A DNA stretch of 64,000 bases, from positions 2,064-66,063 of the IMG/VR virus record IMGVR_UViG_3300010883_026628; one strand, written 5' to 3'. Source of the DNA: a virus (lineage: Duplodnaviria > Caudoviricetes). Shown here piece after piece: positions 1 through 64,000 of the stretch (position 1 is the first letter of the stretch; each line of letters opens with the position of its first letter). The notes under the pieces are model-generated. The model was not told where the DNA came from. It was given only the letters and a program-made list of their open reading frames with translations, and did no database searches. The translations under genes were made by a program, and so were the position numbers.

Positions 1-10
1 CAAAAAATCA

Positions 11-469
11 ATGGACGAAGATAGCAGAACTGGGCGCCTGAGAGAGTACATTCAGCTTTATCTTAGGCGCAAGCAAAGGGTAAATGAATATGAACAACGC
101 AGAATACTCTTTCTTTCTGAGGAAAGCTTTATTAAATCTAGCGAGAGCAAGGCTAATAGCCGTAAAGCATACTCAAAAAGAAAAGTCGCTAAAAATAAGC
201 TCTATTATGATAGAAATAAAAAAAGAACTAAAATCACCACAGAAGAAATAGGACGAAGCCACCACACTATTCGACAAGAACCCCACCAATATGACGAAAT
301 ATTCACCGATGTTGCTATCGATTCATACGCAGTAGCAAATGGTCACTATGCTTCGGTTAGAACTCGGGATGGTGATCAAAAATTTTCAAAATTGTTTGTT
401 ACACCTGAAGAAGCTGATTTTTGGATTAGGAACACAGCTATGAAGTTGAGTAAAGTCATTACTCAATAA
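11..469 (+). CDS. Hypothetical basic protein
   Basis: 152-aa K/R-rich ORF whose 3' end overlaps the convergent protease gene; no recognised motif. Confidence 0.6.
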   Translation: MDEDSRTGRLREYIQLYLRRKQRVNEYEQRRILFLSEESFIKSSESKANSRKAYSKRKVAKNKLYYDRNKKRTKITTEEIGRSHHTIRQEPHQYDEIFTDVAIDSYAVANGHYASVRTRDGDQKFSKLFVTPEEADFWIRNTAMKLSKVITQ

Positions 470-1226
470 TCGATTTTATGTCTTGCTTTTGCAACTCCAC
501 AAATCTTTCCAGAATATCATGTAAATCTTTGTACCTTACCGATAATGAAATATGGGAAAACAAGACGTGTGTTCTTTGCACTATCCCAACAATCGTATTA
601 GAAGAATTGTAGATGGGCCCTCCGGATGCCCCCGCCGCGGCGGGAATGGTGTAAAAAGAAAATACCTTGCTATTACCTATATACTGTCCTTTTAGCACTG
701 GGACCATACCAGTGTCGAAGATTGACACAGGGGCGGAAATGCTATAGTACTCCGCGTTAAGCTGGGGTTTCACCCTAGATACTTTCGGAATACGCTTAAC
801 CGTTGGGTGTAACGCAGACACAATACATACATCATATTTTAGATTGACATATAAGATCTTTCCTTTTATCTTATGTCCAGTGTAGCTTTCTAGTAATAAT
901 TCTGTTTTGACCTTTGATCCATTTGGTATGCTACTCCAAATTTCATAAGCCGGTCCTAAGCATACATGACCTGCAGTCAAAAATGCCTTGTGGCCTTTAT
1001 AACTAAAAAATGTTCCAGATCCTAGAGCTGCTCGTTTCCCCCTTGAAGACAAAATGCACGCTTCAACCTTCGTTTTTGGATCTTGTTTACATTCATAAAG
1101 AATTAATTCTACTACGGTCCTAACTTGGGCGAAAGCTTTATTGTGAGGGTTTGTTTTGTTTACCGCTATAGCGCAGGATGATAATGATAGCAAGGAAGAA
1201 AAAACTAAAAATAATACTAAAAACAA
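459..1226 (-). CDS. Trypsin-like (S1) serine protease, probable lipoprotein/exported
   Basis: Catalytic motifs TAGHVC (His), YDVCIV (Asp) and GASGGP (Ser). Hydrophobic N-terminus ends in LSSC (lipobox-like). AAGGAG lies upstream on the - strand. Confidence 0.85.
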   Translation of the reverse strand: MFLVLFLVFSSLLSLSSCAIAVNKTNPHNKAFAQVRTVVELILYECKQDPKTKVEACILSSRGKRAALGSGTFFSYKGHKAFLTAGHVCLGPAYEIWSSIPNGSKVKTELLLESYTGHKIKGKILYVNLKYDVCIVSALHPTVKRIPKVSRVKPQLNAEYYSISAPVSIFDTGMVPVLKGQYIGNSKVFSFYTIPAAAGASGGPIYNSSNTIVGIVQRTHVLFSHISLSVRYKDLHDILERFVELQKQDIKSIIE

Positions 1227-1295
1227 CTTTTTGATTTCGCCCTCTCCTTTATAGTATATAAAATAACTATAGGCAAAAAGAAAGATCCTTAAAAT

Positions 1296-1448
1296 ATGGA
1301 GAAAAAATATATATGTTTGTTCGGCATGGATGATGTCTCAACACCGACAAGAGGTAAAGTGGAAAGTGGTAGGCTGGGAAGTCTTAATACGACTAGAAAA
1401 ATCTCAAACTTGGATATTATTGATCAATTAATTTCTCAACTGAACTGA
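1296..1448 (+). CDS. Possible small protein (50 aa, MEKKYICLFGMDD...)
   Basis: ATG at 1296 to TGA at 1448 fills the gap before the helicase. Below the ORF-track cutoff; no motif. Confidence 0.25.
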   Translation: MEKKYICLFGMDDVSTPTRGKVESGRLGSLNTTRKISNLDIIDQLISQLN

Positions 1449-1489
1449 TCGATAAAAACGTTTAAAATTAAACTAAACGGAGATCAATT

Positions 1490-3097
1490 ATGCTATCACT
1501 TTTCCCATATAAAAAAGCCAGAGAACAACAAACAATCGCCATGGCGTTTATAGATGATACATTCGTCTCAAGTAATAAAAAATTCTGTATTATTGAAGCT
1601 GGAACCGGGGTTGGAAAGAGTGCCCTAGGTGTATACGCATCAAACTTATTACAAAATAACAACACAGAAAAGCAACAAGGTAGCTACTTTTTAACTACTC
1701 AAAAAATTCTACAAGATCAATATGTAGAAGACTTTGCAGCTAATCAACAAATGTTGTCCCTAAAGTCATCATCCAATTATAGTTGTAAATATTATAAGGG
1801 ATCGACGTGCGGAGAAAGTCTAAGGTTGTTAAGATCAGAACCTAAAGATTCTCCCTTTTGGAGGTGTTGTGCGATTAATTGTAATTACAAAAAAGAAAAA
1901 GAAAGATTTATCCATGGTAAGAAAGGTGTCACAAATTTTTCATACTTTTTAGCAGAGACAGTATACGCTGGGAAACTTAAACCTAGAAATCTATTAGTGA
2001 TAGATGAGGCCCACAATACAGCTAACGAATTATCGAAGTTTATCGAAGTTACGATATCTGAGCGTTTTTGTAAGTCTCAAAATATAAATTTTCCAAGTGA
2101 ACTTACTCAAAGTCAAGCGTTCAAGTGGGTAAAGGAAACGTACCATCCCCATGTTAAGTCTAGACTCAAATATATGGAAGGTATTTTAGAAAAATATACA
2201 GGTCTTAAAGACAAGATTAAAGAAATGCAAAAAACTTCGAACAATTTTGATTTACTAGACAAGCATGTTTGTAAGGTCAAGAGGTTTATAGATCGCTATG
2301 AAAAAGACAATTGGATCTTTAATCTTATACCGGGTGAAGGTAGATCTTCTAGAAAGATAGAATTTAAACCTATTGATGTTTCCAAATACGCGCATGAGCA
2401 TCTTTTTGATAGGGCAGATAAGATTTTACTTATGAGTGCGACGATATTAGACAAAAGTGCGTTTTGTGAATTACTTGGTATAAAACCAGAAGAGTGCAAT
2501 TTTCTAAGCCTGGCTAGTCCATTTCCTACGAGTAATAGACCAACCATAACAGCGGGTATCGGTAAGATGTCTGCGCAGCATATCGACAATACCTTACCTA
2601 ACTTAGCCAAAGCAGTGGAGTCAATTATTGGTGAGCATAAAAATGAAAAAGGGATTATTCACTGCCACTCTTATAAAATAGCAAATTATCTTAAAAGAAG
2701 TATAAGAAAGGGCAAATCTAGATTAATATATCACACGTCCGAAAATAGAGACGAAGCTTTAGAGAGGCATAGAAAATCTGATAAGCCTACAATATTACTA
2801 TCTCCCTCTATGACTGAGGGTATTGATCTAAGGGATGATCTTAGCCGTTTCCAGGTTATTTGTAAGATACCCTATCCGTATTTAGGCGATAAATTAATTA
2901 GAAAAAAAATGAATAAATGGAAGTGGTGGTATCCTCTACAGACAGCTAAGACGATCATTCAGGCAATCGGTAGATCAGTCCGTTCAAAAGACGATTATGC
3001 AACTACCTATATCCTGGATGAAGACTGGGACCGATTTTATCGTATGAATAGACGTCTTTTTCCAGAGGACTTTCATGAGACCGTTAACAAAAATTGA
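1490..3097 (+). CDS. DinG/XPD(Rad3)-family SF2 helicase with probable Fe-S cluster
   Basis: Q motif (REQQ), Walker A EAGTGVGKS, DEAH box, SAT, EGIDL, KIPYP and QAIGRSVRSKDDY. Cys cluster C..C..CC..C lies between motifs Ia and II. GGAG RBS. Confidence 0.9.
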   Translation: MLSLFPYKKAREQQTIAMAFIDDTFVSSNKKFCIIEAGTGVGKSALGVYASNLLQNNNTEKQQGSYFLTTQKILQDQYVEDFAANQQMLSLKSSSNYSCKYYKGSTCGESLRLLRSEPKDSPFWRCCAINCNYKKEKERFIHGKKGVTNFSYFLAETVYAGKLKPRNLLVIDEAHNTANELSKFIEVTISERFCKSQNINFPSELTQSQAFKWVKETYHPHVKSRLKYMEGILEKYTGLKDKIKEMQKTSNNFDLLDKHVCKVKRFIDRYEKDNWIFNLIPGEGRSSRKIEFKPIDVSKYAHEHLFDRADKILLMSATILDKSAFCELLGIKPEECNFLSLASPFPTSNRPTITAGIGKMSAQHIDNTLPNLAKAVESIIGEHKNEKGIIHCHSYKIANYLKRSIRKGKSRLIYHTSENRDEALERHRKSDKPTILLSPSMTEGIDLRDDLSRFQVICKIPYPYLGDKLIRKKMNKWKWWYPLQTAKTIIQAIGRSVRSKDDYATTYILDEDWDRFYRMNRRLFPEDFHETVNKN

Positions 3098-3340
3098 TAA
3101 ATCATAGTAGAGTCTGTCCCTCCAATCTCAAGCGAAAAATTGATTGCATTTACTGCTAGAACGAAACAGAAGCCTAGAATAATAAAAAATTCGTATACCG
3201 GTATTCTAGAGCGCGCTGGGCTTAAATGGATAACGATTAACGAACTTAGGCTAAGCATATCTACTTTTTTAGCTGACATTATTAAGTAATTCGAAAATTA
3301 TATTTTCCTATTTTAACCTAAAATTTATATTTAAAAATGT

Positions 3341-4513
3341 ATGGCTACATTTAAAGAAAATAAAAACGTCTCTGACCGATCTGGATCAGATCGACAGAGA
3401 CATAAAGAAAAGATTGAAAAAGCGATAAAGGACGGGATCCATGATATTGTCGCGGATGAATCTATCATTGGACAAGATGGTAAGAAAAAGATCAAGATTC
3501 CTGTTAAAGGAATTAAAGAATACCGTTTTGTGTATGGGGATAATGAGGGTAAGAAGAACATAGGATCAGCCCAAGGAAAAGACATATTCAGAGGGCAAAA
3601 AGTGGGTCAAAAAGATAAGGGGTCCCCTGGGACCCCTAATCAGGCTGGAAAAGATAAGGGCGAAGAATTTTACGAAGTAGAAATTACTCTAGATGAACTA
3701 GCTGCTTATCTGTTTGATGATCTTAAGCTTCCCAATATGGAGAAGAAGAAATTCAAAAATATTGATAGTAATTCTTATAAGCGACATGGGTATCGAAACG
3801 AAGGTATTCGTCCTAGGCTGGATAAGAAAGAAACAATTAAGAAAAAAATAAAAAGAAAAAAGAAAGCTATAAAAAATAAAACCCATGATCCGGAAGAGGA
3901 TGAGCGGTTTGGTTTTCATCACGATGATCTAAGGTACCGCTTCATAAAAGAAAAAAAGAAACCGACATCAAATGCGGCTATCTTTTTTATTATGGACATA
4001 TCTGGATCTATGACGAAGGAAAAAAAATTTTTAGCAAGAAGTTTCTTCTTTCTGCTTTACCACTTTATTAGATCTAAATACGAAAATACAGAGCATTGCT
4101 TTATAGCTCATGATACTAAAGCTGCCGAAGTTACGGAAGATGATTTTTTCGGTAAGGGCTCAAATGGGGGTACACTTGCATCAACTGGATTAGATAAGTG
4201 TTTAGATATTATAGAAACGCGTTATCATCCTAGCACATGGAATGTATATGTGTTTCAATGCTCCGATGGTGATAATTGGCCCGAAGACAACGAAGCGGCC
4301 CTTATAAGCGCTAAAAAGCTTTCAGACTTAAGTCAGTTTTTTGGGTATTGTGAAATCGAACCGCGGGAAATTAGATCTAAATGGATTCAGATGTCTAGCC
4401 TTTCAGAGCTATTTATCCCTTTAATAAAAGATAGTTTCAAGATTGCAGAGATCAGAAATAAAGATGATATATGGTTAGCCTTTCAAAGATTTTTCGGAGG
4501 ATTTCGTGAGTAG
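3341..4513 (+). CDS. yeaH: YeaH/YhbH family (DUF444) vWA-domain protein
   Basis: N-terminal DRQRHKEKI..IKIPVKGIKEYRFVYG, DDLRYR, MIDAS-like MDISGSM, FIAHDT, GGTLAS and SDGDNW. Adjacent to spoVR and prkA. Confidence 0.9.
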   Translation: MATFKENKNVSDRSGSDRQRHKEKIEKAIKDGIHDIVADESIIGQDGKKKIKIPVKGIKEYRFVYGDNEGKKNIGSAQGKDIFRGQKVGQKDKGSPGTPNQAGKDKGEEFYEVEITLDELAAYLFDDLKLPNMEKKKFKNIDSNSYKRHGYRNEGIRPRLDKKETIKKKIKRKKKAIKNKTHDPEEDERFGFHHDDLRYRFIKEKKKPTSNAAIFFIMDISGSMTKEKKFLARSFFFLLYHFIRSKYENTEHCFIAHDTKAAEVTEDDFFGKGSNGGTLASTGLDKCLDIIETRYHPSTWNVYVFQCSDGDNWPEDNEAALISAKKLSDLSQFFGYCEIEPREIRSKWIQMSSLSELFIPLIKDSFKIAEIRNKDDIWLAFQRFFGGFRE

Positions 4514-5810
4514 CTGGAATATAAAAGATCTAGAAAAATGGGATAATAAGATTATCGAACTGGCTAAAACTCATAACTTAGATTGGTTTCCAATCGCTTA
4601 TGAAATTTGTGACTATTATACCATGATAGGCAATATGGCATACCATGGTATGCCCCTCCATTATAGACACTGGAGTTATGGTAAATCTTTTGAACGAACG
4701 CATCAGATGTACAATCTTGGAGCCGAAGGTTTACCCTATGAATTAATCATTAATAGTGATCCATCTATAGCATATCTAATGAGAGAGAACCCCTTCTATT
4801 TACAATTGTTAATAATGTGTCATTGCGTTGGACATTCAGATTTTTTTAAAAATAATTTAACCTTCGCAGACACTGGTCCTGAAAATATTATTCAGCGATT
4901 TAAGAACGCAAAAAAAAGAATTGATAGTTATATAGAGGATCCCAGTATAGGTATAGAGAAAGTAGAGCGTATATTAGACTCTGCGCATGCATTATCGATG
5001 CACGGGCCGCCCAACTGTAAAGAATATATACCACATAGAAAAAGAAGGAAAGATCTAATACAGAAGATAAAATCAGGTGATGAATCTGCTAAAGGTAAAA
5101 ATCCTGATGTCTTTCCCATAGGGGACGAAATCGATTTGCTAGGCTTTATTTCAGAGATGGCTTTGAACTTAGAAGATTGGGAAAGAGACATTATCGATAT
5201 TGTTAGACTCGAATCAGCATATTTTATGCCTCAAATTCGAACGAAGATTATGAATGAAGGGTGGGCTTGCTTTTGGCATTATAGATTAATGCATAAACTA
5301 GAGTTGCCCCAAAAGTTTCATATTCCATTCTTAAAAAGTCATAACCAAGTTGTTAGACCTCATATGGGAAGGATTAATCCTTATCACCTGGGCTTTTACC
5401 TCTTTAATAAAATAGAAGAAAGACACGGTTTGGAAGAGTGCTTTATAGCTAGAGAGGTTTGTCATGACGAATCATTCTTAAGACAGTACTTGACAAAAGA
5501 AGATTGTTATGAATTAAACTTATTCTCATATTCTTTGTATAAAAAAGACTATGTTATTAATGAAATTTCTGACGACGAGGGATGGAAAAATATTAAGTCT
5601 TCTTTGATAAAACAAATTGGATCAAACTCGATACCTAAGATAATCATTAAAGAGCTTAAACAAAATAACGTGTTAAGAATACATCATGAACATGATGGAA
5701 GAGATCTAGAGCTAAGTTACGCAGAGAAAGTAGTCGATTATATTACCACATTATGGGGCGGTGTTGTTCGGCTAGATACCATAATAGAACATGAGCCATT
5801 CGAGATTTAG
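4506..5810 (+). CDS. spoVR: SpoVR/YcgB family protein
   Basis: GMPLHYRHWSYGK, YELIINSDPSIAYLM, HCVGHSDFFKNN, YFMPQIRTKIMNEGWA, NPYHLG and LWGGVVRL. GTG start coupled to yeaH. Confidence 0.93.
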   Translation: MSSWNIKDLEKWDNKIIELAKTHNLDWFPIAYEICDYYTMIGNMAYHGMPLHYRHWSYGKSFERTHQMYNLGAEGLPYELIINSDPSIAYLMRENPFYLQLLIMCHCVGHSDFFKNNLTFADTGPENIIQRFKNAKKRIDSYIEDPSIGIEKVERILDSAHALSMHGPPNCKEYIPHRKRRKDLIQKIKSGDESAKGKNPDVFPIGDEIDLLGFISEMALNLEDWERDIIDIVRLESAYFMPQIRTKIMNEGWACFWHYRLMHKLELPQKFHIPFLKSHNQVVRPHMGRINPYHLGFYLFNKIEERHGLEECFIAREVCHDESFLRQYLTKEDCYELNLFSYSLYKKDYVINEISDDEGWKNIKSSLIKQIGSNSIPKIIIKELKQNNVLRIHHEHDGRDLELSYAEKVVDYITTLWGGVVRLDTIIEHEPFEI

Positions 5811-5818
5811 GAGATACC

Positions 5819-7747
5819 GTGAGTAAGAAAAATTTTTTGAAACTGATAGACGAGCAGAGAAATAAAGCGAAAAAAGAAAAGTTTAAGGGAAGCTTTATAG
5901 ATTTCTTAAAGATGGTAAAAGATACCCCTAAAATAGCTGACTCTGCTCATAAAAAGCTATATGACACATTATTCCAGCATGGCGTGTCTATAATCGAAGA
6001 TAGTGATCCTAGAAAGAATAAAATATTTGATGGTGATAATATAAAGATCTATGATTATTTTAAAGATGAATTTTTCGGAGCTGAGCAAGTCGTTTCAAAG
6101 ATTATGAGATTCTTAAAATCTGCGGCGGCTAGAGGTGAAGAGTCTAGACAGGTGCTTCTATTAATGGGGCCAGTGGGTGCAGGCAAGTCAGCCATAACAG
6201 AGCATGTCAAAAAATCTCTAGAAGGTGTTAGCTATTTCCATATAAAGGATGATCCACAAAAGGGGAATCCGTTGCAACTCATACCTCGAGGTATTAGAGG
6301 CGCTTTCGAAGAAGAACTAAATGTTAAAATAGAGGGAGATATTTCACCTCCAATTAGATTTAAGCTGCTAGAAGAGATGGATGGGAAATATGAAGATTTT
6401 GAAATTCTAGAAACAACATTTTCACAAAGAGGGCGACGTGGTGTTGCTTCGGTACCTCCTATGGACGCCAACTCACAAGATGTGTCTGTCTTGATTGGAT
6501 CAGAAGATATTTCAAAACTGGATTTATATTCAGAAGATGATCCTCGAGTTCTTTCGCTTAATGGCGCATTCAATATTGGAAATCGAGGGATAGTAGAGTT
6601 TATAGAACTTTTTAAAAATGAGATTGAATTTCTTCATACCATTATAACAGCTACTCAAGAGAAAAGAGTACCGGCACCGGGCAGACATGATATGATTCAT
6701 TTTGATGGAGTTATTATAGCGCACTGTAACGAAGCTGAATGGAATCGTTTTCAGAGTGAGCATACTAATGAAGCCATCCTTGACAGAGTTGTGAAGGTTA
6801 ATGTTCCCTATGTATTAGAGCTAGATCAGGAAATTAGAATATACGAAAAGCTTTTGTCTAGATCGAGCTTTGATAGTCATATTGCACCGCATACGCTCCG
6901 GATAGCGTCGATGTTTAGTGTACTATCTAGACTCAAGCCGTCGGGTAAATGTGATCTTTTAACAAAAATGAAAATATATAATGGGGAAGATGTTATAGAG
7001 AAAGGTAGGGTCAAGAAAATTGACATAAAAGACTTAAGGGAAGAATCACTACATGAGGGAATGTCTGGTATCTCCACTAGGTTTATTATGAAATCAATTG
7101 ACTGTGCCCTCTCGGATAGCGACAAGGGCTTTATAACACCAATCTCAATCATGGATACTATAGCCAAGAACTGTAAGGAACAAATTGTTGATGAAGCCTT
7201 TAAACAGGAGTGCTTAACAGTATTACAAGATGTGGTCAGAAAAGAATATCTTAGAATTCTAGAAAGTGAGATTGCGAAGGCTTTTGTGGCAGCGTACGAA
7301 GAGCAAGCTCAGTCTTTATTTGAGACCTATCTAGATAATGCAGAAGCATTTGCTATGAGATCAAAGATAAAAGACAGAATCACTAACGAAGAGATGGTAC
7401 CAGACGAAAAGTTTATGGCTACCATAGAAGAAGCTATTGGAATAGTCGGTTCATCTAAAGAAGGGTTTAGGGCAGATGTTACCGCATATATGTTTGCAAA
7501 AGTGCGGCGGGGCGGGACTGTAGATTATAGAAGTTATGAACCATTAAAAGAAGCTATTGAAAGTTATCTCATTAATAGTGTTAAAGACATGGCAAGAATT
7601 GTTACAAAATCCAAAACTAGAGATGATAAGCAGAAAAAAAAGTACAATAATATGATAAAAACAATGATTGATGATTATGGTTATACTGAGAGCTCTGCGG
7701 AAGAGATTCTAGTTTATGCAAGTAATAATCTTTGGAGGGATTCATGA
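5819..7747 (+). CDS. prkA: PrkA/YeaG family AAA+ ATPase / atypical Ser protein kinase
   Basis: EESRQVLLLMGPVGAGKS (Walker A), GNRGIVEFIELFK, TATQEK, NEAILDR, VPYVL, HIAPHTL, EGMSGISTRF and a C-terminal YGY...L.YAS. Confidence 0.93.
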   Translation: MSKKNFLKLIDEQRNKAKKEKFKGSFIDFLKMVKDTPKIADSAHKKLYDTLFQHGVSIIEDSDPRKNKIFDGDNIKIYDYFKDEFFGAEQVVSKIMRFLKSAAARGEESRQVLLLMGPVGAGKSAITEHVKKSLEGVSYFHIKDDPQKGNPLQLIPRGIRGAFEEELNVKIEGDISPPIRFKLLEEMDGKYEDFEILETTFSQRGRRGVASVPPMDANSQDVSVLIGSEDISKLDLYSEDDPRVLSLNGAFNIGNRGIVEFIELFKNEIEFLHTIITATQEKRVPAPGRHDMIHFDGVIIAHCNEAEWNRFQSEHTNEAILDRVVKVNVPYVLELDQEIRIYEKLLSRSSFDSHIAPHTLRIASMFSVLSRLKPSGKCDLLTKMKIYNGEDVIEKGRVKKIDIKDLREESLHEGMSGISTRFIMKSIDCALSDSDKGFITPISIMDTIAKNCKEQIVDEAFKQECLTVLQDVVRKEYLRILESEIAKAFVAAYEEQAQSLFETYLDNAEAFAMRSKIKDRITNEEMVPDEKFMATIEEAIGIVGSSKEGFRADVTAYMFAKVRRGGTVDYRSYEPLKEAIESYLINSVKDMARIVTKSKTRDDKQKKKYNNMIKTMIDDYGYTESSAEEILVYASNNLWRDS

Positions 7748-7989
7748 ATAATATAGGCGCTAGCGAAATCTTAGTTGTAGCAGCGGCAGTTATGTCATAC
7801 GCAAATTTGCACTTAGCGATTGTAACGCTAGCTTTAGGTGTCCTAGGTGCTGTCGTAAGATATTCTATCGCTCATAATGAAAAGCAAGAAAAAGCTAAAG
7901 AGATTGAAGGTGTAGCCGAGAATTTCACAAATCTTCTTTCCGGTTTAACAAGTGGAATTGGACCAAAAGACAAAAGTAATCTGCATTAA
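7744..7989 (+). CDS. Small membrane protein
   Basis: ATGA overlap with the prkA stop; two hydrophobic stretches followed by a charged tail. Confidence 0.65.
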   Translation: MNNIGASEILVVAAAVMSYANLHLAIVTLALGVLGAVVRYSIAHNEKQEKAKEIEGVAENFTNLLSGLTSGIGPKDKSNLH

Positions 7990-7992
7990 CGA

Positions 7993-9198
7993 ATGTTATC
8001 AACACCAACCCCCATAAACGCAGGTGAGATAGATCTTTTTTTTGAAGAGCTTAATGATTTTTGTCAACAGCAAAAATCAAAAGAAATGGTGTATTTTGGT
8101 ATTGAAGAAATTTGCAACATCGCGTTCGCGGAAACTTACAGATCTATAGTAGACTTTGAATTCACCAATAAACATATTAGAGATTTATTAGTTTGTCAAA
8201 TGGAGGCCCTTCAATCATATAGCCCTAATGCGGCAGTGTATCTTCCTTTTTTTATAAATGTGTTATCTAAAAAAACGATTAACTTAAATCACGACAAATT
8301 TATGAATGCTATTAATCCAGCAACGAATGAAGCGATTAATGATATAATATCATCACAATTCGAGCATTCTAGTATACTTCATCCGGAAGATTTTAAGTCA
8401 ATTTTTGAAGCCAACGGCTTTATGTCAAGTTTCTCTATCAAGAAATCTAACAGCTTTCATAATGCGTGTGTTTTTGATTCAGGACTAACTATAAATTGCA
8501 ACTTATATTCTGGTTTTTTTAAAAAAAATAAATCAACTATAGAATTTCAATATCCGCAAATTGTTATTTATGACGGATATATAAAAGATGTCTCTGAAAT
8601 TAATCTGATCTTACAGACTTCTCTTGAAAAAGATGTTCCTTTTTTGATTTTTGCCAAAGGCGCTAGTCATGATGTTTTGAATACATGCGCTGTTAATCTA
8701 GATCTAAAGAAGTGCAAAGTTTGTATCATAGATCCGGGACCTATTTTCTGGAAAGATCAAGCACAGCAGTTATACAATATATTAGAGATCTCTCCTTATG
8801 GAGATGTAACAGGTAGGCTATTAAATAACTTCAAGCTAGAAAGTAATTCTAATACAACAGTTTTAATAAAACAAAATGAAGTCTTTATTAAGGGAGATGC
8901 GTTTGATCTTAATAGCAATGCAAAGACAACATTTTTTTTAAATGATCAATCTTGGGCAAAGAGAGGTTTAATTTTTGATCAATTAAACTTTTTCGCTAGT
9001 ACTATGCAGCAAACAGCTACATGTGGTGTTATAAATAATCAATCATTTTATGACATAACGGGAATAACTATTAATGAAGTTACTGGTTTAAGTAATACGT
9101 TTCATCCAGCATTTTCTGTTATTAGAGCGTTAAAAGAAGCAGAAACTATTATTAATAAAATAGTTAATATTGGTTATTTCATAAGGCTCAAAAGATAA
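7993..9198 (+). CDS. Highly diverged GroEL/Cpn60-like protein (probably ATPase-dead)
   Basis: PQIVIYDGYIKDVSEINLILQ..DVPFLIFAKGASHDVLNTCAVN..KVCII matches the GroEL apical domain. The C-terminal HPAFSVIRALKEA..I resembles DPTKVTRSALQNA. No GDGTT motif. Confidence 0.6.
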   Translation: MLSTPTPINAGEIDLFFEELNDFCQQQKSKEMVYFGIEEICNIAFAETYRSIVDFEFTNKHIRDLLVCQMEALQSYSPNAAVYLPFFINVLSKKTINLNHDKFMNAINPATNEAINDIISSQFEHSSILHPEDFKSIFEANGFMSSFSIKKSNSFHNACVFDSGLTINCNLYSGFFKKNKSTIEFQYPQIVIYDGYIKDVSEINLILQTSLEKDVPFLIFAKGASHDVLNTCAVNLDLKKCKVCIIDPGPIFWKDQAQQLYNILEISPYGDVTGRLLNNFKLESNSNTTVLIKQNEVFIKGDAFDLNSNAKTTFFLNDQSWAKRGLIFDQLNFFASTMQQTATCGVINNQSFYDITGITINEVTGLSNTFHPAFSVIRALKEAETIINKIVNIGYFIRLKR

Positions 9199-9199
9199 A

Positions 9200-9661
9200 T
9201 TGAATATTAAATGGAAAAATTCTGTTGGCAATCAATTCGAAATATCAGAAATTATCGATTTAATAAAAGAATATCCATCATCTCAAATACACGTAGGGAC
9301 AGACTCACACTTTAAGTCAGGAAAACTAATTTTTGCCACAGTTATCGCTGTTTATGCCCCGGGAGAGTGTTCAAGATATTTTTTTAAGAGATATTTAGAA
9401 AATGGTAAATATAGAATAGGACTTTCATCTAGGCTCCTAAAAGAGGTGCAAGACTCTATTGAAACAGCAGCTACAGTCCAAGAGCTAATAAGTCCAAATA
9501 GAGAAATATTCGTTCATGCCGATATCAGCAGCGACGCTAAAAATAAGAGTAATATTGTATATGAACAAGCCAGACGGTGGATAATGGCTATGGGATTCGG
9601 TTGTAGAATGAAGCCAATCTCGTGGGCTTCATCATCTATCGCTGATTTACATGCAAAATAA
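9200..9661 (+). CDS. YkuK-family RNase H-like protein
   Basis: IHVGTDSH, FATVIAV, RLLKEVQDSIETA, VHADI and KP.SWASSSIAD. Confidence 0.8.
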   Translation: MNIKWKNSVGNQFEISEIIDLIKEYPSSQIHVGTDSHFKSGKLIFATVIAVYAPGECSRYFFKRYLENGKYRIGLSSRLLKEVQDSIETAATVQELISPNREIFVHADISSDAKNKSNIVYEQARRWIMAMGFGCRMKPISWASSSIADLHAK

Positions 9662-9696
9662 CATTCTTAAAATTTTTAAAATAGAGGTAGATAATA

Positions 9697-10158
9697 ATGG
9701 ATGGTGTAAAACACTTGATCGAGTGTCAATGTATATTACCACAATATAAAAAGAGGAACAATCCACCTTTTCATAAGTTTGTAGTCTTTTCTATAATTGA
9801 TGATGTTGATACTGTTTTAGAAAAATTTGCCCAATGTAATAATTGTGGGATCGTGCACCGAGTATATGACGTATGTAAATCAGAGATCGCAGTTGGACAT
9901 GAGTCGTTAAACAGTCTACCGACAAAAGAAGACTTTACGTTAATGCTACCTTCTGGAATTGGTGAAATCTTGGCCACATATGATTGTGAACTCTATATAT
10001 GGGAACAAGTGTCCTTTATATTAAATCATAATAAGGTTGGAGAAAAAATTGTGATCATAAAAGATGAAATTGATGGTAAGATCCAGGGAAAATTTTTGTC
10101 GTATGTAGGCGGTAATCGATTTACTATAGAACCCTTCATAACAGACACAGAGTTTTAG
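9697..10158 (+). CDS. Hypothetical protein with probable Zn ribbon
   Basis: CQC ... CNNCGIVH ... C; GAGG RBS. Confidence 0.7.
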   Translation: MDGVKHLIECQCILPQYKKRNNPPFHKFVVFSIIDDVDTVLEKFAQCNNCGIVHRVYDVCKSEIAVGHESLNSLPTKEDFTLMLPSGIGEILATYDCELYIWEQVSFILNHNKVGEKIVIIKDEIDGKIQGKFLSYVGGNRFTIEPFITDTEF

Positions 10159-10159
10159 T

Positions 10160-10372
10160 ATGAGTGGTTTAGAAAATATGGCAAAAAGCACAGAGAAGTG
10201 CAGAAATATAAAGAGTGAAATTTTACGTTTTGGGATAAATCAATTAGAAATTGAACAATTAATAAAACTTTTAGCAATGGAGCTAGAAGATAGAGAAAAG
10301 ATGCTAGCAATTGTTAATTGTCTAGAAGAATATAAAACATTTGGTAGTAATATATTACTGCCTGAGGAGTAA
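10160..10372 (+). CDS. Hypothetical helical protein
   Basis: 70-aa ORF in tight operon spacing. Confidence 0.65.
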   Translation: MSGLENMAKSTEKCRNIKSEILRFGINQLEIEQLIKLLAMELEDREKMLAIVNCLEEYKTFGSNILLPEE

Positions 10373-10375
10373 ACG

Positions 10376-10561
10376 ATGTCTGATATTGCTAACAAGTGGC
10401 AAGAAATTAAAGTACTTATTGAGTCACTAGAAGTTGACGTAGTAAAGAACGCGAATGGAAATTCGTCGGCTGGTGTGCGCGCCAGAAGAGGACTAAGAAC
10501 GTTAAAAGGCGAAGCTGCTTCACTGGTTAAGCTTTCTTTGGAAAGTGATAAGAGTAAGTGA
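10376..10561 (+). CDS. Histone H1-like protein (Hc1/HctA N-terminal domain family)
   Basis: D..K...GNSSAGVRARRGL..LK matches the GNKAAGTRARK signature; GAGGAG RBS. Confidence 0.8.
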   Translation: MSDIANKWQEIKVLIESLEVDVVKNANGNSSAGVRARRGLRTLKGEAASLVKLSLESDKSK

Positions 10562-10562
10562 C

Positions 10563-10605
10563 AACCCCCGCTTCAAGGGGTTTCGCTTCCTTAATTGAAG
10601 AAGTG
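10563..10605. terminator. Possible bidirectional terminator between convergent genes
   Basis: Hairpin AACCCC-8nt-GGGGTT (10563-10582), then a weaker CGCTTC/GAAGTG hairpin, in a 45-bp convergent gap. U-tracts are short. Confidence 0.4.
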
Positions 10606-10606
10606 G

Positions 10607-10858
10607 TTAAGGATTTAGGATTTGTCTAAAATTAAGCAATTTATTTTTAATAGATTTTTCGATTTGGCAAATCCTCATTCTGGTCACGCCAAAAATATCA
10701 CCAATCTCCTGCAGCGTTTTGGGACCATCGGCTGCAGCGATTAAGGTACAATTTTGATCACAAGAATAATTAATCCAGTATCTACAACTAGTCTTCTCAC
10801 AAGATACGCTATATTTTTTATGAGCTTCAAAGCATGATAACTCTTTATCTTTTTCCAT
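10607..10858 (-). CDS. Stand-alone sigma-70 region-4 HTH protein with Cys-rich N-terminus
   Basis: PKTLQEIGDIFGVTRMRICQIEKS matches the region 4.2 consensus TLEEVG..FGVTRERIRQIE. Five Cys in the first 40 aa; AAGGA RBS. Confidence 0.85.
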   Translation of the reverse strand: MEKDKELSCFEAHKKYSVSCEKTSCRYWINYSCDQNCTLIAAADGPKTLQEIGDIFGVTRMRICQIEKSIKNKLLNFRQILNP

Positions 10859-10938
10859 TCAAATCCTTCGCTCTAAAGTTATCTCAATCCCAAATTAATG
10901 ATAATCTAAAAATGACAAATTTACAAAAGGAGTTATAA

Positions 10939-12228
10939 ATGAAAAGAAAAACATTTGTACTAGATACCAATGTTCTACTATACGATAAGACATCTATTCA
11001 CTCATTTCCTGGAAACGATGTGGTAATTCCGTTGTTGGTTTTAGATGAATTAGACCGCTTTAAGGAAAAACCTGGAGTTATTGGAGAGTCGGCGCGATAT
11101 GTTAATAGGCTGCTCGATGGGTTTAGGGATATTGGGCGATTAGATGAAGGTATAAAGCTACCGAGGGAATTGTCTAGAGATCAAACAATAAAAGTTATAA
11201 TTGGGGAGCATGCTGCTCCTTTTGGATTAGCTGGTAATGCCGGTGATAATCTAATTATTGCGGCGACTTTGTCTGAAGGTCGCGAAGTCCCAAATAAGAC
11301 GATTATATTAGTAACAAAGGATATTAACCTAAGAGTTAAATGCGATGCCTTAGGGATACGTTCTGAGGACTATTATAAGGACCACATAGCTAGCGAGGAT
11401 GTGGATTATTCCGGATATCGTAAGATGACGCTGAGTCAGAACGAAACCGATCAATTTTACCAAGACGGAATATTAAAAATAGCAACTAATGATATGTTTC
11501 CAAATGAGTACGTTTTGGTAAATGAAGGGGAACACACTGGACTTATTGCACGATATGAAGATGGGTGCTTAAACAAATTGCTCGGCGCGCCGGGCGGTAT
11601 TTCAAAAATTTCTCCAAAAAATAAAGAGCAAAGCTTTGCTATCGACGCGTTGATGCAGACGAATATACCCCTAGTTACCTTAACAGGAATAGCTGGATCG
11701 GGCAAAACCTTTTTAACGTTAATGGCGGCGATGGACGGAGTAATGACTAAAAAATATAATAGAATAATAATTAGTCGTTCAATTCAAACAGTTGGAAATG
11801 ATATTGGGTTTTTGCCCGGAAACTTAAACGAGAAGATGGATCCTTGGCTAGCACCAATAAAAGATAATTTCCAAACGATGTTTAACGATATTACATATTT
11901 CGAAGCCATGAAAGATAAAGGCCAAATAGAGGTTGCTCCGTTAGCCTTTATAAGAGGTAGATCTTTTAACGATTCTTTCGTAATCGTTGATGAAGCCCAA
12001 AATGCGACTGTCCATGAATTAAAAACGCTAATTACTCGAGTGGGACAAAATTCAAAAATTGTTTTACTGGGTGATACTGACCAAATTGATACCCCCTACA
12101 TTGATAAAGTCTCTAATGGATTGTCTATTATAGTAGATCGCTTTAAGACGACAAACCTCTCAGCACATGTACATATCCCACATGGACAAAGATCAAATTT
12201 AGCAACTTTGGCATCCAATATTTTGTAG
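10939..12228 (+). CDS. phoH: PIN-PhoH fusion (PhoH2/YlaK type)
   Basis: PIN motifs VLDTNVLL, ELDRFK and LVTKDINLRVK. PhoH motifs GIAGSGKT, IGFLPG, FIRGRS, DEAQN and GDTDQID. AAGGAG RBS. Confidence 0.93.
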   Translation: MKRKTFVLDTNVLLYDKTSIHSFPGNDVVIPLLVLDELDRFKEKPGVIGESARYVNRLLDGFRDIGRLDEGIKLPRELSRDQTIKVIIGEHAAPFGLAGNAGDNLIIAATLSEGREVPNKTIILVTKDINLRVKCDALGIRSEDYYKDHIASEDVDYSGYRKMTLSQNETDQFYQDGILKIATNDMFPNEYVLVNEGEHTGLIARYEDGCLNKLLGAPGGISKISPKNKEQSFAIDALMQTNIPLVTLTGIAGSGKTFLTLMAAMDGVMTKKYNRIIISRSIQTVGNDIGFLPGNLNEKMDPWLAPIKDNFQTMFNDITYFEAMKDKGQIEVAPLAFIRGRSFNDSFVIVDEAQNATVHELKTLITRVGQNSKIVLLGDTDQIDTPYIDKVSNGLSIIVDRFKTTNLSAHVHIPHGQRSNLATLASNIL

Positions 12229-12255
12229 CGTATATTTAAGTTTGGAGGTTTATTT

Positions 12256-12615
12256 ATGGCTAATAAGTCTACAACTTTTCAAAAATATGACAGAAATAGA
12301 TATCGAAAAATATATCCAGTCACTAGATATCCCGCTTCTTTGTCATATAGGAGTAGAGCAGAGGTTATCGTAGAGTCTGCTAGCGTGTCTTTTTTAAAAG
12401 AAGATTCAAAAGCAGGAACGCTTTCGAACGTATATAAGAGTCTACCCACTATTACCTTAGGTGTTAGTACAACTGATACCGTTGGTGAAGAGAGTAATGT
12501 TAATATCTTTATTTCAGCTTTAGCGATTAACAGTGTTGGAACTGTATCATTTACTATTAGCGCTAGCGATAAATTTACCGGTACTGTGGTCTTACAGGTT
12601 CTGAGTGTTCTATAA
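12256..12615 (+). CDS. Small beta-rich virion/tail-fibre-associated protein
   Basis: GGAGG RBS; first gene of the fibre block; alternating hydrophobic beta pattern. Confidence 0.6.
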   Translation: MANKSTTFQKYDRNRYRKIYPVTRYPASLSYRSRAEVIVESASVSFLKEDSKAGTLSNVYKSLPTITLGVSTTDTVGEESNVNIFISALAINSVGTVSFTISASDKFTGTVVLQVLSVL

Positions 12616-12878
12616 TGGCGGGGGTAGATTTCAATAGGGCGTTTATTTGCTCTGGAACAGAAACAGTTTCTTCCGGACAAGCGTCTCCAAGATCTGTAGT
12701 TTTTGAAAAAAGGATGGATGGGGTGCCGACTGTTACGGTTATGGCTATCGGATCCAGTCAAAATGTCATAGCTACCAACGTGTCATCCGGCGGATTCGAC
12801 ATAATACTTAGTCTAGATGGAACTAGTGATCCAACAAAGACTTTTACAATTCACTATCAAGCAATTTTTGTAAGGTAA
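12615..12878 (+). CDS. Small H-type-lectin/gp53-like beta protein
   Basis: TAATG coupling; pattern SVVF......VPTVTV...TNVSSGGF...IHYQAI. Confidence 0.55.
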   Translation: MAGVDFNRAFICSGTETVSSGQASPRSVVFEKRMDGVPTVTVMAIGSSQNVIATNVSSGGFDIILSLDGTSDPTKTFTIHYQAIFVR

Positions 12879-12882
12879 AAAG

Positions 12883-15800
12883 ATGGCAAGGGACTTTAGA
12901 GCTAAACAGGTAAGAACGTCGGTAATAATCGGATCTGGTTCAATAGAAAGTGCAAAACCACATTTAGGTTTGGCCTTTTATTCAGCTAGCAAAGCTAGTG
13001 ACTTTAATGGTACACGAAATACTGGAGGATCTTCTGCATCTGACGCGACAAGACTTAATCTAGCTGGAGCTAATGCTGCAGCCATTGGGACTGACGTATG
13101 GTGTTTATTTGATGGTCAGTCAGCTGGTAACGCAGCAATGGGAAATCAAAGAGCGAATGGATCAGCTGTTTTATTTTTGGGAGATGTTGTAGTCAGCGGT
13201 AGCTTGTTTGCAGAGCGTACCATGATTGAAGTTGATACAACATCAGCCGGCGATTTTAAAACGCCCAATGCTTCAAACGCGTATTTTGATAACGGGTTTG
13301 CTAATGGCGGTGTTGATATTTTGGCCGGAGCACCTGGGGGGATTAAGTCTGCCGGATACGTGTGGTCACCTCTTTTTAAAAACACAGGCGCAGATCTAAA
13401 TATTCAAACTGTGACAAGCGGCGACGTTGTGATAACATCAGCAGGGGGAGATGTTAAATTAAGTGATGGCTCTAATAGCATCTTTAATTTTAATGTTGCT
13501 GAGCCTACATTTACAATCCACGATGATGCAGATACTGGAGATTTATTCTCGATTACGGTGGCGCAGCACGGCGCAACAACGATAGCGACTATTGACGATG
13601 ATGCAGCGGCTGCACATTTGACGTTAGATATCGATGGTGACATTATTCTTGACGCAGATGGTGGAGATATTTCATTTAAAGATGGCGGCACACAGTTCCT
13701 AAAGTTTACTTCCGCGAATAGCGCTGCTGACGTCGAAGTATACAACGGCGCTGCGGATGGAGACGTAATCTTTAAAGACACCGGTGGAAATGAAGTTTTT
13801 CGAATGGACGGTGGAGAAGAATCACTCAAGATGGCATCTGGAAAAAAGATTCAGTTTGCTGATACTGGAGAATTTATATATGGTGATGGTACCGATATTC
13901 ACTTTGGTGTAGGAGGCGGAGGAAATATAAACGTTCCCGTCAATATTGGTGTCACATTCGGGCATGCGAATAATCAAAAAATTGTAGGTGATGGTACGGA
14001 TATATCTGTATTATCTGGTGGATCTATCAAGTTAGACTCAGGGACTGGGGCTGTGCTAGGGCGCGCGCGCGGTATACATTTTGGAAATAATGCCATGAAT
14101 GGTGTCGCTGGGGTAGCTGGTGTTGATGCTAAAATAAGAGTCTTTGTCGCGACAGGAAGCCTTAATAGATCTACAAACGCTAGTGACCCATTTGACCAAA
14201 CAGCGGCAGGAACCACATCAGGAATTGAAAGTGGCGCGCTGGTTATCTCTAATCGGCGGATATTGACAGCTGCCGGTGACGGAAATGGAATTATAAAATT
14301 TGATGGAGCTGTGAATATTGGAACTCAAACAGTCGAAAATTTAACTGTTACTGGTGACCTAGAGGTCCAGGGCACATACACCACATTTAATGTTTCAACG
14401 ATGTCAGTTGTAGATCCTATTATCACACTAGGTGGAGGGGATGATAACGTCGCGCCACAGGCTGATGATAATAAAGATAGGGGTGTAGAATTTCTATGGA
14501 GTGGAGACTCTAGCAACGTATCAGCAGGAAGTTTTGTTACGGGTAAAAGTTATGTCATAACAGTCGTTGGGAATACAACAAATGTAAATTGGAACGCTGC
14601 TGGTGCATCGGGAAGTCCACCTGTAGTTGGTCAAGAATTTGTAGCAACCGCAAATGGTGTTGGTGGAACTGGCGTTGCTAAAGAGTTTAGAAGAGGCTTC
14701 TTTGGTTATGATGATTCACAAAGCGTTTTTACTTTTATACCAAATGCGACAGTATCATCAGATGCATTTTCTGGAGACTTAGGAACAGCAAGGTTTGGTA
14801 AAGTTGAATATGGCGATAGCGGAACGTATATCCACCAATCTGCTGATTCTGTTTTAGCGCTAGTATCAGATAATGAGGTACATATTACGGCTACTAAAGT
14901 TGGCATCGGAACATCTTCGCCCGACACTATTTTTCACATAAAAAGCGCCGGAACAAACCCAACTGTAAAGATAGAGTCCACAGCAGTTGACGAAGTGGCG
15001 GTATTGAGGTTTGACAATAATAGAACCACCGATGGGGACATTGCCTCTCTTATCCAATTTTATAATGAGGGCGCTTCCCCTCTTGCAGGCATACGCTGTT
15101 TCAGAGGTTCATCTGATACAGTCGGCGATTTGACACTTCGCACCTCCGATGCGGAGCGGCTGCGCATTGATCAGGATGGTAACGTTGGTATTGGTGTTAC
15201 AGATCCGGACACAAAGCTAGAAGTGCTTTCTACCAGCATGCAGCAAAAGTGGTCGTATGATGCTAACAGCTTTTCATCCATGACTGTTGCTGATGCTAGT
15301 CATACAGTGATAGCAACCGGTGAAACGGGCAATTTTACACTAGATTCAGCTGGTGATATCGAGCTAAATGCCGATGGTGGAGATATTACGTTTAAAGATG
15401 GGGCACAAGCGTCGTTTAAGATTGATATGGCGACAGTAGCTGGGGATGCGATATTCAAAGACAGCGCCGGAACACCCGCAGAAATTTTTAGAATCACGCC
15501 TAATATCTTAAGAATGGCTTCTGGTAAGCAGCTTCAGTTCGCAGATACAGGGGAACATATATCTGGAGACGGAACAAATTTGACAATTGCTTCTGGTGGC
15601 GATATTATCTTAACCCCAGCGGGAACAGAAGTGACTGTCAGTAATGCTGCGGCTCAGTTAAATTTTAACACTTCTGATCATAGAATCTATCTAAATAGTA
15701 ATACGCTTATGTTTAGAGATGGTGTTCAAACAACGGCCAAGAGCTTATCTGACTTAGCCTCTGTTGCGCCGGCAGACGGCGTTTTATTAAGTGCCGCTGG

Positions 15801-16482
15801 ACCGAATAGGGCGAAATCCCTAGGTGGGGTGGCAATAACTTCTAGAGACAAATACGTTAATGAAACGAATATATTCGCCGATAGCACACCCAATCCGTCT
15901 GATTTATTTTTCTATGTTGGGGACGATGCTGGATCTCGACTAAATTCTGCGTTTAAAAATAACGTAGCAGTTTCTGGATCTATTAGTGTAGTCGATACTA
16001 CAGATAGCTTAAGCTCTACAAAGCTCACTCAGACTAGTGACAATCTTATATTAAGCATGAATCAATCAGTGGCAGCGACTCCGGGGGCATTCCATAATAT
16101 ACTTACAATAGAGCCAGCCATCGGTGTAAAGCTAGGGACGACAGCTGGTTCAGGTAACGCTGGACTATATTTCCAGGGAACAACACTAAATTTACAAAAA
16201 ATTACCACCACAGTTGAGGGTTCGTCTCAAAGTTGTATACAGTCTCAAGGACATATATTACCGCAAGCTGATAATACGTTTAACTTAGGTACCGCGGCTC
16301 GGCGATTTGCTAACTTATATACAGGCGACTTACATCTCTGTAATGAGGGTGGTAGCAACGATGTCGATGGTACATCTGGCAACTGGACAGTCCAAGAGGG
16401 CGAGGATAGTTTATTCGTGATCAATAATAAAACGGGAAAGAAATTCAAAATGATGTTGCAATCAGTAGAGGACGAGGAGTAA
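12883..16482 (+). CDS. Long tail fibre protein (1199 aa)
   Basis: G/S/T/D-rich, with fibre repeats KVGIGTSSP and ERLRIDQDGNVGIG. C-terminal GHILP...NLYTGDLHL.NE..NDVDGT.GNWTVQEGE..LF.INNKTGKKFK domain is typical of marine T4-like phage fibres. Confidence 0.85.
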   Translation: MARDFRAKQVRTSVIIGSGSIESAKPHLGLAFYSASKASDFNGTRNTGGSSASDATRLNLAGANAAAIGTDVWCLFDGQSAGNAAMGNQRANGSAVLFLGDVVVSGSLFAERTMIEVDTTSAGDFKTPNASNAYFDNGFANGGVDILAGAPGGIKSAGYVWSPLFKNTGADLNIQTVTSGDVVITSAGGDVKLSDGSNSIFNFNVAEPTFTIHDDADTGDLFSITVAQHGATTIATIDDDAAAAHLTLDIDGDIILDADGGDISFKDGGTQFLKFTSANSAADVEVYNGAADGDVIFKDTGGNEVFRMDGGEESLKMASGKKIQFADTGEFIYGDGTDIHFGVGGGGNINVPVNIGVTFGHANNQKIVGDGTDISVLSGGSIKLDSGTGAVLGRARGIHFGNNAMNGVAGVAGVDAKIRVFVATGSLNRSTNASDPFDQTAAGTTSGIESGALVISNRRILTAAGDGNGIIKFDGAVNIGTQTVENLTVTGDLEVQGTYTTFNVSTMSVVDPIITLGGGDDNVAPQADDNKDRGVEFLWSGDSSNVSAGSFVTGKSYVITVVGNTTNVNWNAAGASGSPPVVGQEFVATANGVGGTGVAKEFRRGFFGYDDSQSVFTFIPNATVSSDAFSGDLGTARFGKVEYGDSGTYIHQSADSVLALVSDNEVHITATKVGIGTSSPDTIFHIKSAGTNPTVKIESTAVDEVAVLRFDNNRTTDGDIASLIQFYNEGASPLAGIRCFRGSSDTVGDLTLRTSDAERLRIDQDGNVGIGVTDPDTKLEVLSTSMQQKWSYDANSFSSMTVADASHTVIATGETGNFTLDSAGDIELNADGGDITFKDGAQASFKIDMATVAGDAIFKDSAGTPAEIFRITPNILRMASGKQLQFADTGEHISGDGTNLTIASGGDIILTPAGTEVTVSNAAAQLNFNTSDHRIYLNSNTLMFRDGVQTTAKSLSDLASVAPADGVLLSAAGPNRAKSLGGVAITSRDKYVNETNIFADSTPNPSDLFFYVGDDAGSRLNSAFKNNVAVSGSISVVDTTDSLSSTKLTQTSDNLILSMNQSVAATPGAFHNILTIEPAIGVKLGTTAGSGNAGLYFQGTTLNLQKITTTVEGSSQSCIQSQGHILPQADNTFNLGTAARRFANLYTGDLHLCNEGGSNDVDGTSGNWTVQEGEDSLFVINNKTGKKFKMMLQSVEDEE
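13615..15620 (+). repeat. Internal ~85-aa duplicated module in the tail fibre (about 13615-13900 and 15330-15620)
   Basis: LTLDIDGDIILDADGGDISFKDG...MASGKKIQFADTGEFIYGDGTD versus FTLDSAGDIELNADGGDITFKDG...MASGKQLQFADTGEHISGDGTN. Confidence 0.85.
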
Positions 16483-16486
16483 TAAT

Positions 16487-18625
16487 ATGCCGATATATAC
16501 TAGTGAAGTTAAAAAAGGAAAACTTTCTCACATCGCTCTTTCGGGTGCCATATTCAATGCTACGAATTTTACGCAGCTCGAGCAAAGCAGTGTCCGGCTT
16601 GATGTGGGGACTGAAAGTAATCCTATTACAGTTGATGGTTCGACAGTCAACCCTTTTTATTTTTTAAAGTTTTTCACTCATCTCGGAGACCCAGGCTCGT
16701 TTGCGTACAGTGCTCTGTTAATAAATAGGGCGCTTCAACCCGGCGAAGAAATTATAATATCTGGATACTTTTTTCGCGGATCTGATCCAAATACTGATAA
16801 TAATAACGAAGCAGCAACACCTATTGCTATTGTTTATGAAACCAGCGCTGGGAACATGACAGATTTCAAGACCAAGCCGGCTTCCGATGCTTATAATATT
16901 GGAAATGGTGGGCTGACAGATGCCGACATCATAGGTCAGGGTATCGTACCGTTATCGAATGGAACTAACATTGGTGCTTTGAACAATGGATGGAAATATA
17001 ACACGACGGGTAGAAGCGCCGCGGCATCTACGCAAGTTAGAAACATCAATAACTCTGCTGATCAGACAGATGCTACTCTTTGCCCATTTAACTTAAGCGC
17101 TGAGGGTAGTTTTAGTTCTAGATTCTATACAATAACCATCAGAAACGATAGTTCGAGCGAAGCTTTTCTTAAGATACTTGGTTGGGACATAACAGATGCT
17201 GGCCTTGATTCAAGTAAAGTTTTTTCCGTCCATGATTTAAGAGTAGAATTTGATAATGAAATAACAAATTCAGTCATTAAAGCAAAGGGTATTTCTGGAG
17301 AAACAGATTCTCCATTAACGATTAGAGCAGATAAAAATATCAATTTTAAGATTGACCATGATGCAGATGATACAGCCAAGTTTTCGTTTGTTGCTGGTAA
17401 TAACGCTGAAGTTGCAAACATCGATGAAAGCGGAAACTTGCAGGTTGATGGAAACCTAATAGTAGATGGTACTGGAGCATCATCTATTGATGGAGGTTTA
17501 ACAGTAGCCGGAGATCTAGCAGTTAATGGTGATACCACGACATTTACTTCTGCAAATGCTAACGATCCATTAGTTATTATTAAAAATACTGCGAATGATG
17601 CTAATAGTGCACGGCTTCAGTTTGTTAAGGACAAAGGAGCTGCTGGTGCCGATGGTGATGATATTGGTATTATCGAATTTGTTGGTGATGATGCTGGTGG
17701 AAATCAAACACCATTTGCAAAAATAGTTGCAGAAGTATCAACGGCTGCTGATTCTGACGAAGCTGGTAAGTTATCACTCTTCGTAGCTGAAAGTGATGGG
17801 ACTACTACAACACTCACAGCCGGCTTAGTATTAGAAGGTGAGCATACGACTGACGGAGAAGTTGATGTAACGATTGGGGCTGGAGCTGCTTCGTTAACTA
17901 CGATAGCTGGCAATCTTAAGCTTAACAACAATATAGTCCAAGCTTCAGATGGCGCTAATACAGTTACAATTGATCCGTCAAATGACAGAGTCACGGTACT
18001 TGGGGGTATAACACTCGGTGGTAATCTCTACGATTCAGTAAATAGCAAAGTTGTATATAGCACTTCTGAAAATGGATCACTTTCGCTGAAAACCACTAGC
18101 TCAGCTAGACTCTTGGAAGGCGGATTTTTAGGTGTATTTCAACAAGCTGATGGGAGCGACTGGACTAATAATGATAAAGAAGTTATGTTTTCTGGTAGTG
18201 GTGTGTCGTTGCAAGTAGATCCTGCGACCAGTACCAGCTTCTATAGTACTCATGGACCTGCGGGTTTAGATAATCTACCCATAATGGCGACTGATGGTAG
18301 TGGTTTGGTAGAAACAAATTTTTCCGGATATTATGAAGTAAGCGGTACTCTTATAATTAATTCTACCGGCACTGAGACTATAGAGGTTAGAGTACAAAGA
18401 AATGATACCCTAAGTTATTCTGGGCTTGCGCTTATGTATTCGGGCCAAGTAAAAGTAACCGCTGCTCAATCGCCAATGGCAATTCATTTTTGTTCCATTG
18501 ACTATATCCCTTCAAATAGTGATTATAAAATATGGATAACTGTAGAAAAGATAGCTTCCTCTACTTCCACTACTCTCACCGCCAAAGCCGGCTGTTACTT
18601 AACAGTTAAATATTTAGGTATTTAA
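16487..18625 (+). CDS. Tail fibre/spike-like virion protein, possible C-terminal C1q/TNF-like head
   Basis: Repeats GNLQVDGNLIVDG and GGLTVAGDLAVNG. C-terminal SGYYEVSGTL...YLTVKYLG beta-sandwich pattern. Confidence 0.7.
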   Translation: MPIYTSEVKKGKLSHIALSGAIFNATNFTQLEQSSVRLDVGTESNPITVDGSTVNPFYFLKFFTHLGDPGSFAYSALLINRALQPGEEIIISGYFFRGSDPNTDNNNEAATPIAIVYETSAGNMTDFKTKPASDAYNIGNGGLTDADIIGQGIVPLSNGTNIGALNNGWKYNTTGRSAAASTQVRNINNSADQTDATLCPFNLSAEGSFSSRFYTITIRNDSSSEAFLKILGWDITDAGLDSSKVFSVHDLRVEFDNEITNSVIKAKGISGETDSPLTIRADKNINFKIDHDADDTAKFSFVAGNNAEVANIDESGNLQVDGNLIVDGTGASSIDGGLTVAGDLAVNGDTTTFTSANANDPLVIIKNTANDANSARLQFVKDKGAAGADGDDIGIIEFVGDDAGGNQTPFAKIVAEVSTAADSDEAGKLSLFVAESDGTTTTLTAGLVLEGEHTTDGEVDVTIGAGAASLTTIAGNLKLNNNIVQASDGANTVTIDPSNDRVTVLGGITLGGNLYDSVNSKVVYSTSENGSLSLKTTSSARLLEGGFLGVFQQADGSDWTNNDKEVMFSGSGVSLQVDPATSTSFYSTHGPAGLDNLPIMATDGSGLVETNFSGYYEVSGTLIINSTGTETIEVRVQRNDTLSYSGLALMYSGQVKVTAAQSPMAIHFCSIDYIPSNSDYKIWITVEKIASSTSTTLTAKAGCYLTVKYLGI

Positions 18626-18840
18626 AAAAATTAAAAAAATTCTGTACATCCTCATTTTTTCACTTACATATAGATCTGTATTCAGTTAACAGTAATTCTG
18701 TATATTCTTTATTACTATAATACTATATTACTATACTACTATACTACTATACTACTATACTGGATCTATAGATCTTTAATAACTGATCTTTCTGATCTTT
18801 AATAAGTTATTAATATAATGTAATAATAAAGAGGACAATT
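18626..18840. other. Candidate replication origin / regulatory region
   Basis: Very AT-rich non-coding gap with 8-bp repeats. GATCT at 18673, 18763, 18771, 18785 and 18794. Palindrome GATCTATAGATC; direct repeat GATCTTTAATAA x2. Confidence 0.45.
18713..18760. repeat. Six tandem copies of the 8-mer TACTATA(A/T/C)
   Basis: TACTATAA TACTATAT (TACTATAC)x4, read directly. Confidence 0.95.
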
Positions 18841-20733
18841 ATGTTCGATACCCCGTTTAAAGAAGAAATTCCAGATATTATCTTTGTCGCAGACTTTTAT
18901 GCTAAAGATATCCCAGGTGGCGCTGAACTAACTACTCAGGCCTTGATAGATAGTGCTCCAGAGAATATTAATATATCAGCTATATACTCAAAAGATCTTA
19001 CAATGGAGTTAATGCAAAAGTACAAAGACTGTTATTGGATATTTACAAATTTTTCCGGAATTAATCTAAACCTAATACCTACCGCTGCATCTAATCTAGA
19101 TTACTCTATTATAGAGTACGATTATAAGTTTTGCAAATATCGCTCTATAGAAAAACATCAGCATATTGAAAATGCAGAATGTGATTGTCATGAGCAAATT
19201 CATGGAAAGATGATCTCTGCATTCTTCCTAGGCGCCAAAAATGTTTGGTGGATGTCTGAGGCTCAGGAACAACGATATATCGACCGATTTCCCTTTTTAG
19301 GAGAAATAGAGTCAGTAGTATTAAGCTCTGTTTTCGATGATAAATTTTTTATAAAAATTGCTGACCTGAATAAAGAAGAAAAAGACAGAACGGGTTGGCT
19401 GATTCTAGAGTCGACCAGCTGGATAAAGGGCACTGATGATGCTGTAGAACATTGCGAAAAAAATAATCTAGATTTCGAAAAACTTTCCGGCTTATCGCAC
19501 ACTCAGGTTCTAGAAAAACTATCCTCTGCAGAAGGGCTGGTATACCTTCCCAGGGGTGGCGACACATGTCCTCGATTAGTTATCGAAGCTAAGATGCTAG
19601 GGTGCGATTTAGTTTTAAATGAATATGTTCAACACAAGAATGAGATTTGGTTTAATACCACTGACAGCTTCGACACTAGCGCTTATCTTTTTGCCGCTCG
19701 TGAAAGATTTTGGGATGGTATAATTTCTAAGATGAATTGGTCACCAACAATTTCAGGTTATACGACTGTTTATAACTGCGACGAAAATGAATACCCATGG
19801 GAAAAATGCATTGAATCGATGTTAGGTTTTTGCGATGAAGTTATTATCATCGACGGTGGATCCACAGATGGTACATGGGAAAAATTAATAAAGATGTCTG
19901 AATTAGATTCCCGTCTAGTAGTTGAGCAAAATATTATAGATTGGGACCATCCACGCTTCGCATATCGTAGTGATGGAATGCAAAAAGCATATGCACGCTT
20001 AAAGTGCTCTTCTGACTTTTGTTGGCAAATGGATAGCGATGAGTTTGTTCTTCCAAAAGACTATAAGAAAGTCAAAGATTTAGTCAAGAGATTCCCAAAG
20101 TTAACTGAATTAGTAGCCTTACCAGTCGTTGAATTCTGGGGAGGTTACGATAAAATACGCGTAGACGTTAACCCATGGAAGTGGAGAGTATCAAAAAATA
20201 TCCCTCAAATAACCCATGGCATCCCCCTAGAGCTTCGAAGGGAAGATGAGGATGGAAATCTATATACTGCACCGGGCAGTGACACATGTGACTATATTCA
20301 TCCTGAAAGCTTTAAGAGAACAAAGTTTTTGGCTTTCTATTCTGAAGAAATTGAGCACCATCGAAGAAATGCATTAGTAGGTAATCATGATAGTTTAGAA
20401 AAATTCCAAAGCTGGATAGCCATGGCTACCGAAAGCATTCCAACCATTTATCATATGTCATGGTTCGACTTAGAAAGAAAGATTAATCTATATAAGAATT
20501 TTTGGTCTAAGTTTTGGCAATCTCAATATAATATGCCCCAGGAAGATACTCCGGAAAATAATATGTTTTTTAATAAGAAATGGTCTAGTGTAACCAATGA
20601 AGAAATAAAGGAGTTAGCAATCCGTCTAGGTACTGAGATGGGTGGTTGGATATTTCATAATAAGATTGACTGGAACGCTAAAACCCCTCATATCACCATC
20701 ACTCACGGTTGCAAAGAGTTTCTGGAGAATTAA
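18841..20733 (+). CDS. Bifunctional glycosyltransferase (N-terminal GT-B/GT4-like + C-terminal GT2)
   Basis: GT-B motif DTCPRLVIEAKMLGC. GT2 motifs ISGYTTVYN..CIESML..DEVIIIDGGSTDGT and QMDSDE. Confidence 0.8.
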   Translation: MFDTPFKEEIPDIIFVADFYAKDIPGGAELTTQALIDSAPENINISAIYSKDLTMELMQKYKDCYWIFTNFSGINLNLIPTAASNLDYSIIEYDYKFCKYRSIEKHQHIENAECDCHEQIHGKMISAFFLGAKNVWWMSEAQEQRYIDRFPFLGEIESVVLSSVFDDKFFIKIADLNKEEKDRTGWLILESTSWIKGTDDAVEHCEKNNLDFEKLSGLSHTQVLEKLSSAEGLVYLPRGGDTCPRLVIEAKMLGCDLVLNEYVQHKNEIWFNTTDSFDTSAYLFAARERFWDGIISKMNWSPTISGYTTVYNCDENEYPWEKCIESMLGFCDEVIIIDGGSTDGTWEKLIKMSELDSRLVVEQNIIDWDHPRFAYRSDGMQKAYARLKCSSDFCWQMDSDEFVLPKDYKKVKDLVKRFPKLTELVALPVVEFWGGYDKIRVDVNPWKWRVSKNIPQITHGIPLELRREDEDGNLYTAPGSDTCDYIHPESFKRTKFLAFYSEEIEHHRRNALVGNHDSLEKFQSWIAMATESIPTIYHMSWFDLERKINLYKNFWSKFWQSQYNMPQEDTPENNMFFNKKWSSVTNEEIKELAIRLGTEMGGWIFHNKIDWNAKTPHITITHGCKEFLEN

Positions 20734-20735
20734 AG

Positions 20736-21440
20736 ATGCCAAAAGTATCTATAATTGTACCGGTTAAAAACTGCGGTAAAACAATCAACAAATCAATAAA
20801 GTCAGTGCTAGATCAAACATATACTGACTTCGAAATAATCGTTGTTGACAATAATTGTACTGATGATACAATCAAAAAAATTCGATCGCTAAAAGATGAT
20901 AGAATAAAAGTAGTTGAATGTCATATTCCTGGTATAGTCCCAGCATTAAATACTGGACTAAAAAACGCGACAGCTCCGTTAATTGCTCGTCAAGATGGCG
21001 ATGATGTCTGGTATGTGGACAAACTGGAAAAGCAAATAAAGATCTTTGATAATAGGGATAATATTGATATATGTGGAACTCAAATAAGACTAGTAACAGC
21101 AGCCGGTATTGTCACTGATGACGAATTTCGCTATCCACTAAACGATACAGCGATAAAGTCCTGGCTTTTGACTGGTAAGAATGCTATAGCGCACCCTTCA
21201 GTAATGTTTAAAAAAGAAGTATTGTTAAGGATCGGTGGTTATGATGATTCATACCCTATTGCAGAAGATCATCATATGTGGTTAAGGTGTATCAAATGGT
21301 TTAACTTTTGCAATTTAGGAGAGGTTCTGGTGGACTATAATTCTAATCATAATCCAAAATATGACCCCCAAATTCCATTATTGGCTTCTGAGGCTCAATT
21401 TAAGTTATTAAAACACACAGGGTTTGTAAAAGTATGCTAA
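20736..21440 (+). CDS. GT2 family glycosyltransferase
   Basis: VSIIVPVKN, SVLDQTYTDFEIIVVDNNCTDDT, ARQDGDD, HPSVM and AEDHHMW. ATG at 20736 preferred over 20709. Confidence 0.92.
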   Translation: MPKVSIIVPVKNCGKTINKSIKSVLDQTYTDFEIIVVDNNCTDDTIKKIRSLKDDRIKVVECHIPGIVPALNTGLKNATAPLIARQDGDDVWYVDKLEKQIKIFDNRDNIDICGTQIRLVTAAGIVTDDEFRYPLNDTAIKSWLLTGKNAIAHPSVMFKKEVLLRIGGYDDSYPIAEDHHMWLRCIKWFNFCNLGEVLVDYNSNHNPKYDPQIPLLASEAQFKLLKHTGFVKVC

Positions 21441-22216
21441 CTAGTCTACAAATAGGACAAAATGGTCGTTTAGGAAACCAAATGTTTCAATATGCGGCTT
21501 TAGCGTCCGTTGCCTTCACCAGAGGGTTTAACCATTATTTGCAAAAAAATGATGATGTTGACTTATGGAAAATATTCAAGATGGAAGGTGTAGACATCTT
21601 GACAGAAGAGATAGCTAATACATTACAATACCGATATCCCGAACCTGACTTTCATTTCAATGCTAGCGCATTTTTAGTAGAAGACAATACTGATATGTTT
21701 GGGTATTTTCAGTCACCAATATATTTTGGTAATTGTTTTGAGATGATAAAAAAGACATTTACTTTTAAAGATGAGATAAGTACCGTAGCAACTACTACTT
21801 TTAAGAAACACACAGATACCCGACCAATATGCTCTATACATATACGGAGGGGTGATTATCTAACTAAGAGTAACTACCACCCTCCGTGTACAATTGAGTA
21901 CTATAACGAAGCAAAAAAACGTGTTCTCGCAGCCACTAACAACAACATTAAATTTCTTCTATTTGGTGATGATCATCAATGGATCAAAGATAACTTATTA
22001 GACGATCGTTCCACTTTAATTGAAGGAAATACTCCAGAGGTAGACATGTGTATGATGTCAAAATGTTCTGCACATATTATATCTAACTCTTCTTTTTCAT
22101 GGTGGGGAGCTGTGTTAGGAAATTTTCAGGGTGTAGTGGCTCCCAGTATGTGGTTTGGTCCTGATGGACCTAAGAGATGGGACACAATTTATATCCATGG
22201 ATGGAGTGTGGTGTGA
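21434..22216 (+). CDS. GT11 alpha-1,2-fucosyltransferase
   Basis: GRLGNQMFQYA, GYFQS, HIRRGDY and IISNSSFSWWGA. Confidence 0.92.
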   Translation: MLTSLQIGQNGRLGNQMFQYAALASVAFTRGFNHYLQKNDDVDLWKIFKMEGVDILTEEIANTLQYRYPEPDFHFNASAFLVEDNTDMFGYFQSPIYFGNCFEMIKKTFTFKDEISTVATTTFKKHTDTRPICSIHIRRGDYLTKSNYHPPCTIEYYNEAKKRVLAATNNNIKFLLFGDDHQWIKDNLLDDRSTLIEGNTPEVDMCMMSKCSAHIISNSSFSWWGAVLGNFQGVVAPSMWFGPDGPKRWDTIYIHGWSVV

Positions 22217-22956
22217 CTAGTATAGGTATAATTTTCATTGGTACCGGCCCCTATATAGAATTTCTTGACGGATTTCAAAAAAGGGTAAATCGTTTTTTTT
22301 GTCCTAAAATAGAGAAGAAAATCTACGCGTTTACAGACTGTATGGACCATTCTAGTCTAGATTATAAAAACATAGAGTCTATTCAAATTGATCATGTGGG
22401 GTGGCCTTTTATAACTTTACATCGTTTTAAATTTATGAACTCGATATCTGATAAGCTAAGATCTCATTCTCATATTTTCTTTATCGACGCCGACTTGTGG
22501 CCTGTAGATGATATTCATTTTTCTGATTTCTTTGATACGGGAGAAAGTCATGACTTTGTAGCTGTCCAGCATCCAGGATTTGTCGATAAGCCCGGGACAT
22601 TTGAGAATAATAAAGAATCCACCGCCTTTGCATACTCAGGCCTTTATGATTTATCTGTGTATCGTCAGGGTTGCTTTTGGGGTGGTACGGTTGAGTCTAT
22701 ACTCGCTATGATATCTACTTGCGAGAAGAACGTAGACACAGATACAAACAACAATATTATAGCAAAATGGCACGATGAATCTCATATGAATAAATATTTT
22801 TTACAAAATCCCACCAACGTAAAGACCTTAAGTCCTGGATACGCAACACCAGAAGCGCCAGGCTACGATTTCGTTTGGAGGACCCATAAAGTTAAAATGG
22901 TTCACTTGAATAAAGATCCTAAAGAGTTTCCTAGATTCGAAGGTGCAGGTAACTAA
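22213..22956 (+). CDS. GT6 (ABO/alpha-1,3-Gal(NAc) transferase family) glycosyltransferase
   Basis: IGIIFIGTGPY..F, FTD, WPFITLHRF, DAD (DXD), HPGF, QGCFWGG and AKWHDESHMNKYF. GTGA overlap with the GT11 stop. Confidence 0.9.
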   Translation: MTSIGIIFIGTGPYIEFLDGFQKRVNRFFCPKIEKKIYAFTDCMDHSSLDYKNIESIQIDHVGWPFITLHRFKFMNSISDKLRSHSHIFFIDADLWPVDDIHFSDFFDTGESHDFVAVQHPGFVDKPGTFENNKESTAFAYSGLYDLSVYRQGCFWGGTVESILAMISTCEKNVDTDTNNNIIAKWHDESHMNKYFLQNPTNVKTLSPGYATPEAPGYDFVWRTHKVKMVHLNKDPKEFPRFEGAGN

Positions 22957-22958
22957 TA

Positions 22959-23912
22959 ATGAAAATTTGTATTATTGGCCCCGGAATGATATCTATACCT
23001 CCTATTGGCTGGGGTGCTGTTGAAATTTTAATAGATGATTATAGAAATAGTCTAGAAGCTCTAGGTCACGAAGTATACATCATTAATACAAAAGATATGG
23101 CATTAGCTGCTTTCATTACCAACAATCTTTCTCCTGACTTTGTCCACGTCCAATATGACGATTATATCGACTTAGCCAAAGATCTGGTGTGCAAAAACGT
23201 AGCAATTACTAGCCACTACGCTTATCTAGAGAACAAATCTAGATGGAATCACGATTATAACAATTTTTTTATAAAGACATGTCTCTCAGATATAAACATA
23301 TTTTGTTTGTCTGAAGAGATCGCTAGTGTATACCGCGACGCATGTGTTTCTGATGATAGGTTATTCGTGACCAGGAACGGCGTTCGTAATGACTTATTTG
23401 ACTTTAACGAAGAATGCTTAAAACCTAATGATAGCATTTACTTAGCAAAAATTGATGAAAGAAAAGGCCAATATAAATACCGTCATATAGAAAGTTTATG
23501 GTTCCACGGTGGAATTTCTGATAATCGATTTCCTGACTGGCACCCTCGCTATTTAGGCGAAGTGACAAAGCAAGAACTGTATAAGCGTCTAACACAGTGG
23601 GCAAATTTGGTTTTGCTAAGTGATGGTGAAGCCCATCCACTAGTTTGTATGGAGGCGCTGTCTGCCGGACTAGGATTGGTTTTATCTGAGTGCGCCACTG
23701 CAAATCTAGATGTTAAGCTACCATTCATAGATATTATTCCTAATGACAGACTAGACGATATTGAATATGTTTCCGGTGTTATAGGCAGAAATAGAGAGAA
23801 GTCAATTACTATGAGGAGTGAAATAAAAGAGTACAGTACATTCTTTTCTTGGTCGGAAACAATCAAAAGCAATTATATACCAATTATTGAAAAAATAATA
23901 GGTAAAAAATAA
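22959..23912 (+). CDS. GT-B (GT4-like) glycosyltransferase, paralog 1
   Basis: IPPIGWGAVE, LAKIDERKGQ and LSDGEAHPLVCMEALSAG. Confidence 0.85.
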   Translation: MKICIIGPGMISIPPIGWGAVEILIDDYRNSLEALGHEVYIINTKDMALAAFITNNLSPDFVHVQYDDYIDLAKDLVCKNVAITSHYAYLENKSRWNHDYNNFFIKTCLSDINIFCLSEEIASVYRDACVSDDRLFVTRNGVRNDLFDFNEECLKPNDSIYLAKIDERKGQYKYRHIESLWFHGGISDNRFPDWHPRYLGEVTKQELYKRLTQWANLVLLSDGEAHPLVCMEALSAGLGLVLSECATANLDVKLPFIDIIPNDRLDDIEYVSGVIGRNREKSITMRSEIKEYSTFFSWSETIKSNYIPIIEKIIGKK

Positions 23913-23916
23913 CGAT

Positions 23917-24858
23917 ATGAAAATTTGTTTAATAGGTCCTGGAATTCTACCAATTCCTCCCACTGGATGGGGCGGTTGCGAAATATTAATGTGGAATCTA
24001 AAGTGCGAACTAGAAAATCAAGGCCATGATGTCCTAATAGTTAATACTAAAGATCTACGAAAAGCTATTAACGATACGAATATATGGTCTCCTGACTTCG
24101 TTCATCTTCATTATGATGAATATGCTGATATTATGCCCTACATAACTGCTCCTCGAGCAATGACTAGTCATTATCCCTATCTAGACTACCCTGCAAAACG
24201 ATCTGGCTACGAATGGATATTTCAGAAGTTTTCACAAAACCATTCTCATATTTTTAGTCTTTCCGATAGAAACAGTTATCACTTTAGAATTAATGGGGTC
24301 AGTTCAGATCTCGTCTGGGACTGGATGTATGGGGTTCCATCATCAGATTTCCGCTTTGTTGAAAGTCCCGTACATCATAATAAGACGATATGCTTAGGGA
24401 AAATAGAGCCAAGAAAGTTCCAATCTTTCCTACAAAATGTTAAAAATATAGATTTTGCCGGTCCTATAGCAGATAATAGATTTAAGAAATTATCAAGTTA
24501 TTTAGGAATCTGGACTAGGGATCAAGTCTATAATAACTTAACTAATTATGCTAATTTAGTTTTGTTTAGCGATGGCGAAGCAGCTCCGCAGGTTGTACCT
24601 GAAGCCCTCATCGCCGGCTGTGGGTTAGTACTTTCAGAAGAAGCCGCGGCCAACCTAGACTTAAGTCTACCATTTATAGACGTCGTAAAAACAGATTGTT
24701 CTTCTGATGAGCTTGATATTATAATAAAAAATAATAGAATTAAATCGTTAGGTATGCGGAGCCAAATTAGGAAATATGGCCTAAATAAATTTGGTATGAC
24801 TAGCTGTACAAAGTTATATATCAAAAAAATAGAAAAGATTATTGCTGATGCTAGATAG
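23917..24858 (+). CDS. GT-B (GT4-like) glycosyltransferase, paralog 2
   Basis: IPPTGWGGCE, LGKIEPRKFQ and FSDGEAAPQVVPEALIAG; collinear with paralog 1. Confidence 0.85.
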   Translation: MKICLIGPGILPIPPTGWGGCEILMWNLKCELENQGHDVLIVNTKDLRKAINDTNIWSPDFVHLHYDEYADIMPYITAPRAMTSHYPYLDYPAKRSGYEWIFQKFSQNHSHIFSLSDRNSYHFRINGVSSDLVWDWMYGVPSSDFRFVESPVHHNKTICLGKIEPRKFQSFLQNVKNIDFAGPIADNRFKKLSSYLGIWTRDQVYNNLTNYANLVLFSDGEAAPQVVPEALIAGCGLVLSEEAAANLDLSLPFIDVVKTDCSSDELDIIIKNNRIKSLGMRSQIRKYGLNKFGMTSCTKLYIKKIEKIIADAR

Positions 24859-24866
24859 GATAGAAT

Positions 24867-25868
24867 ATGCTTAATTTTGAAAATATAGATGAAAAGTTTG
24901 TAAGAACAGTTAATAGCGAAGAGTGGAAAGAACTCCAGTCAAAATATAATAAGTGCAGTGATATATACGTTCTGGGTCACGGTGGAAATATGGCCGTTGC
25001 AGACCACACAGCTATTGATATGACGCGCCTTTCTAATGGGACAAAAAATGCGATATGTCCAGGAAGTTGTGTTGTGGCAACCTCATATATTAACGATACA
25101 AATTTTGATCAATGGATGGTTGCCTGGCTTCAGTCTAGAACCTCAACAAGAACGAAGTCTCAAATGTCAAATTCTCTTGTGTATGGGATATCATCATCTG
25201 GAAAATCAAAAGATGTAATCAAAGCGCTTCAATGGGCATCTGACAATGGAATGGAAGTATGTCTAATCACTGCAAAACCAATAGAGCCAGAAATAAAAAG
25301 CCTAACTCAAGTAGTATTAAACGTAGATTATTATCATACAGCAGAGTGCCTTTCCCTGTTATTACAGTATCAGTTGACTCACGGCTCCGGAAATGTTTGT
25401 CCCCCGATTGGCCAAAATACACCGGAAGAGTTAGAGAGATTAAACTGGAAAGGAACAGAGATCAGGAAGCATAGTTATCCTGATGAAAAAGTAAATATAG
25501 GTGTAGATTTCGATGGTGTTATTCACAAATGTAGTAAAGGATTTTTTAATGGTACGATTTACGATGATCCAATTGATGGTTCAAGGGAAGCCTTAAAGCA
25601 GCTTTCTGAAAATAATGTTGTGATTATATACACATGCAAAGCAAAGCCAGATCGAGGATTAGTCGATGGAAAAACTGGTACAGAATTAGTTTGGGATTGG
25701 TTAAAAAAGCATAATATGGCGCAATACGTTTCAAAAGTAACAGCTGAAAAACCTCGTGCTAAATTCTATATTGATGATAAAGCAATAGAATTTAAGAGCT
25801 GGTCCCAAGCGTTAAAAAGAATAAACCTTGGTACTAATGTCCTTAAAGATTCTAATGAAAAGTCTTGA
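24867..25868 (+). CDS. SIS (GmhA-like) sugar-phosphate isomerase fused to a HAD phosphatase
   Basis: SIS motifs IYVLGHGGNMAVADH and GISSSGKSKDVIKAL. HAD motifs IGVDFDGVIH, IYT and KP..KFYIDDKA. Confidence 0.8.
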   Translation: MLNFENIDEKFVRTVNSEEWKELQSKYNKCSDIYVLGHGGNMAVADHTAIDMTRLSNGTKNAICPGSCVVATSYINDTNFDQWMVAWLQSRTSTRTKSQMSNSLVYGISSSGKSKDVIKALQWASDNGMEVCLITAKPIEPEIKSLTQVVLNVDYYHTAECLSLLLQYQLTHGSGNVCPPIGQNTPEELERLNWKGTEIRKHSYPDEKVNIGVDFDGVIHKCSKGFFNGTIYDDPIDGSREALKQLSENNVVIIYTCKAKPDRGLVDGKTGTELVWDWLKKHNMAQYVSKVTAEKPRAKFYIDDKAIEFKSWSQALKRINLGTNVLKDSNEKS

Positions 25869-26568
25869 TCATAAAATTTTAGGAAAGAAACTGTCTTTAA
25901 AGAAAGCAAAAAGCCAAATAGACAGTTTGATTATCGATTTAGAGCAGCAACATTACTTGCACAGAAAGATCCAATTCTTGCTCGATATTCGAGGATATCT
26001 AAAGGTTAATAATATTTCTGGGTCTTATGTCGAATTTGGTTCATTCAAATCAGAAATGCAATATGCTGCTTTTAAAATTTTAGAAGAGACCGATTGTATC
26101 ACTAGTTACGTAGGCTTAGATTCATTTAGCGATAATCTAGAATTTTCCGATGAAGATAAAGATCATAATATATATGAGATCCCCACCGATTTTAATTGTG
26201 ATTTCGAGACAGTTGATAAGTTCGTAAAGAGTAATATCGGTGAAAAAGCCGTACTAATTCAGGGCGATTTTCGCACAAACAAGATAAAAGAAGAATTTAA
26301 AAGTGCTGTTAATGACATTTCCGTAGCAGTTTTTGATTGTAACTTTGTGTCTTCAACCACCGCTGCTTTAGAACTCTTAGATGAGCTTGTTATTCCAGGA
26401 TGCGTGTTATTTTTTGATGATTATTTAACTAATTTTAATAATGGCGTTCCAGCAATGCCAGATTTAATTGATACATTTTTTAGCAAGTCTAGATTTGAAT
26501 TATTAGATCATGGTTCTTACCCACCATTCGGAAAATCGTTTATTGTAATAGAGAGAGGTCGACAATGA
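25855..26568 (+). CDS. TylF/MycF-like sugar O-methyltransferase
   Basis: GSYVEFG, GLDSF, LIQGDF, FDCNF.SST and PGCVLFFDDY. Confidence 0.75.
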   Translation: MKSLDHKILGKKLSLKKAKSQIDSLIIDLEQQHYLHRKIQFLLDIRGYLKVNNISGSYVEFGSFKSEMQYAAFKILEETDCITSYVGLDSFSDNLEFSDEDKDHNIYEIPTDFNCDFETVDKFVKSNIGEKAVLIQGDFRTNKIKEEFKSAVNDISVAVFDCNFVSSTTAALELLDELVIPGCVLFFDDYLTNFNNGVPAMPDLIDTFFSKSRFELLDHGSYPPFGKSFIVIERGRQ

Positions 26569-27335
26569 AAGAATGGATAGAGATAGATAGCGATTTCGCA
26601 ACTTTTGTTTCCGGAAAATCTATTGCTTTAGTTGGTCCTTCCAGTTCGACTATTGGTAAAGATTATGGAAAAAAAATCGATAATTTTGATATTGTTGCTC
26701 GGGTTAAGAGCTTTAACTATCCGGATGATATGAAAGGTGACTTAGGGTCTAGGACAGAGATTTTGTATACTACAAATCCGCTTGATCGTGCAGATCTAAA
26801 AGATTTTTCTGAATATCCCCATCCTGCCACTGGTAAATTGACATATCATTATGAAAAATATGATAATTTCAAACAGTATGAAGGGATTACTTTTGTAGTT
26901 TCTACATATCCTCAAGATGAATGGTTTTCTAATCGTTACGTTGGTGATTTTGATAAGCTAAGAAAATCCGGAATAACACAATCTAGATTTGTAAATTCAA
27001 AATCGTATTTTGAGGCAAGGAATTCTACCAACAGACCAAATTCAGGCTTCAGCGCGATTATAGATATTCTAAGCTTTAATATTAAGTCACTTCACATTTT
27101 TGGTCTAGATTTTCATAGAGTAATGTATAGGGGTGGATACCAAAACTCTCTTTATTCTCATGAGACGATTAAGACAGATACCAGTTGTAGTGACGGCCCG
27201 GACACACATCAACCAGATTTACAGTACCAATATTTTAAGCAGAAAATATGGAAGAAGGACGTTCGTGTTAACGTTGATGATGCTTTAAGTGAATTTTTAA
27301 GTGATCCTAAATATGATTGGATATATAGGGGTTAG
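26565..27335 (+). CDS. GT29-like (sialyltransferase-fold) glycosyltransferase 1
   Basis: Sialylmotif-L-like IALVGP......YGKKIDNFDIVARV...DLGSRTEI, sialylmotif-S-like RPNSGFSAIIDIL....LHIFGLDF, and VS-like H.PD.Q. Confidence 0.75.
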   Translation: MKEWIEIDSDFATFVSGKSIALVGPSSSTIGKDYGKKIDNFDIVARVKSFNYPDDMKGDLGSRTEILYTTNPLDRADLKDFSEYPHPATGKLTYHYEKYDNFKQYEGITFVVSTYPQDEWFSNRYVGDFDKLRKSGITQSRFVNSKSYFEARNSTNRPNSGFSAIIDILSFNIKSLHIFGLDFHRVMYRGGYQNSLYSHETIKTDTSCSDGPDTHQPDLQYQYFKQKIWKKDVRVNVDDALSEFLSDPKYDWIYRG

Positions 27336-27337
27336 TT

Positions 27338-28237
27338 ATGAAGGTCTTAATAACAGGTGCCGCGGGATTTATAGGATTTGCATTAGCGAATAGATTAAAT
27401 AAAGATCATGATGTTACTTTACTCGATTTTGATACGCGTTGGAAGAAGTGCCATGATTCCTTTAAAAGATATTCAGCTGATATATCCGCTTATGAAGCAT
27501 TAGACAATTTAGAAGAAAATTTTGATATAGTTTTTCATTTAGCCGCGCAGTCATCTGGGTATATTTCTTTAATACGTCCGGAGGATGATGTTGACTGGAA
27601 TGCCAAGGGCACTTTAAACATATGTAATTTTTGTCGAAGGACTGGTATAAAAAAGATTGTGTATGCTTCGTCCATGGCCATCTATGGTGAAGGTGACAAT
27701 TTATCAGAGTCAAATTCCCCAAACCCAATTTCTAATTATGGTGTATCAAAGTTAGCAGGGGAACTGTACATAAAGGTTTTTAGCAATTACGATCTAAATT
27801 ATACAATATTTAGGTTGTTTAATACATACGGTCCATCTCAAGATTTAGATAATTTGAGACAAGGAATGGCTTCAATCTATTTGGCGCAGTCTTTAAACGG
27901 TAATGTAATTAAAGTGACCGGTTCTTTTGATCGATATCGTGATTGTGTATACATAGATGATGTGATTGATGCGTTTGAGCTATCATTAAAGCCAGTAACA
28001 GATAATGAGGTTTATAATGTAGGAACCGGTGTATCATCCACAGTTGAGGATTTAATAGAAGTTATATTAGACGCTCATGACAAGCCAAGAGAAGAGTTTC
28101 AAGTTGTAAATGTAGGAAGCCATGATGGAGATCAGCACGGTAATTATGCAAATTGTTCCAAGTTAAAATCGATTGGGTGGAAACCAAAAGTTTCTTTAAG
28201 GGAAGGGATAAGAAGATTTTATGAGGCGGTTAAGTAA
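27338..28237 (+). CDS. NAD-dependent nucleotide-sugar epimerase/dehydratase (extended SDR)
   Basis: TGAAGFIG, HLAAQ, ASSMAIYG, YGVSK and RLFNTYGP. Confidence 0.92.
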   Translation: MKVLITGAAGFIGFALANRLNKDHDVTLLDFDTRWKKCHDSFKRYSADISAYEALDNLEENFDIVFHLAAQSSGYISLIRPEDDVDWNAKGTLNICNFCRRTGIKKIVYASSMAIYGEGDNLSESNSPNPISNYGVSKLAGELYIKVFSNYDLNYTIFRLFNTYGPSQDLDNLRQGMASIYLAQSLNGNVIKVTGSFDRYRDCVYIDDVIDAFELSLKPVTDNEVYNVGTGVSSTVEDLIEVILDAHDKPREEFQVVNVGSHDGDQHGNYANCSKLKSIGWKPKVSLREGIRRFYEAVK

Positions 28238-29043
28238 TGCCGTTTATTACAAATGAGGGTTTTACTGAATTCATTAAGGGCGCTCGTGTTGCGTTAGTCG
28301 GTCCCGGTGCCAGCGCTTCAACCCATGAGCAAGGTAAGCTAATAGACGGTTACGATTATGTTGCTAGAGTAAAGTCGTTTTTTATCCCGGAAGAGAAAAG
28401 AGAGTCACACGGTTCTAGAATAGACTTTCTTTATACTGATAATGAACAGACAAATGACGTATTGCCTGGTGATACAGTAATCGTTCAGGGCGATAAACAA
28501 ATAATTCAAATGCATCCTGATAATATCCAGAAAAGAGTTGATATATTACAAAACGATATAAAAGTTGTAATTTCGACATGTCCTAAAGCTGAATGGTTTT
28601 TCCATAGATTTGTTGGTGCATTAAACGGTATGGCTGGTTTAACTAATGTTAGAATTATGCCAGATGAACCCTACATGCAAATAAGGCAAGAGACCATGAG
28701 ACCCAACGCTGGCTTTTCTGCCATAATAGATCTAGTCTCATTACCAATATCAGAACTGTATATTACCGGTATCGATTTTTATCGTTCTTTATACCGCGAT
28801 AGTTATCTAAACTCTCTTTGGACAAAAGACACTATACTGAATATGATAAATTCTCCTGATGGTCAAACCCCGGATGGAAATCCCGATTATCATGATCCGG
28901 ATAAGCAGTTTAAATATTTTAAGCATAAAATATATGCTACAGATGATCGTATAAGAGTTGATCCATTTCTTAAAAAAGCTTTAGAAGATGATCGGTATGA
29001 AGATTTTGAAACGGCAATGGGGTTATATGAGCAAAAGAATTAA
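28237..29043 (+). CDS. GT29-like (sialyltransferase-fold) glycosyltransferase 2
   Basis: VALVGPG......QGKLIDGYDYVARV...HGSRIDF, RPNAGFSAIIDLV....LYITGIDF and HDPDKQ. Paralog of 26565. Confidence 0.75.
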   Translation: MPFITNEGFTEFIKGARVALVGPGASASTHEQGKLIDGYDYVARVKSFFIPEEKRESHGSRIDFLYTDNEQTNDVLPGDTVIVQGDKQIIQMHPDNIQKRVDILQNDIKVVISTCPKAEWFFHRFVGALNGMAGLTNVRIMPDEPYMQIRQETMRPNAGFSAIIDLVSLPISELYITGIDFYRSLYRDSYLNSLWTKDTILNMINSPDGQTPDGNPDYHDPDKQFKYFKHKIYATDDRIRVDPFLKKALEDDRYEDFETAMGLYEQKN

Positions 29044-29698
29044 AGCCTTAATACCAGTTCGCGCCGGATCGCAGCGCGTCATAGAAAAAAATATTCGTAA
29101 ATTTGCTAATTCATCTCTTTTAGAAATAAAGATAAGACAATTGAAGCGTATTTCTGGTATAGATGAAATAATCGTAAACTCTGATTGTCCTAAAATGTTA
29201 GAGATAGCTAATAAAAACGGTGTCACAGCTATAAGCAGGGATCCCTATTTCGCTAGTAGCGGTGTTTCGATGAATGATGTATGGCAGCACTTAGCAGAAG
29301 TTACCGATAGTGATCATATCATTTATACGAACTGCACGAACCCATTGGTGAAAGATGAAAGCTACGAATTAGCAATACAAAAATATCTTAACTTAGATAA
29401 AGAATTTGACTCTTTAACAACTGTAAATAGGGTACAAGAATACCTGTGGGATAAAGATGTAGCGATTAACTATGATCCTAAAAACCATCCCAGATCTCAA
29501 GATCTTCCAGTTTATAATGCGCTAAATTTTGCTATATCGATAATTCCTAGAGTGTTAATGGTAGAAAGTAAAAGTATACTGGGTAACAATTTCTATCATT
29601 TCATAATTTCTGACATCGAGTCTATCGATATCGATACGATGGATGACTTTGTGCTGGCCGAAAGTGTGTATAGGACCTTAGATAAGAAAGAAAAGTAG
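29027..29698 (+). CDS. neuA: CMP-ulosonic acid (CMP-Neu5Ac/Kdo-type) synthetase, cytidylyltransferase
   Basis: ALIPVRAGSQRVIEKNIRKF, IIVNSD, CTNPL, PRSQDLP and IDIDTMDDF. Confidence 0.88.
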   Translation: MSKRIKALIPVRAGSQRVIEKNIRKFANSSLLEIKIRQLKRISGIDEIIVNSDCPKMLEIANKNGVTAISRDPYFASSGVSMNDVWQHLAEVTDSDHIIYTNCTNPLVKDESYELAIQKYLNLDKEFDSLTTVNRVQEYLWDKDVAINYDPKNHPRSQDLPVYNALNFAISIIPRVLMVESKSILGNNFYHFIISDIESIDIDTMDDFVLAESVYRTLDKKEK

Positions 29699-29699
29699 T

Positions 29700-30263
29700 A
29701 TGTATAAAAATAAAATTGTAAAGTATATACAACAAGTTAGTGAAATTGCTGGTAAGCTAGATGTTAATTCTATGAATAATTTAGCTAATGAAATAGAAAT
29801 TCTAAAAAAGAATTCTGGTCGTCTTTTTATATGTGGTGTTGGCGGCTCTGCTGGAAACGCCTCACATGCCGTGAACGATTTTAGAAAAATATTAGGAATC
29901 GAATCCTACGCACCGACAGATAACGTATCAGAACTGACGGCTAGAATAAATGATGAAGGGTGGGATACATCTATATCTAACTGGCTACAGACATCTAGAC
30001 TTTGCTCCAACGATGCAATTCTAATTCTGTCGGTGGGCGGCGGCAGCGACGCCACATCACGGAACTTAGTAAAAGCGATGGAATATACAAAGTCTAAAGG
30101 TGGAAAAGTTTTGGGGATTGTGAGTCGAGATGGTGGAATGACAAAACGCTTAGCTGATGTATGTGTACTTATCCCAATCGTCGATAATAATAAAATTACA
30201 CCACATGCAGAAGAATTTCAAGCTATTGTTTGGCATATGCTCGTAACAATTATTAGAGGATAG
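29700..30263 (+). CDS. gmhA: SIS-domain phosphoheptose isomerase (GmhA-like)
   Basis: LFICGVGGSAGNASHAVND, LTARINDEGW, RDGG and PHAEEFQ..WH. Confidence 0.82.
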   Translation: MYKNKIVKYIQQVSEIAGKLDVNSMNNLANEIEILKKNSGRLFICGVGGSAGNASHAVNDFRKILGIESYAPTDNVSELTARINDEGWDTSISNWLQTSRLCSNDAILILSVGGGSDATSRNLVKAMEYTKSKGGKVLGIVSRDGGMTKRLADVCVLIPIVDNNKITPHAEEFQAIVWHMLVTIIRG

Positions 30264-30267
30264 TACT

Positions 30268-30972
30268 ATGGACATTAAACTTTATGCTGATGGCGCGAAT
30301 ATTGATGACATAGCTGACTTGTCTAAAAGAGAAAGTATTTCTGGATTCACAACAAATCCAACGTTAATGAAGTTAGCTGGTATTAACGACTACTTAGCGT
30401 TCGCAAAGAAAGTTATAAAAAGTACAAACGGCAAACCAATTTCTTTAGAAGTATTCTCTGATGATCTAGGAGAAATGAAAAGGCAAGCAGAATTATTGAC
30501 AGCTATAAACGAGTTGGTATATGTCAAAATTCCAGTCACAAATACGAAAGGTGTATCCACCGCCCCTATAATAGCCGAGCTGTCTGCCGCCGGCGTCAAA
30601 CTAAACGTGACAGCAATATTTTCAATAGCGCAAGTGAAAACAGTGGTAGCCGCTTTGGAACACAGCTCAGCTCCCTCGATTGTATCAGTTTTCGCCGGCC
30701 GAATAGCAGATACTGGTATCGATCCAGTCCCACACATGTCGGAAGCAAAAAGTATTTGCGGTATAATATCAGACTGCGAACTTTTATGGGCTAGCCCGAG
30801 AGAAGTGCTAAACGTATTCCAGGCTAATGATTGCGGCTGTGACATTATAACTGCCACCCCTGAAATATTAGCTAAACTCGAAAGATCTCGTGGAAAAGAG
30901 CTAGAACAATTTTCTTTAGAAACAGTGCAGATGTTTTATAATGACGCCAAGGCCGCCGGATATTCATTATGA
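30268..30972 (+). CDS. tal: Transaldolase (short TalC/FSA type)
   Basis: LYADGA, GFTTNPTLM, YVKIP (Schiff-base Lys), LNVTAIF, SVFAGRIADTG and LLWASPRE. Confidence 0.92.
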   Translation: MDIKLYADGANIDDIADLSKRESISGFTTNPTLMKLAGINDYLAFAKKVIKSTNGKPISLEVFSDDLGEMKRQAELLTAINELVYVKIPVTNTKGVSTAPIIAELSAAGVKLNVTAIFSIAQVKTVVAALEHSSAPSIVSVFAGRIADTGIDPVPHMSEAKSICGIISDCELLWASPREVLNVFQANDCGCDIITATPEILAKLERSRGKELEQFSLETVQMFYNDAKAAGYSL

Positions 30973-31943
30973 TTATAGCTAAGGCACCATTTAGGATAAC
31001 TCTCGGCGGAGGTGGCACAGACTTACCCAGCTTTTATGAGAAGCACGGTGGATTCGTTTTGTCAATGGCACTAGACAAATATATATACGTGTGTCTTAAG
31101 CCTTTGGCAATGACCGACAAGATAAGACTTCAATATTCCAAAACAGAGTTAGTAAAATCAGCTAACGAGCTGCAGCATAATAGGGCCAGGCAAGCGTTAC
31201 TTCGTCATAACCTTACCAATGGACTAGAAATAGTAAGCATTGCGGATCTTCCAGCCAGCTCCGGGTTAGGTTCATCTGGAAGCTACCTTGTTGCTCTTTT
31301 ATCTGCCATTCGACATCAAAAAAGACTACCAACAGATCCTATAACAGTAGCTAGTGAAGCCTGCGAGATTGAGATTGTGGACTTAAATCAACCAGTGGGA
31401 AAACAAGATCAGTATATCTCTGCCTTCGGTGGCGTTCAAGAGTTACATATAGCCAAAAGTGGCACTGTCGATGTTAAGCCCTCAAGCGTGTCTGCCTATA
31501 ATTTAAATGAGCTATTATCTAGATTACACGTCTATTATACCGGTGTACTAAGAAACGCCTCAGACATTCTTACCGCACAAAGTAAGCTAAGGGGCAAGTC
31601 AGAAGAAAGTCTTCTAAAGATAAAGGAGCTAGGTTATAAGTTTTCCGAAGCCCTAAATAAAGGTGATTTTGACACTTTTGGTTTATTACTCCATGAGCAT
31701 TGGGAGAGTAAGAAGAAGATGTCTAATAAAATCACACTTGACAAAGTTGATAAACTATATGAAATTGTTAGAAAAGACTTTGGCGTTCTTGGTGGTAAGA
31801 TCATCGGCGCCGGCGGCGGCGGATTTTTGATGTTATATAGTCCACAAAAAGATTCTCTACTTCAAAGTTATATGGAGTCCCACGGATTAACTAGACTAAA
31901 CTATAATGTCAATATGACAGGAACAACTGTAACAACAGTTTAG
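30969..31943 (+). CDS. hddA: GHMP kinase, D-glycero-alpha-D-manno-heptose-7-phosphate kinase-like
   Basis: APFRITLGGGGTDLP, SGLGSSG, GKQDQY..AFGG and GGKIIGAGGGGF. Confidence 0.9.
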   Translation: MIIAKAPFRITLGGGGTDLPSFYEKHGGFVLSMALDKYIYVCLKPLAMTDKIRLQYSKTELVKSANELQHNRARQALLRHNLTNGLEIVSIADLPASSGLGSSGSYLVALLSAIRHQKRLPTDPITVASEACEIEIVDLNQPVGKQDQYISAFGGVQELHIAKSGTVDVKPSSVSAYNLNELLSRLHVYYTGVLRNASDILTAQSKLRGKSEESLLKIKELGYKFSEALNKGDFDTFGLLLHEHWESKKKMSNKITLDKVDKLYEIVRKDFGVLGGKIIGAGGGGFLMLYSPQKDSLLQSYMESHGLTRLNYNVNMTGTTVTTV

Positions 31944-31951
31944 GGATTATT

Positions 31952-32254
31952 ATGATTTATTGCTTTGATATTGATGGTACAATTTGTAATACTGACGGAA
32001 ATGATTATTCAAGCTCAACTCCATTTGTCGATGTAATCAACAAGATAAAACAGTTATATCATGAAGGCCACGTAATAAAAATGTTTACTGCTCGCGGAAG
32101 TGTTTCTGGGAGAGACTGGACACAACTTACTGCAAGACAACTGAAGGAATGGAACGTACCTTATCATGAATTAATAATGAATAAGAAGCCGCACTATGAT
32201 GTATTAATAGATGATAAAGCTATTAACGCTATGGCCTGGAGAATGCTCACATGA
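31952..32254 (+). CDS. Small capless HAD-family phosphatase
   Basis: FDIDGTIC, FTARG and KP.YDVLIDDKA. Confidence 0.85.
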   Translation: MIYCFDIDGTICNTDGNDYSSSTPFVDVINKIKQLYHEGHVIKMFTARGSVSGRDWTQLTARQLKEWNVPYHELIMNKKPHYDVLIDDKAINAMAWRMLT

Positions 32255-33153
32255 GATGCTTAGTCACTGGGGGCTGTGGTTTCATTGGAGGTCATATTGT
32301 AGATGCCTTAGAGGCCCGCGGACACACCATCGATGTGGTCGATAATCTATCTGCTGAATCTAATATCTCTTACCGCAACGATTCTAAGAATGTGTTATAT
32401 CATGATATTGATATATGCAATTATAGTGAGATGGAAAAATTATTTAATAAGAAAAGATATAATTGGGTTTTCCATCTAGCTGCAGAGTCAAGAATACAAC
32501 CATCTTTAATAAATCCTGTGAAAGCTACCCATGTAAACGTCTTAGGAACATGTTCATTATTAAATCTTTGTAGAGATTATAAGGTTAATAGGTTTGTATA
32601 TTCATCCACATCAGCTTGTTATGGAACAAAAAATAAACCTCCCCTGACCGAAGACATGTTAAATGATAATCTAAATCCCTACGCCGTAACCAAGTTGGCT
32701 GCAGAAGATTTTTGTATGATGTATTGGAAAACGTTTTATACTCCGACTGTGGCTTTAAGATATTTTAACGTTTACGGTGATAGAATGCCTAGTAAAGGGC
32801 AATATGCGCCAGCGTTAGCAATCTTTATGAAACAAAGATCTAAGGGCGAACCCTTAACAGTCGTCGGCGACGGAACACAAACTAGAGATTTCGTTCATGT
32901 AAGTGATGTCGTTAAAGCCAACATCGCTGTCGCCGAAGCTGCTGTAGATCACGTTTGTGGCCAGGCATTTAATGTCGGTACTGGTAGAGATATTTCCATT
33001 CTTAAAATAGCAGAAATTATTAGCGATGACATTGTGTATATCCCTCCAAGATCTGGTGAGTCTAAAAATACGTTATGCGATTATACTAAGCTTAATAACG
33101 CTGTTGGTTGGACTCCAGAAATTAATTTAATCGATTGGTTAAAAGAAAATTGA
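32251..33153 (+). CDS. NAD-dependent nucleotide-sugar epimerase (GalE/WbpP-like SDR)
   Basis: TGGCGFIG, HLAAE, YSSTSACYG, YAVTK, LRYFNVYG and GDGTQTRDFVHV. Confidence 0.92.
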   Translation: MRCLVTGGCGFIGGHIVDALEARGHTIDVVDNLSAESNISYRNDSKNVLYHDIDICNYSEMEKLFNKKRYNWVFHLAAESRIQPSLINPVKATHVNVLGTCSLLNLCRDYKVNRFVYSSTSACYGTKNKPPLTEDMLNDNLNPYAVTKLAAEDFCMMYWKTFYTPTVALRYFNVYGDRMPSKGQYAPALAIFMKQRSKGEPLTVVGDGTQTRDFVHVSDVVKANIAVAEAAVDHVCGQAFNVGTGRDISILKIAEIISDDIVYIPPRSGESKNTLCDYTKLNNAVGWTPEINLIDWLKEN

Positions 33154-34106
33154 AAAAAAATGTATATATCACCGGCGGTTCCGGATTAGTTGGTACTGCG
33201 TTTAAGAATTCAAGCCACGATTCTATAAACTGGCACCCGATACCAGGACCGTCGACCGGTGGTCCTGATTTTTTGGATAGAAAGCAAACATTTGATTTTT
33301 TTGAGAAGAGTAAAGCTGACGCAATTGTACATACCGCTGCTCGAGTAGGTGGTATAAGGGCTAATATGGAAAACCCTTTAGATTTTTATTCTGAAAATAC
33401 TAGAATAAATGTGAATGTATTAGATGCCGCGGCTCATTTTGGGATCAAAAAGTGCATTTCTTTTTTATCGACATGTGTGTATCCAGACAATACAACATTT
33501 CCGTTAAGCGAAAACAAGATACATCTGGGTGCTCCCCATTCTTCAAATTTTGCTTATGCTTATGCTAAAAGAATGTTGGATATACATTCTAGAGCGATCA
33601 AGTCCCAATTGGGATTTAACTATTTTTGTGTATCCCCGAACAACTTATACGGTATAAATGATAATTTTGATCTTGAAAATTCCCATGTAATTCCTGCAAT
33701 AATCCGAAAGATGTATGACGCAAATAGGCTGGGCAATAATGAAGTTAAGCTGTGGGGTTCCGGCACTCCCTTAAGAGAATTTACCTTTGCCGATGACATA
33801 CCCGATATAATCGGCTTCTTATTAACTCGTAATCATAACATAGACGATGTTATTAATATAGGTAATACCATGGAAGAGGTCACTATAAACAAAGTGGCTA
33901 GATTAATCAGAAAGTGTCTGGGGTATAATATGAACGTTATATGGGACACCTCTCAACCTACCGGACAATTAAGAAAACCATCATCAAGTGAAAAGCTTGA
34001 AGCGCTGGGCTATGATCTAAATAGTATGACTAAGATCGAAGACGGATTAACAAAAACAATCACCTGGTTTTTAAAAAGTTATCCAAAAATCAGAGGTATT
34101 AAATGA
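33150..34106 (+). CDS. fcl: GDP-L-fucose synthase
   Basis: TGGSGLVG, AARVGGIRAN, FLSTCVYP, YAYAKR, PNNLYGINDNF, SHVIPA and WGSGTPLREF. TTGA overlap start. Confidence 0.92.
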   Translation: MKKNVYITGGSGLVGTAFKNSSHDSINWHPIPGPSTGGPDFLDRKQTFDFFEKSKADAIVHTAARVGGIRANMENPLDFYSENTRINVNVLDAAAHFGIKKCISFLSTCVYPDNTTFPLSENKIHLGAPHSSNFAYAYAKRMLDIHSRAIKSQLGFNYFCVSPNNLYGINDNFDLENSHVIPAIIRKMYDANRLGNNEVKLWGSGTPLREFTFADDIPDIIGFLLTRNHNIDDVINIGNTMEEVTINKVARLIRKCLGYNMNVIWDTSQPTGQLRKPSSSEKLEALGYDLNSMTKIEDGLTKTITWFLKSYPKIRGIK

Positions 34107-35074
34107 CCACTGCTTTAATAACTGGCATTTCTGGCCAAGACGGCTCTTATTTGGCAGAGTATTTACTTTCTCTAGGGTATAAGGTGGTTGGATTAAAGAG
34201 AAGAACCAGCTTAATTTGTACAGATAGGATCGATCATATCTTTTACCACAAAAACTTTAGTCTGGAGTATTTTGAACTAGATGATCCAGGCGTAATATAT
34301 CGATTAATAAGCAAGTATAATCCAGATGAGATTTATAATTTAGCTGCGCAATCTCATGTAAGAGTAAGTTTCGATATACCTTTATCTACAATAAATACTA
34401 TGGTAACCGGTGTAACTAATATATTAGAAGCGATTAGAAATACAAACCAAAAGATCAAATTTTATCAAGCTTCCTCTTCTGAAATGTTTGGTGATAACCC
34501 GAACATACCTCAAAACGAGTTTACTAGACTTTCTCCGGCTAGTCCATATGCATGTGCGAAAGTCTTCGCTCACCACTTAGTCAGGAATTATAGGGAATCC
34601 TATAATATGTTTGCAACTAGCGGGATCCTTTTCAATCATGAATCTCCTAGAAGGGGCGAGACATTTGTAACTAGAAAAATTACCCTCGCCGCTGCGAGAA
34701 TTAAATTAGGTCTACAAGAGAAGCTCTATTTAGGAAATTTAGATGCCTTAAGGGACTGGGGTTTTGCTGGTGATTATGTGAAAGCCATGCATTTAATGTT
34801 ACAACAATCAAACCCCGATGACTACGTAATAGCCACAGGTAAAGCGTATAGTGTAAAAGATTGGTTGACAAAGGTTTTTGAAATAGCTCATCTATCAATA
34901 GACGAATATGTAGAGACGGATCCTAGATTATTTCGTCCCCATGAGGTACCTCACCTTTTAGGAGATCCTTCTAAGGCTAAAAATATTCTAGGGTGGGTTC
35001 CAGAAACTGATTTTGAGTCGTTGGCAGAAATGATGTATAAAGAAGATTTAAATTATGTAAAAAGCCTAAAGTGA
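34103..35074 (+). CDS. gmd: GDP-mannose 4,6-dehydratase
   Basis: ALITGISGQDGSYLAE, YNLAAQSHV, FYQASSSEMFG, LFNHESPRRGETFVTRKIT and RDWGFAGDYV. Confidence 0.96.
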   Translation: MTTALITGISGQDGSYLAEYLLSLGYKVVGLKRRTSLICTDRIDHIFYHKNFSLEYFELDDPGVIYRLISKYNPDEIYNLAAQSHVRVSFDIPLSTINTMVTGVTNILEAIRNTNQKIKFYQASSSEMFGDNPNIPQNEFTRLSPASPYACAKVFAHHLVRNYRESYNMFATSGILFNHESPRRGETFVTRKITLAAARIKLGLQEKLYLGNLDALRDWGFAGDYVKAMHLMLQQSNPDDYVIATGKAYSVKDWLTKVFEIAHLSIDEYVETDPRLFRPHEVPHLLGDPSKAKNILGWVPETDFESLAEMMYKEDLNYVKSLK

Positions 35075-35089
35075 TATTATGATTAATTA

Positions 35090-35968
35090 ATGTCTATAGA
35101 TCAAAATAATAAACTCCCTATACTACCAAACCACAAGCCACATATTTCTTATTCTGAGATTCGTAACTGGAAAGAGTGTCCGTGGCGCCACAAGTTAGCA
35201 TACATCGATAAGATCAATATGTTTGAAATGTCTCCCTACCTTTCATATGGCACCGCGGTACATAATGGGATAGAGAATTTTTTACTAACAGGAAAAATGG
35301 ACGTCGATTCTGCGTTACAAGAAATTAGACAAGAGTGGGAGAAACACCGATTTGATGGTGACGAATTTATTGCTGTCCAAGCTGCGCATCGTAAAAGTAA
35401 CGGATGGAAACCAAAAGATCATATCTACCTACCATCGTGGCTCGAATATGCTAAGAATAGTTTAGAAGAGATTCCAGGTTTCCTGAAAGAAACGTTTGGC
35501 GATTATGAAGTAGTGAGTGCAGAAGAACAGTTATATGAACATGTACCCGCAGTCGACGCCTATTTTAAGGGATTTATTGATGCGCTTATAAAGACCACTG
35601 ATCGTAATGGCAAAGAAATCTACTGGGTAATAGATTGGAAAACAGCCGGAGACAAAGGATGGTATGCGAGTAAGAGAAAAGATATCTTAACATGGGCCCA
35701 GATCGCACTTTATAAACATTTTTGGAGAACAAAGGAGGAAATAGATATAAAGTCTGTTAGATGCGGATTCGTCCTCTTAAAGAGAGGCGCACCAGCTGGA
35801 AATACGTGCGAGTTAGTGAAGGTTTCTGTTGGACCAAAAGCAGAAGAAAAATGTACCTCTATTTTAAGAAGTATGGTTTTGTCAATGAAGCGCGGTCTTT
35901 TTCTCAAAAACAGGAATTCCTGTATGTTTTGTGACTACAAGGGAACAGAGCACTGCCAAGGCAGTTAA
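35090..35968 (+). CDS. PD-(D/E)XK nuclease, Cas4/AddB-like with probable Fe-S staple
   Basis: HISYS....ECP, GTAVH, KGFIDAL, IDWKT, QIALY and a C-terminal CMFC......HC. Confidence 0.85.
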   Translation: MSIDQNNKLPILPNHKPHISYSEIRNWKECPWRHKLAYIDKINMFEMSPYLSYGTAVHNGIENFLLTGKMDVDSALQEIRQEWEKHRFDGDEFIAVQAAHRKSNGWKPKDHIYLPSWLEYAKNSLEEIPGFLKETFGDYEVVSAEEQLYEHVPAVDAYFKGFIDALIKTTDRNGKEIYWVIDWKTAGDKGWYASKRKDILTWAQIALYKHFWRTKEEIDIKSVRCGFVLLKRGAPAGNTCELVKVSVGPKAEEKCTSILRSMVLSMKRGLFLKNRNSCMFCDYKGTEHCQGS

Positions 35969-35986
35969 GGTTATTAGGTAAAGCGT

Positions 35987-37240
35987 ATGGAAAAATATAA
36001 GATATTATTATTGTCTGATCATGCCTTAAGCCCCTCTGGGGTTGGCGTTCAATCTAGGTTCTTGTCCCATGGTCTAATAGAGAAAGGTCACTGGACAATC
36101 CGTCAACTCGGCGCAGCAATTCAACATGAAGATTATTCACTAACCAAGGTTACTGATGATTTTTTGATTAAGCCTGTCGACGGTTTTGGTACCCCTGAAA
36201 TGATTCGTTCTCTTTTGGCTTCTGAAAAACCAGATATTATTCTATTGTTTACTGATCCTAGGTTCTTTGTTTGGTTGTGGCAAATGGAAGACGAAATTCA
36301 TCAAATATGTCCAATTGCGTATTGGCATGTATGGGACAATAAGCCGTTTCCTACATTCAACAACCAATTTTATGAAGCAACAGACTTAATTAATTGTCAT
36401 AGCCATCATACATATGAACAAGTTAAGGAGCATTGGCCAGATAGAACAAATTTTATTCCACATGCTTTACCTGAAGATGTATTTTTTAAATTAGACAAAC
36501 AGGCAATACAAAATCATAAAAATGATCTTTTAGGAAAAGAGAAAATTAATGATTTTGTGTTATTCTGGGTTAATCGTAATGCAAAAAGAAAACGACCGGC
36601 CGATGTATTAGACTCATGGAAAAGATTTTTAGATAAAATAGAAAGTGTGAAAGGAAGAAAGCCTGCGACACTAATAATGCATACCGATCCTTATGATGAA
36701 GAAGGTCCCGATTTGACAGAAGTTGTTAAACTTTTAGGGATAGCTGATAATGTAATATTTTCTACACAAAGAGTCGGATTTGGAGAGATGAATATACTAC
36801 ACAACATCGCTGATTGCTCTATTAATATATCCTATGCTGAAGGTTTTGGCCTAGGCACTCTAGAGTCACTGCAGGTAGGAACCCCGATAATCGCTACAAA
36901 GACCGGTGGTCTATCTAGACAAGTAGTCGATTATAGAGACAACACAGAGAACGGTATCGCTCTAGATGTAGAGTTTCGTTCTCTGGTTGGCTCTCAAAAC
37001 GTTCCTTATATATATGAAGACTACGTTTCATCAGAATCTATTTCAGAAGCAATTTTAAAGATGTATAAAATGTCACCTAGCGAACGTGAAGAGTTAAGTG
37101 AAAAATGCTGTCAATATGTCAAGTCTGAATTTTCTTATCAAAAGACTGTTAACGAGTGGGATAAAACGCTTCTGCAAACAATCAATGATTGGAAGAAAGG
37201 AAAATCGACAACGAATCGATTTGAACTTATCAAGTTATGA
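35987..37240 (+). CDS. GT4 family glycosyltransferase
   Basis: LLSDH..SPSGVG, NRNAKRK and AEGFGLGTLESLQVGTPIIATKTGG. Confidence 0.88.
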   Translation: MEKYKILLLSDHALSPSGVGVQSRFLSHGLIEKGHWTIRQLGAAIQHEDYSLTKVTDDFLIKPVDGFGTPEMIRSLLASEKPDIILLFTDPRFFVWLWQMEDEIHQICPIAYWHVWDNKPFPTFNNQFYEATDLINCHSHHTYEQVKEHWPDRTNFIPHALPEDVFFKLDKQAIQNHKNDLLGKEKINDFVLFWVNRNAKRKRPADVLDSWKRFLDKIESVKGRKPATLIMHTDPYDEEGPDLTEVVKLLGIADNVIFSTQRVGFGEMNILHNIADCSINISYAEGFGLGTLESLQVGTPIIATKTGGLSRQVVDYRDNTENGIALDVEFRSLVGSQNVPYIYEDYVSSESISEAILKMYKMSPSEREELSEKCCQYVKSEFSYQKTVNEWDKTLLQTINDWKKGKSTTNRFELIKL

Positions 37241-38397
37241 AAAACATTTTAGTAAGAGGCCCTTTATTAAATTCCGCCGGATACGGCGTACATGCTAGAC
37301 AAATTTTTAGTTATCTACACCAGCGTGGCGATTGCAAGTTAAACGCTCAGGTTACCCCGTGGGGTATTTGTACTTTTTATATGAATGGTGATTATGAAAA
37401 TGGGTTAATATCAAAAATAATAGATGTTAGTCACCCATCTGATGAGCCTTTTGATATATCATTCCAAATACAACTTCCGAACGAATGGGATCCTAATGTA
37501 GCTAGATTTAACATAGGCGTAACAGCTGGTGTAGAAACAGATATCTGTTCTAAAAAGTGGGTCGATTGTATTAATAAAATGGATTTAGTAATTGTCCCAT
37601 CCACACACACGAAATCTACCTTTGAAAGATCAGGTAATATAACAACAAGGATTTTTGTTGTTCCAGAATATGTCATATCTGAAATAATAGATAAAAAATA
37701 TGAACCAATGGAACTAGATGTAGAGACAAGTTTCAACTTTTTAATGTTCGGACTAATAACTGGACAAAATATTGAAGCTGATAGAAAAAACACATTTTAT
37801 GGGATAAAGTGGCTTTGTGAAACGTTCAAAGATGATCCAGATGTCGGAGTTATTATCAAAACGTCTTTAGGACGGATGTCTACAATAGACCGTCGAAACA
37901 CTGTCAACCTCTTAAGGAGGGTTATTGGTGAAGTGAAAACCGGAGAATATCCTAAATTTTATTTATCTCATGGTCTTATGACAAATGATGAGGTTTCTTC
38001 TTTTTATAGAAGTCCTAATCTTAATGCGTTGGTTTCTTTTACTCGTGGTGAGGGATATGGATTACCCTTGCTGGAGGCTGCCGCTTCGGGCTTACCTGTG
38101 ATGGCCACAAAATGGTCTGGGCATATGGACTTTTTAAGCAATATTAGATTTTCTGCCTTTGATTATGATCTTGTTAATGTGCATGAAAGCAGAATAGACA
38201 ATGAAGTTTTTATTCAAGGTAGCAAATGGGCACACCCTAGGGAAGAAGATGTAAAAAGACGTTTAAGAAAAATAAGGCAATCCTATAAAGTGCCAATCGA
38301 TTGGGCTAAGTCCGGAGCAGAGGTACTAACCAAAAGCCTAAATAATACTTCAGTGTATAAGATTTACGATAAAGTCTTAAGTGATATATTAACATGA
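37237..38397 (+). CDS. GT4 family glycosyltransferase
   Basis: GPLLNSAGYGVHAR, IVPSTH, DRKN and TRGEGYGLPLLEAAASGLPVMATKWSGHMDF. Confidence 0.88.
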   Translation: MKNILVRGPLLNSAGYGVHARQIFSYLHQRGDCKLNAQVTPWGICTFYMNGDYENGLISKIIDVSHPSDEPFDISFQIQLPNEWDPNVARFNIGVTAGVETDICSKKWVDCINKMDLVIVPSTHTKSTFERSGNITTRIFVVPEYVISEIIDKKYEPMELDVETSFNFLMFGLITGQNIEADRKNTFYGIKWLCETFKDDPDVGVIIKTSLGRMSTIDRRNTVNLLRRVIGEVKTGEYPKFYLSHGLMTNDEVSSFYRSPNLNALVSFTRGEGYGLPLLEAAASGLPVMATKWSGHMDFLSNIRFSAFDYDLVNVHESRIDNEVFIQGSKWAHPREEDVKRRLRKIRQSYKVPIDWAKSGAEVLTKSLNNTSVYKIYDKVLSDILT

Positions 38398-38714
38398 GTA
38401 TTACCGCTATCGTTATTATAAGTGTATTAGCACCCCTTTTGTGCTTTTCCAGCTTTTTTATGATAAAGTTTGCGTTATTATTATTAAAAATAGAAGACGC
38501 TTTAGAGGAAAGTATAAATGTTTTAGATGCAAGACAGGAATCGATTGCCGGGATTTTAGAGATACCTTTGTTTTATGATAGTAACGAAGTACGCCAGGTC
38601 CACGCTGATATTGAAGACTGTAGGAAGTCTATATTAAAGGTAGTCGAAGCTTTATCTAAAAATGTTTCTTCTAAAAAGTTTGGAGAAACTTATCTTGAAG
38701 AAGAGAAAGATTAG
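38394..38714 (+). CDS. Membrane-anchored coiled-coil protein
   Basis: N-terminal hydrophobic helix followed by a heptad-like soluble part; ATGA coupling. Confidence 0.7.
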   Translation: MSITAIVIISVLAPLLCFSSFFMIKFALLLLKIEDALEESINVLDARQESIAGILEIPLFYDSNEVRQVHADIEDCRKSILKVVEALSKNVSSKKFGETYLEEEKD

Positions 38715-39420
38715 AAGGAACCCGAAGCAAAAAAGGAATATGTACTTTAATAAAGACACTCAGGCTTCTATAGTCGAGTTTCAACAGTTAGAGGCAACCA
38801 AAGAGCGGGAAAAATTATATAATGAGAAAATCCATCCTGCATTTGAAAAATTAGCAGCAAGTCTTATTTTCGTATATGGCTTTCGTGCCGGCTCAAACCA
38901 TATAGAACATATAAAGACAGACTGCGTTTCTTTTCTATACGAAACAATTCACAAATGGGATGAGTCCCGAGGGACAAAGGCTTTTTCTTATTTTAATGTT
39001 GTTGCAAAAAATTGGTTAATAATAAATTCGCGACAACATCGAAAAAACGCTATAAGAAATATAAGCTTATCTGACATTGAATTTATGTCAAAAAAAGATA
39101 GAAACTCTATAGCTTATTCCCAGATCGTGGAGTCACCTGATAAAATTATTATAAATGCAAATAGAAGGAATGAGATTGTAAAAGTATTAGAATTAATAAC
39201 AGCCAGGGTGACAAAAGAGAATGAGAAACTCTGTATTAGCGCAATATCGTCAGTGTTCGAAAAAATAGATCAACTAGACTTTTTAAATAAAAGAGCGATC
39301 TATGTATATGTAAGGGAGATATCTGGTCTAACACCTAAAAAGCTTTCTGTGGCGATGTCATCTATAAGAAAGCATTATAGAGATATAGTTCATGATAAGA
39401 GAATTGTTGATATTTTTTAG
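38695..39420 (+). CDS. Phage sigma factor (T4 gp55-like late sigma)
   Basis: Region-2-like FLYETIHKWDESRGTKAFSYFNVVAKNWLI and N-terminal YFNKDTQ..I.EF. TTG at 38695 has GGAG upstream (track start 38662; ATG at 38740 also possible). Confidence 0.7.
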   Translation: MKKRKIRRNPKQKRNMYFNKDTQASIVEFQQLEATKEREKLYNEKIHPAFEKLAASLIFVYGFRAGSNHIEHIKTDCVSFLYETIHKWDESRGTKAFSYFNVVAKNWLIINSRQHRKNAIRNISLSDIEFMSKKDRNSIAYSQIVESPDKIIINANRRNEIVKVLELITARVTKENEKLCISAISSVFEKIDQLDFLNKRAIYVYVREISGLTPKKLSVAMSSIRKHYRDIVHDKRIVDIF

Positions 39421-39428
39421 GAGATGAA

Positions 39429-39794
39429 ATGGTCGATGACTTAAATAAAGCGCTAGAAAAGCTCCAAAGTATAGAGGAAAAAACTAAAAAATTTGAAGAG
39501 ATGCTATCTGAGCTAGTTAGCGCTGAAGACAAAAAGAAGCTTTTATGGAAAGAAATTTATGAGAATGCCAACCTAGATAGGCAAAACGCTTACGTGCTAT
39601 TTGTTGAAGCGTACACACAAATGAGAACAGGCATTGCAGAGCATGCCGCCATTGGTGCCATACTTTCAAAATATCTTGAGCGTATGAATAAGTCAAATGA
39701 GCAATTATTAAAATTGTCTGAAGTAATAGCAAGGGCAGAAGCTGAAAATAGTAAAATAGATCCAGATGATCTCTTTTCTCAGATCAAGGACTAA
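39429..39794 (+). CDS. Hypothetical helical protein
   Basis: AGGAG RBS; coiled-coil pattern, YLERMNKSNEQLLKL. Confidence 0.75.
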   Translation: MVDDLNKALEKLQSIEEKTKKFEEMLSELVSAEDKKKLLWKEIYENANLDRQNAYVLFVEAYTQMRTGIAEHAAIGAILSKYLERMNKSNEQLLKLSEVIARAEAENSKIDPDDLFSQIKD

Positions 39795-39796
39795 CT

Positions 39797-41719
39797 ATGG
39801 GCGTAGAATATACAGATGACGTAAATGATATAGCTTTTGAAACAAAGGCAACAGATAAGGCTGGCTTAGCCTTATCTAATTCGACATCTGATACAATTTT
39901 CCAAAAAGCCATTGTACTTGAAGTAATTAACGATCCAGCTGCCTTTAGGAGTCAAAAGGATTTTGATAAAAAATATGACAAAGCTACTGTCGATAACTTT
40001 TCTTTCTTAAAGCGCGCTCCAAGAAACGCAGTGTTAGCTAGAACCCTTAACGATGGCCAGGGAAAAAGATCAGATACAGTTAATATTTGTTTACCATTTT
40101 TCCCCCCCCACTTATGCTTTCCTATAAAACCTGGTGAACATGTCTGGTTAATAAGTCCAGCACCCACTGGAAAAGCTGCTAAAGTTTTTTATTGGATGTG
40201 TAGAGTACCAACCTGGATAGATGCTGATGATATAAATTATACTCATGAAGATAGGGTTCACCATTATAAGGGAGCAGCGGTCGACGAAGCTGATTCAGCT
40301 GATAAAGCGCATAACGAAGTACCAAAAACCAAAAATAAAGATGACTTGGAGATGTACGGTTTTCCAAATGGTATGGCAGATTCTGATGGCTTTACGTTCG
40401 GTGATAACAAAGATGAGTATGACATTCATGTAACAGGCTCACTGGCATATAAGTCATTTAAGTTTGAGCCCGTCCCTAGATTAACCAAGATGCCTGGAGA
40501 CATGGTGTTACAAGGATCAAATAACACTAGCATCACTCTGGGCACTGCTAGGGGGTTTCGGGGTGGTCATTCATTCACTCCGGACGAAGGGGCCGCCCCG
40601 GGTGGAGAAGACATTCGCTTGGTCGACTTTAACGATGAACCCCTGACGGGAGGAGAGGAAGATAAGATAATTAGATCAAGCGCTACGTTAGTAGACCCTT
40701 CCGTTCCAGAAGCTACGTATGAGGGGGACTTTGCGGCTGCAATTGACATCGTCGCTGGTAGATCACTTCGAACAAGAGGGGGTGGTGACACAAACCCAAT
40801 CGCTGATGCTGATACAAATCCTCCAACTGTTGCCATGGAAGGTGGCCATGCTCCAGCCTTTCCTAGATTGAAAAAAACAGTTAATCCAGAAGATAAACGA
40901 GGCGCTGGGCTAGTCGAGGTTTCAAAAAATCCGCAAGGGTATTTAGAAGATGTAAAAGACAACCAGCTAGATCATCCCATAGAAGGAGATCCAGATTTTA
41001 GATATGACGCTAGCAGAATTTATATAACTGCTGACTCATCTCCTGATGAGGACTTTGGATTAGCTGAACAGCTCACCGGCATGCCCGCGGGATTAGGTAA
41101 TGCGGGCACTGTTCCAGTTGCACTAGATGGAGCTGCGGTGGTGATGAAATCAGATCATATAAGAATTATCGCGCGTAAAGATCCCGATAGCCTCGCTGGT
41201 GGAGCAGCAACAAAGATCAACGGATCAATACGAATTATAAAAGAAGGAAAGCCACGTACTCCCGCCGACGACTCTAAAGGGCCCCCTGGCGGTGAGCGAG
41301 CAATAATCGCAATAGAGCCTGATGGTACAATTATAATCGATGGTCCCCGTGTTATTCTAGGTAATGGCCACATGTCAGCTCCACAACTAGATGCCTCAGC
41401 TGAATCTGCCGGTCCTGGATATACTACAAATGATCATGTCTATATCGGCGGTGATGATGCTGAGCACTCTGCTGTATTGGGCGAAGAGCTGGCCGACACC
41501 CTAATGGCCTTTGCTGTTGATGTAGCTAGAATGCTAGGAGCTACCGACGGAGGATCAGTCTCCGGATTTGGTTCGAATGCGCACACTAGTCAAGAAGCAA
41601 CCATCGCCAGTATAGGAAATAGCGGAGCCCCTATTACAAATGGTTCATCCACCGCTATGATTAGTAATTTAAAAAACAATTTAAAAAATTGTTTTAGTAA
41701 GGTTATAAAAATAAAATGA
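39797..41719 (+). CDS. Probable baseplate central spike/hub protein (gp5/VgrG-like OB fold + beta-helix)
   Basis: CLPFFPPHLCFPIKPGEHVW...FYW (OB-fold signature), PGDMVLQGSNNTSITLG, VMKSDHIRIIAR and AVLGEEL. Lies upstream of gp25/gp6. Confidence 0.6.
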   Translation: MGVEYTDDVNDIAFETKATDKAGLALSNSTSDTIFQKAIVLEVINDPAAFRSQKDFDKKYDKATVDNFSFLKRAPRNAVLARTLNDGQGKRSDTVNICLPFFPPHLCFPIKPGEHVWLISPAPTGKAAKVFYWMCRVPTWIDADDINYTHEDRVHHYKGAAVDEADSADKAHNEVPKTKNKDDLEMYGFPNGMADSDGFTFGDNKDEYDIHVTGSLAYKSFKFEPVPRLTKMPGDMVLQGSNNTSITLGTARGFRGGHSFTPDEGAAPGGEDIRLVDFNDEPLTGGEEDKIIRSSATLVDPSVPEATYEGDFAAAIDIVAGRSLRTRGGGDTNPIADADTNPPTVAMEGGHAPAFPRLKKTVNPEDKRGAGLVEVSKNPQGYLEDVKDNQLDHPIEGDPDFRYDASRIYITADSSPDEDFGLAEQLTGMPAGLGNAGTVPVALDGAAVVMKSDHIRIIARKDPDSLAGGAATKINGSIRIIKEGKPRTPADDSKGPPGGERAIIAIEPDGTIIIDGPRVILGNGHMSAPQLDASAESAGPGYTTNDHVYIGGDDAEHSAVLGEELADTLMAFAVDVARMLGATDGGSVSGFGSNAHTSQEATIASIGNSGAPITNGSSTAMISNLKNNLKNCFSKVIKIK

Positions 41720-43344
41720 GTGACAGGGCAGCCATAGCTCAAGAAGGCGACGGTGGCTTAATCAGCGGTATATTCCCGTCTATTGGCGCTCTTATAAGTA
41801 GTATTTTTGGCGGATGCTGTTGTGTAATGGACTGTACTCCAGATCAAAGGGAAAATCCGTCATGGGAAGGCGGTCCTTGCTGTCCACGCTTAAATCCGTC
41901 GCTACCTGTAAAGCAAGGTGAAGCCGGTGAACCTGACTCTCCTCTAGAACCACCGCTCCATCCGCTTGAACCCGCTAAGTATGGAGGCATTTGTCAAGAA
42001 ATAAAACTACAAATATCCTTACACGGAACACCTTATCTTAAGTTTGCGTTTGCTTTCGAACCTATTTTAGATATACCGCCAGGACTACCCAAGCTACCGT
42101 CATTCCCTCCAGATATTGGGTGGTTTGGTTTACCTAGTCTTAATTTACCAGAGATTGATTTAGGTCTCCACGGTCTTAAAATTCCTGGTATCCCGCTACC
42201 AGGGATCCCAACACTTGAGTTTTTTACCCTCGATTTACCGCATATACCTAGCTTTCCCGGTTTACCCTTATTTTCTATGTCTTTAAAACCTATAAGCTTA
42301 GCACTAGACCTCTTTAAGTTAAAGCTTCCACCAATCCCTGATTTTGATCTTTGTGCCATCGCAAAATTTGTAGGATTACTCAAGCCAGATGCCGATTGTG
42401 AGTTAAGCTTAGGATCAGTCAACATTAATATAGCGCTTTGCTATTTGACAATTCTTCTTTTCTTTCTAATGTTGATACAACCAATATTGATGGTATTATT
42501 CGGGATGAAAGAAAAGGGCTTATTAACGGTAGACGAGAACGGCGATGTAGATTTTGGTACAGAGGAAACCCCATTGATCACCGCGCCTCCTAGAATTAGT
42601 ATAATTCACACTGCAAGTTCACCGCTTCACCCAGGCGCACCAGATTCTCTTATGACATTTGTAAGATCGACAGATCCTGAAACCCCTGGAGCCCTGGTTA
42701 CTTTTACTATAACTGCTCATGAGCTTATTACACTTTTTGGTGAAGAATTCTATTCCAGTTCTCCTGATGCCTCTGCCGTCCCCCCGATCGTAGCACAGAT
42801 AGAGCCAGCAGTTACTCATGAAGAAGGAGTCGTAAGTCGAGGATCCGCCAGCTACAAATGGACGGTTCATAGACCAAATATAATACCTACAGAGTTTGAA
42901 TTGTCTAATGATACAGTCGACGCTGAAGTAACTTACGCTCCAGCGTTTAACTCATTTAAAGACTCTTTAACTATGCCGGAGTCATTAGAGGCGCGCCGCA
43001 TCGCTCACTTCCCAAAAGGCGATCTAAATGGGCCTCCTAGTTCTGATGATCGTACTATTTTTTACAATTTCCTGAATCCAGGGTTATATGAGGTCTATTG
43101 TGACGTGACTATAGGCAATAGTACAAAAACAATGGCAACGTTTGTTCAAATTGAAAAACCAGAGGTCCCTAATGCGCTACCTCCAGTCTTGCAAGCTATG
43201 CCTAGGTACACTCGCGAATCAATAGAGCTGCTTGTGAAAGATACATCGGCCCCAATACGAAGACCAAGTCGTCCCGACCCCGTCGAAGATCAAGTAGAGC
43301 ACGACCCCAGACCTGATGTTCCCCCAACAAAGAAGGGTGTATAA
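41716..43344 (+). CDS. Proline-rich protein with Cys clusters, TM-like helix and PKD/Ig-like C-terminal part
   Basis: P-x-(L/I/F) repeats at about aa 115-210; hydrophobic IALCYLTILLFFLMLIQPILMVLFG; SYKWT...NPGLYEVYCDVT. Confidence 0.7.
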   Translation: MSDRAAIAQEGDGGLISGIFPSIGALISSIFGGCCCVMDCTPDQRENPSWEGGPCCPRLNPSLPVKQGEAGEPDSPLEPPLHPLEPAKYGGICQEIKLQISLHGTPYLKFAFAFEPILDIPPGLPKLPSFPPDIGWFGLPSLNLPEIDLGLHGLKIPGIPLPGIPTLEFFTLDLPHIPSFPGLPLFSMSLKPISLALDLFKLKLPPIPDFDLCAIAKFVGLLKPDADCELSLGSVNINIALCYLTILLFFLMLIQPILMVLFGMKEKGLLTVDENGDVDFGTEETPLITAPPRISIIHTASSPLHPGAPDSLMTFVRSTDPETPGALVTFTITAHELITLFGEEFYSSSPDASAVPPIVAQIEPAVTHEEGVVSRGSASYKWTVHRPNIIPTEFELSNDTVDAEVTYAPAFNSFKDSLTMPESLEARRIAHFPKGDLNGPPSSDDRTIFYNFLNPGLYEVYCDVTIGNSTKTMATFVQIEKPEVPNALPPVLQAMPRYTRESIELLVKDTSAPIRRPSRPDPVEDQVEHDPRPDVPPTKKGV

Positions 43345-43595
43345 TGGCGAAAGAAAAATCGTTTTGTAAAGAGTGTGTACAGATTGGTGAAGGGTGGACA
43401 AAAGTGACAATGCATCTATTGGGGTTGCTGGATAAAGAAACCGCCAGCTTAGCAAACGAGCGAAGAAAAATTTGTGATGAGTGTCCTAAGCTGGTAGAAA
43501 GTAATACTTCTTTTTTAAAGTGTAATGAGTGTGGATGCTATTATCCTATGTTAGTATATTCATCAACAAAAGTGTGTCCTTTAGGGAAGTGGTAA
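43344..43595 (+). CDS. Small Cys-rich (Zn/Fe-S) protein, DUF6171-like
   Basis: CKEC, ERRKICDECP, CNECGCY and CPLGKW; TAATG coupling. Confidence 0.75.
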   Translation: MAKEKSFCKECVQIGEGWTKVTMHLLGLLDKETASLANERRKICDECPKLVESNTSFLKCNECGCYYPMLVYSSTKVCPLGKW

Positions 43596-43659
43596 CTTTA
43601 TACTATTTAAAATACACATAAATTTTTGTTAGTGGATAATTATACACCAGAGGTATGTG

Positions 43660-44160
43660 ATGGCGTCCAGAAATAGAACTCAAAATAGATCCCAAATAAC
43701 GTTCAAGTCTGCAGGACAATTAAAATCGACTGTAGAAAAATATGAAAGAGATATAAAATTTGTTAAGCTCATCGGGATTCAAACTCCTCTAGAGCTTGGC
43801 ACTGGCCGCGATGGTCTTTTTAGAATGCATAAGAGCTTAAAAGATCAAGTCCGTGATAATTTTAGAAATCTCCTTATGACGAACCATGGTGAGCGTTTGG
43901 GAAATTATAGCTTTGGTGCTAATTTAGAAGAATTAGGATTTGAGCTAGCAACAGATGATATTGAAAAAGAGGCGATTAGTAGGATAAATCAAGCGTTAAG
44001 TCAGCATATGCCTTATATTTCGTTAAACGCTTTCGAGGCATTTACTGAGCATCATAATAATGAGGACACAGCTAAAATAGGGATAAGGGTCTTATATTCT
44101 ATTCCCGGGCTAAATGTGTCCAAACAAACAATAGAGGTGATAATAAGGGCAGCTGGATAA
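43660..44160 (+). CDS. Baseplate wedge protein, gp25/GPW family
   Basis: DQVRDNFRNLLMTNHGERLGNYSFGANL..L.FE ... I..ALSQHMPYI. Confidence 0.9.
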   Translation: MASRNRTQNRSQITFKSAGQLKSTVEKYERDIKFVKLIGIQTPLELGTGRDGLFRMHKSLKDQVRDNFRNLLMTNHGERLGNYSFGANLEELGFELATDDIEKEAISRINQALSQHMPYISLNAFEAFTEHHNNEDTAKIGIRVLYSIPGLNVSKQTIEVIIRAAG

Positions 44161-46082
44161 TGGAAAAAGATATAAAAAATAAGCAAAAGAAAATTATAAA
44201 AAGATCATATCTTGCAAGGGACTTCGATGGATTTAAACAAAACTTGGTCCAGCATGCTAGAACGTTTTTTCCTGATAACATAGAGGATTTTACTGAAACC
44301 GGTCTTGGCGGAATGTTTGTTGACATGATTTCTTTCATCGGTGATTCAATGTCATTTTATTTAGATCATCAATTTAATGAGCTTAGGTGGTCCGACGCAG
44401 TTGAAATTGAAAATTTAAAAAAACATATAAAGCTAGCTGGTGTTGAGGCCCATGGCGCTAGTCCGGCGACGGTATACGTTACTTTTTATATTCAGGTACC
44501 CCTAGATGTCGACGACGCCGTCCTCGCGGCGTGTTTGCCGTGTATTAAAAAGGGTACTAGATTAGTTTCTGGAAACGGTACAACATTTAATCTGATGGAG
44601 GATGTAGATTTTTCGTTAAGGAATAATGACGCTTCTGGAGATTTTGTCTGGAATTCTTCTACCATTCCATCAACAACCGGTGACGTTGCTAATGATAAGA
44701 GAAGAAAAATAATCAACCTAAGGGGCTTGTGCGTCTCAGGTGATATAAAGGAAGAGACCTTTTCCATTCCAGATAGCTTCGTACCCTTTAGGGAGATATC
44801 ACTATCAGAGCAAAATATAAGCTTGATAGAAAGTCTGATAGATGCCGATGGTAACGTATATTATGAGGTGGACAATTTGGCTCAAGATAACGTCTTTACT
44901 ATCATGGATAACAAGGATATTAGCAAAAGGTCTATAGAGAAATCGATAATTGTTACTCCATCCCCATACCGATATACACGATATTTCGATCCCCAATTAT
45001 TCTCTACCATATTAACATTTGGTGGTGGTGACGCCATGGCGGATGATGACGATATTTTACCAGATCCTGGAGACTTAAGCGTTCCTCTTTACGGGAAGAA
45101 AGTTTTTTCAAGATTTGCACTAGATCCAAATTCCCTACTTAAAACAAATACTTTGGGTGTCGCGCCTAGACAGACCATGATAACTGTTAGGTATCGCCAC
45201 GGAGGCGGATTATCTCATAATGTAGGTGCAGAGTCCATCCGACAAATAGAATTTTTGGATATGACATTTCCTTCCGGTGTAGATCACGAAGATGCGCGGT
45301 CTACACGCACTAGCTTGGCTATTCGGAACAATCAAAGATCTTCCGGTGGCTCACCAGCACCTAGCATAGACGAGCTTAGAGATCAGATCCCAATCGCCAG
45401 AAACTCTCAGTCTCGTATAGTGACAAAAGAAGATTTAGTCGCCAGAATGTATTCTTTACCAGCTCCGCTGGGTAGAATATTTAGGGCAGCCATTTCAGAG
45501 TCCCCCGACTCAAGCGGGCAGATAGAGGTTGTAATAATTAGTCGAGGCGCAACTGGAAAACTAGTACGGTTTGGATCTATGGATACATCTTCATCACCAC
45601 TAGAGGTTTCAGGCGATAATCTTAAGCTAAACCTAAAGACATATCTGGAATCGTTTAGATTAATAAACGATTCTTATATAATAATGGACGCAGCCATCCA
45701 TAATTACGGACTTAATATTAACGTAATCGCTGTTCCTGGTGCTCAAAAATCGAATGTAGTGCAATCAATAATCACGAATCTCAAAAGACTTTTAAGCATT
45801 AAAAATTTCCATATAAACCAACCTTTATCATTAGGTGATATTAGCTATTCTGTAATGTCGTCTGAAGGAGTCGCCTCGATACACGATTCCGGAACGATTA
45901 AGGGAATTTCTGTTATCCCGAAGTCTGGCGTTATTAAAGAAGGCGACGGTATCAATTCTTATGATTATGGACTAAGCGAGCCATTTGACACTATCATAGA
46001 AAAAGGGTATATCTTTCCAAAGAAGAACGGACTGTTTGAAATGAAGTATCCAGATTTTGATATTAGGGTAAGCGTGAGATAA
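44160..46082 (+). CDS. Baseplate wedge protein, T4 gp6/baseplate-J-like
   Basis: YLARDFDGFKQNL, G.MFVDMISFIGD.MSFYLD, LTFGGG and GGSPAPSIDELR......SQSRIVTKED. Confidence 0.9.
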   Translation: MEKDIKNKQKKIIKRSYLARDFDGFKQNLVQHARTFFPDNIEDFTETGLGGMFVDMISFIGDSMSFYLDHQFNELRWSDAVEIENLKKHIKLAGVEAHGASPATVYVTFYIQVPLDVDDAVLAACLPCIKKGTRLVSGNGTTFNLMEDVDFSLRNNDASGDFVWNSSTIPSTTGDVANDKRRKIINLRGLCVSGDIKEETFSIPDSFVPFREISLSEQNISLIESLIDADGNVYYEVDNLAQDNVFTIMDNKDISKRSIEKSIIVTPSPYRYTRYFDPQLFSTILTFGGGDAMADDDDILPDPGDLSVPLYGKKVFSRFALDPNSLLKTNTLGVAPRQTMITVRYRHGGGLSHNVGAESIRQIEFLDMTFPSGVDHEDARSTRTSLAIRNNQRSSGGSPAPSIDELRDQIPIARNSQSRIVTKEDLVARMYSLPAPLGRIFRAAISESPDSSGQIEVVIISRGATGKLVRFGSMDTSSSPLEVSGDNLKLNLKTYLESFRLINDSYIIMDAAIHNYGLNINVIAVPGAQKSNVVQSIITNLKRLLSIKNFHINQPLSLGDISYSVMSSEGVASIHDSGTIKGISVIPKSGVIKEGDGINSYDYGLSEPFDTIIEKGYIFPKKNGLFEMKYPDFDIRVSVR

Positions 46083-47977
46083 TGCAATTAATAATCACAG
46101 CCAGCAAAGATTGTTACATAACTGATAAAATTATAGATAATAAATATCGTTCAAAAAATTCCAACACTGGTCATGCTGCCACTTTAGATTTATTTAAACT
46201 GTTTGAAGAGTCTGGCGTCATGGAGTCTGGAAGTTTTGTGACAAATAATATAACGGAAAAGTCAGCGCTATTAATAAAGTTTGATTATTCCAGCATCGGT
46301 AAATTAACTTCAAGCATTTTAGATATTAGAAGTTCAAATTTTAAAGCTTATCTAGAGCTACAAGATGTAAGCTCAGGCCTACAAAAGCCCTTTAACTTTT
46401 CTGCAGTTTGTAATCCTTTGGTGAGGGAATTTGAGGAAGGTTATGGTATAGATGTAAACGGGTTTAACGATTTAGGATCTTCGAATTATTTAACTTCGTC
46501 TTATTATTTAACATCTCCAGTCGTTTGGAAAAATGAAGGTGCCTCCACCGCGGGGGGGAATGATGAAGTCTTAGCTCAGGGGTCAATAACAGTCGCTGGT
46601 ACTGGTGGATGGAATAATACTGTCGGTTTTACTTTGAGCGATGGAACGAATAGCGTGTCATTTTTGGCTAACGTTGCATCGGCTACTGCGGCCAGAACTG
46701 ATGCAACAAACTACACATTTGGAATTAACGGAATTACAACAACCGCAGATATAGCAGATAAAATATTCGCGGCTATAGCGCTGGCCAAGAGCCAAGGTGA
46801 TCTAGGGATAACTGCGACTGATCCTGACACCGGCTCTATTATTGCTGTGAAACAAGACATAGCTGGTCTTACTGGTAATACCAATATAACTCTGGCAAAT
46901 GAAGCCACTAGATTAACTGCTTCAAATCTCAGGGGAGGTCATGATACAACACATATTGATATAATTACATCAGCCTCATACGGTACAACGAACGTTGATT
47001 TAGGATCTTCAACTTATTTATCTACACCAAGCCAGGACTTAATTTTCGATATAACGAATGCTGTATCATCTAGCTTAAAGGGATTGATTGAAAATAATGG
47101 GTTTAGAATAGGTTTTAGTGGATCATATGATACAGACAGTAAGACTAGGTTTGTTAAAAGATTTGCTTCTAGACATGTAAAGAATAAGCTACTTATCCCA
47201 AAATTAAGAGTCGTCTTTGATGATTCAATATCTGATGACTCTAATACAGTCTTCGTGGACAAATCCAATATATCTGTCCTAAAAGTAAAGAAAGCATTTA
47301 GTAGCTCAAACCTTTTTGATAACTCAAGCGCTCAACTAACTGGAGACAACTGCGGAACGTTAAAAGTGGTGTCTGGATCTTTTACTAGCTCTGTTCAATT
47401 TAGTCAAGTTAGCAGATCTTCTGATCTCACTCGTCTAAAGGGTGTATATCAAGCATCATTTACGATCCCTAGTAATAATGCATATGTGAAAAGTGCACTT
47501 ATGGCAGACCCAAGTGGGTTTAATGTGGATCTAAACTGGCAAACAACCGACGGCACAATCACATTTTTGACAAAGGACGTTAGAGTCCACAACGATTCTT
47601 TTTCCACGTTCGATATAACAGCGGTCTCTATTGCTTTTAAGAATAGAAAGCCAGAATATTCTGAAACCGAAGATATTTTAATAACATGTACTGCAACAAT
47701 GGCTGGAAAAAACTATTCAGCGAGTAAGTTTAGAAAAAATCCTAATGCATTCCCGGGGCCTCTATTTTATAAAATATCAGAATTAGTTTCTGGGGAAGTT
47801 GTGATGCTGCAAAATATGAGCAATTCAACAAAGATGAGCTTTTATGATAATTCTTTTTCTGCTACAATAAAGTCAGGTACACTAAACTCAGGATATTCTT
47901 ACAAGCTTGAACTTCTTAGTACTATAGACACCGAGGTTATCAACTTCAATTCTTCATTCATTTTTAAGGTAATCTAA
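46082..47977 (+). CDS. Baseplate-associated virion structural protein
   Basis: TAATG coupling. ASKDCYIT...NTG...LDL...LLIKFD...FDIT...NNGF...FASR...PKLRV pattern (DNRLRE-like), with one inserted repeat module. Confidence 0.7.
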   Translation: MQLIITASKDCYITDKIIDNKYRSKNSNTGHAATLDLFKLFEESGVMESGSFVTNNITEKSALLIKFDYSSIGKLTSSILDIRSSNFKAYLELQDVSSGLQKPFNFSAVCNPLVREFEEGYGIDVNGFNDLGSSNYLTSSYYLTSPVVWKNEGASTAGGNDEVLAQGSITVAGTGGWNNTVGFTLSDGTNSVSFLANVASATAARTDATNYTFGINGITTTADIADKIFAAIALAKSQGDLGITATDPDTGSIIAVKQDIAGLTGNTNITLANEATRLTASNLRGGHDTTHIDIITSASYGTTNVDLGSSTYLSTPSQDLIFDITNAVSSSLKGLIENNGFRIGFSGSYDTDSKTRFVKRFASRHVKNKLLIPKLRVVFDDSISDDSNTVFVDKSNISVLKVKKAFSSSNLFDNSSAQLTGDNCGTLKVVSGSFTSSVQFSQVSRSSDLTRLKGVYQASFTIPSNNAYVKSALMADPSGFNVDLNWQTTDGTITFLTKDVRVHNDSFSTFDITAVSIAFKNRKPEYSETEDILITCTATMAGKNYSASKFRKNPNAFPGPLFYKISELVSGEVVMLQNMSNSTKMSFYDNSFSATIKSGTLNSGYSYKLELLSTIDTEVINFNSSFIFKVI

Positions 47978-50900
47978 TGGCAAGAAGATCAATGACATTT
48001 GAAAACGTAAAGTTTTTTACAAAAAGAATGCTTCGAAAATATAAGACCTCAACAGGTGTGCTTTTAGATCAAAATCAAAAAAAACTAACTGTTACCCACA
48101 TCAATGATGATGATACATCATTTAGAAGAAATGAAAATAATCATGGTATAGTATCAACACAACAATTACCGGTTAATAATGAATTGTTTCAGAACAATAC
48201 TTTCTTTGGCTCAGCTGAAGCCAAAGTGAATGTGGCTTTTGATAAAATTATTAATAAATACCCATTTGATGGAACGCTAAGACAGATAGAACAATTTGAA
48301 GACAGCTTATCATCTTTAGAAAAACATATATTGAATAAATTCCCTAGAAATATAGGGTTTCTAACATTTGATTCAGATCAAAGCCAATCCGTAATAATAA
48401 AGGACAAATCTGGAAATCTAAGCCAAGCTCTACTAAACGGTAAAGAGGCTGCTTCATACATTAACCCTAGGTTAAACCCTTTTTCTGTAGAGTGTACCCT
48501 AAGATTACCCACGGAGTCAAACCAAAACGCCTTTGTATGTCATAGCGTTAATCCTACTCTAAATACAGGGTTCGCAGTTTTTATTAATCAGACTAACTCT
48601 GAGAAATTGTGTACGATCAATTTTGCAATAGTCAGTGGTAGCAGTCATTATGCCAGTGCAAGTTATCCGATTGATAAAGGTAAGTGGTATAATCTATCCT
48701 TTCTTTATGATAATAGAACAGAGCAACAAACAGTCAGGATAATATCTGGATCCAAGACATTGGCTCAAAGCGATTTCTTTAATTACCCCGGATTAAATAC
48801 TTCTAATTCTGACTTGTTAGTAGGAGACGGAGTAAATCTTACTGCTGGATCACTTTCATTTAATAAGAGCACCACTTACAGCGGGTCTTTAGACGAGTTT
48901 AGAATATTTCATGGCATCAGGTCAACTGATGAGATTGAGTATTATTCACAAAGGAATATATTCGCTCATGATAATCTAAGATTATGCTTAAGGTTCAACG
49001 AACCAACTGGTTCTCATTCAAACAATGATGTAGTATTAGATCATAGCGGAAATAGCCTGCATAGTAGAATAAACAACTACCAAAACAGTATAAGAAATCC
49101 TAGGGAGATCACTAGTTCTATATTTTTAGAGGATGCAAGGTTTAGCCCAATATTATTTCCTAATTATTCAACTGTCATTAACTTAAACGCATCGCTACTA
49201 GAGTTAGCGACAGAATATGACGTAAACAATCCAAACTTAATAACCAAACTAATTCCTAATCACTATCTTCAGGAGGGTGCATATCTGGAAGGCACGACTG
49301 TAGATGGTGAAATTGTAGAAGCGTACAACAGCGATGGGACTTTACCAAAATCTGGAAGAATTGGTCATGCACAACTGATGTCATTAATGCTTTATTATAT
49401 GTCTGAAGAGCTTGATCAATATAAAATGTATTTAGATCAAATTTCTCAATTCTTACATCCAGACTATTTAGGTCTTGAAGGCGTTTCGGATGTATTTTTA
49501 CCAGACTTGGCGAAGCATTACGGTTTTGAATTACCAAAGATCTTCGGGGACGTTGCTCAAGAGCAATTTTTGGGAAAAGAAAATTTAGGTCTAGAACATT
49601 CAATATACGAAAAGAGTCTTTTTGAAGTCCAAAACCTGATCTGGCGCCGAGTATTAAAAAATATAAGTCATATATTCAAGTCAAAAGGTACCAGATATGC
49701 TATAGAAACAATATTCAGATCTGCTGGCATTGAGCCAGATAGATTATTTAGATTAGTTGAATATAACGGCGTAAACGAGTTCAGATTAGGATCATCTAGA
49801 CAACAAATCACTGAGATGTCTACTATGCTAAATTTCTCAGGCAGTCTTTCAAGCTTTTTTGAAACGTCTAGAATCGATGGGACTATAATCAACCGACCAA
49901 CACTTTTATCGGCACCGCTCACTGGCAGTAGAATAGAACCAGGTTACCCTGAAATATCTGGTGGGAATATCTTAGCTTCTGCCAGTATATACTTCCATCC
50001 GTTTGATGAAACCGCCATACCACCTATTGGAACAAAGATAACAATTCAAGATGCCTTTAATAACACCGAGATATTTCATTTTGCGAATCAAAGCACAGAT
50101 TTTTCGGCAACTGCAACGTTAGTCTATTCAGCTAATCCTTTAGATGTTGAAAAATTAACACTAGTATCAACAGGTGGGGTAAGCAGAACTTATGAAATTG
50201 ACACAGGTAATGGGGTTTCTGCAGGAAATATCCCGATAGCCCGAGGTGCTAATGGCGATGCGACATACGCTAACCTCAAAGCTAAAATTGAAAGTACCTT
50301 AGGACATAATGGGAAGATCACCGTAGCTCAAGCCAACGGCGCTGACACCAATCACGTCGGCTCCCTAGTTTTAACTCAAGCAGATACAGGTGCGGATGGT
50401 AATACGTCGATTGTGCACAACTTTACCGGCGGATCTGCTCTAGCTACCTTTTCTGGCGGCGCCCGAGTTATTAATAGGCAGATGGATGATTCTTCCACTA
50501 AAAAGTCTATAAAGCTGGTTGCTGATCTTAACGCTACAATTACGTCATCATTCCCCACCACACTGACTACAAAGACGAAGAATAAGATCGCTGGAAATAA
50601 TTTAGATATGGTTAATTTAACGACTAAAGATTTTAGTCGTAGTAATTTAGGTAACCACTCAATGGTTGTAGAGTCATCTAAATATCCCGTTGCGTGGATT
50701 AGAATGTCACAAACGACTCCTATTAATAAAGGATCAACATCTCTAACTCCACAATATCAACCTCGGGCCTCTTATGCTACGCTAACAGTGACCAACGGCG
50801 CCGCCGTTAGTGGGATGACAGAAAAGAAATATATTACTATAACCTCTACAGGCGGTGTTACCAAGAGATATGTGATTACAGATGCAGACGAAGATGCGGC

Positions 50901-53439
50901 AACAGCGACAGGCACGGTATTAAGCGACTCTGGAAATACTGATACCGGTGTCGGCACTGCAGGGGCAGATGAAGACGGCGGAATAGCAGTAAGCATAGAC
51001 TTAACAGGTACGCCTACTACTCAAAACGCATTCCTGGTTCAACTCAAGGCCGCAATCGAGCATGAAAATGGACATAACGGAGAGATAACAGTTTCAGCCG
51101 TTCCAGGACAAGCAAACGGAAATCAGTCCATAACTTTAGTTCAGGCCACAGTTGGTTCAGCTGGTAGCACGACTATCACAAATGAAATACAGAATTTATC
51201 AAAAACGAACTTTATTGGAAATCCTATGTCGCTAGCGACAGAGACTATAGGTACTATGTCTAGATCGTCAGTAGCGTTTGATGGGTTTAACGATTCGATA
51301 TCTTTGGGGACTGCAGCTATTTGGGACGTCTTGATAGGTAATGATTCTGCGTCTGCAAAGAAAATGTCTTTCGCTATGTGGATTTATAAGATAGCCGACG
51401 GTGAAAATGGACTGGGTCGAATATTCGATTTTGGTAATGGCGACATTTTTCTCTACAGCACACAATCTGAATTACTGGCTTTTGGTGTAAAACTAAACGG
51501 TTCATTGGTAGAGTGGAGAACTGATGCTTCATACTTTAATTTAAACGCATGGACACATGTAGTCGTAACCTATGATGCAACTGATACTGCTAATAATAAC
51601 CCGATTATATATGTAAATGGCCAAAGTAGGACTGTCGTGCATAACGGCTCATCTGCAGCTAAACATGCAACATTTTCCGGTATTACTACTGAAGCATGCT
51701 TTATTGGAAATAGTAATTCCGAAGAATATGCTTTCCAGGGTAGAATATCAGAGTTCCAGATCTTTAACGATGTATTAACTGCAGATGAAGCTTCTAAGAT
51801 TTATAGCGCAGAGTCTGATGAGTGTATACCCCCGTTTATAGCTACCTCTGGATTTTCCGGAGCCAACGGTTTTGTAAAAGCGAACACTCAAGGGTATGAG
51901 TACGCAGGAATATCTGCTACTGAAAATGACGGATTATTAACATCTGGATCTTGGACCGTGGAGGGTATGTATCAATTTCCAAGTAGTTTACCACAAGAAA
52001 GTAAGAGAAGCCTCTCTAGGGTGGTAACTCAAGGTCGCACAGCCGGCCAGGGCTGGAAAGATAAGCATGCAGTTTTAACAAACTTAGTTCTTTCTTCATT
52101 TGGGGACTCTATTAGCTTATTTGTTCGAAATAAGCATGATAACTCTGCTCCAGTTTTAAAAACAGTGTTAACGGGAGCCAATTGCTTAAACGGACAGAAA
52201 TGGTATATCGCCTACGGTCGTCAGCGTAATGATGAAATGTCTCAACCTATAAGCTCTTCTTACTTTATAAGAGCTGCATCGTTTAATTTTGACAAAATGG
52301 TAACGTACATTAGCACAACATCATTCTTTGATGAAGGTCCTTCGACTGCCAACATGTTTCAAAGTACAAAACATTTAGCTAGTGCCGATACATACGAATA
52401 TTTTAACTCTCCACAATTACTAATAGGTTCGCAATCTATGGTAAATTCCAGCGATGGTAAATTTCTAAATGATAGTACAGTTAATATATCTCATCCGGCC
52501 GCTAAAATTACATATTTTGATGGTAAGGTAGGACATGTCCGCTTTTGGTCAAAAAAGTTATCAGAGACAGAATCAAAAGAGCATGCTCGAAATTTTAAAT
52601 CGATCGGTGTTGATGATCCTCTAGTGAGCAATACATTCAGTAATACTAGATCGGGATCATTTCAAAAATTAAGGTTGAACATATCAACAGACCAGATTGA
52701 TAAACAGACTAATGTCGGCGGTAATTTGGACTTAGTAGATTTTTCGCAAAACTTTACACCCTTAAATAATCTGAGAGTCCAATCTGGCGTATACACCAGC
52801 ATGTCCGGTGCGCTTTGTTATGGGTTTCAACCAAGCAGAAATATAATAGAAAATACGAGATTTGACTATACAATAATGTCTCCTTTTTATGATGAGTATC
52901 TAAATAGCGATAAGATAAAAATTGCAGGATTCTCAGATGGTCCGAATGTCGAGCTTTATAATTCTAAAATATCTCCAGTAACAGAAATATTACCCTTTGA
53001 AAAGAAGATAAATGATAATCGTTTTGAAGTACAAATACATCTCCAAAGAGGTTTAGACGAAGATATCATGAATATATTTTCCGCCATCGATGCATTAGAC
53101 GATGCTCTAGGAAAGCCTGAATTATTATTCGCTCAAGAGTATCCTGATCTGAAGCATATGAGAGATTTATACTTCAACAGACTAACAGGTAAGGTAAACT
53201 ATAGGAATTTTTTCGATCTTTTTAGATGGTTAGATGATGCATTTTCAGATATGATAGAAAAGTTCGTTCCAAGAAATAGTAACTTTCTCGGAATTAATTT
53301 AATCATAGAGTCTCATGCCCTCGAGCGATATAAGATCGCTTATGGTCATCAAGAAATATATAAAGGCGAAGATGAACGTGCTAAGCTGCGTTCCAAGATT
53401 CTTATATCACAAAGATCAGGTGTAATCAGGAGATTCTAA
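47977..53439 (+). CDS. Large baseplate/virion protein with LamG (concanavalin-like) domains (1820 aa)
   Basis: LamG motifs (KWYNL, YSGSLDEFRIF, WTHVVVTYD, FQGRISEFQIF, FDGKVGHVRFW). gp7/tail-P2-I-like IWRRVLKNISHIFKSKGTRYAIE. Confidence 0.8.
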   Translation: MARRSMTFENVKFFTKRMLRKYKTSTGVLLDQNQKKLTVTHINDDDTSFRRNENNHGIVSTQQLPVNNELFQNNTFFGSAEAKVNVAFDKIINKYPFDGTLRQIEQFEDSLSSLEKHILNKFPRNIGFLTFDSDQSQSVIIKDKSGNLSQALLNGKEAASYINPRLNPFSVECTLRLPTESNQNAFVCHSVNPTLNTGFAVFINQTNSEKLCTINFAIVSGSSHYASASYPIDKGKWYNLSFLYDNRTEQQTVRIISGSKTLAQSDFFNYPGLNTSNSDLLVGDGVNLTAGSLSFNKSTTYSGSLDEFRIFHGIRSTDEIEYYSQRNIFAHDNLRLCLRFNEPTGSHSNNDVVLDHSGNSLHSRINNYQNSIRNPREITSSIFLEDARFSPILFPNYSTVINLNASLLELATEYDVNNPNLITKLIPNHYLQEGAYLEGTTVDGEIVEAYNSDGTLPKSGRIGHAQLMSLMLYYMSEELDQYKMYLDQISQFLHPDYLGLEGVSDVFLPDLAKHYGFELPKIFGDVAQEQFLGKENLGLEHSIYEKSLFEVQNLIWRRVLKNISHIFKSKGTRYAIETIFRSAGIEPDRLFRLVEYNGVNEFRLGSSRQQITEMSTMLNFSGSLSSFFETSRIDGTIINRPTLLSAPLTGSRIEPGYPEISGGNILASASIYFHPFDETAIPPIGTKITIQDAFNNTEIFHFANQSTDFSATATLVYSANPLDVEKLTLVSTGGVSRTYEIDTGNGVSAGNIPIARGANGDATYANLKAKIESTLGHNGKITVAQANGADTNHVGSLVLTQADTGADGNTSIVHNFTGGSALATFSGGARVINRQMDDSSTKKSIKLVADLNATITSSFPTTLTTKTKNKIAGNNLDMVNLTTKDFSRSNLGNHSMVVESSKYPVAWIRMSQTTPINKGSTSLTPQYQPRASYATLTVTNGAAVSGMTEKKYITITSTGGVTKRYVITDADEDAATATGTVLSDSGNTDTGVGTAGADEDGGIAVSIDLTGTPTTQNAFLVQLKAAIEHENGHNGEITVSAVPGQANGNQSITLVQATVGSAGSTTITNEIQNLSKTNFIGNPMSLATETIGTMSRSSVAFDGFNDSISLGTAAIWDVLIGNDSASAKKMSFAMWIYKIADGENGLGRIFDFGNGDIFLYSTQSELLAFGVKLNGSLVEWRTDASYFNLNAWTHVVVTYDATDTANNNPIIYVNGQSRTVVHNGSSAAKHATFSGITTEACFIGNSNSEEYAFQGRISEFQIFNDVLTADEASKIYSAESDECIPPFIATSGFSGANGFVKANTQGYEYAGISATENDGLLTSGSWTVEGMYQFPSSLPQESKRSLSRVVTQGRTAGQGWKDKHAVLTNLVLSSFGDSISLFVRNKHDNSAPVLKTVLTGANCLNGQKWYIAYGRQRNDEMSQPISSSYFIRAASFNFDKMVTYISTTSFFDEGPSTANMFQSTKHLASADTYEYFNSPQLLIGSQSMVNSSDGKFLNDSTVNISHPAAKITYFDGKVGHVRFWSKKLSETESKEHARNFKSIGVDDPLVSNTFSNTRSGSFQKLRLNISTDQIDKQTNVGGNLDLVDFSQNFTPLNNLRVQSGVYTSMSGALCYGFQPSRNIIENTRFDYTIMSPFYDEYLNSDKIKIAGFSDGPNVELYNSKISPVTEILPFEKKINDNRFEVQIHLQRGLDEDIMNIFSAIDALDDALGKPELLFAQEYPDLKHMRDLYFNRLTGKVNYRNFFDLFRWLDDAFSDMIEKFVPRNSNFLGINLIIESHALERYKIAYGHQEIYKGEDERAKLRSKILISQRSGVIRRF

Positions 53440-56400
53440 ATGGCGTCAGTAAGAGATTCTGCAGAAGTCAAATTAATTGGGTTTGAACAAGGCGTAAATA
53501 TAAGAACTAATGAGCAGTTATTGTCTCAAACACGTTCTAGATTTCATCCATTAGCTAATCCAGATGTCTTAATAACAAATAAGGCCGACAGAAAAGCTAG
53601 CATAACTTTAAGAATTAAGAACATCCCCACCGATCCAGGCGATGGTAATTATACTCTCCATATAGCATCCCATAAAGGTTCTTCTTACGACTTAAAGATT
53701 CGAGTTGTTGGAGATCTAAAGGCGACTTCGGTTATTGCAGTAAACAGTGCTGTGAGTCAAATCAGTGATTTAAATAACAAGACGTTTTTACTTTCTGATT
53801 TTAATAATATTTCGGGTATAACTGTATACACCACATTTACATTCGACACATCCTCGACAAGGATAACTAGAAATTCTGCAACTAGCTGGACTATTGGTTT
53901 AAGCGGAATTTCCGGAAATGCTACAGTACAAAGGACAGCCATCGCAGCCCGAATTTATAACGCGGTGTTTCAAGCGAATCTAGATAGCGATTTAAGAATA
54001 ATTCCAGTATTGGACGCTCAAACAGTTAAATTGACACAAGCTCGCAGTGGTACAACAGGTAATACGACAACGAGCGGATCAGCAATAGTATCAAGTCATA
54101 TTTCGATCCCGACATTTTCTGGTGGTAAAAACGGACTACTTCGGACTCTTAATATCGGTGATTTGAAACATCCTAAAGATAACGCAGCATACGCCTTAGG
54201 TCTGATCGACCCACCCGGATATTACGTTGGGGAAACAACTGCAGTTCCCTATACTGATACCATCAACTCAGACGCTCAAAAGATAAAAAGAATAACTTTT
54301 GATATTAACAGAATTATAAATTACAACTCTGCGACTACAGGTATATCATCAAAAATAGTTTTTGATGACACTCTCCTGATGGTACAAGAAACAGCGGCAG
54401 CCAGTGTAGAATCAGCTATAGGCAAAAAAATAAAACAAACTGGACTAGACACTTCTGGTTTAGCTGTTCTCACCGGTTCTTTCGGTCTAGAAAACTGGAA
54501 AATGGTTGCAAAGAACTCAGGCGATTTTATTTTTCACGATTTAGCTACAGACGGAAAAAGGTGGACGACAGCCGTCAGAGAATCAACAATTTCGGTTAAT
54601 TTTCCTAGCTTATTACAATCGTCTACAAACACAGCTGACCAGCTTTTTATGACAATAGAATATACGCTATTAGATGATGTAGTACCAGACATACCACTCA
54701 GCATCCTCCAATCCAGCAATGCTAAAAAGATTCTATTCTATATAGTGGCTGGAGGAAATGACCGTCGTCCATTCAGCACAGTTTATGACGCCACTCAAAA
54801 TGTAACAAGCATATTCATAAATCCATATATCAAAAACATCGCTAGCTCAGTTATAACATCACCGACTTTTAGGCAAAACGTATTTGTCGAACGTCTAAAA
54901 CTGGTTTTAGAAAGGCTAACTACATCTTCACCATTAAGCCTGGTACTAAACACAGTTTCTACAGCGAGTAGACAATACATAATAAAGGTTTCTGAAAAAA
55001 ATACAAAATTAACATATTTTAAAGCGTTTTTTGAGGAAGATGTTTTAGATGATCGAAGCGGCTCGTTTTTAAGTTTATTTGGGGACCCCTCTATGTGGAT
55101 CAACGAATCAAATAAACTTGAGATAAAAGATGGTACTGTTGGAACTAAGATTTTGGAATTGATTCCAACTCGTGAGTTGTACAGTCCAATACATGTCCAA
55201 ACAAAACTCGAAAAAGCAACATACAGATTTGGTACTAAAGGGATATCCAGCATATCTGATGTTAAAAATCGAATTTTTGATGCTATCTATTTAGCTAAAG
55301 AAAATAACTTGATTGATATTACACCGACCATGTTATATGCTTATGCAAGGGTCCAGGTGAATGATGGAGATGCTGCCCATGGCACAACGGCAAAAACCGA
55401 CAGAATAACAATGACATCAGTTTCAGGAGTGGAGAAGACATATACTATAGTACATGGAGGTTTCGGTGGTACTAAGGCTGTACGAACCGGTACTATATTA
55501 AAGGCAGGCTCAACATATTCAAGCGGTAATACAATACCTGTCGCTGATCCTAGTATAGGCTCAATCGCTATTAACATAAAAAATGGTTATAAAAAAAGAG
55601 ATGTATTAAACGAATTAGCGACAGCAATAAACGGTAAGAATGGTCACAATAAGAATACAGCAAATAGTATTATTGAAGTAAGTGGTGTAGATCCAGCGAC
55701 TAATGGGAACCAGTATCTACACTTAAAGCAAGCAGAAAGAAGCAGCTTGGGCAATAATGCTATAACTAAGAGCGGTTTTGCTATATTAACAATTATAGGC
55801 TTCGTCGGCGCTAACGATCTTATATCAAAAAATGCAATAAAGCTAAAGACTACCCCTAATAGGGGTGTACCTACCATAATCCCCAAGGGAAAGCTCTCAT
55901 ACGGTGACGGAGATTTAGTCAAGTTGACGAACACTGGTGCTACCAACCGTAATGTCTATACACTGGATGATTTTTCGACCCCAGCGCTGTCTATCGAGTT
56001 GCGAGACGGCACAGATAACAAGTTTTATTATACAAAGCCTAATCATAATGTAGAGATTCGAAGTTTTGGTTTCGGTAAAAGAACTAGTGATTTAAGGTTT
56101 TACGAGGATCTTTCTTTAAATGGTCCTAGACTCCACGCGGGAAAGTATTCACAAACTTTAGATATTGATCCAGTATTTTTTCTAACTGCTTCTCCAGAAG
56201 TAAGGTTCCCGATTCAAGTTAATAATTTAGGAAATATTTTAGGCTCTGAGTATGATGGAATCATTGAACCACTAGAAATAAGAACGCTAATGCTCGGGAG
56301 GTTAACCTCCGAGCGTCCTTTAAGGACTTTAAAGGGTGAGATGGGCGGTGAGTATTCATTTTCATCTATAAGAAATGAAGCATCGCTTATTCACAATAGA

Positions 56401-56811
56401 ATAACATTTGAAGAAACTAAAAATGTAGCTTTTTTTGATAATTGTCCCAATCTCTCCGAGATTATAACCAGATACGGACATTTAGGTCAGAGGTTTGAAG
56501 ATCCCGTTATACAAGCAGCAGTTAATAATGTTTTTTACTCTAAAATACCAGGGATTATTTTTAAGAATGATGCTAGGATTCATCCTTATATAGATACTGA
56601 AGAAAGGATTTTTCAATCTAGCCCCTTGAATGGAAATAATCCAGAAATGAATGAGACCGATACAATGGTACTACAAATACAGGAATTGAACCATATAGAC
56701 GATAAAAACTTAGGGGGAGAGAACTTTCGCCGGCGCGCCGGATTCGATTTTTCATCTTCTCCCCACCCGGGTACTGATTCTATAGTTTTTGGTGGATTAA
56801 GATATGTTTGA
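53440..56811 (+). CDS. Large virion structural protein (1123 aa)
   Basis: Abuts the previous gene; S/T/N-rich; carries two clear copies of the shared inserted module. Confidence 0.75.
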   Translation: MASVRDSAEVKLIGFEQGVNIRTNEQLLSQTRSRFHPLANPDVLITNKADRKASITLRIKNIPTDPGDGNYTLHIASHKGSSYDLKIRVVGDLKATSVIAVNSAVSQISDLNNKTFLLSDFNNISGITVYTTFTFDTSSTRITRNSATSWTIGLSGISGNATVQRTAIAARIYNAVFQANLDSDLRIIPVLDAQTVKLTQARSGTTGNTTTSGSAIVSSHISIPTFSGGKNGLLRTLNIGDLKHPKDNAAYALGLIDPPGYYVGETTAVPYTDTINSDAQKIKRITFDINRIINYNSATTGISSKIVFDDTLLMVQETAAASVESAIGKKIKQTGLDTSGLAVLTGSFGLENWKMVAKNSGDFIFHDLATDGKRWTTAVRESTISVNFPSLLQSSTNTADQLFMTIEYTLLDDVVPDIPLSILQSSNAKKILFYIVAGGNDRRPFSTVYDATQNVTSIFINPYIKNIASSVITSPTFRQNVFVERLKLVLERLTTSSPLSLVLNTVSTASRQYIIKVSEKNTKLTYFKAFFEEDVLDDRSGSFLSLFGDPSMWINESNKLEIKDGTVGTKILELIPTRELYSPIHVQTKLEKATYRFGTKGISSISDVKNRIFDAIYLAKENNLIDITPTMLYAYARVQVNDGDAAHGTTAKTDRITMTSVSGVEKTYTIVHGGFGGTKAVRTGTILKAGSTYSSGNTIPVADPSIGSIAINIKNGYKKRDVLNELATAINGKNGHNKNTANSIIEVSGVDPATNGNQYLHLKQAERSSLGNNAITKSGFAILTIIGFVGANDLISKNAIKLKTTPNRGVPTIIPKGKLSYGDGDLVKLTNTGATNRNVYTLDDFSTPALSIELRDGTDNKFYYTKPNHNVEIRSFGFGKRTSDLRFYEDLSLNGPRLHAGKYSQTLDIDPVFFLTASPEVRFPIQVNNLGNILGSEYDGIIEPLEIRTLMLGRLTSERPLRTLKGEMGGEYSFSSIRNEASLIHNRITFEETKNVAFFDNCPNLSEIITRYGHLGQRFEDPVIQAAVNNVFYSKIPGIIFKNDARIHPYIDTEERIFQSSPLNGNNPEMNETDTMVLQIQELNHIDDKNLGGENFRRRAGFDFSSSPHPGTDSIVFGGLRYV

Positions 56812-59800
56812 TAGTAGAAAAAAAAGAATAGTACCAGATCTGCTGGCAGACATACAGCACAGATCTGGTAGGATTAATATAAGTAAAGATGTTATAGCTA
56901 ATTTTGTATTTGACAGAATAACAAATGATGCTATATCAAATCGCTACTTAGAAGATGACGGATTAAACGATCTTATATTTTTTAATGAAAAATTTGAAAA
57001 AATTGAAGGTGTAAATAATACTCTAATTAGCAATGCGTCAGGTTCAGATGGGCGCTTTTCTAGAAAAATAGTTGACTCTACGAACACGGCAACTGCCATA
57101 TTGACAGTAGCTGACGGCAACGCTATCCACGGTATGACTGCTGGTCAAAAAATTACATTAACCAGTACTGATGGAACCATTGTCGACTATTTTATTTCAG
57201 ATACCGGTGACAGTGGTGTTACCCATCTATCCGCCGTCAGTGACGGGGCCACTTTAAAGGCCACCGGATCTGTCACCGCGTCAAGGACAATCGGATCAGA
57301 TAAAGGGATAGCGGTTGGGTTTAATCTTGCTACAGCGTTAGTATCTGGTATAGATCAGGCAGAGTTTTTAGCTCTTTTAAGGGCTGCTATTCTAAACTCT
57401 GCTGGACATAATAATAAAATAAGTGTTAGCGCAGTCCCAGCGACTGCGAACGGACCACAGTCTGTCACTTTAACCCAAGCAACGAAAGTTTATCTTAATA
57501 AGACTGCCAACACTGTGGTAATCTCGAATATAGCAAATATAGTAACAACAGACTTTTCAGGCGCTATAGAAACTACAAAGAATACCACAGTCGAGTTTTC
57601 ATCTTTTCTTACAAGCTCATCACCTTTTAGCAATCAAATCGTTACTTTAGATAATAATAGCTTTATGGCAAACTATTACTTTGCTTATAGACCTGAAAAT
57701 TATAGCTCGAAAATCTTAACCCGGTTTAACCCTAGATCATTATCAATAGCGTCCTCCTCACCACATATATCTGAAATTTCTATTAACAGTAAAATACCCT
57801 TTAGCAAGGGTGAGATGTCAGGCTCTAGACTAGTAATTACAGTACCTCAAACCGGCGCATCAGATGTTACAAAAAACTATACACCCTTGTTCTTTTCAGA
57901 AAGAGCATCTCCAGCAAGCCAAATTTTACGATTGGGCTCTCAAGGGTCCGAGGCAAACAGTTACTATTCTACAAGCGATAATAAAAAAGCTGACTTTGGA
58001 TTTTCTCTAGCAGACTTTAAGTCAACACCCACTAGAAAATCTTTTAAAGTAGACAGCGTCGCAACAAGTGTTTTTTCTACCGGCTCGGATGGTATAACGT
58101 TTATACCTAACGCTGGGTACGATTTGACAAACCCCTTTAACTATTATGCAACAGGATCAGCATCACCATCGACATATGAAATAGCATATGCTTCAGGCAG
58201 CTCCGAGCTAATTAAAAGTACGAAGGTTTGGCTTAGATCTTTTGCCAACCCACCGACTAACGATGGATCTATATCACCTACTTTTGCATATGCAGTATCA
58301 CCTACCTTTACGACTGACCAGATTAACGGTCTTTGGAGAACAACTCTAGATACTTCTCAAGGTTCAAATCAAGCCTTAAGCCTAGGCACCTTAACCCAAT
58401 GGGCAACAGTATCTGGCGCCACGTCTGGTCATAAATCGACCTTCTCTTGTTGGGTCAAGCCAAATTCAACTCAGTCCCATGACCAAGATCATTATCTGTT
58501 TGTGACGCAGCACAACGAAACCGGCGAGGAGGAGACGCAGAATAGCAAATATAGAATATTTATCTCTCATACCACCGGTAAACTACACTTTGCACGTTTC
58601 TGGTCTACTAATGATACTTTTTCATACACAGATTTTCCTGTTTTTAATATAAAGGATCCAGACTCTCATAATACCGTGTCTAGATTTCAAACCACTAAGT
58701 GGACCCATATAGCGGTAACGTATGACGGTTCGTCTGCTGGTAACACTGCCACCATCTATATTAATGGTATTCCCGTTAAAGTAACCAGCGAAGGCACCCC
58801 TTCTGGTACCCCGTTGTCATATGCTACTACCACTCAATATACGACTGTTTTAGGAGCAGATTCAACTCAAAGTAATATATCTACCACTAGTTTAAAAGCT
58901 AAATATGCTGATTTTGGGTTTTGGAACAAGATACTAACGGCTGATGAAATTCATGAATTATACTCTCGACCATTGGCTTCATATAGATCGAGTTTAAGTC
59001 TACAACTCCATACGCAGCTTGATAAATTTATAACGAAGTATGGTATTGCGTCTGTAACACCAGCTTACGCTGACGCTCTTGCTTCTGAAAAAATTACGTA
59101 TAATGTAATCGGTAATAGAACATATCCCGCATACACACTCCTCGGAGACGACGATAATATTAATATTGGTACAGCCGCACAATGGGATGCAATAATCGGC
59201 GATGGTCCTGGTAACCCATCAATGACCTTTTCGGCTTGGATCAATCGCGCGGGTTCACCAAAAAACTCATCATCTAGAATTCTTCATTTTGGTGCTGATA
59301 ATATAGTTTTTTATACGCATAACGACGTCACGTCCGCATCTTCTGCCGAGCTTAGATTTTATTTAAATGGAAGCTGGAACTCAGGCGGGGAGGTGTATTG
59401 GAAGACGGCTGCTACTGCAATCACGAATGGTACATGGCATCATGTTGCCGTGACTTATAGCTCGGCCACAGCCGCTCAGGATCCCACTTTATATATTGAT
59501 GGTGTAGCAGTAGCAAGCACCGAACAATCTGGTCCTCCAGCAGGTAGCTGGGTTGGTATAACTGACGGCGGCGCAACACTGGCATGTCACATAGGAAACC
59601 GCTCACAAGGTGATCGCTCGTTCAATGGTAAGATAGCTGAGGTTGCAATCTGGAATTCTAAATTATCAGATTCAGAGATATTCGCAGTATATTCGGCTAC
59701 CAGACTGGCATATAACAATGATGTAGCTACTGTCGCATTAACGATACAAGACTCTGTGAATGCTATAACCGATTTAAGAATAAAAGCCACAGCGTCCTCG

Positions 59801-62800
59801 AAGAAATCTTTATCCAGTGTGAATATTAAACTTGATCAATTAGAAAGTCTCGAAAATCTTACCGGTACGCTTACTAGTAGTATAGATCAACCGTCAATAT
59901 CACAAATGGCATCCCCGATAATACACACAAATTTATCAAGACGGAAAAGATCTTGTGCTAGTTTTTCAAAGACGAAAAAATCAACGACATTATTTATAGA
60001 TGATCCAATTATCACCAACGGTAAGATTGTAACAATAACAGACTTCAGCGGAAATATTGTAAACTTTACCTTTAACACGAGTTCGACAAGCGATACATCT
60101 GGCACAACGGCTAACGTTTCAATAGGTATTCAGAATCTAGATACTAGAGAAACTATCATAAACAGGCTCCAGACTGCCATTACCACGAATAACGTTTCCT
60201 CTGCTTCTGGTACTTTAGGTGGTATAACAATCCACAGCGGCTCAAACTATATCAGATTAATCGCCCAGCCAAAGCAACGTTTTGATATTAGTTGTCCTGT
60301 GCTATCATCAGCAGATAAAAGAACCATAACAGTATCAGATACAACCGGGTACGCGTATAATTTGTATATTACCGGATCAACATCTGCTGCAGTGCCTAAC
60401 AACCACATAGCCGTCCGAGTTGCCGGTGCAAAGACTATTACATTCAATGGTAATTTTGGATCTTCCAATATCGGGGCAGGGGATGTATTAAAAATATCAG
60501 ATGGTACAACAACAATAGATTATACCACTGAAACTACTAGTAACGTTGATGCAGCCACCGCGGCTGCCATCGGCGTCGGCTCTAATAGATCGGCCCTATC
60601 AGTGGTTGACGAATATGTCAAAAAAATAAATGCCAGTGCCTTAGGTATTATTGCGCTAGATAACGGTGGTACATCAACTGTGGCGAGTATGATATTACAA
60701 CCAACTACAAATAAATCAAATGGCAATATTAGAACCGTAGCTGTAACAGAAGATCCTGTAAGCGCAGTTGGAAAAAGAGTTAGATTTACTAATAATTTTG
60801 ACATGGCCACCTTCGGTTCAGTTCCTAGCTCTATTATTCTGAGAATTAGTGACGGAAGTTCAAATCATGATTTTACGGTTGACCATTCTGACGGTAACAC
60901 AGCATCAGCAACCACCGTAGGTGGTGGCAGTGGTCGCTCGGCAGCAGACGTGGTTGCTGAATTTGTTTCTGAAATAAATGCTGGGTCCCTAAACGTCACT
61001 GCGGTCGCTGTGGGCGGAAATACCTCTACTGATGCATCATTTAACGTTATACCTACCGGCGGCGCAACAGTAACAGTAACAGAAGATCCCAATACTGCTA
61101 ACTCCGGCAATTTCGGTGCCTCAGCCGGATTCACAGTTATTTCAAATTCATCGGCCGGTGATGGCAACTATGGCTCCACCGCCGGATTTTGTACTGTTGC
61201 TGATACTGGGAATACGTTGTTATCCGCAACACGCGTCGCAGCTGTTTTAGACGATATGATAGAAAGTATGCCAACTGTAGCCAGATCTGGTGGCACAAAT
61301 AGTATGGCTCAATACGCTGCATTCACATCATCTTTTTCCGATAGCACGATCACTGTAGTTAGTAACGCCATTGGCACGGCTCCGCTTCCTATTGAAGTAC
61401 CTATTAAAGAAAATGACATCCTTAATTTTAGATTTAAAATCCACTACCGCGGATATGAAACAGAGGAAGCATTACATGTTGCAGGCTCTGCAATAAGCGA
61501 CGGCTTTTTCGCTGCTTCATTTAACTCTTATGAATTTTCAAAGCCGAAGTACAACGTCCCTGCAACTGGGCAAAAATTAATACAAAATTCTTTTGATGGT
61601 GAAGGTATAGTTGGTCCAAATGATCCTAGAAGAAATGATGTAGTTGTTAGATATGAAAATGATTTTAGCTATTTAAAGTTTTTTGATAACCTGAAATTAG
61701 CAATTTCTGATCCCCAAAGCGCAGGTCACAGTGTATCTGGAAAACAAACTATTGGCTCCGCCATAATTGGTCCAACTGCAGAGAAGAATCTTCATGGGTC
61801 TATATTAAAGGAAAGTAAATTAAGGCTCTTATTAAGGAATTCAGACGCCATCACAGCGGCAACAGCAACCGGTCCAGGATTAGTAACCTTTAGATCGGGA
61901 TCTGTTGAAATGACATCTAAACTAAATACTCTAAAAATATCAACATTTTCACGCGGCTTCGCAAATTCCGCCATTATGACCCAGGAATCTATAGGTTTGA
62001 CGACGTTGGGTCAAAAAACGATAATAGCCAGGATTTATAACGATGAATCTTCAACCGGTGATACTGGGATAATATTTACTGTGTCTGGAAATTCTAAAAG
62101 TCGATACTATTTAAGATCCGATCAAGGCAAGTTGGTATTTAGAATTCGACCGCTAGGAGCCAGCAACAATACGACCTATTGGCAGGCTGAAATAAACAGA
62201 AATTCTTTAAATATAGCAAAAGATAAATGGTTCACCTTCGTCGCCAGTTTTAATGAATCTTCTTTCGATAGAGCGCAGTTGACCACTAACTACATCGCTA
62301 TTTATGATTCTGAGATTCACGGCGGTCAATTAGCGTCTGCAAATTTTACAGCTGAAGGCGGCGCGTCTAATACTGGATCTGTAGAGCTAACGTTAGGAAA
62401 TGTTAATCCTAGATTATTTATTGGTTATGGGAACAATGACACAGGAATTGCAACAAACTTTGGAGTCCATAATGCATCAGCTAACGTTGCTGGCTTTTAT
62501 AACAATTTTTACTTAGCAGAACTAGACATATTAAGCACATGTACACCTATAGAAACAATGGGCAAAATCGCAGAGTCTCATTTGGTCCTAAGATCAAAGT
62601 CTGGATTTAGAACAAACTTACCAAAAAGAAGTATAAACGAGATATTTCAACAACCAGATATTATCGAGGGATCATTTGAACCCTTCGTGGAAAGTGGAGA
62701 AACTAACTCTCCGCTAACTTCTACTGATCTAATCTACCCCCATATGTTGTCTGCCGGCACAACAGGATCAATAACATTCACGTTAACAAATACACCTGCT

Positions 62801-64000
62801 AATAATTCTGGTTTTAGTCTTCGTTTACCTGATGGAAAAGATATCCAGATAATCTTTGATACAGGAACAATAATTGCCGATGGGTTTACTCTTGATACCA
62901 ACACAAGTAACCTAGTTGACAGTAGCGGAATCGTAGCTGTCGTGGCAGCCCAAACTAGATTTACTTGTGGGATCCAAAATCTGACTACAAGAACAACAGT
63001 CGTAGACCAAATTCAAAAACTAATAAAGGCAATAAGCAGATATTCAAGCGTACCGTTACAATCAAAGAGGATCAACTTTGACTCCTTAAAGCTAGAATAT
63101 CGAAACGCCGGATCATACAAGACAGAATATACCAACTCTGCTTCGCCACCGAGTCTTAAGCTCTGCGTTGTATCTAACAGTCCAGCGGCTAATATCACTA
63201 TTTCAAATAATAATTTATCCGGACAAAAGTTTAGTGATCCAAAGCTAGTTGATCTAGCTTCCGTACCTCAAAATCATTCAATTAGGGTTGGCAAAAAAAC
63301 TATATCTGATATAAAAGCGACAATCAAATGTAGCACTAAACCAATTCAATCGTTTATTAATAATTCTAGAATAACTAGAGAATATATTAATAGGATAAAT
63401 GACGATTCAAGCATTTTTAGTAAAATACCGAACCAGCTGGTTGATGTACAAAATCTTAGTCGTATTAAGAAAGATGTAAGCACTCCACTAAGACCTATTT
63501 TTAGTTTTGAAATTCAGGGTGTAAAGTATTCGGCTAGACTAGACAGCAAACTACTCTCAATTCAATCAAATAAATTTAATATCGGTGTTCTTGATGTAAC
63601 GTCTAATAGCGGGTTGGCAGTCTCACTTGCTAACTCAATAGCTGATGCGATCGCAAAAGATAATCTATACGTAGGTGTTAGTGTTAGCGAAGACACTGTA
63701 ACAATAACGTTAAAAGATAAAGACACCAGTACAGGAAGAGTAAACTTCTTAGGTGATGGCAAGGGAAAAGTAACATCAGGCTTTATGTTTGAGGTATTGG
63801 CCTTTAATCCCATGTTAAATCCGGAAGTCTTAATTGAAGCTAAAGAAAGCTTAATATATCGAAAGCACTCCGCCGCTAAAAAGCCGTTCGTAGATGGTGA
63901 CGGTATGGACATTGATCTAGATTTCTTTGCTAAGGGATCTGTATTATCTAATCTGGATATTCGTTATTCTGCTGCTACTCGTAATAGGGTAAGAATAGAA
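56804..64000 (+). CDS. Giant virion protein with multiple LamG domains, >2399 aa, runs off the window (absent from ORF track)
   Basis: ATG at 56804 (MFDSRKKRIVPDLLADIQ...) overlaps the previous stop. The frame was open at every line I translated and ends ...RNRVRIE at 64000. LamG motifs TFSCWVK/WTHIAVTYD and TFSAWIN/WHHVAVTY/FNGKIAEVAIWN. Confidence 0.88.
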   Translation, partial: MFDSRKKRIVPDLLADIQHRSGRINISKDVIANFVFDRITNDAISNRYLEDDGLNDLIFFNEKFEKIEGVNNTLISNASGSDGRFSRKIVDSTNTATAILTVADGNAIHGMTAGQKITLTSTDGTIVDYFISDTGDSGVTHLSAVSDGATLKATGSVTASRTIGSDKGIAVGFNLATALVSGIDQAEFLALLRAAILNSAGHNNKISVSAVPATANGPQSVTLTQATKVYLNKTANTVVISNIANIVTTDFSGAIETTKNTTVEFSSFLTSSSPFSNQIVTLDNNSFMANYYFAYRPENYSSKILTRFNPRSLSIASSSPHISEISINSKIPFSKGEMSGSRLVITVPQTGASDVTKNYTPLFFSERASPASQILRLGSQGSEANSYYSTSDNKKADFGFSLADFKSTPTRKSFKVDSVATSVFSTGSDGITFIPNAGYDLTNPFNYYATGSASPSTYEIAYASGSSELIKSTKVWLRSFANPPTNDGSISPTFAYAVSPTFTTDQINGLWRTTLDTSQGSNQALSLGTLTQWATVSGATSGHKSTFSCWVKPNSTQSHDQDHYLFVTQHNETGEEETQNSKYRIFISHTTGKLHFARFWSTNDTFSYTDFPVFNIKDPDSHNTVSRFQTTKWTHIAVTYDGSSAGNTATIYINGIPVKVTSEGTPSGTPLSYATTTQYTTVLGADSTQSNISTTSLKAKYADFGFWNKILTADEIHELYSRPLASYRSSLSLQLHTQLDKFITKYGIASVTPAYADALASEKITYNVIGNRTYPAYTLLGDDDNINIGTAAQWDAIIGDGPGNPSMTFSAWINRAGSPKNSSSRILHFGADNIVFYTHNDVTSASSAELRFYLNGSWNSGGEVYWKTAATAITNGTWHHVAVTYSSATAAQDPTLYIDGVAVASTEQSGPPAGSWVGITDGGATLACHIGNRSQGDRSFNGKIAEVAIWNSKLSDSEIFAVYSATRLAYNNDVATVALTIQDSVNAITDLRIKATASSKKSLSSVNIKLDQLESLENLTGTLTSSIDQPSISQMASPIIHTNLSRRKRSCASFSKTKKSTTLFIDDPIITNGKIVTITDFSGNIVNFTFNTSSTSDTSGTTANVSIGIQNLDTRETIINRLQTAITTNNVSSASGTLGGITIHSGSNYIRLIAQPKQRFDISCPVLSSADKRTITVSDTTGYAYNLYITGSTSAAVPNNHIAVRVAGAKTITFNGNFGSSNIGAGDVLKISDGTTTIDYTTETTSNVDAATAAAIGVGSNRSALSVVDEYVKKINASALGIIALDNGGTSTVASMILQPTTNKSNGNIRTVAVTEDPVSAVGKRVRFTNNFDMATFGSVPSSIILRISDGSSNHDFTVDHSDGNTASATTVGGGSGRSAADVVAEFVSEINAGSLNVTAVAVGGNTSTDASFNVIPTGGATVTVTEDPNTANSGNFGASAGFTVISNSSAGDGNYGSTAGFCTVADTGNTLLSATRVAAVLDDMIESMPTVARSGGTNSMAQYAAFTSSFSDSTITVVSNAIGTAPLPIEVPIKENDILNFRFKIHYRGYETEEALHVAGSAISDGFFAASFNSYEFSKPKYNVPATGQKLIQNSFDGEGIVGPNDPRRNDVVVRYENDFSYLKFFDNLKLAISDPQSAGHSVSGKQTIGSAIIGPTAEKNLHGSILKESKLRLLLRNSDAITAATATGPGLVTFRSGSVEMTSKLNTLKISTFSRGFANSAIMTQESIGLTTLGQKTIIARIYNDESSTGDTGIIFTVSGNSKSRYYLRSDQGKLVFRIRPLGASNNTTYWQAEINRNSLNIAKDKWFTFVASFNESSFDRAQLTTNYIAIYDSEIHGGQLASANFTAEGGASNTGSVELTLGNVNPRLFIGYGNNDTGIATNFGVHNASANVAGFYNNFYLAELDILSTCTPIETMGKIAESHLVLRSKSGFRTNLPKRSINEIFQQPDIIEGSFEPFVESGETNSPLTSTDLIYPHMLSAGTTGSITFTLTNTPANNSGFSLRLPDGKDIQIIFDTGTIIADGFTLDTNTSNLVDSSGIVAVVAAQTRFTCGIQNLTTRTTVVDQIQKLIKAISRYSSVPLQSKRINFDSLKLEYRNAGSYKTEYTNSASPPSLKLCVVSNSPAANITISNNNLSGQKFSDPKLVDLASVPQNHSIRVGKKTISDIKATIKCSTKPIQSFINNSRITREYINRINDDSSIFSKIPNQLVDVQNLSRIKKDVSTPLRPIFSFEIQGVKYSARLDSKLLSIQSNKFNIGVLDVTSNSGLAVSLANSIADAIAKDNLYVGVSVSEDTVTITLKDKDTSTGRVNFLGDGKGKVTSGFMFEVLAFNPMLNPEVLIEAKESLIYRKHSAAKKPFVDGDGMDIDLDFFAKGSVLSNLDIRYSAATRNRVRIE

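Follow-up and report, generated by a model that had tools for sequence, protein, structure and literature searches.

Gene content of the island and its flanks

The window, that is, the whole stretch of 64,000 nucleotides analysed here, is a fragment (about 18% complete) from an uncultured marine jumbo phage. Positions 18841-38397 hold a tight run of 22 ORFs, which all lie on the plus strand, as do all features described below; the run is 99.7% coding, with intergene gaps of -56 to +18 nt. Protein families were assigned by Pfam and NCBIfam profile searches with the model cut-offs applied. A sequence-only reading of this DNA had described an apparently all-soluble run of about 20 sugar genes. 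The solubility holds for all 22 proteins, in which no membrane-spanning segment was found (19-residue windows, Kyte-Doolittle values all <1.6), and 21 of the genes are sugar-related: ten glycosyltransferases (GTs), the same count as in that reading and regained from Pfam/NCBIfam and fold matches, genes of the GDP-fucose, heptose and CMP-sugar pathways, two epimerases, and a methyltransferase. The remaining ORF (35090..35968) was rejected as a sugar gene and is a backbone gene for a PD-(D/E)XK nuclease (PF12705, E 4.6e-19).

The first island gene (18841..20733) encodes a two-domain GT of 630 aa, GT630. In its AF2 model (pLDDT 91.9), residues 9-300 form a GT-B/GT4 fold (Z 20.5), and the C-terminal part, with a Pfam GT2 domain at residues 311-418, forms a GT-A/GT2 fold, which bears out the fusion of GT-B and GT2 proposed earlier. 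The Foldseek leaders of the GT-A half are the SunS/ThuS S-glycosyltransferases (E 2e-10 to 1.6e-8); GT630 also matches the chondroitin polymerase K4CP (1.8e-9) and the wall-teichoic-acid GTs RmlT/TarS (3e-8 to 8e-8), and the TM-scores of all these leads are modest. The sole PDB sequence match of GT630 is GmaR (E 0.0035). At the other end, two conserved GT4 genes, GT4c and GT4d (35987..38397; PF00534, E 9e-13 and 2.4e-5), follow the nuclease and precede the baseplate block; the top PDB sequence matches of GT4c are chlorovirus B736L (4.5e-7) and BshA.

Between these anchors lie the remaining GTs. A GT2 gene (20709..21440; PF00535, 97.7 bits) is next after GT630 here and in 46 of the 79 loci having a next gene. 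It is followed by a GT11 alpha-1,2-fucosyltransferase-like gene (21434..22216; PF01531, 97.7 bits against a cut-off of 23.9), whose product carries HIRRGD at residue 136, which we take to be the GT11 motif, and by a GT6 retaining alpha-1,3-hexosyltransferase gene (22177..22956; PF03414, 83.2 bits against 25). The GT6 protein matches BoGT6a at E 4e-28 and both keep WHDE and HPGF, whereas DAD in the former aligns with NAN in the latter (PMC3516806, in its account of BoGT6a); the island enzyme is of the DXD, minimal phage/marine type, and its homologues occur in 72 cyanophage records. Two paralogues of 317 and 313 aa (22959..24858; 43% mutual identity) have sub-threshold family matches (Glyco_transf_4, E 9e-4; Agl16, 1.6e-6 and 4e-5). 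Of the four GT4-like genes counted earlier, those starting at 35987 and 37237 are supported by PF00534. The two supposed GT29-like enzymes, which are 39% identical to each other, are assigned to the sialyltransferase fold from a model of one of them; in Pfam, the match is below the cut-off for the first (26565..27335; PF00777, E 3e-4, 20.8 bits against 23) and absent for the other (28237..29043). The latter, conserved beside the CMP-sugar synthetase gene, belongs to a family of 41 metagenomic proteins, five with a precomputed PF00777 match; ST6Gal1, ST8SiaIII and CstII head the 28 Foldseek matches (E<=1e-3) of its AF2 model (pLDDT 92.1), with TM-scores of 0.38-0.52. The protein at 25828..26568 resembles class I SAM methyltransferases (Methyltransf_24, E 8e-4; TylF, E 8e-3; neither reaches its cut-off) and is possibly a sugar O-methyltransferase, as had been proposed.

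Among the donor pathways is that of GDP-L-fucose (33135..35074), whose genes are a conserved feature of the 3′ part of many related islands. Gmd exceeds its cut-off (TIGR01472, 434.8 bits against 415), and the Fcl-like SDR synthase reaches 242 bits under the equivalog cut-off of 500 (NF047922). The fucosylated glycan that the sequence-only reading had envisaged is well supported. Its ulosonate cap and methylation are plausible. The cap would depend on a CMP-sugar (ulosonic acid) synthetase-like cytidylyltransferase (28988..29698; CTP_transf_3, PF02348, E 2.7e-17; PseF 68.5 bits against a cut-off of 206, KdsB 36 bits), and the window encodes no ulosonate synthase. A fusion of SIS and HAD domains, a sugar-phosphate isomerase/phosphatase (24867..25868; SIS E 4.5e-5, GmhA 1.6e-7, Hydrolase_6 weak), belongs to the conserved CMP-sugar module; it recurs in G001-G003, and L019 has it split into separate genes. 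The heptose cassette (29700..32254) comprises a GmhA-like SIS isomerase, a transaldolase (TIGR02134, 302 bits against 282), an HddA-like GHMP kinase (NF049969, E 5.5e-45, under the cut-off) and a small HAD phosphatase; it contains no HddC- or HldE-type nucleotidyltransferase, and its content varies among close relatives. Of the two SDR epimerases, the nucleotide-sugar epimerase/dehydratase at 27338..28237 (PF01370, E 2.5e-47) has heptose 6-epimerase as its best model (TIGR02197, 123 bits under a cut-off of 275), and that at 32251..33153 is GalE-like (PF01370, E 1.4e-57; TIGR01179, 177 bits against 262).

Directly upstream of the island, two long variable proteins of 1199 and 712 aa (12883..18625) have no Pfam or PHROG family match. 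In close relatives they are 33% identical or unmatched, whereas neighbouring genes are 74-89% identical; the pair has a domain in common with fibre-sized proteins of other phages, and Atlas leads to tail-fibre clusters score 0.86. We regard them as candidate tail fibres or receptor-binding proteins, a label that derives from this variability and weak Atlas leads. The AT-rich region between them and the island (18626..18840) contains a sixfold tandem repeat of TACTATAC and duplicated short motifs (TRF), which are not enriched in the rest of the window; blocks of it are conserved across five aligned relatives, and it is a candidate regulatory region for the island. Downstream, the structural flank named earlier is firm. 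A conserved block with gaps <=8 nt (38394..43595), defined by synteny, hydropathy and Atlas, encodes proteins of 106 aa (with an N-terminal TM segment), 252 aa, 121 aa, 640 aa (gp5/baseplate-hub-like; Atlas 0.90 to Gp5_OB/Phage_base_V clusters), 542 aa (Pro-rich, with hydrophobic segments) and 83 aa (Cys-rich), followed by gp25-like and gp6-like baseplate wedge genes (43657..46082; PF04965, E 1.2e-8; PHROGs 261, 43, 219 and 6). From 18841, no gap exceeds 18 nt up to this conserved stretch ending in the gp5-like hub, gp25 and gp6.

Conserved anchors around a hypervariable middle

GT630 was confirmed in at least 299 IMG/VR loci, of which 80 were compared. It opens a hypervariable sugar cassette in the 80 loci, where its homologues are 50-83% identical; among the best 120 homologues listed, every one is at least 52% identical. 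The 858 ORFs of the variable middle fall into 305 clusters, with sulfotransferase and carbamoyltransferase genes among them. In far-reaching loci, the 3′ end consists of the nuclease, the two conserved GT4 genes and the baseplate genes. The nuclease is at this slot in the 13 of the 80 loci that extend far enough; GT4c comes next in ten, and the other three end there. The same order is found in the complete relative G005, and the minimal locus L093 retains only GT630, the nuclease, GT4c and GT4d. In G005, GT630, GT4c and GT4d are 52%, 62% and 50% identical to those of the window and gp6 and gp25 41% each, so by sequence identity the three GTs are as conserved as the two baseplate proteins.

Comparable sugar islands have been described before in large aquatic phages, namely, the 'host recognition cluster' of cyano- and pelagimyophages and the LPS genes of P-SSM2. 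The earlier suggestion of an unusual combination was overstated: GT6 occurs with GT11, methyl- and sulfotransferases in published cyanophage genomes.

Export genes and the acceptor of the glycan

The sequence-only reading had found neither exporter nor priming genes, and this is true in the window and beyond. Polytopic proteins are absent among the 858 cassette ORFs of the 80 related loci. A search of five records, including one 100%-complete and one 92%-complete relative, found no Wzx, Wzy/WaaL, WbaP-type, WecA-type or ABC-2 permease family in any of the five, and the positive controls were detected in 9 to 14 of 14 genomes. In the complete relative of 293 kb, families of flippases, polymerases, priming transferases and ABC permeases are all missing, and a single protein, of 1585 aa and without family, has more than three hydrophobic segments. 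However, the step from missing membrane proteins to a phage substrate fails, because the outer-core loci of lipooligosaccharide (LOS) are also all-soluble: according to the account in PMC7248181, soluble GTs assemble the outer core at the cytoplasmic face, and housekeeping machinery exports it. Nor is the step to a virion coat compelling, as similar cassettes in other phages sit outside structural modules, among replication or auxiliary metabolic genes.

We tentatively favour, while holding it somewhat short of probable, that the glycan is placed on a phage-encoded protein, whether fibre, baseplate or other virion component. The fixed position against baseplate genes points this way, as do the absence of export and priming genes, the conserved anchors around a variable middle, where a conserved inner enzyme set suggests a conserved acceptor, and the resemblance of the GT-A half of GT630 to the peptide and protein glycosyltransferases SunS/ThuS and GmaR. 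The arguments from position, anchors and resemblance are weak ones. The lead of SunS is narrow over K4CP and RmlT/TarS. The sugar gene set is not tied to structural modules, because a T4-like phage (L017/L018) has related cassettes between gp32 and RecA, and cyanophages have them among hli/psbA auxiliary genes. L007, which is more distantly related, retains the structural backbone and has the nuclease at its slot, but no GT there and no GT630 within the 49.7 kb examined. In 25 of the 71 loci whose upstream ORF is >=150 aa, the gene before GT630 is not a fibre-sized one: it is PhoH in 7 and, in 18, another ORF without a match that is shorter than 400 aa or lies on the other strand. Precedents are the glycans on mycobacteriophage capsid and tail-tube (as cited in PMC12619734) and the cytoplasmic glycosylation described for giant viruses (PMC9614988).

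It is nearly as likely, though again short of probable, that the soluble GTs instead remodel host LPS or LOS. They would act on host lipid A-core or undecaprenyl-linked intermediates where the inner membrane faces the cytoplasm, and host MsbA/Lpt, or host Wzx/WaaL or ABC transporters, would export the altered glycolipid. LPS, LOS and capsule synthesis use the same gene families: GmhA/HddA/HAD heptose genes and the CMP-ulosonate synthetase belong to inner-core and capsule pathways, the GT4 family is likewise typical, the best epimerase match, although sub-threshold, is heptose 6-epimerase, and G005 has a GT9 heptosyltransferase, an LPS-type family, with split HldE-like genes. According to the same account (PMC7248181), Campylobacter jejuni LOS loci are hypervariable, include gmhA, heptose kinase, gmhB, sialyltransferase and neuA genes, and direct an assembly that is cytoplasmic, the flipping step being carried out elsewhere; an all-soluble island agrees with that pattern. 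The cassette also adjoins the most variable host-range genes, its counterparts outside structural modules suit this reading, and the proposals for such islands in the sources cited here, on P-SSM2, jumbo cyanophages and pelagimyophages, all favour host-surface change (PMC1079782, PMC7824862, PMC7029224). However, a host-specific acceptor predicts variable first enzymes, whereas the anchors are conserved (50-83%) and the outer part varies. Hundreds of different glycans would need passage through host exporters, since no phage flippase, ligase or polymerase is present in the 80 cassettes or complete relatives; Pfam finds no GT9 or Kdo-transferase family in the window; the genes lie tightly against those of the baseplate; and LPS in the host is itself an assumption.

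Complex bacterial protein O-glycans can carry fucose, ulosonate-type caps, methyl, carbamoyl and sulfate groups. The fucose, ulosonate-type and methyl functions of the island and the carbamoyl and sulfate functions of its relatives resemble these, so the glycan might be attached to phage and host proteins alike, for example in mimicry of a general host protein O-glycan; alternatively, the acceptor could be soluble and cytoplasmic (such as an oligosaccharide that serves for storage or as a decoy, or else a small molecule), as the small-molecule GTs BshA and SenB among the top PDB matches of the GT-B domains might suggest. Such another or mixed target is unlikely, and a cassette of 20-31 genes in a conserved slot of a structural block is hard to explain for a small-molecule product.

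Least credible, and very improbable, is decoration of hydroxymethylated or otherwise activated phage bases that evades restriction: phage GTs akin to the enzymes of LPS and teichoic-acid synthesis are described as adding mono- to trisaccharides, heptose included, to 5hmC, in clusters some of which adjoin structural genes (bioRxiv 10.1101/2023.12.21.572611), a nuclease lies within the island frame, and a Thymidylat_synt-family gene occurs in G005 (near a dcm-like methyltransferase), G006 and G007, but no Tet/JBP, thymidylate-synthase-like or DNA-methylase family was found in the 45 window ORFs or 140 cassette representatives, in G005 about 115 kb separate this gene from the island although such pathways are described as clustering, and ten GTs with fucose, GT6 and a sialyltransferase fold, like the sulfo- and carbamoyltransferases of relatives, far exceed the one to three sugars known on DNA.

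If a phage protein is the acceptor, the island would be a phage-autonomous cytoplasmic assembly line; glycosylation in giant viruses is likewise cytoplasmic. GT630, GT4c and GT4d would build the conserved inner part of the glycan onto a conserved acceptor from common host sugar nucleotides. The hypervariable cassette would provide GDP-fucose, a heptose derivative and an ulosonic-type sugar activated with CMP as special donors, together with the outer transferases. In this phage, the GT11 fucosyltransferase, then a fucose-dependent GT6, may build a histo-blood-group A/B-like trisaccharide; the two sialyltransferase-fold enzymes, and probably the methyltransferase, would be the other outer enzymes. 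If host LPS or LOS is the target, the surface of the infected cell would change, which would lead to superinfection exclusion or prevent re-adsorption of progeny to debris.

Gene content of the sugar island

The window makes up most of a 66,063-bp IMG/VR virus record, and because the CheckV completeness of this record is about 18%, the record is a piece of a jumbo phage. The island, at positions 18841-38397, consists of 22 co-directional open reading frames (ORFs) with a coding content of 99.7% and gaps of -56 to +18 nt. According to Pfam and NCBIfam, 21 of its genes are sugar-related, and the backbone is that of a phage. The run begins with GT630, a 630-aa GT-B/GT-A fusion with a GT2 domain, followed by GT2, GT11 and GT6 genes, two weakly GT4-like paralogues (43% identical), a SIS-HAD fusion and a weak methyltransferase. 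It continues with a weak GT29 match, an SDR, a 268-aa protein without a family, a CTP_transf_3 cytidylyltransferase, a GmhA-like isomerase, a transaldolase (above the cut-off), an HddA-like GHMP kinase and a small HAD, and it ends with a GalE-like SDR, an Fcl-like SDR, Gmd (above the cut-off), a PD-(D/E)XK nuclease and two GT4 genes (GT4c and GT4d, 35987-38397). The sequence-only reading had counted ten glycosyltransferase (GT) genes; we arrived at the same number, in which some calls are sub-threshold or based on fold.

The GT11 gene scores 97.7 bits against PF01531 (cut-off 23.9) and carries HIRRGD at 136, an instance of HxRRxD, which we take to be the GT11 motif; it is a member of the family. 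The GT6 gene is likewise a member of its family (PF03414, 83.2 bits vs a cut-off of 25), with WHDE at 198 and DAD at 104. Compared with the Bacteroides enzyme BoGT6a (E 4e-28), the phage protein has DAD in place of NAN and keeps WHDE and the histidine of HPGF. In the relevant passages of PMC3516806, a DXD in GT6 is the mark of the clade of cyanophage P-SSM2 and marine metagenomes, the glutamate is catalytic, and the histidine goes with 2'-fucosylated acceptors. Because the GT11 gene lies directly upstream of the GT6 gene and Gmd and Fcl are encoded in the same island, the best-supported part of the predicted glycan is Fuc-alpha-1,2-Gal extended at O-3, a trisaccharide like those of histo-blood groups A and B. 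Gmd exceeds its NCBIfam equivalog cut-off (434.8 vs 415) and the Fcl-like protein stays below its own (242 vs 500); the two enzymes may act on GDP-heptose instead of GDP-L-fucose.

The 268-aa protein (28237) is a paralogue of the weak GT29 match (26565), with 39% identity. PF00777 reaches 20.8 bits on the protein at 26565, against a cut-off of 23, and the protein at 28237 matches no family. The AF2 model of the latter (pLDDT 92.1, from a 35-sequence alignment) gave 28 Foldseek matches to GT29/GT42 sialyltransferases at E<=1e-3 (E 5e-6 and TM 0.38-0.52 for the fold match), and a relative in G005, a complete 293-kb genome of the lineage, matches PF00777 at 1e-21; phmmer searches of the two proteins against the PDB returned nothing useful. 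We had considered the 268-aa protein as the missing Kdo-8-P or nonulosonate synthase and rejected this assignment because of its sialyltransferase fold. According to Pfam, no NeuB- or KdsA-type synthase is encoded in the window. Candidates for this step occur in related loci: NeuB (8e-64) in G005, where a clear GT29 (1e-21) adjoins it, an HMGL-like aldolase between GT29 and CTP_transf_3 genes in L024, and an HpcH-type aldolase fusion in L017. The CMP-sugar module, which comprises the SIS-HAD fusion, a sialyltransferase-fold protein and the cytidylyltransferase, is kept in close relatives. The heptose cassette at 29700-32254 encodes an isomerase, a transaldolase, a GHMP kinase and a phosphatase, and no nucleotidyltransferase of the HddC/HldE type was found anywhere in the window.

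Conserved frame and variable cassette

The island is preceded by genes for a helicase, for the triad DUF444-SpoVR-PrkA, for a PIN-PhoH fusion and for two long proteins that match no family; for the 1199-aa protein the best Atlas score was 0.86, a lead only. Downstream, tightly packed genes for a 106-aa TM protein, for proteins of 252, 121, 640 and 542 aa and for an 83-aa Cys-rich ORF lead to gp25/gp6-type baseplate genes. The Atlas neighbours of the 640-aa protein are gp5/baseplate-hub clusters (0.90, with the ten best all in agreement). From the island into the baseplate block, gaps are at most 18 nt and the GT and structural genes are co-oriented.

Several of these neighbours merit description in their own right. 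The triad at 3341-7747 is complete (YeaH-like DUF444, YcgB-like SpoVR and YeaG-like PrkA, far above the Pfam cut-offs) and is 87-92% identical in G001, an IMG/VR fragment of the lineage, and 60-72% in G005. GenBank has PrkA homologues in no more than 17 phage records, those of Thermus phages, of a single Ralstonia jumbo phage and of a few huge phages that are uncultured. The PIN-PhoH fusion (10939-12228, 429 aa) is kept throughout the lineage, usually one to three genes upstream of the sugar island. The 542-aa protein is Pro-rich with two strongly hydrophobic stretches and adjoins the 83-aa ORF, which has several CxxC pairs; the two together span 41716-43595, directly before gp25, and neither has a family. 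After the baseplate wedge genes, three giant proteins of 1820 aa, 1123 aa and more than 2398 aa (the last running off the window) fill 47977-64000. Two of them have Laminin_G_3 or pentaxin-type (ConA-like lectin) domains, and the three are candidate distal fibres or glycan-binding structures.

The sole sizeable gap, 215 nt before GT630 (18626-18840), is AT-rich. It contains six tandem copies of TACTATAC and, each in duplicate, an 11-nt and a 9-nt motif. Five relatives keep blocks of this region, more strongly than some proteins, and the region may be a promoter or operator. Neither of two upstream-region motifs is enriched elsewhere in the window (6 matches for the first, a number reached by 39 of 100 shuffles, and 3 for the second, reached by 17 of 100), and seven intergenic regions share no 9-mer. 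Scans for sigma-70 promoters and for terminators gave 65 promoter-like and 11 terminator-like sites at 12000-31900 (vs 67.1±9.8 and 10.9±3.3 in shuffled sequence) and 72 and 18 at 31000-48000 (vs 52.1±7.4 and 11.2±3.8). Because these sites lie on both strands of 12000-48000 and show no pattern at gene boundaries, we draw no operon boundaries.

GT630 is recognizable far beyond this record. The best 120 of its 2534 homologues are all at least 52% identical and nearly all full-length, on contigs of up to about 290 kb; GT630 is a hallmark protein. Against 50,697 phage records, neither tblastn of GT630 nor megablast of the island gave a match. A pattern scan of IMG/VR confirmed 299 GT630 loci, of which we analysed the best 80; these are not independent, since several nearly duplicate one another and G001 and G002 account for two of them. 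The gene order in the best 80 of 299 loci is PhoH, a small conserved gene, one or more fibre-like genes and GT630, followed by GT2 (in 46 of 79 loci) and a variable run, often with Fcl and Gmd; on the 3' side it is nuclease, GT4c, GT4d, the downstream block and the baseplate genes. The nuclease is reached within 10 kb in 13 of the 80 loci, with 0 to 11 genes between. In ten of the 13, GT4c is the next gene; the other three loci stop, two of them at the nuclease and the third in a cut ORF. Directly upstream of GT630, the ORF of at least 150 aa present in 71 loci is a fibre-like match in 17, long without a match in 29, PhoH in seven and something else in 18.

The variable runs of the best 80 of 299 loci hold 858 ORFs, which fall into 305 clusters at 35% identity. 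We searched 140 cluster representatives, which stand for 693 of the 858 ORFs, against Pfam at E<=1e-7. They include GT2, GT4, GT6, GT9, GT10, GT11, GT29, GT47 and MptE-like proteins; carbamoyl-, sulfo-, methyl-, formyl- and acetyltransferases, aminotransferases and a radical SAM enzyme; and Ugd, Glf, RmlC/D-type and WecB-type enzymes and split HldE-like genes. Many representatives have no family, and none of the 140 is a DNA-modification enzyme or a transporter. The content of the island is hypervariable, and its flanks are syntenic.

Individual relatives illustrate this pattern. The three IMG/VR fragments G001-G003 have the island at the same place with 46-90% amino-acid identity and different cassettes, in which the heptose genes are placed or typed otherwise and the transaldolase and methyltransferase are absent; cassette swaps are seen among G000-G003. 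In L007, a more distant fragment, the nuclease and the downstream block come directly after a fibre-sized gene, without any GT, and GT630 is absent from the 49.7 kb analysed. A minimal locus, L093, has only the anchors GT630, GT4c and GT4d and the nuclease. The complete genome G005 retains the synteny of the window around an island of 28 kb and 31 genes (loci L106-L107, record positions about 82,000-110,000); identity to the window is 52% for GT630, 62% for GT4c, 50% for GT4d and 41% for gp6 and gp25. The G005 island also encodes an almost complete pathway to a nonulosonic acid, represented by a PseB-like enzyme, a DegT-type aminotransferase, formyltransferases, NeuB and GT29, together with GT9, split HldE-like genes and a carbamoyltransferase. 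L017/L018 belongs to a T4-like phage with gp32, a DnaB-like helicase and a RecA/UvsX-like gene; its related sugar cassette, with GT4, GT2, GT11-like and sialyltransferase-fold genes, an aldolase fusion, CTP_transf_3 and Gmd, lies between gp32 and RecA, outside any structural module. The eight sequencing runs listed with the window's sequence are all marine or seawater metagenome DNA, none of them RNA. No host was inferred from the transaldolase, whose nearest homologues are on other large contigs and whose named cellular matches (57-59% identity) are scattered over phyla.

Membrane genes and the acceptor of the glycan

None of the 22 island proteins has a 19-residue window with a Kyte-Doolittle value of at least 1.6, and the same scan flags the gene after the island (an N-terminal segment, 2.55) and the downstream 542-aa protein. 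Hydrophobic segments are lacking in 828 of the 858 cassette ORFs from the best 80 of 299 loci; 29 carry a single marginal one, the last ORF carries two that overlap, and none is polytopic. Because the hydropathy rule is crude, we added family searches of the window's record and four large relatives. Among these relatives are G006, 92% complete, and G005, a 100% complete genome of 293,409 bp with terminal repeats. None of the five records contained Polysacc_synt, Wzy_C, Bac_transf, Glycos_transf_4 or ABC2_membrane, and the same searches gave matches in 9 to 14 of 14 control genomes. Priming transferases of the WecA or WbaP type (PF00953 and PF02397; controls 12/14 and 9/14) are absent from the five records and from the window, and flippase, polymerase and ABC-2 permease (PF01943, PF04932 and PF01061) are absent from all five records. 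Of the 395 ORFs of at least 60 aa in G005, a single one, encoding a 1585-aa protein that matches no family, exceeds three hydrophobic segments, and two small proteins have three. The island does not have the make-up of a Wzx/Wzy- or ABC-transporter-dependent O-antigen or capsule cluster.

The sequence-only reading had concluded from the lack of an exporter that the glycan is built on a phage substrate, probably virion proteins. Its premise holds beyond the island, since the five-family search found no export genes elsewhere in the genomes of the complete relatives, where that reading had placed a possible refutation. However, the argument loses its force because all-cytoplasmic LOS loci without an exporter exist in bacteria (account in PMC7248181).

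We nevertheless tentatively favour a phage protein as the acceptor, on other grounds: the place of the island is fixed against the baseplate genes, the anchors are as conserved as structural proteins and stand around a variable middle, and the minimal locus L093 has the anchors alone. The GT genes are adjacent to and co-oriented with structural genes, as in virion protein glycosylation of the mycobacteriophage type. In the model of GT630 (pLDDT 91.9), residues 9-300 form a GT-B fold (Z 20.5, rmsd 3.3, 273 residues aligned) and the remainder is predicted to be GT-A, which makes GT630 a true two-domain enzyme as modelled. Among solved structures, SunS and ThuS, both peptide S-glycosyltransferases, come closest to the GT-A half (Foldseek E 2e-10 to 1.6e-8), and K4CP, RmlT and TarS trail them by one to three orders of magnitude, with modest TM-scores; the sole PDB sequence match of GT630 is the flagellin O-GlcNAc transferase GmaR (E 0.0035). 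These are thin leads towards a protein acceptor.

Host LOS/LPS as the acceptor is a serious, if doubtful, possibility. The pathway types (heptose, CMP-ulosonate and, in G005, GT9) are those of such glycans, and bacterial LOS loci are also all-cytoplasmic and hypervariable with conserved inner enzymes (as described in part of PMC7248181). Similar cassettes lie between gp32 and RecA in the T4-like phage and among hli/psbA genes in cyanophages, and the literature consistently, if non-experimentally, reads such islands as host-surface modification. The window itself has no GT9 or Kdo-transferase family. Some other or mixed target is improbable. Phage DNA is a very improbable acceptor: no hydroxymethylase or dioxygenase occurs near the island (45 window ORFs and 140 cassette representatives), and the thymidylate-synthase-like gene of G005 lies about 115 kb from the island, beside DnaE and a dcm-like gene, whereas such pathways are reported to cluster (part of the Pyle preprint). 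A Tet_JBP search gave a match in 0 of 4 records and is uninformative, since its control was silent as well. In G005, locus L113 (about 221,600-232,900) has a divergent thymidylate-synthase-family gene adjoining genes for a DnaE-type polymerase, an inositol-3-phosphate synthase, an FkbM methyltransferase and a dcm-like DNA methyltransferase, and may be a separate DNA-modification module.

Relation to known systems and meaning

The island belongs to an already known kind, the hypervariable GT-rich islands of large aquatic phages. Such islands beside tail fibres of pelagimyophages and cyanomyophages are described as a "host recognition cluster" (HRC; Zaragoza-Solas 2020, passages of PMC7029224), P-SSM2 has 24 "LPS" genes (Sullivan 2005, PMC1079782, in part), and "capsular polysaccharide modification systems" are described for jumbo cyanophages (Iyer 2021, PMC7824862, in part). 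In the passages concerned, these islands are read as modifying the host O-chain (PMC7029224, PMC1079782, PMC7824862). Like them, the present island is large and hypervariable; it appears to lie in or beside the structural region of a big aquatic myophage and to mix tail-fibre genes with many GTs and sugar-nucleotide enzymes; cyanophage records likewise combine GT6 with GT11, epimerases, and methyl- and sulfotransferases. However, the HRC occupies a slot between VrlC and gp14 in pelagimyophages, whereas here a jumbo backbone provides a frame of PhoH, nuclease and baseplate genes, and the cassette is bracketed by the conserved anchors GT630, GT4c and GT4d. Baseplate genes lie downstream of the island; fibre-like genes lie upstream in 46 of 71 loci, and no VrlC or gp14 was seen in this different backbone.

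The moraphages (Perez-Hernandez 2025) are an aquatic jumbo lineage of up to 307 kb with variable genomic islands and a core that includes PhoH, gp25, gp6 and four GT orthogroups (sections of PMC12619734). The four orthogroups match the four conserved GT genes here (GT630, GT2, GT4c and GT4d), whereas those sections contain no description of island architecture or content (PMC12619734). The moraphages, compared here by description only, may be the same lineage as this phage.

In work ascribed to Freeman in 2023, a few GTs are said to glycosylate the C-termini of capsid or tail-tube proteins in siphophages of Gram-positive-type hosts, as shown by experiment. That mycobacteriophage system resembles ours in its phage-encoded soluble GTs near structural genes and, on the reading favoured here, in the glycosylation of virion proteins in the cytoplasm; it differs from the 10 GT genes and donor pathways found here beside fibre and baseplate genes, a system predicted from its genes. 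Chloroviruses and mimiviruses use ER-independent soluble GTs, some of them multidomain, with their own GDP-fucose-type pathways and variable clusters that decorate the capsid or fibrils. The phage island shares the soluble virus-encoded GTs, the GDP-fucose-type pathway and the variable sugar clusters (clade-specific in giant viruses). The top PDB sequence match of GT4c is the chlorovirus GT B736L (E 4.5e-7); however, this is homology at the family level only, and the giant viruses infect eukaryotes.

The Campylobacter jejuni LOS locus, in the account of PMC7248181, combines hypervariable cytoplasmic GTs, heptose and CMP-sialic-acid genes and a sialyltransferase with conserved inner-core enzymes and variable outer-core genes, and has no exporter. 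Our island is analogous in architecture only, with nothing but cytoplasmic GTs and donor pathways in a conserved inner and variable outer arrangement, whereas the C. jejuni locus is cellular and acts on lipid A-Kdo. Bacterial histo-blood-group mimicry, of which E. coli O86 is an example, offers a further parallel through BoGT6a, with adjacent GT11 and GT6 genes and the catalytic Glu and the His kept. The phage enzyme has DXD, as in the P-SSM2/marine clade, at the position where the Bacteroides GT6 enzymes have NXN; the latter also carry a tail that binds membranes (part of PMC3516806). Among published work on phage virion glycosylation and such islands, we found no experimental study of this lineage.

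The observed island is real and well described. To this the analysis adds a frame, seen across the lineage, in which conserved anchors enclose a variable cassette, together with the complete relatives without export genes and three anchor enzymes that give a handle on the acceptor question by reducing it to three proteins instead of twenty. Should host LOS/LPS receive the glycan, a lytic phage would devote up to 10% of its genome to re-serotyping its host. Either outcome would answer a question that has stood since the P-SSM2 "LPS genes" of 2005. As a possible, far from assured, picture of a virion acceptor, hundreds of marine jumbo phages would carry an O-antigen-like "serotype" system on the particle, in which GT630, GT4c and GT4d prime a fibre or baseplate protein in the cytoplasm and a fast-swapping cassette builds a strain-specific outer glycan, here fucosylated and blood-group-like with ulosonate-type and methyl decorations. 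If the glycan is on the virion, very abundant marine tailed phages would carry variable sugar coats made with no host secretory step; adsorption, stability, grazing, and immune or lectin recognition would be affected, and a large supply of soluble, eukaryote-like, protein-acting GTs (GT6, GT10, GT11, GT29-like and GT47-like) would be at hand. Glycan coats would then be a general, diversifying trait of bacterial viruses, parallel to that of giant viruses.
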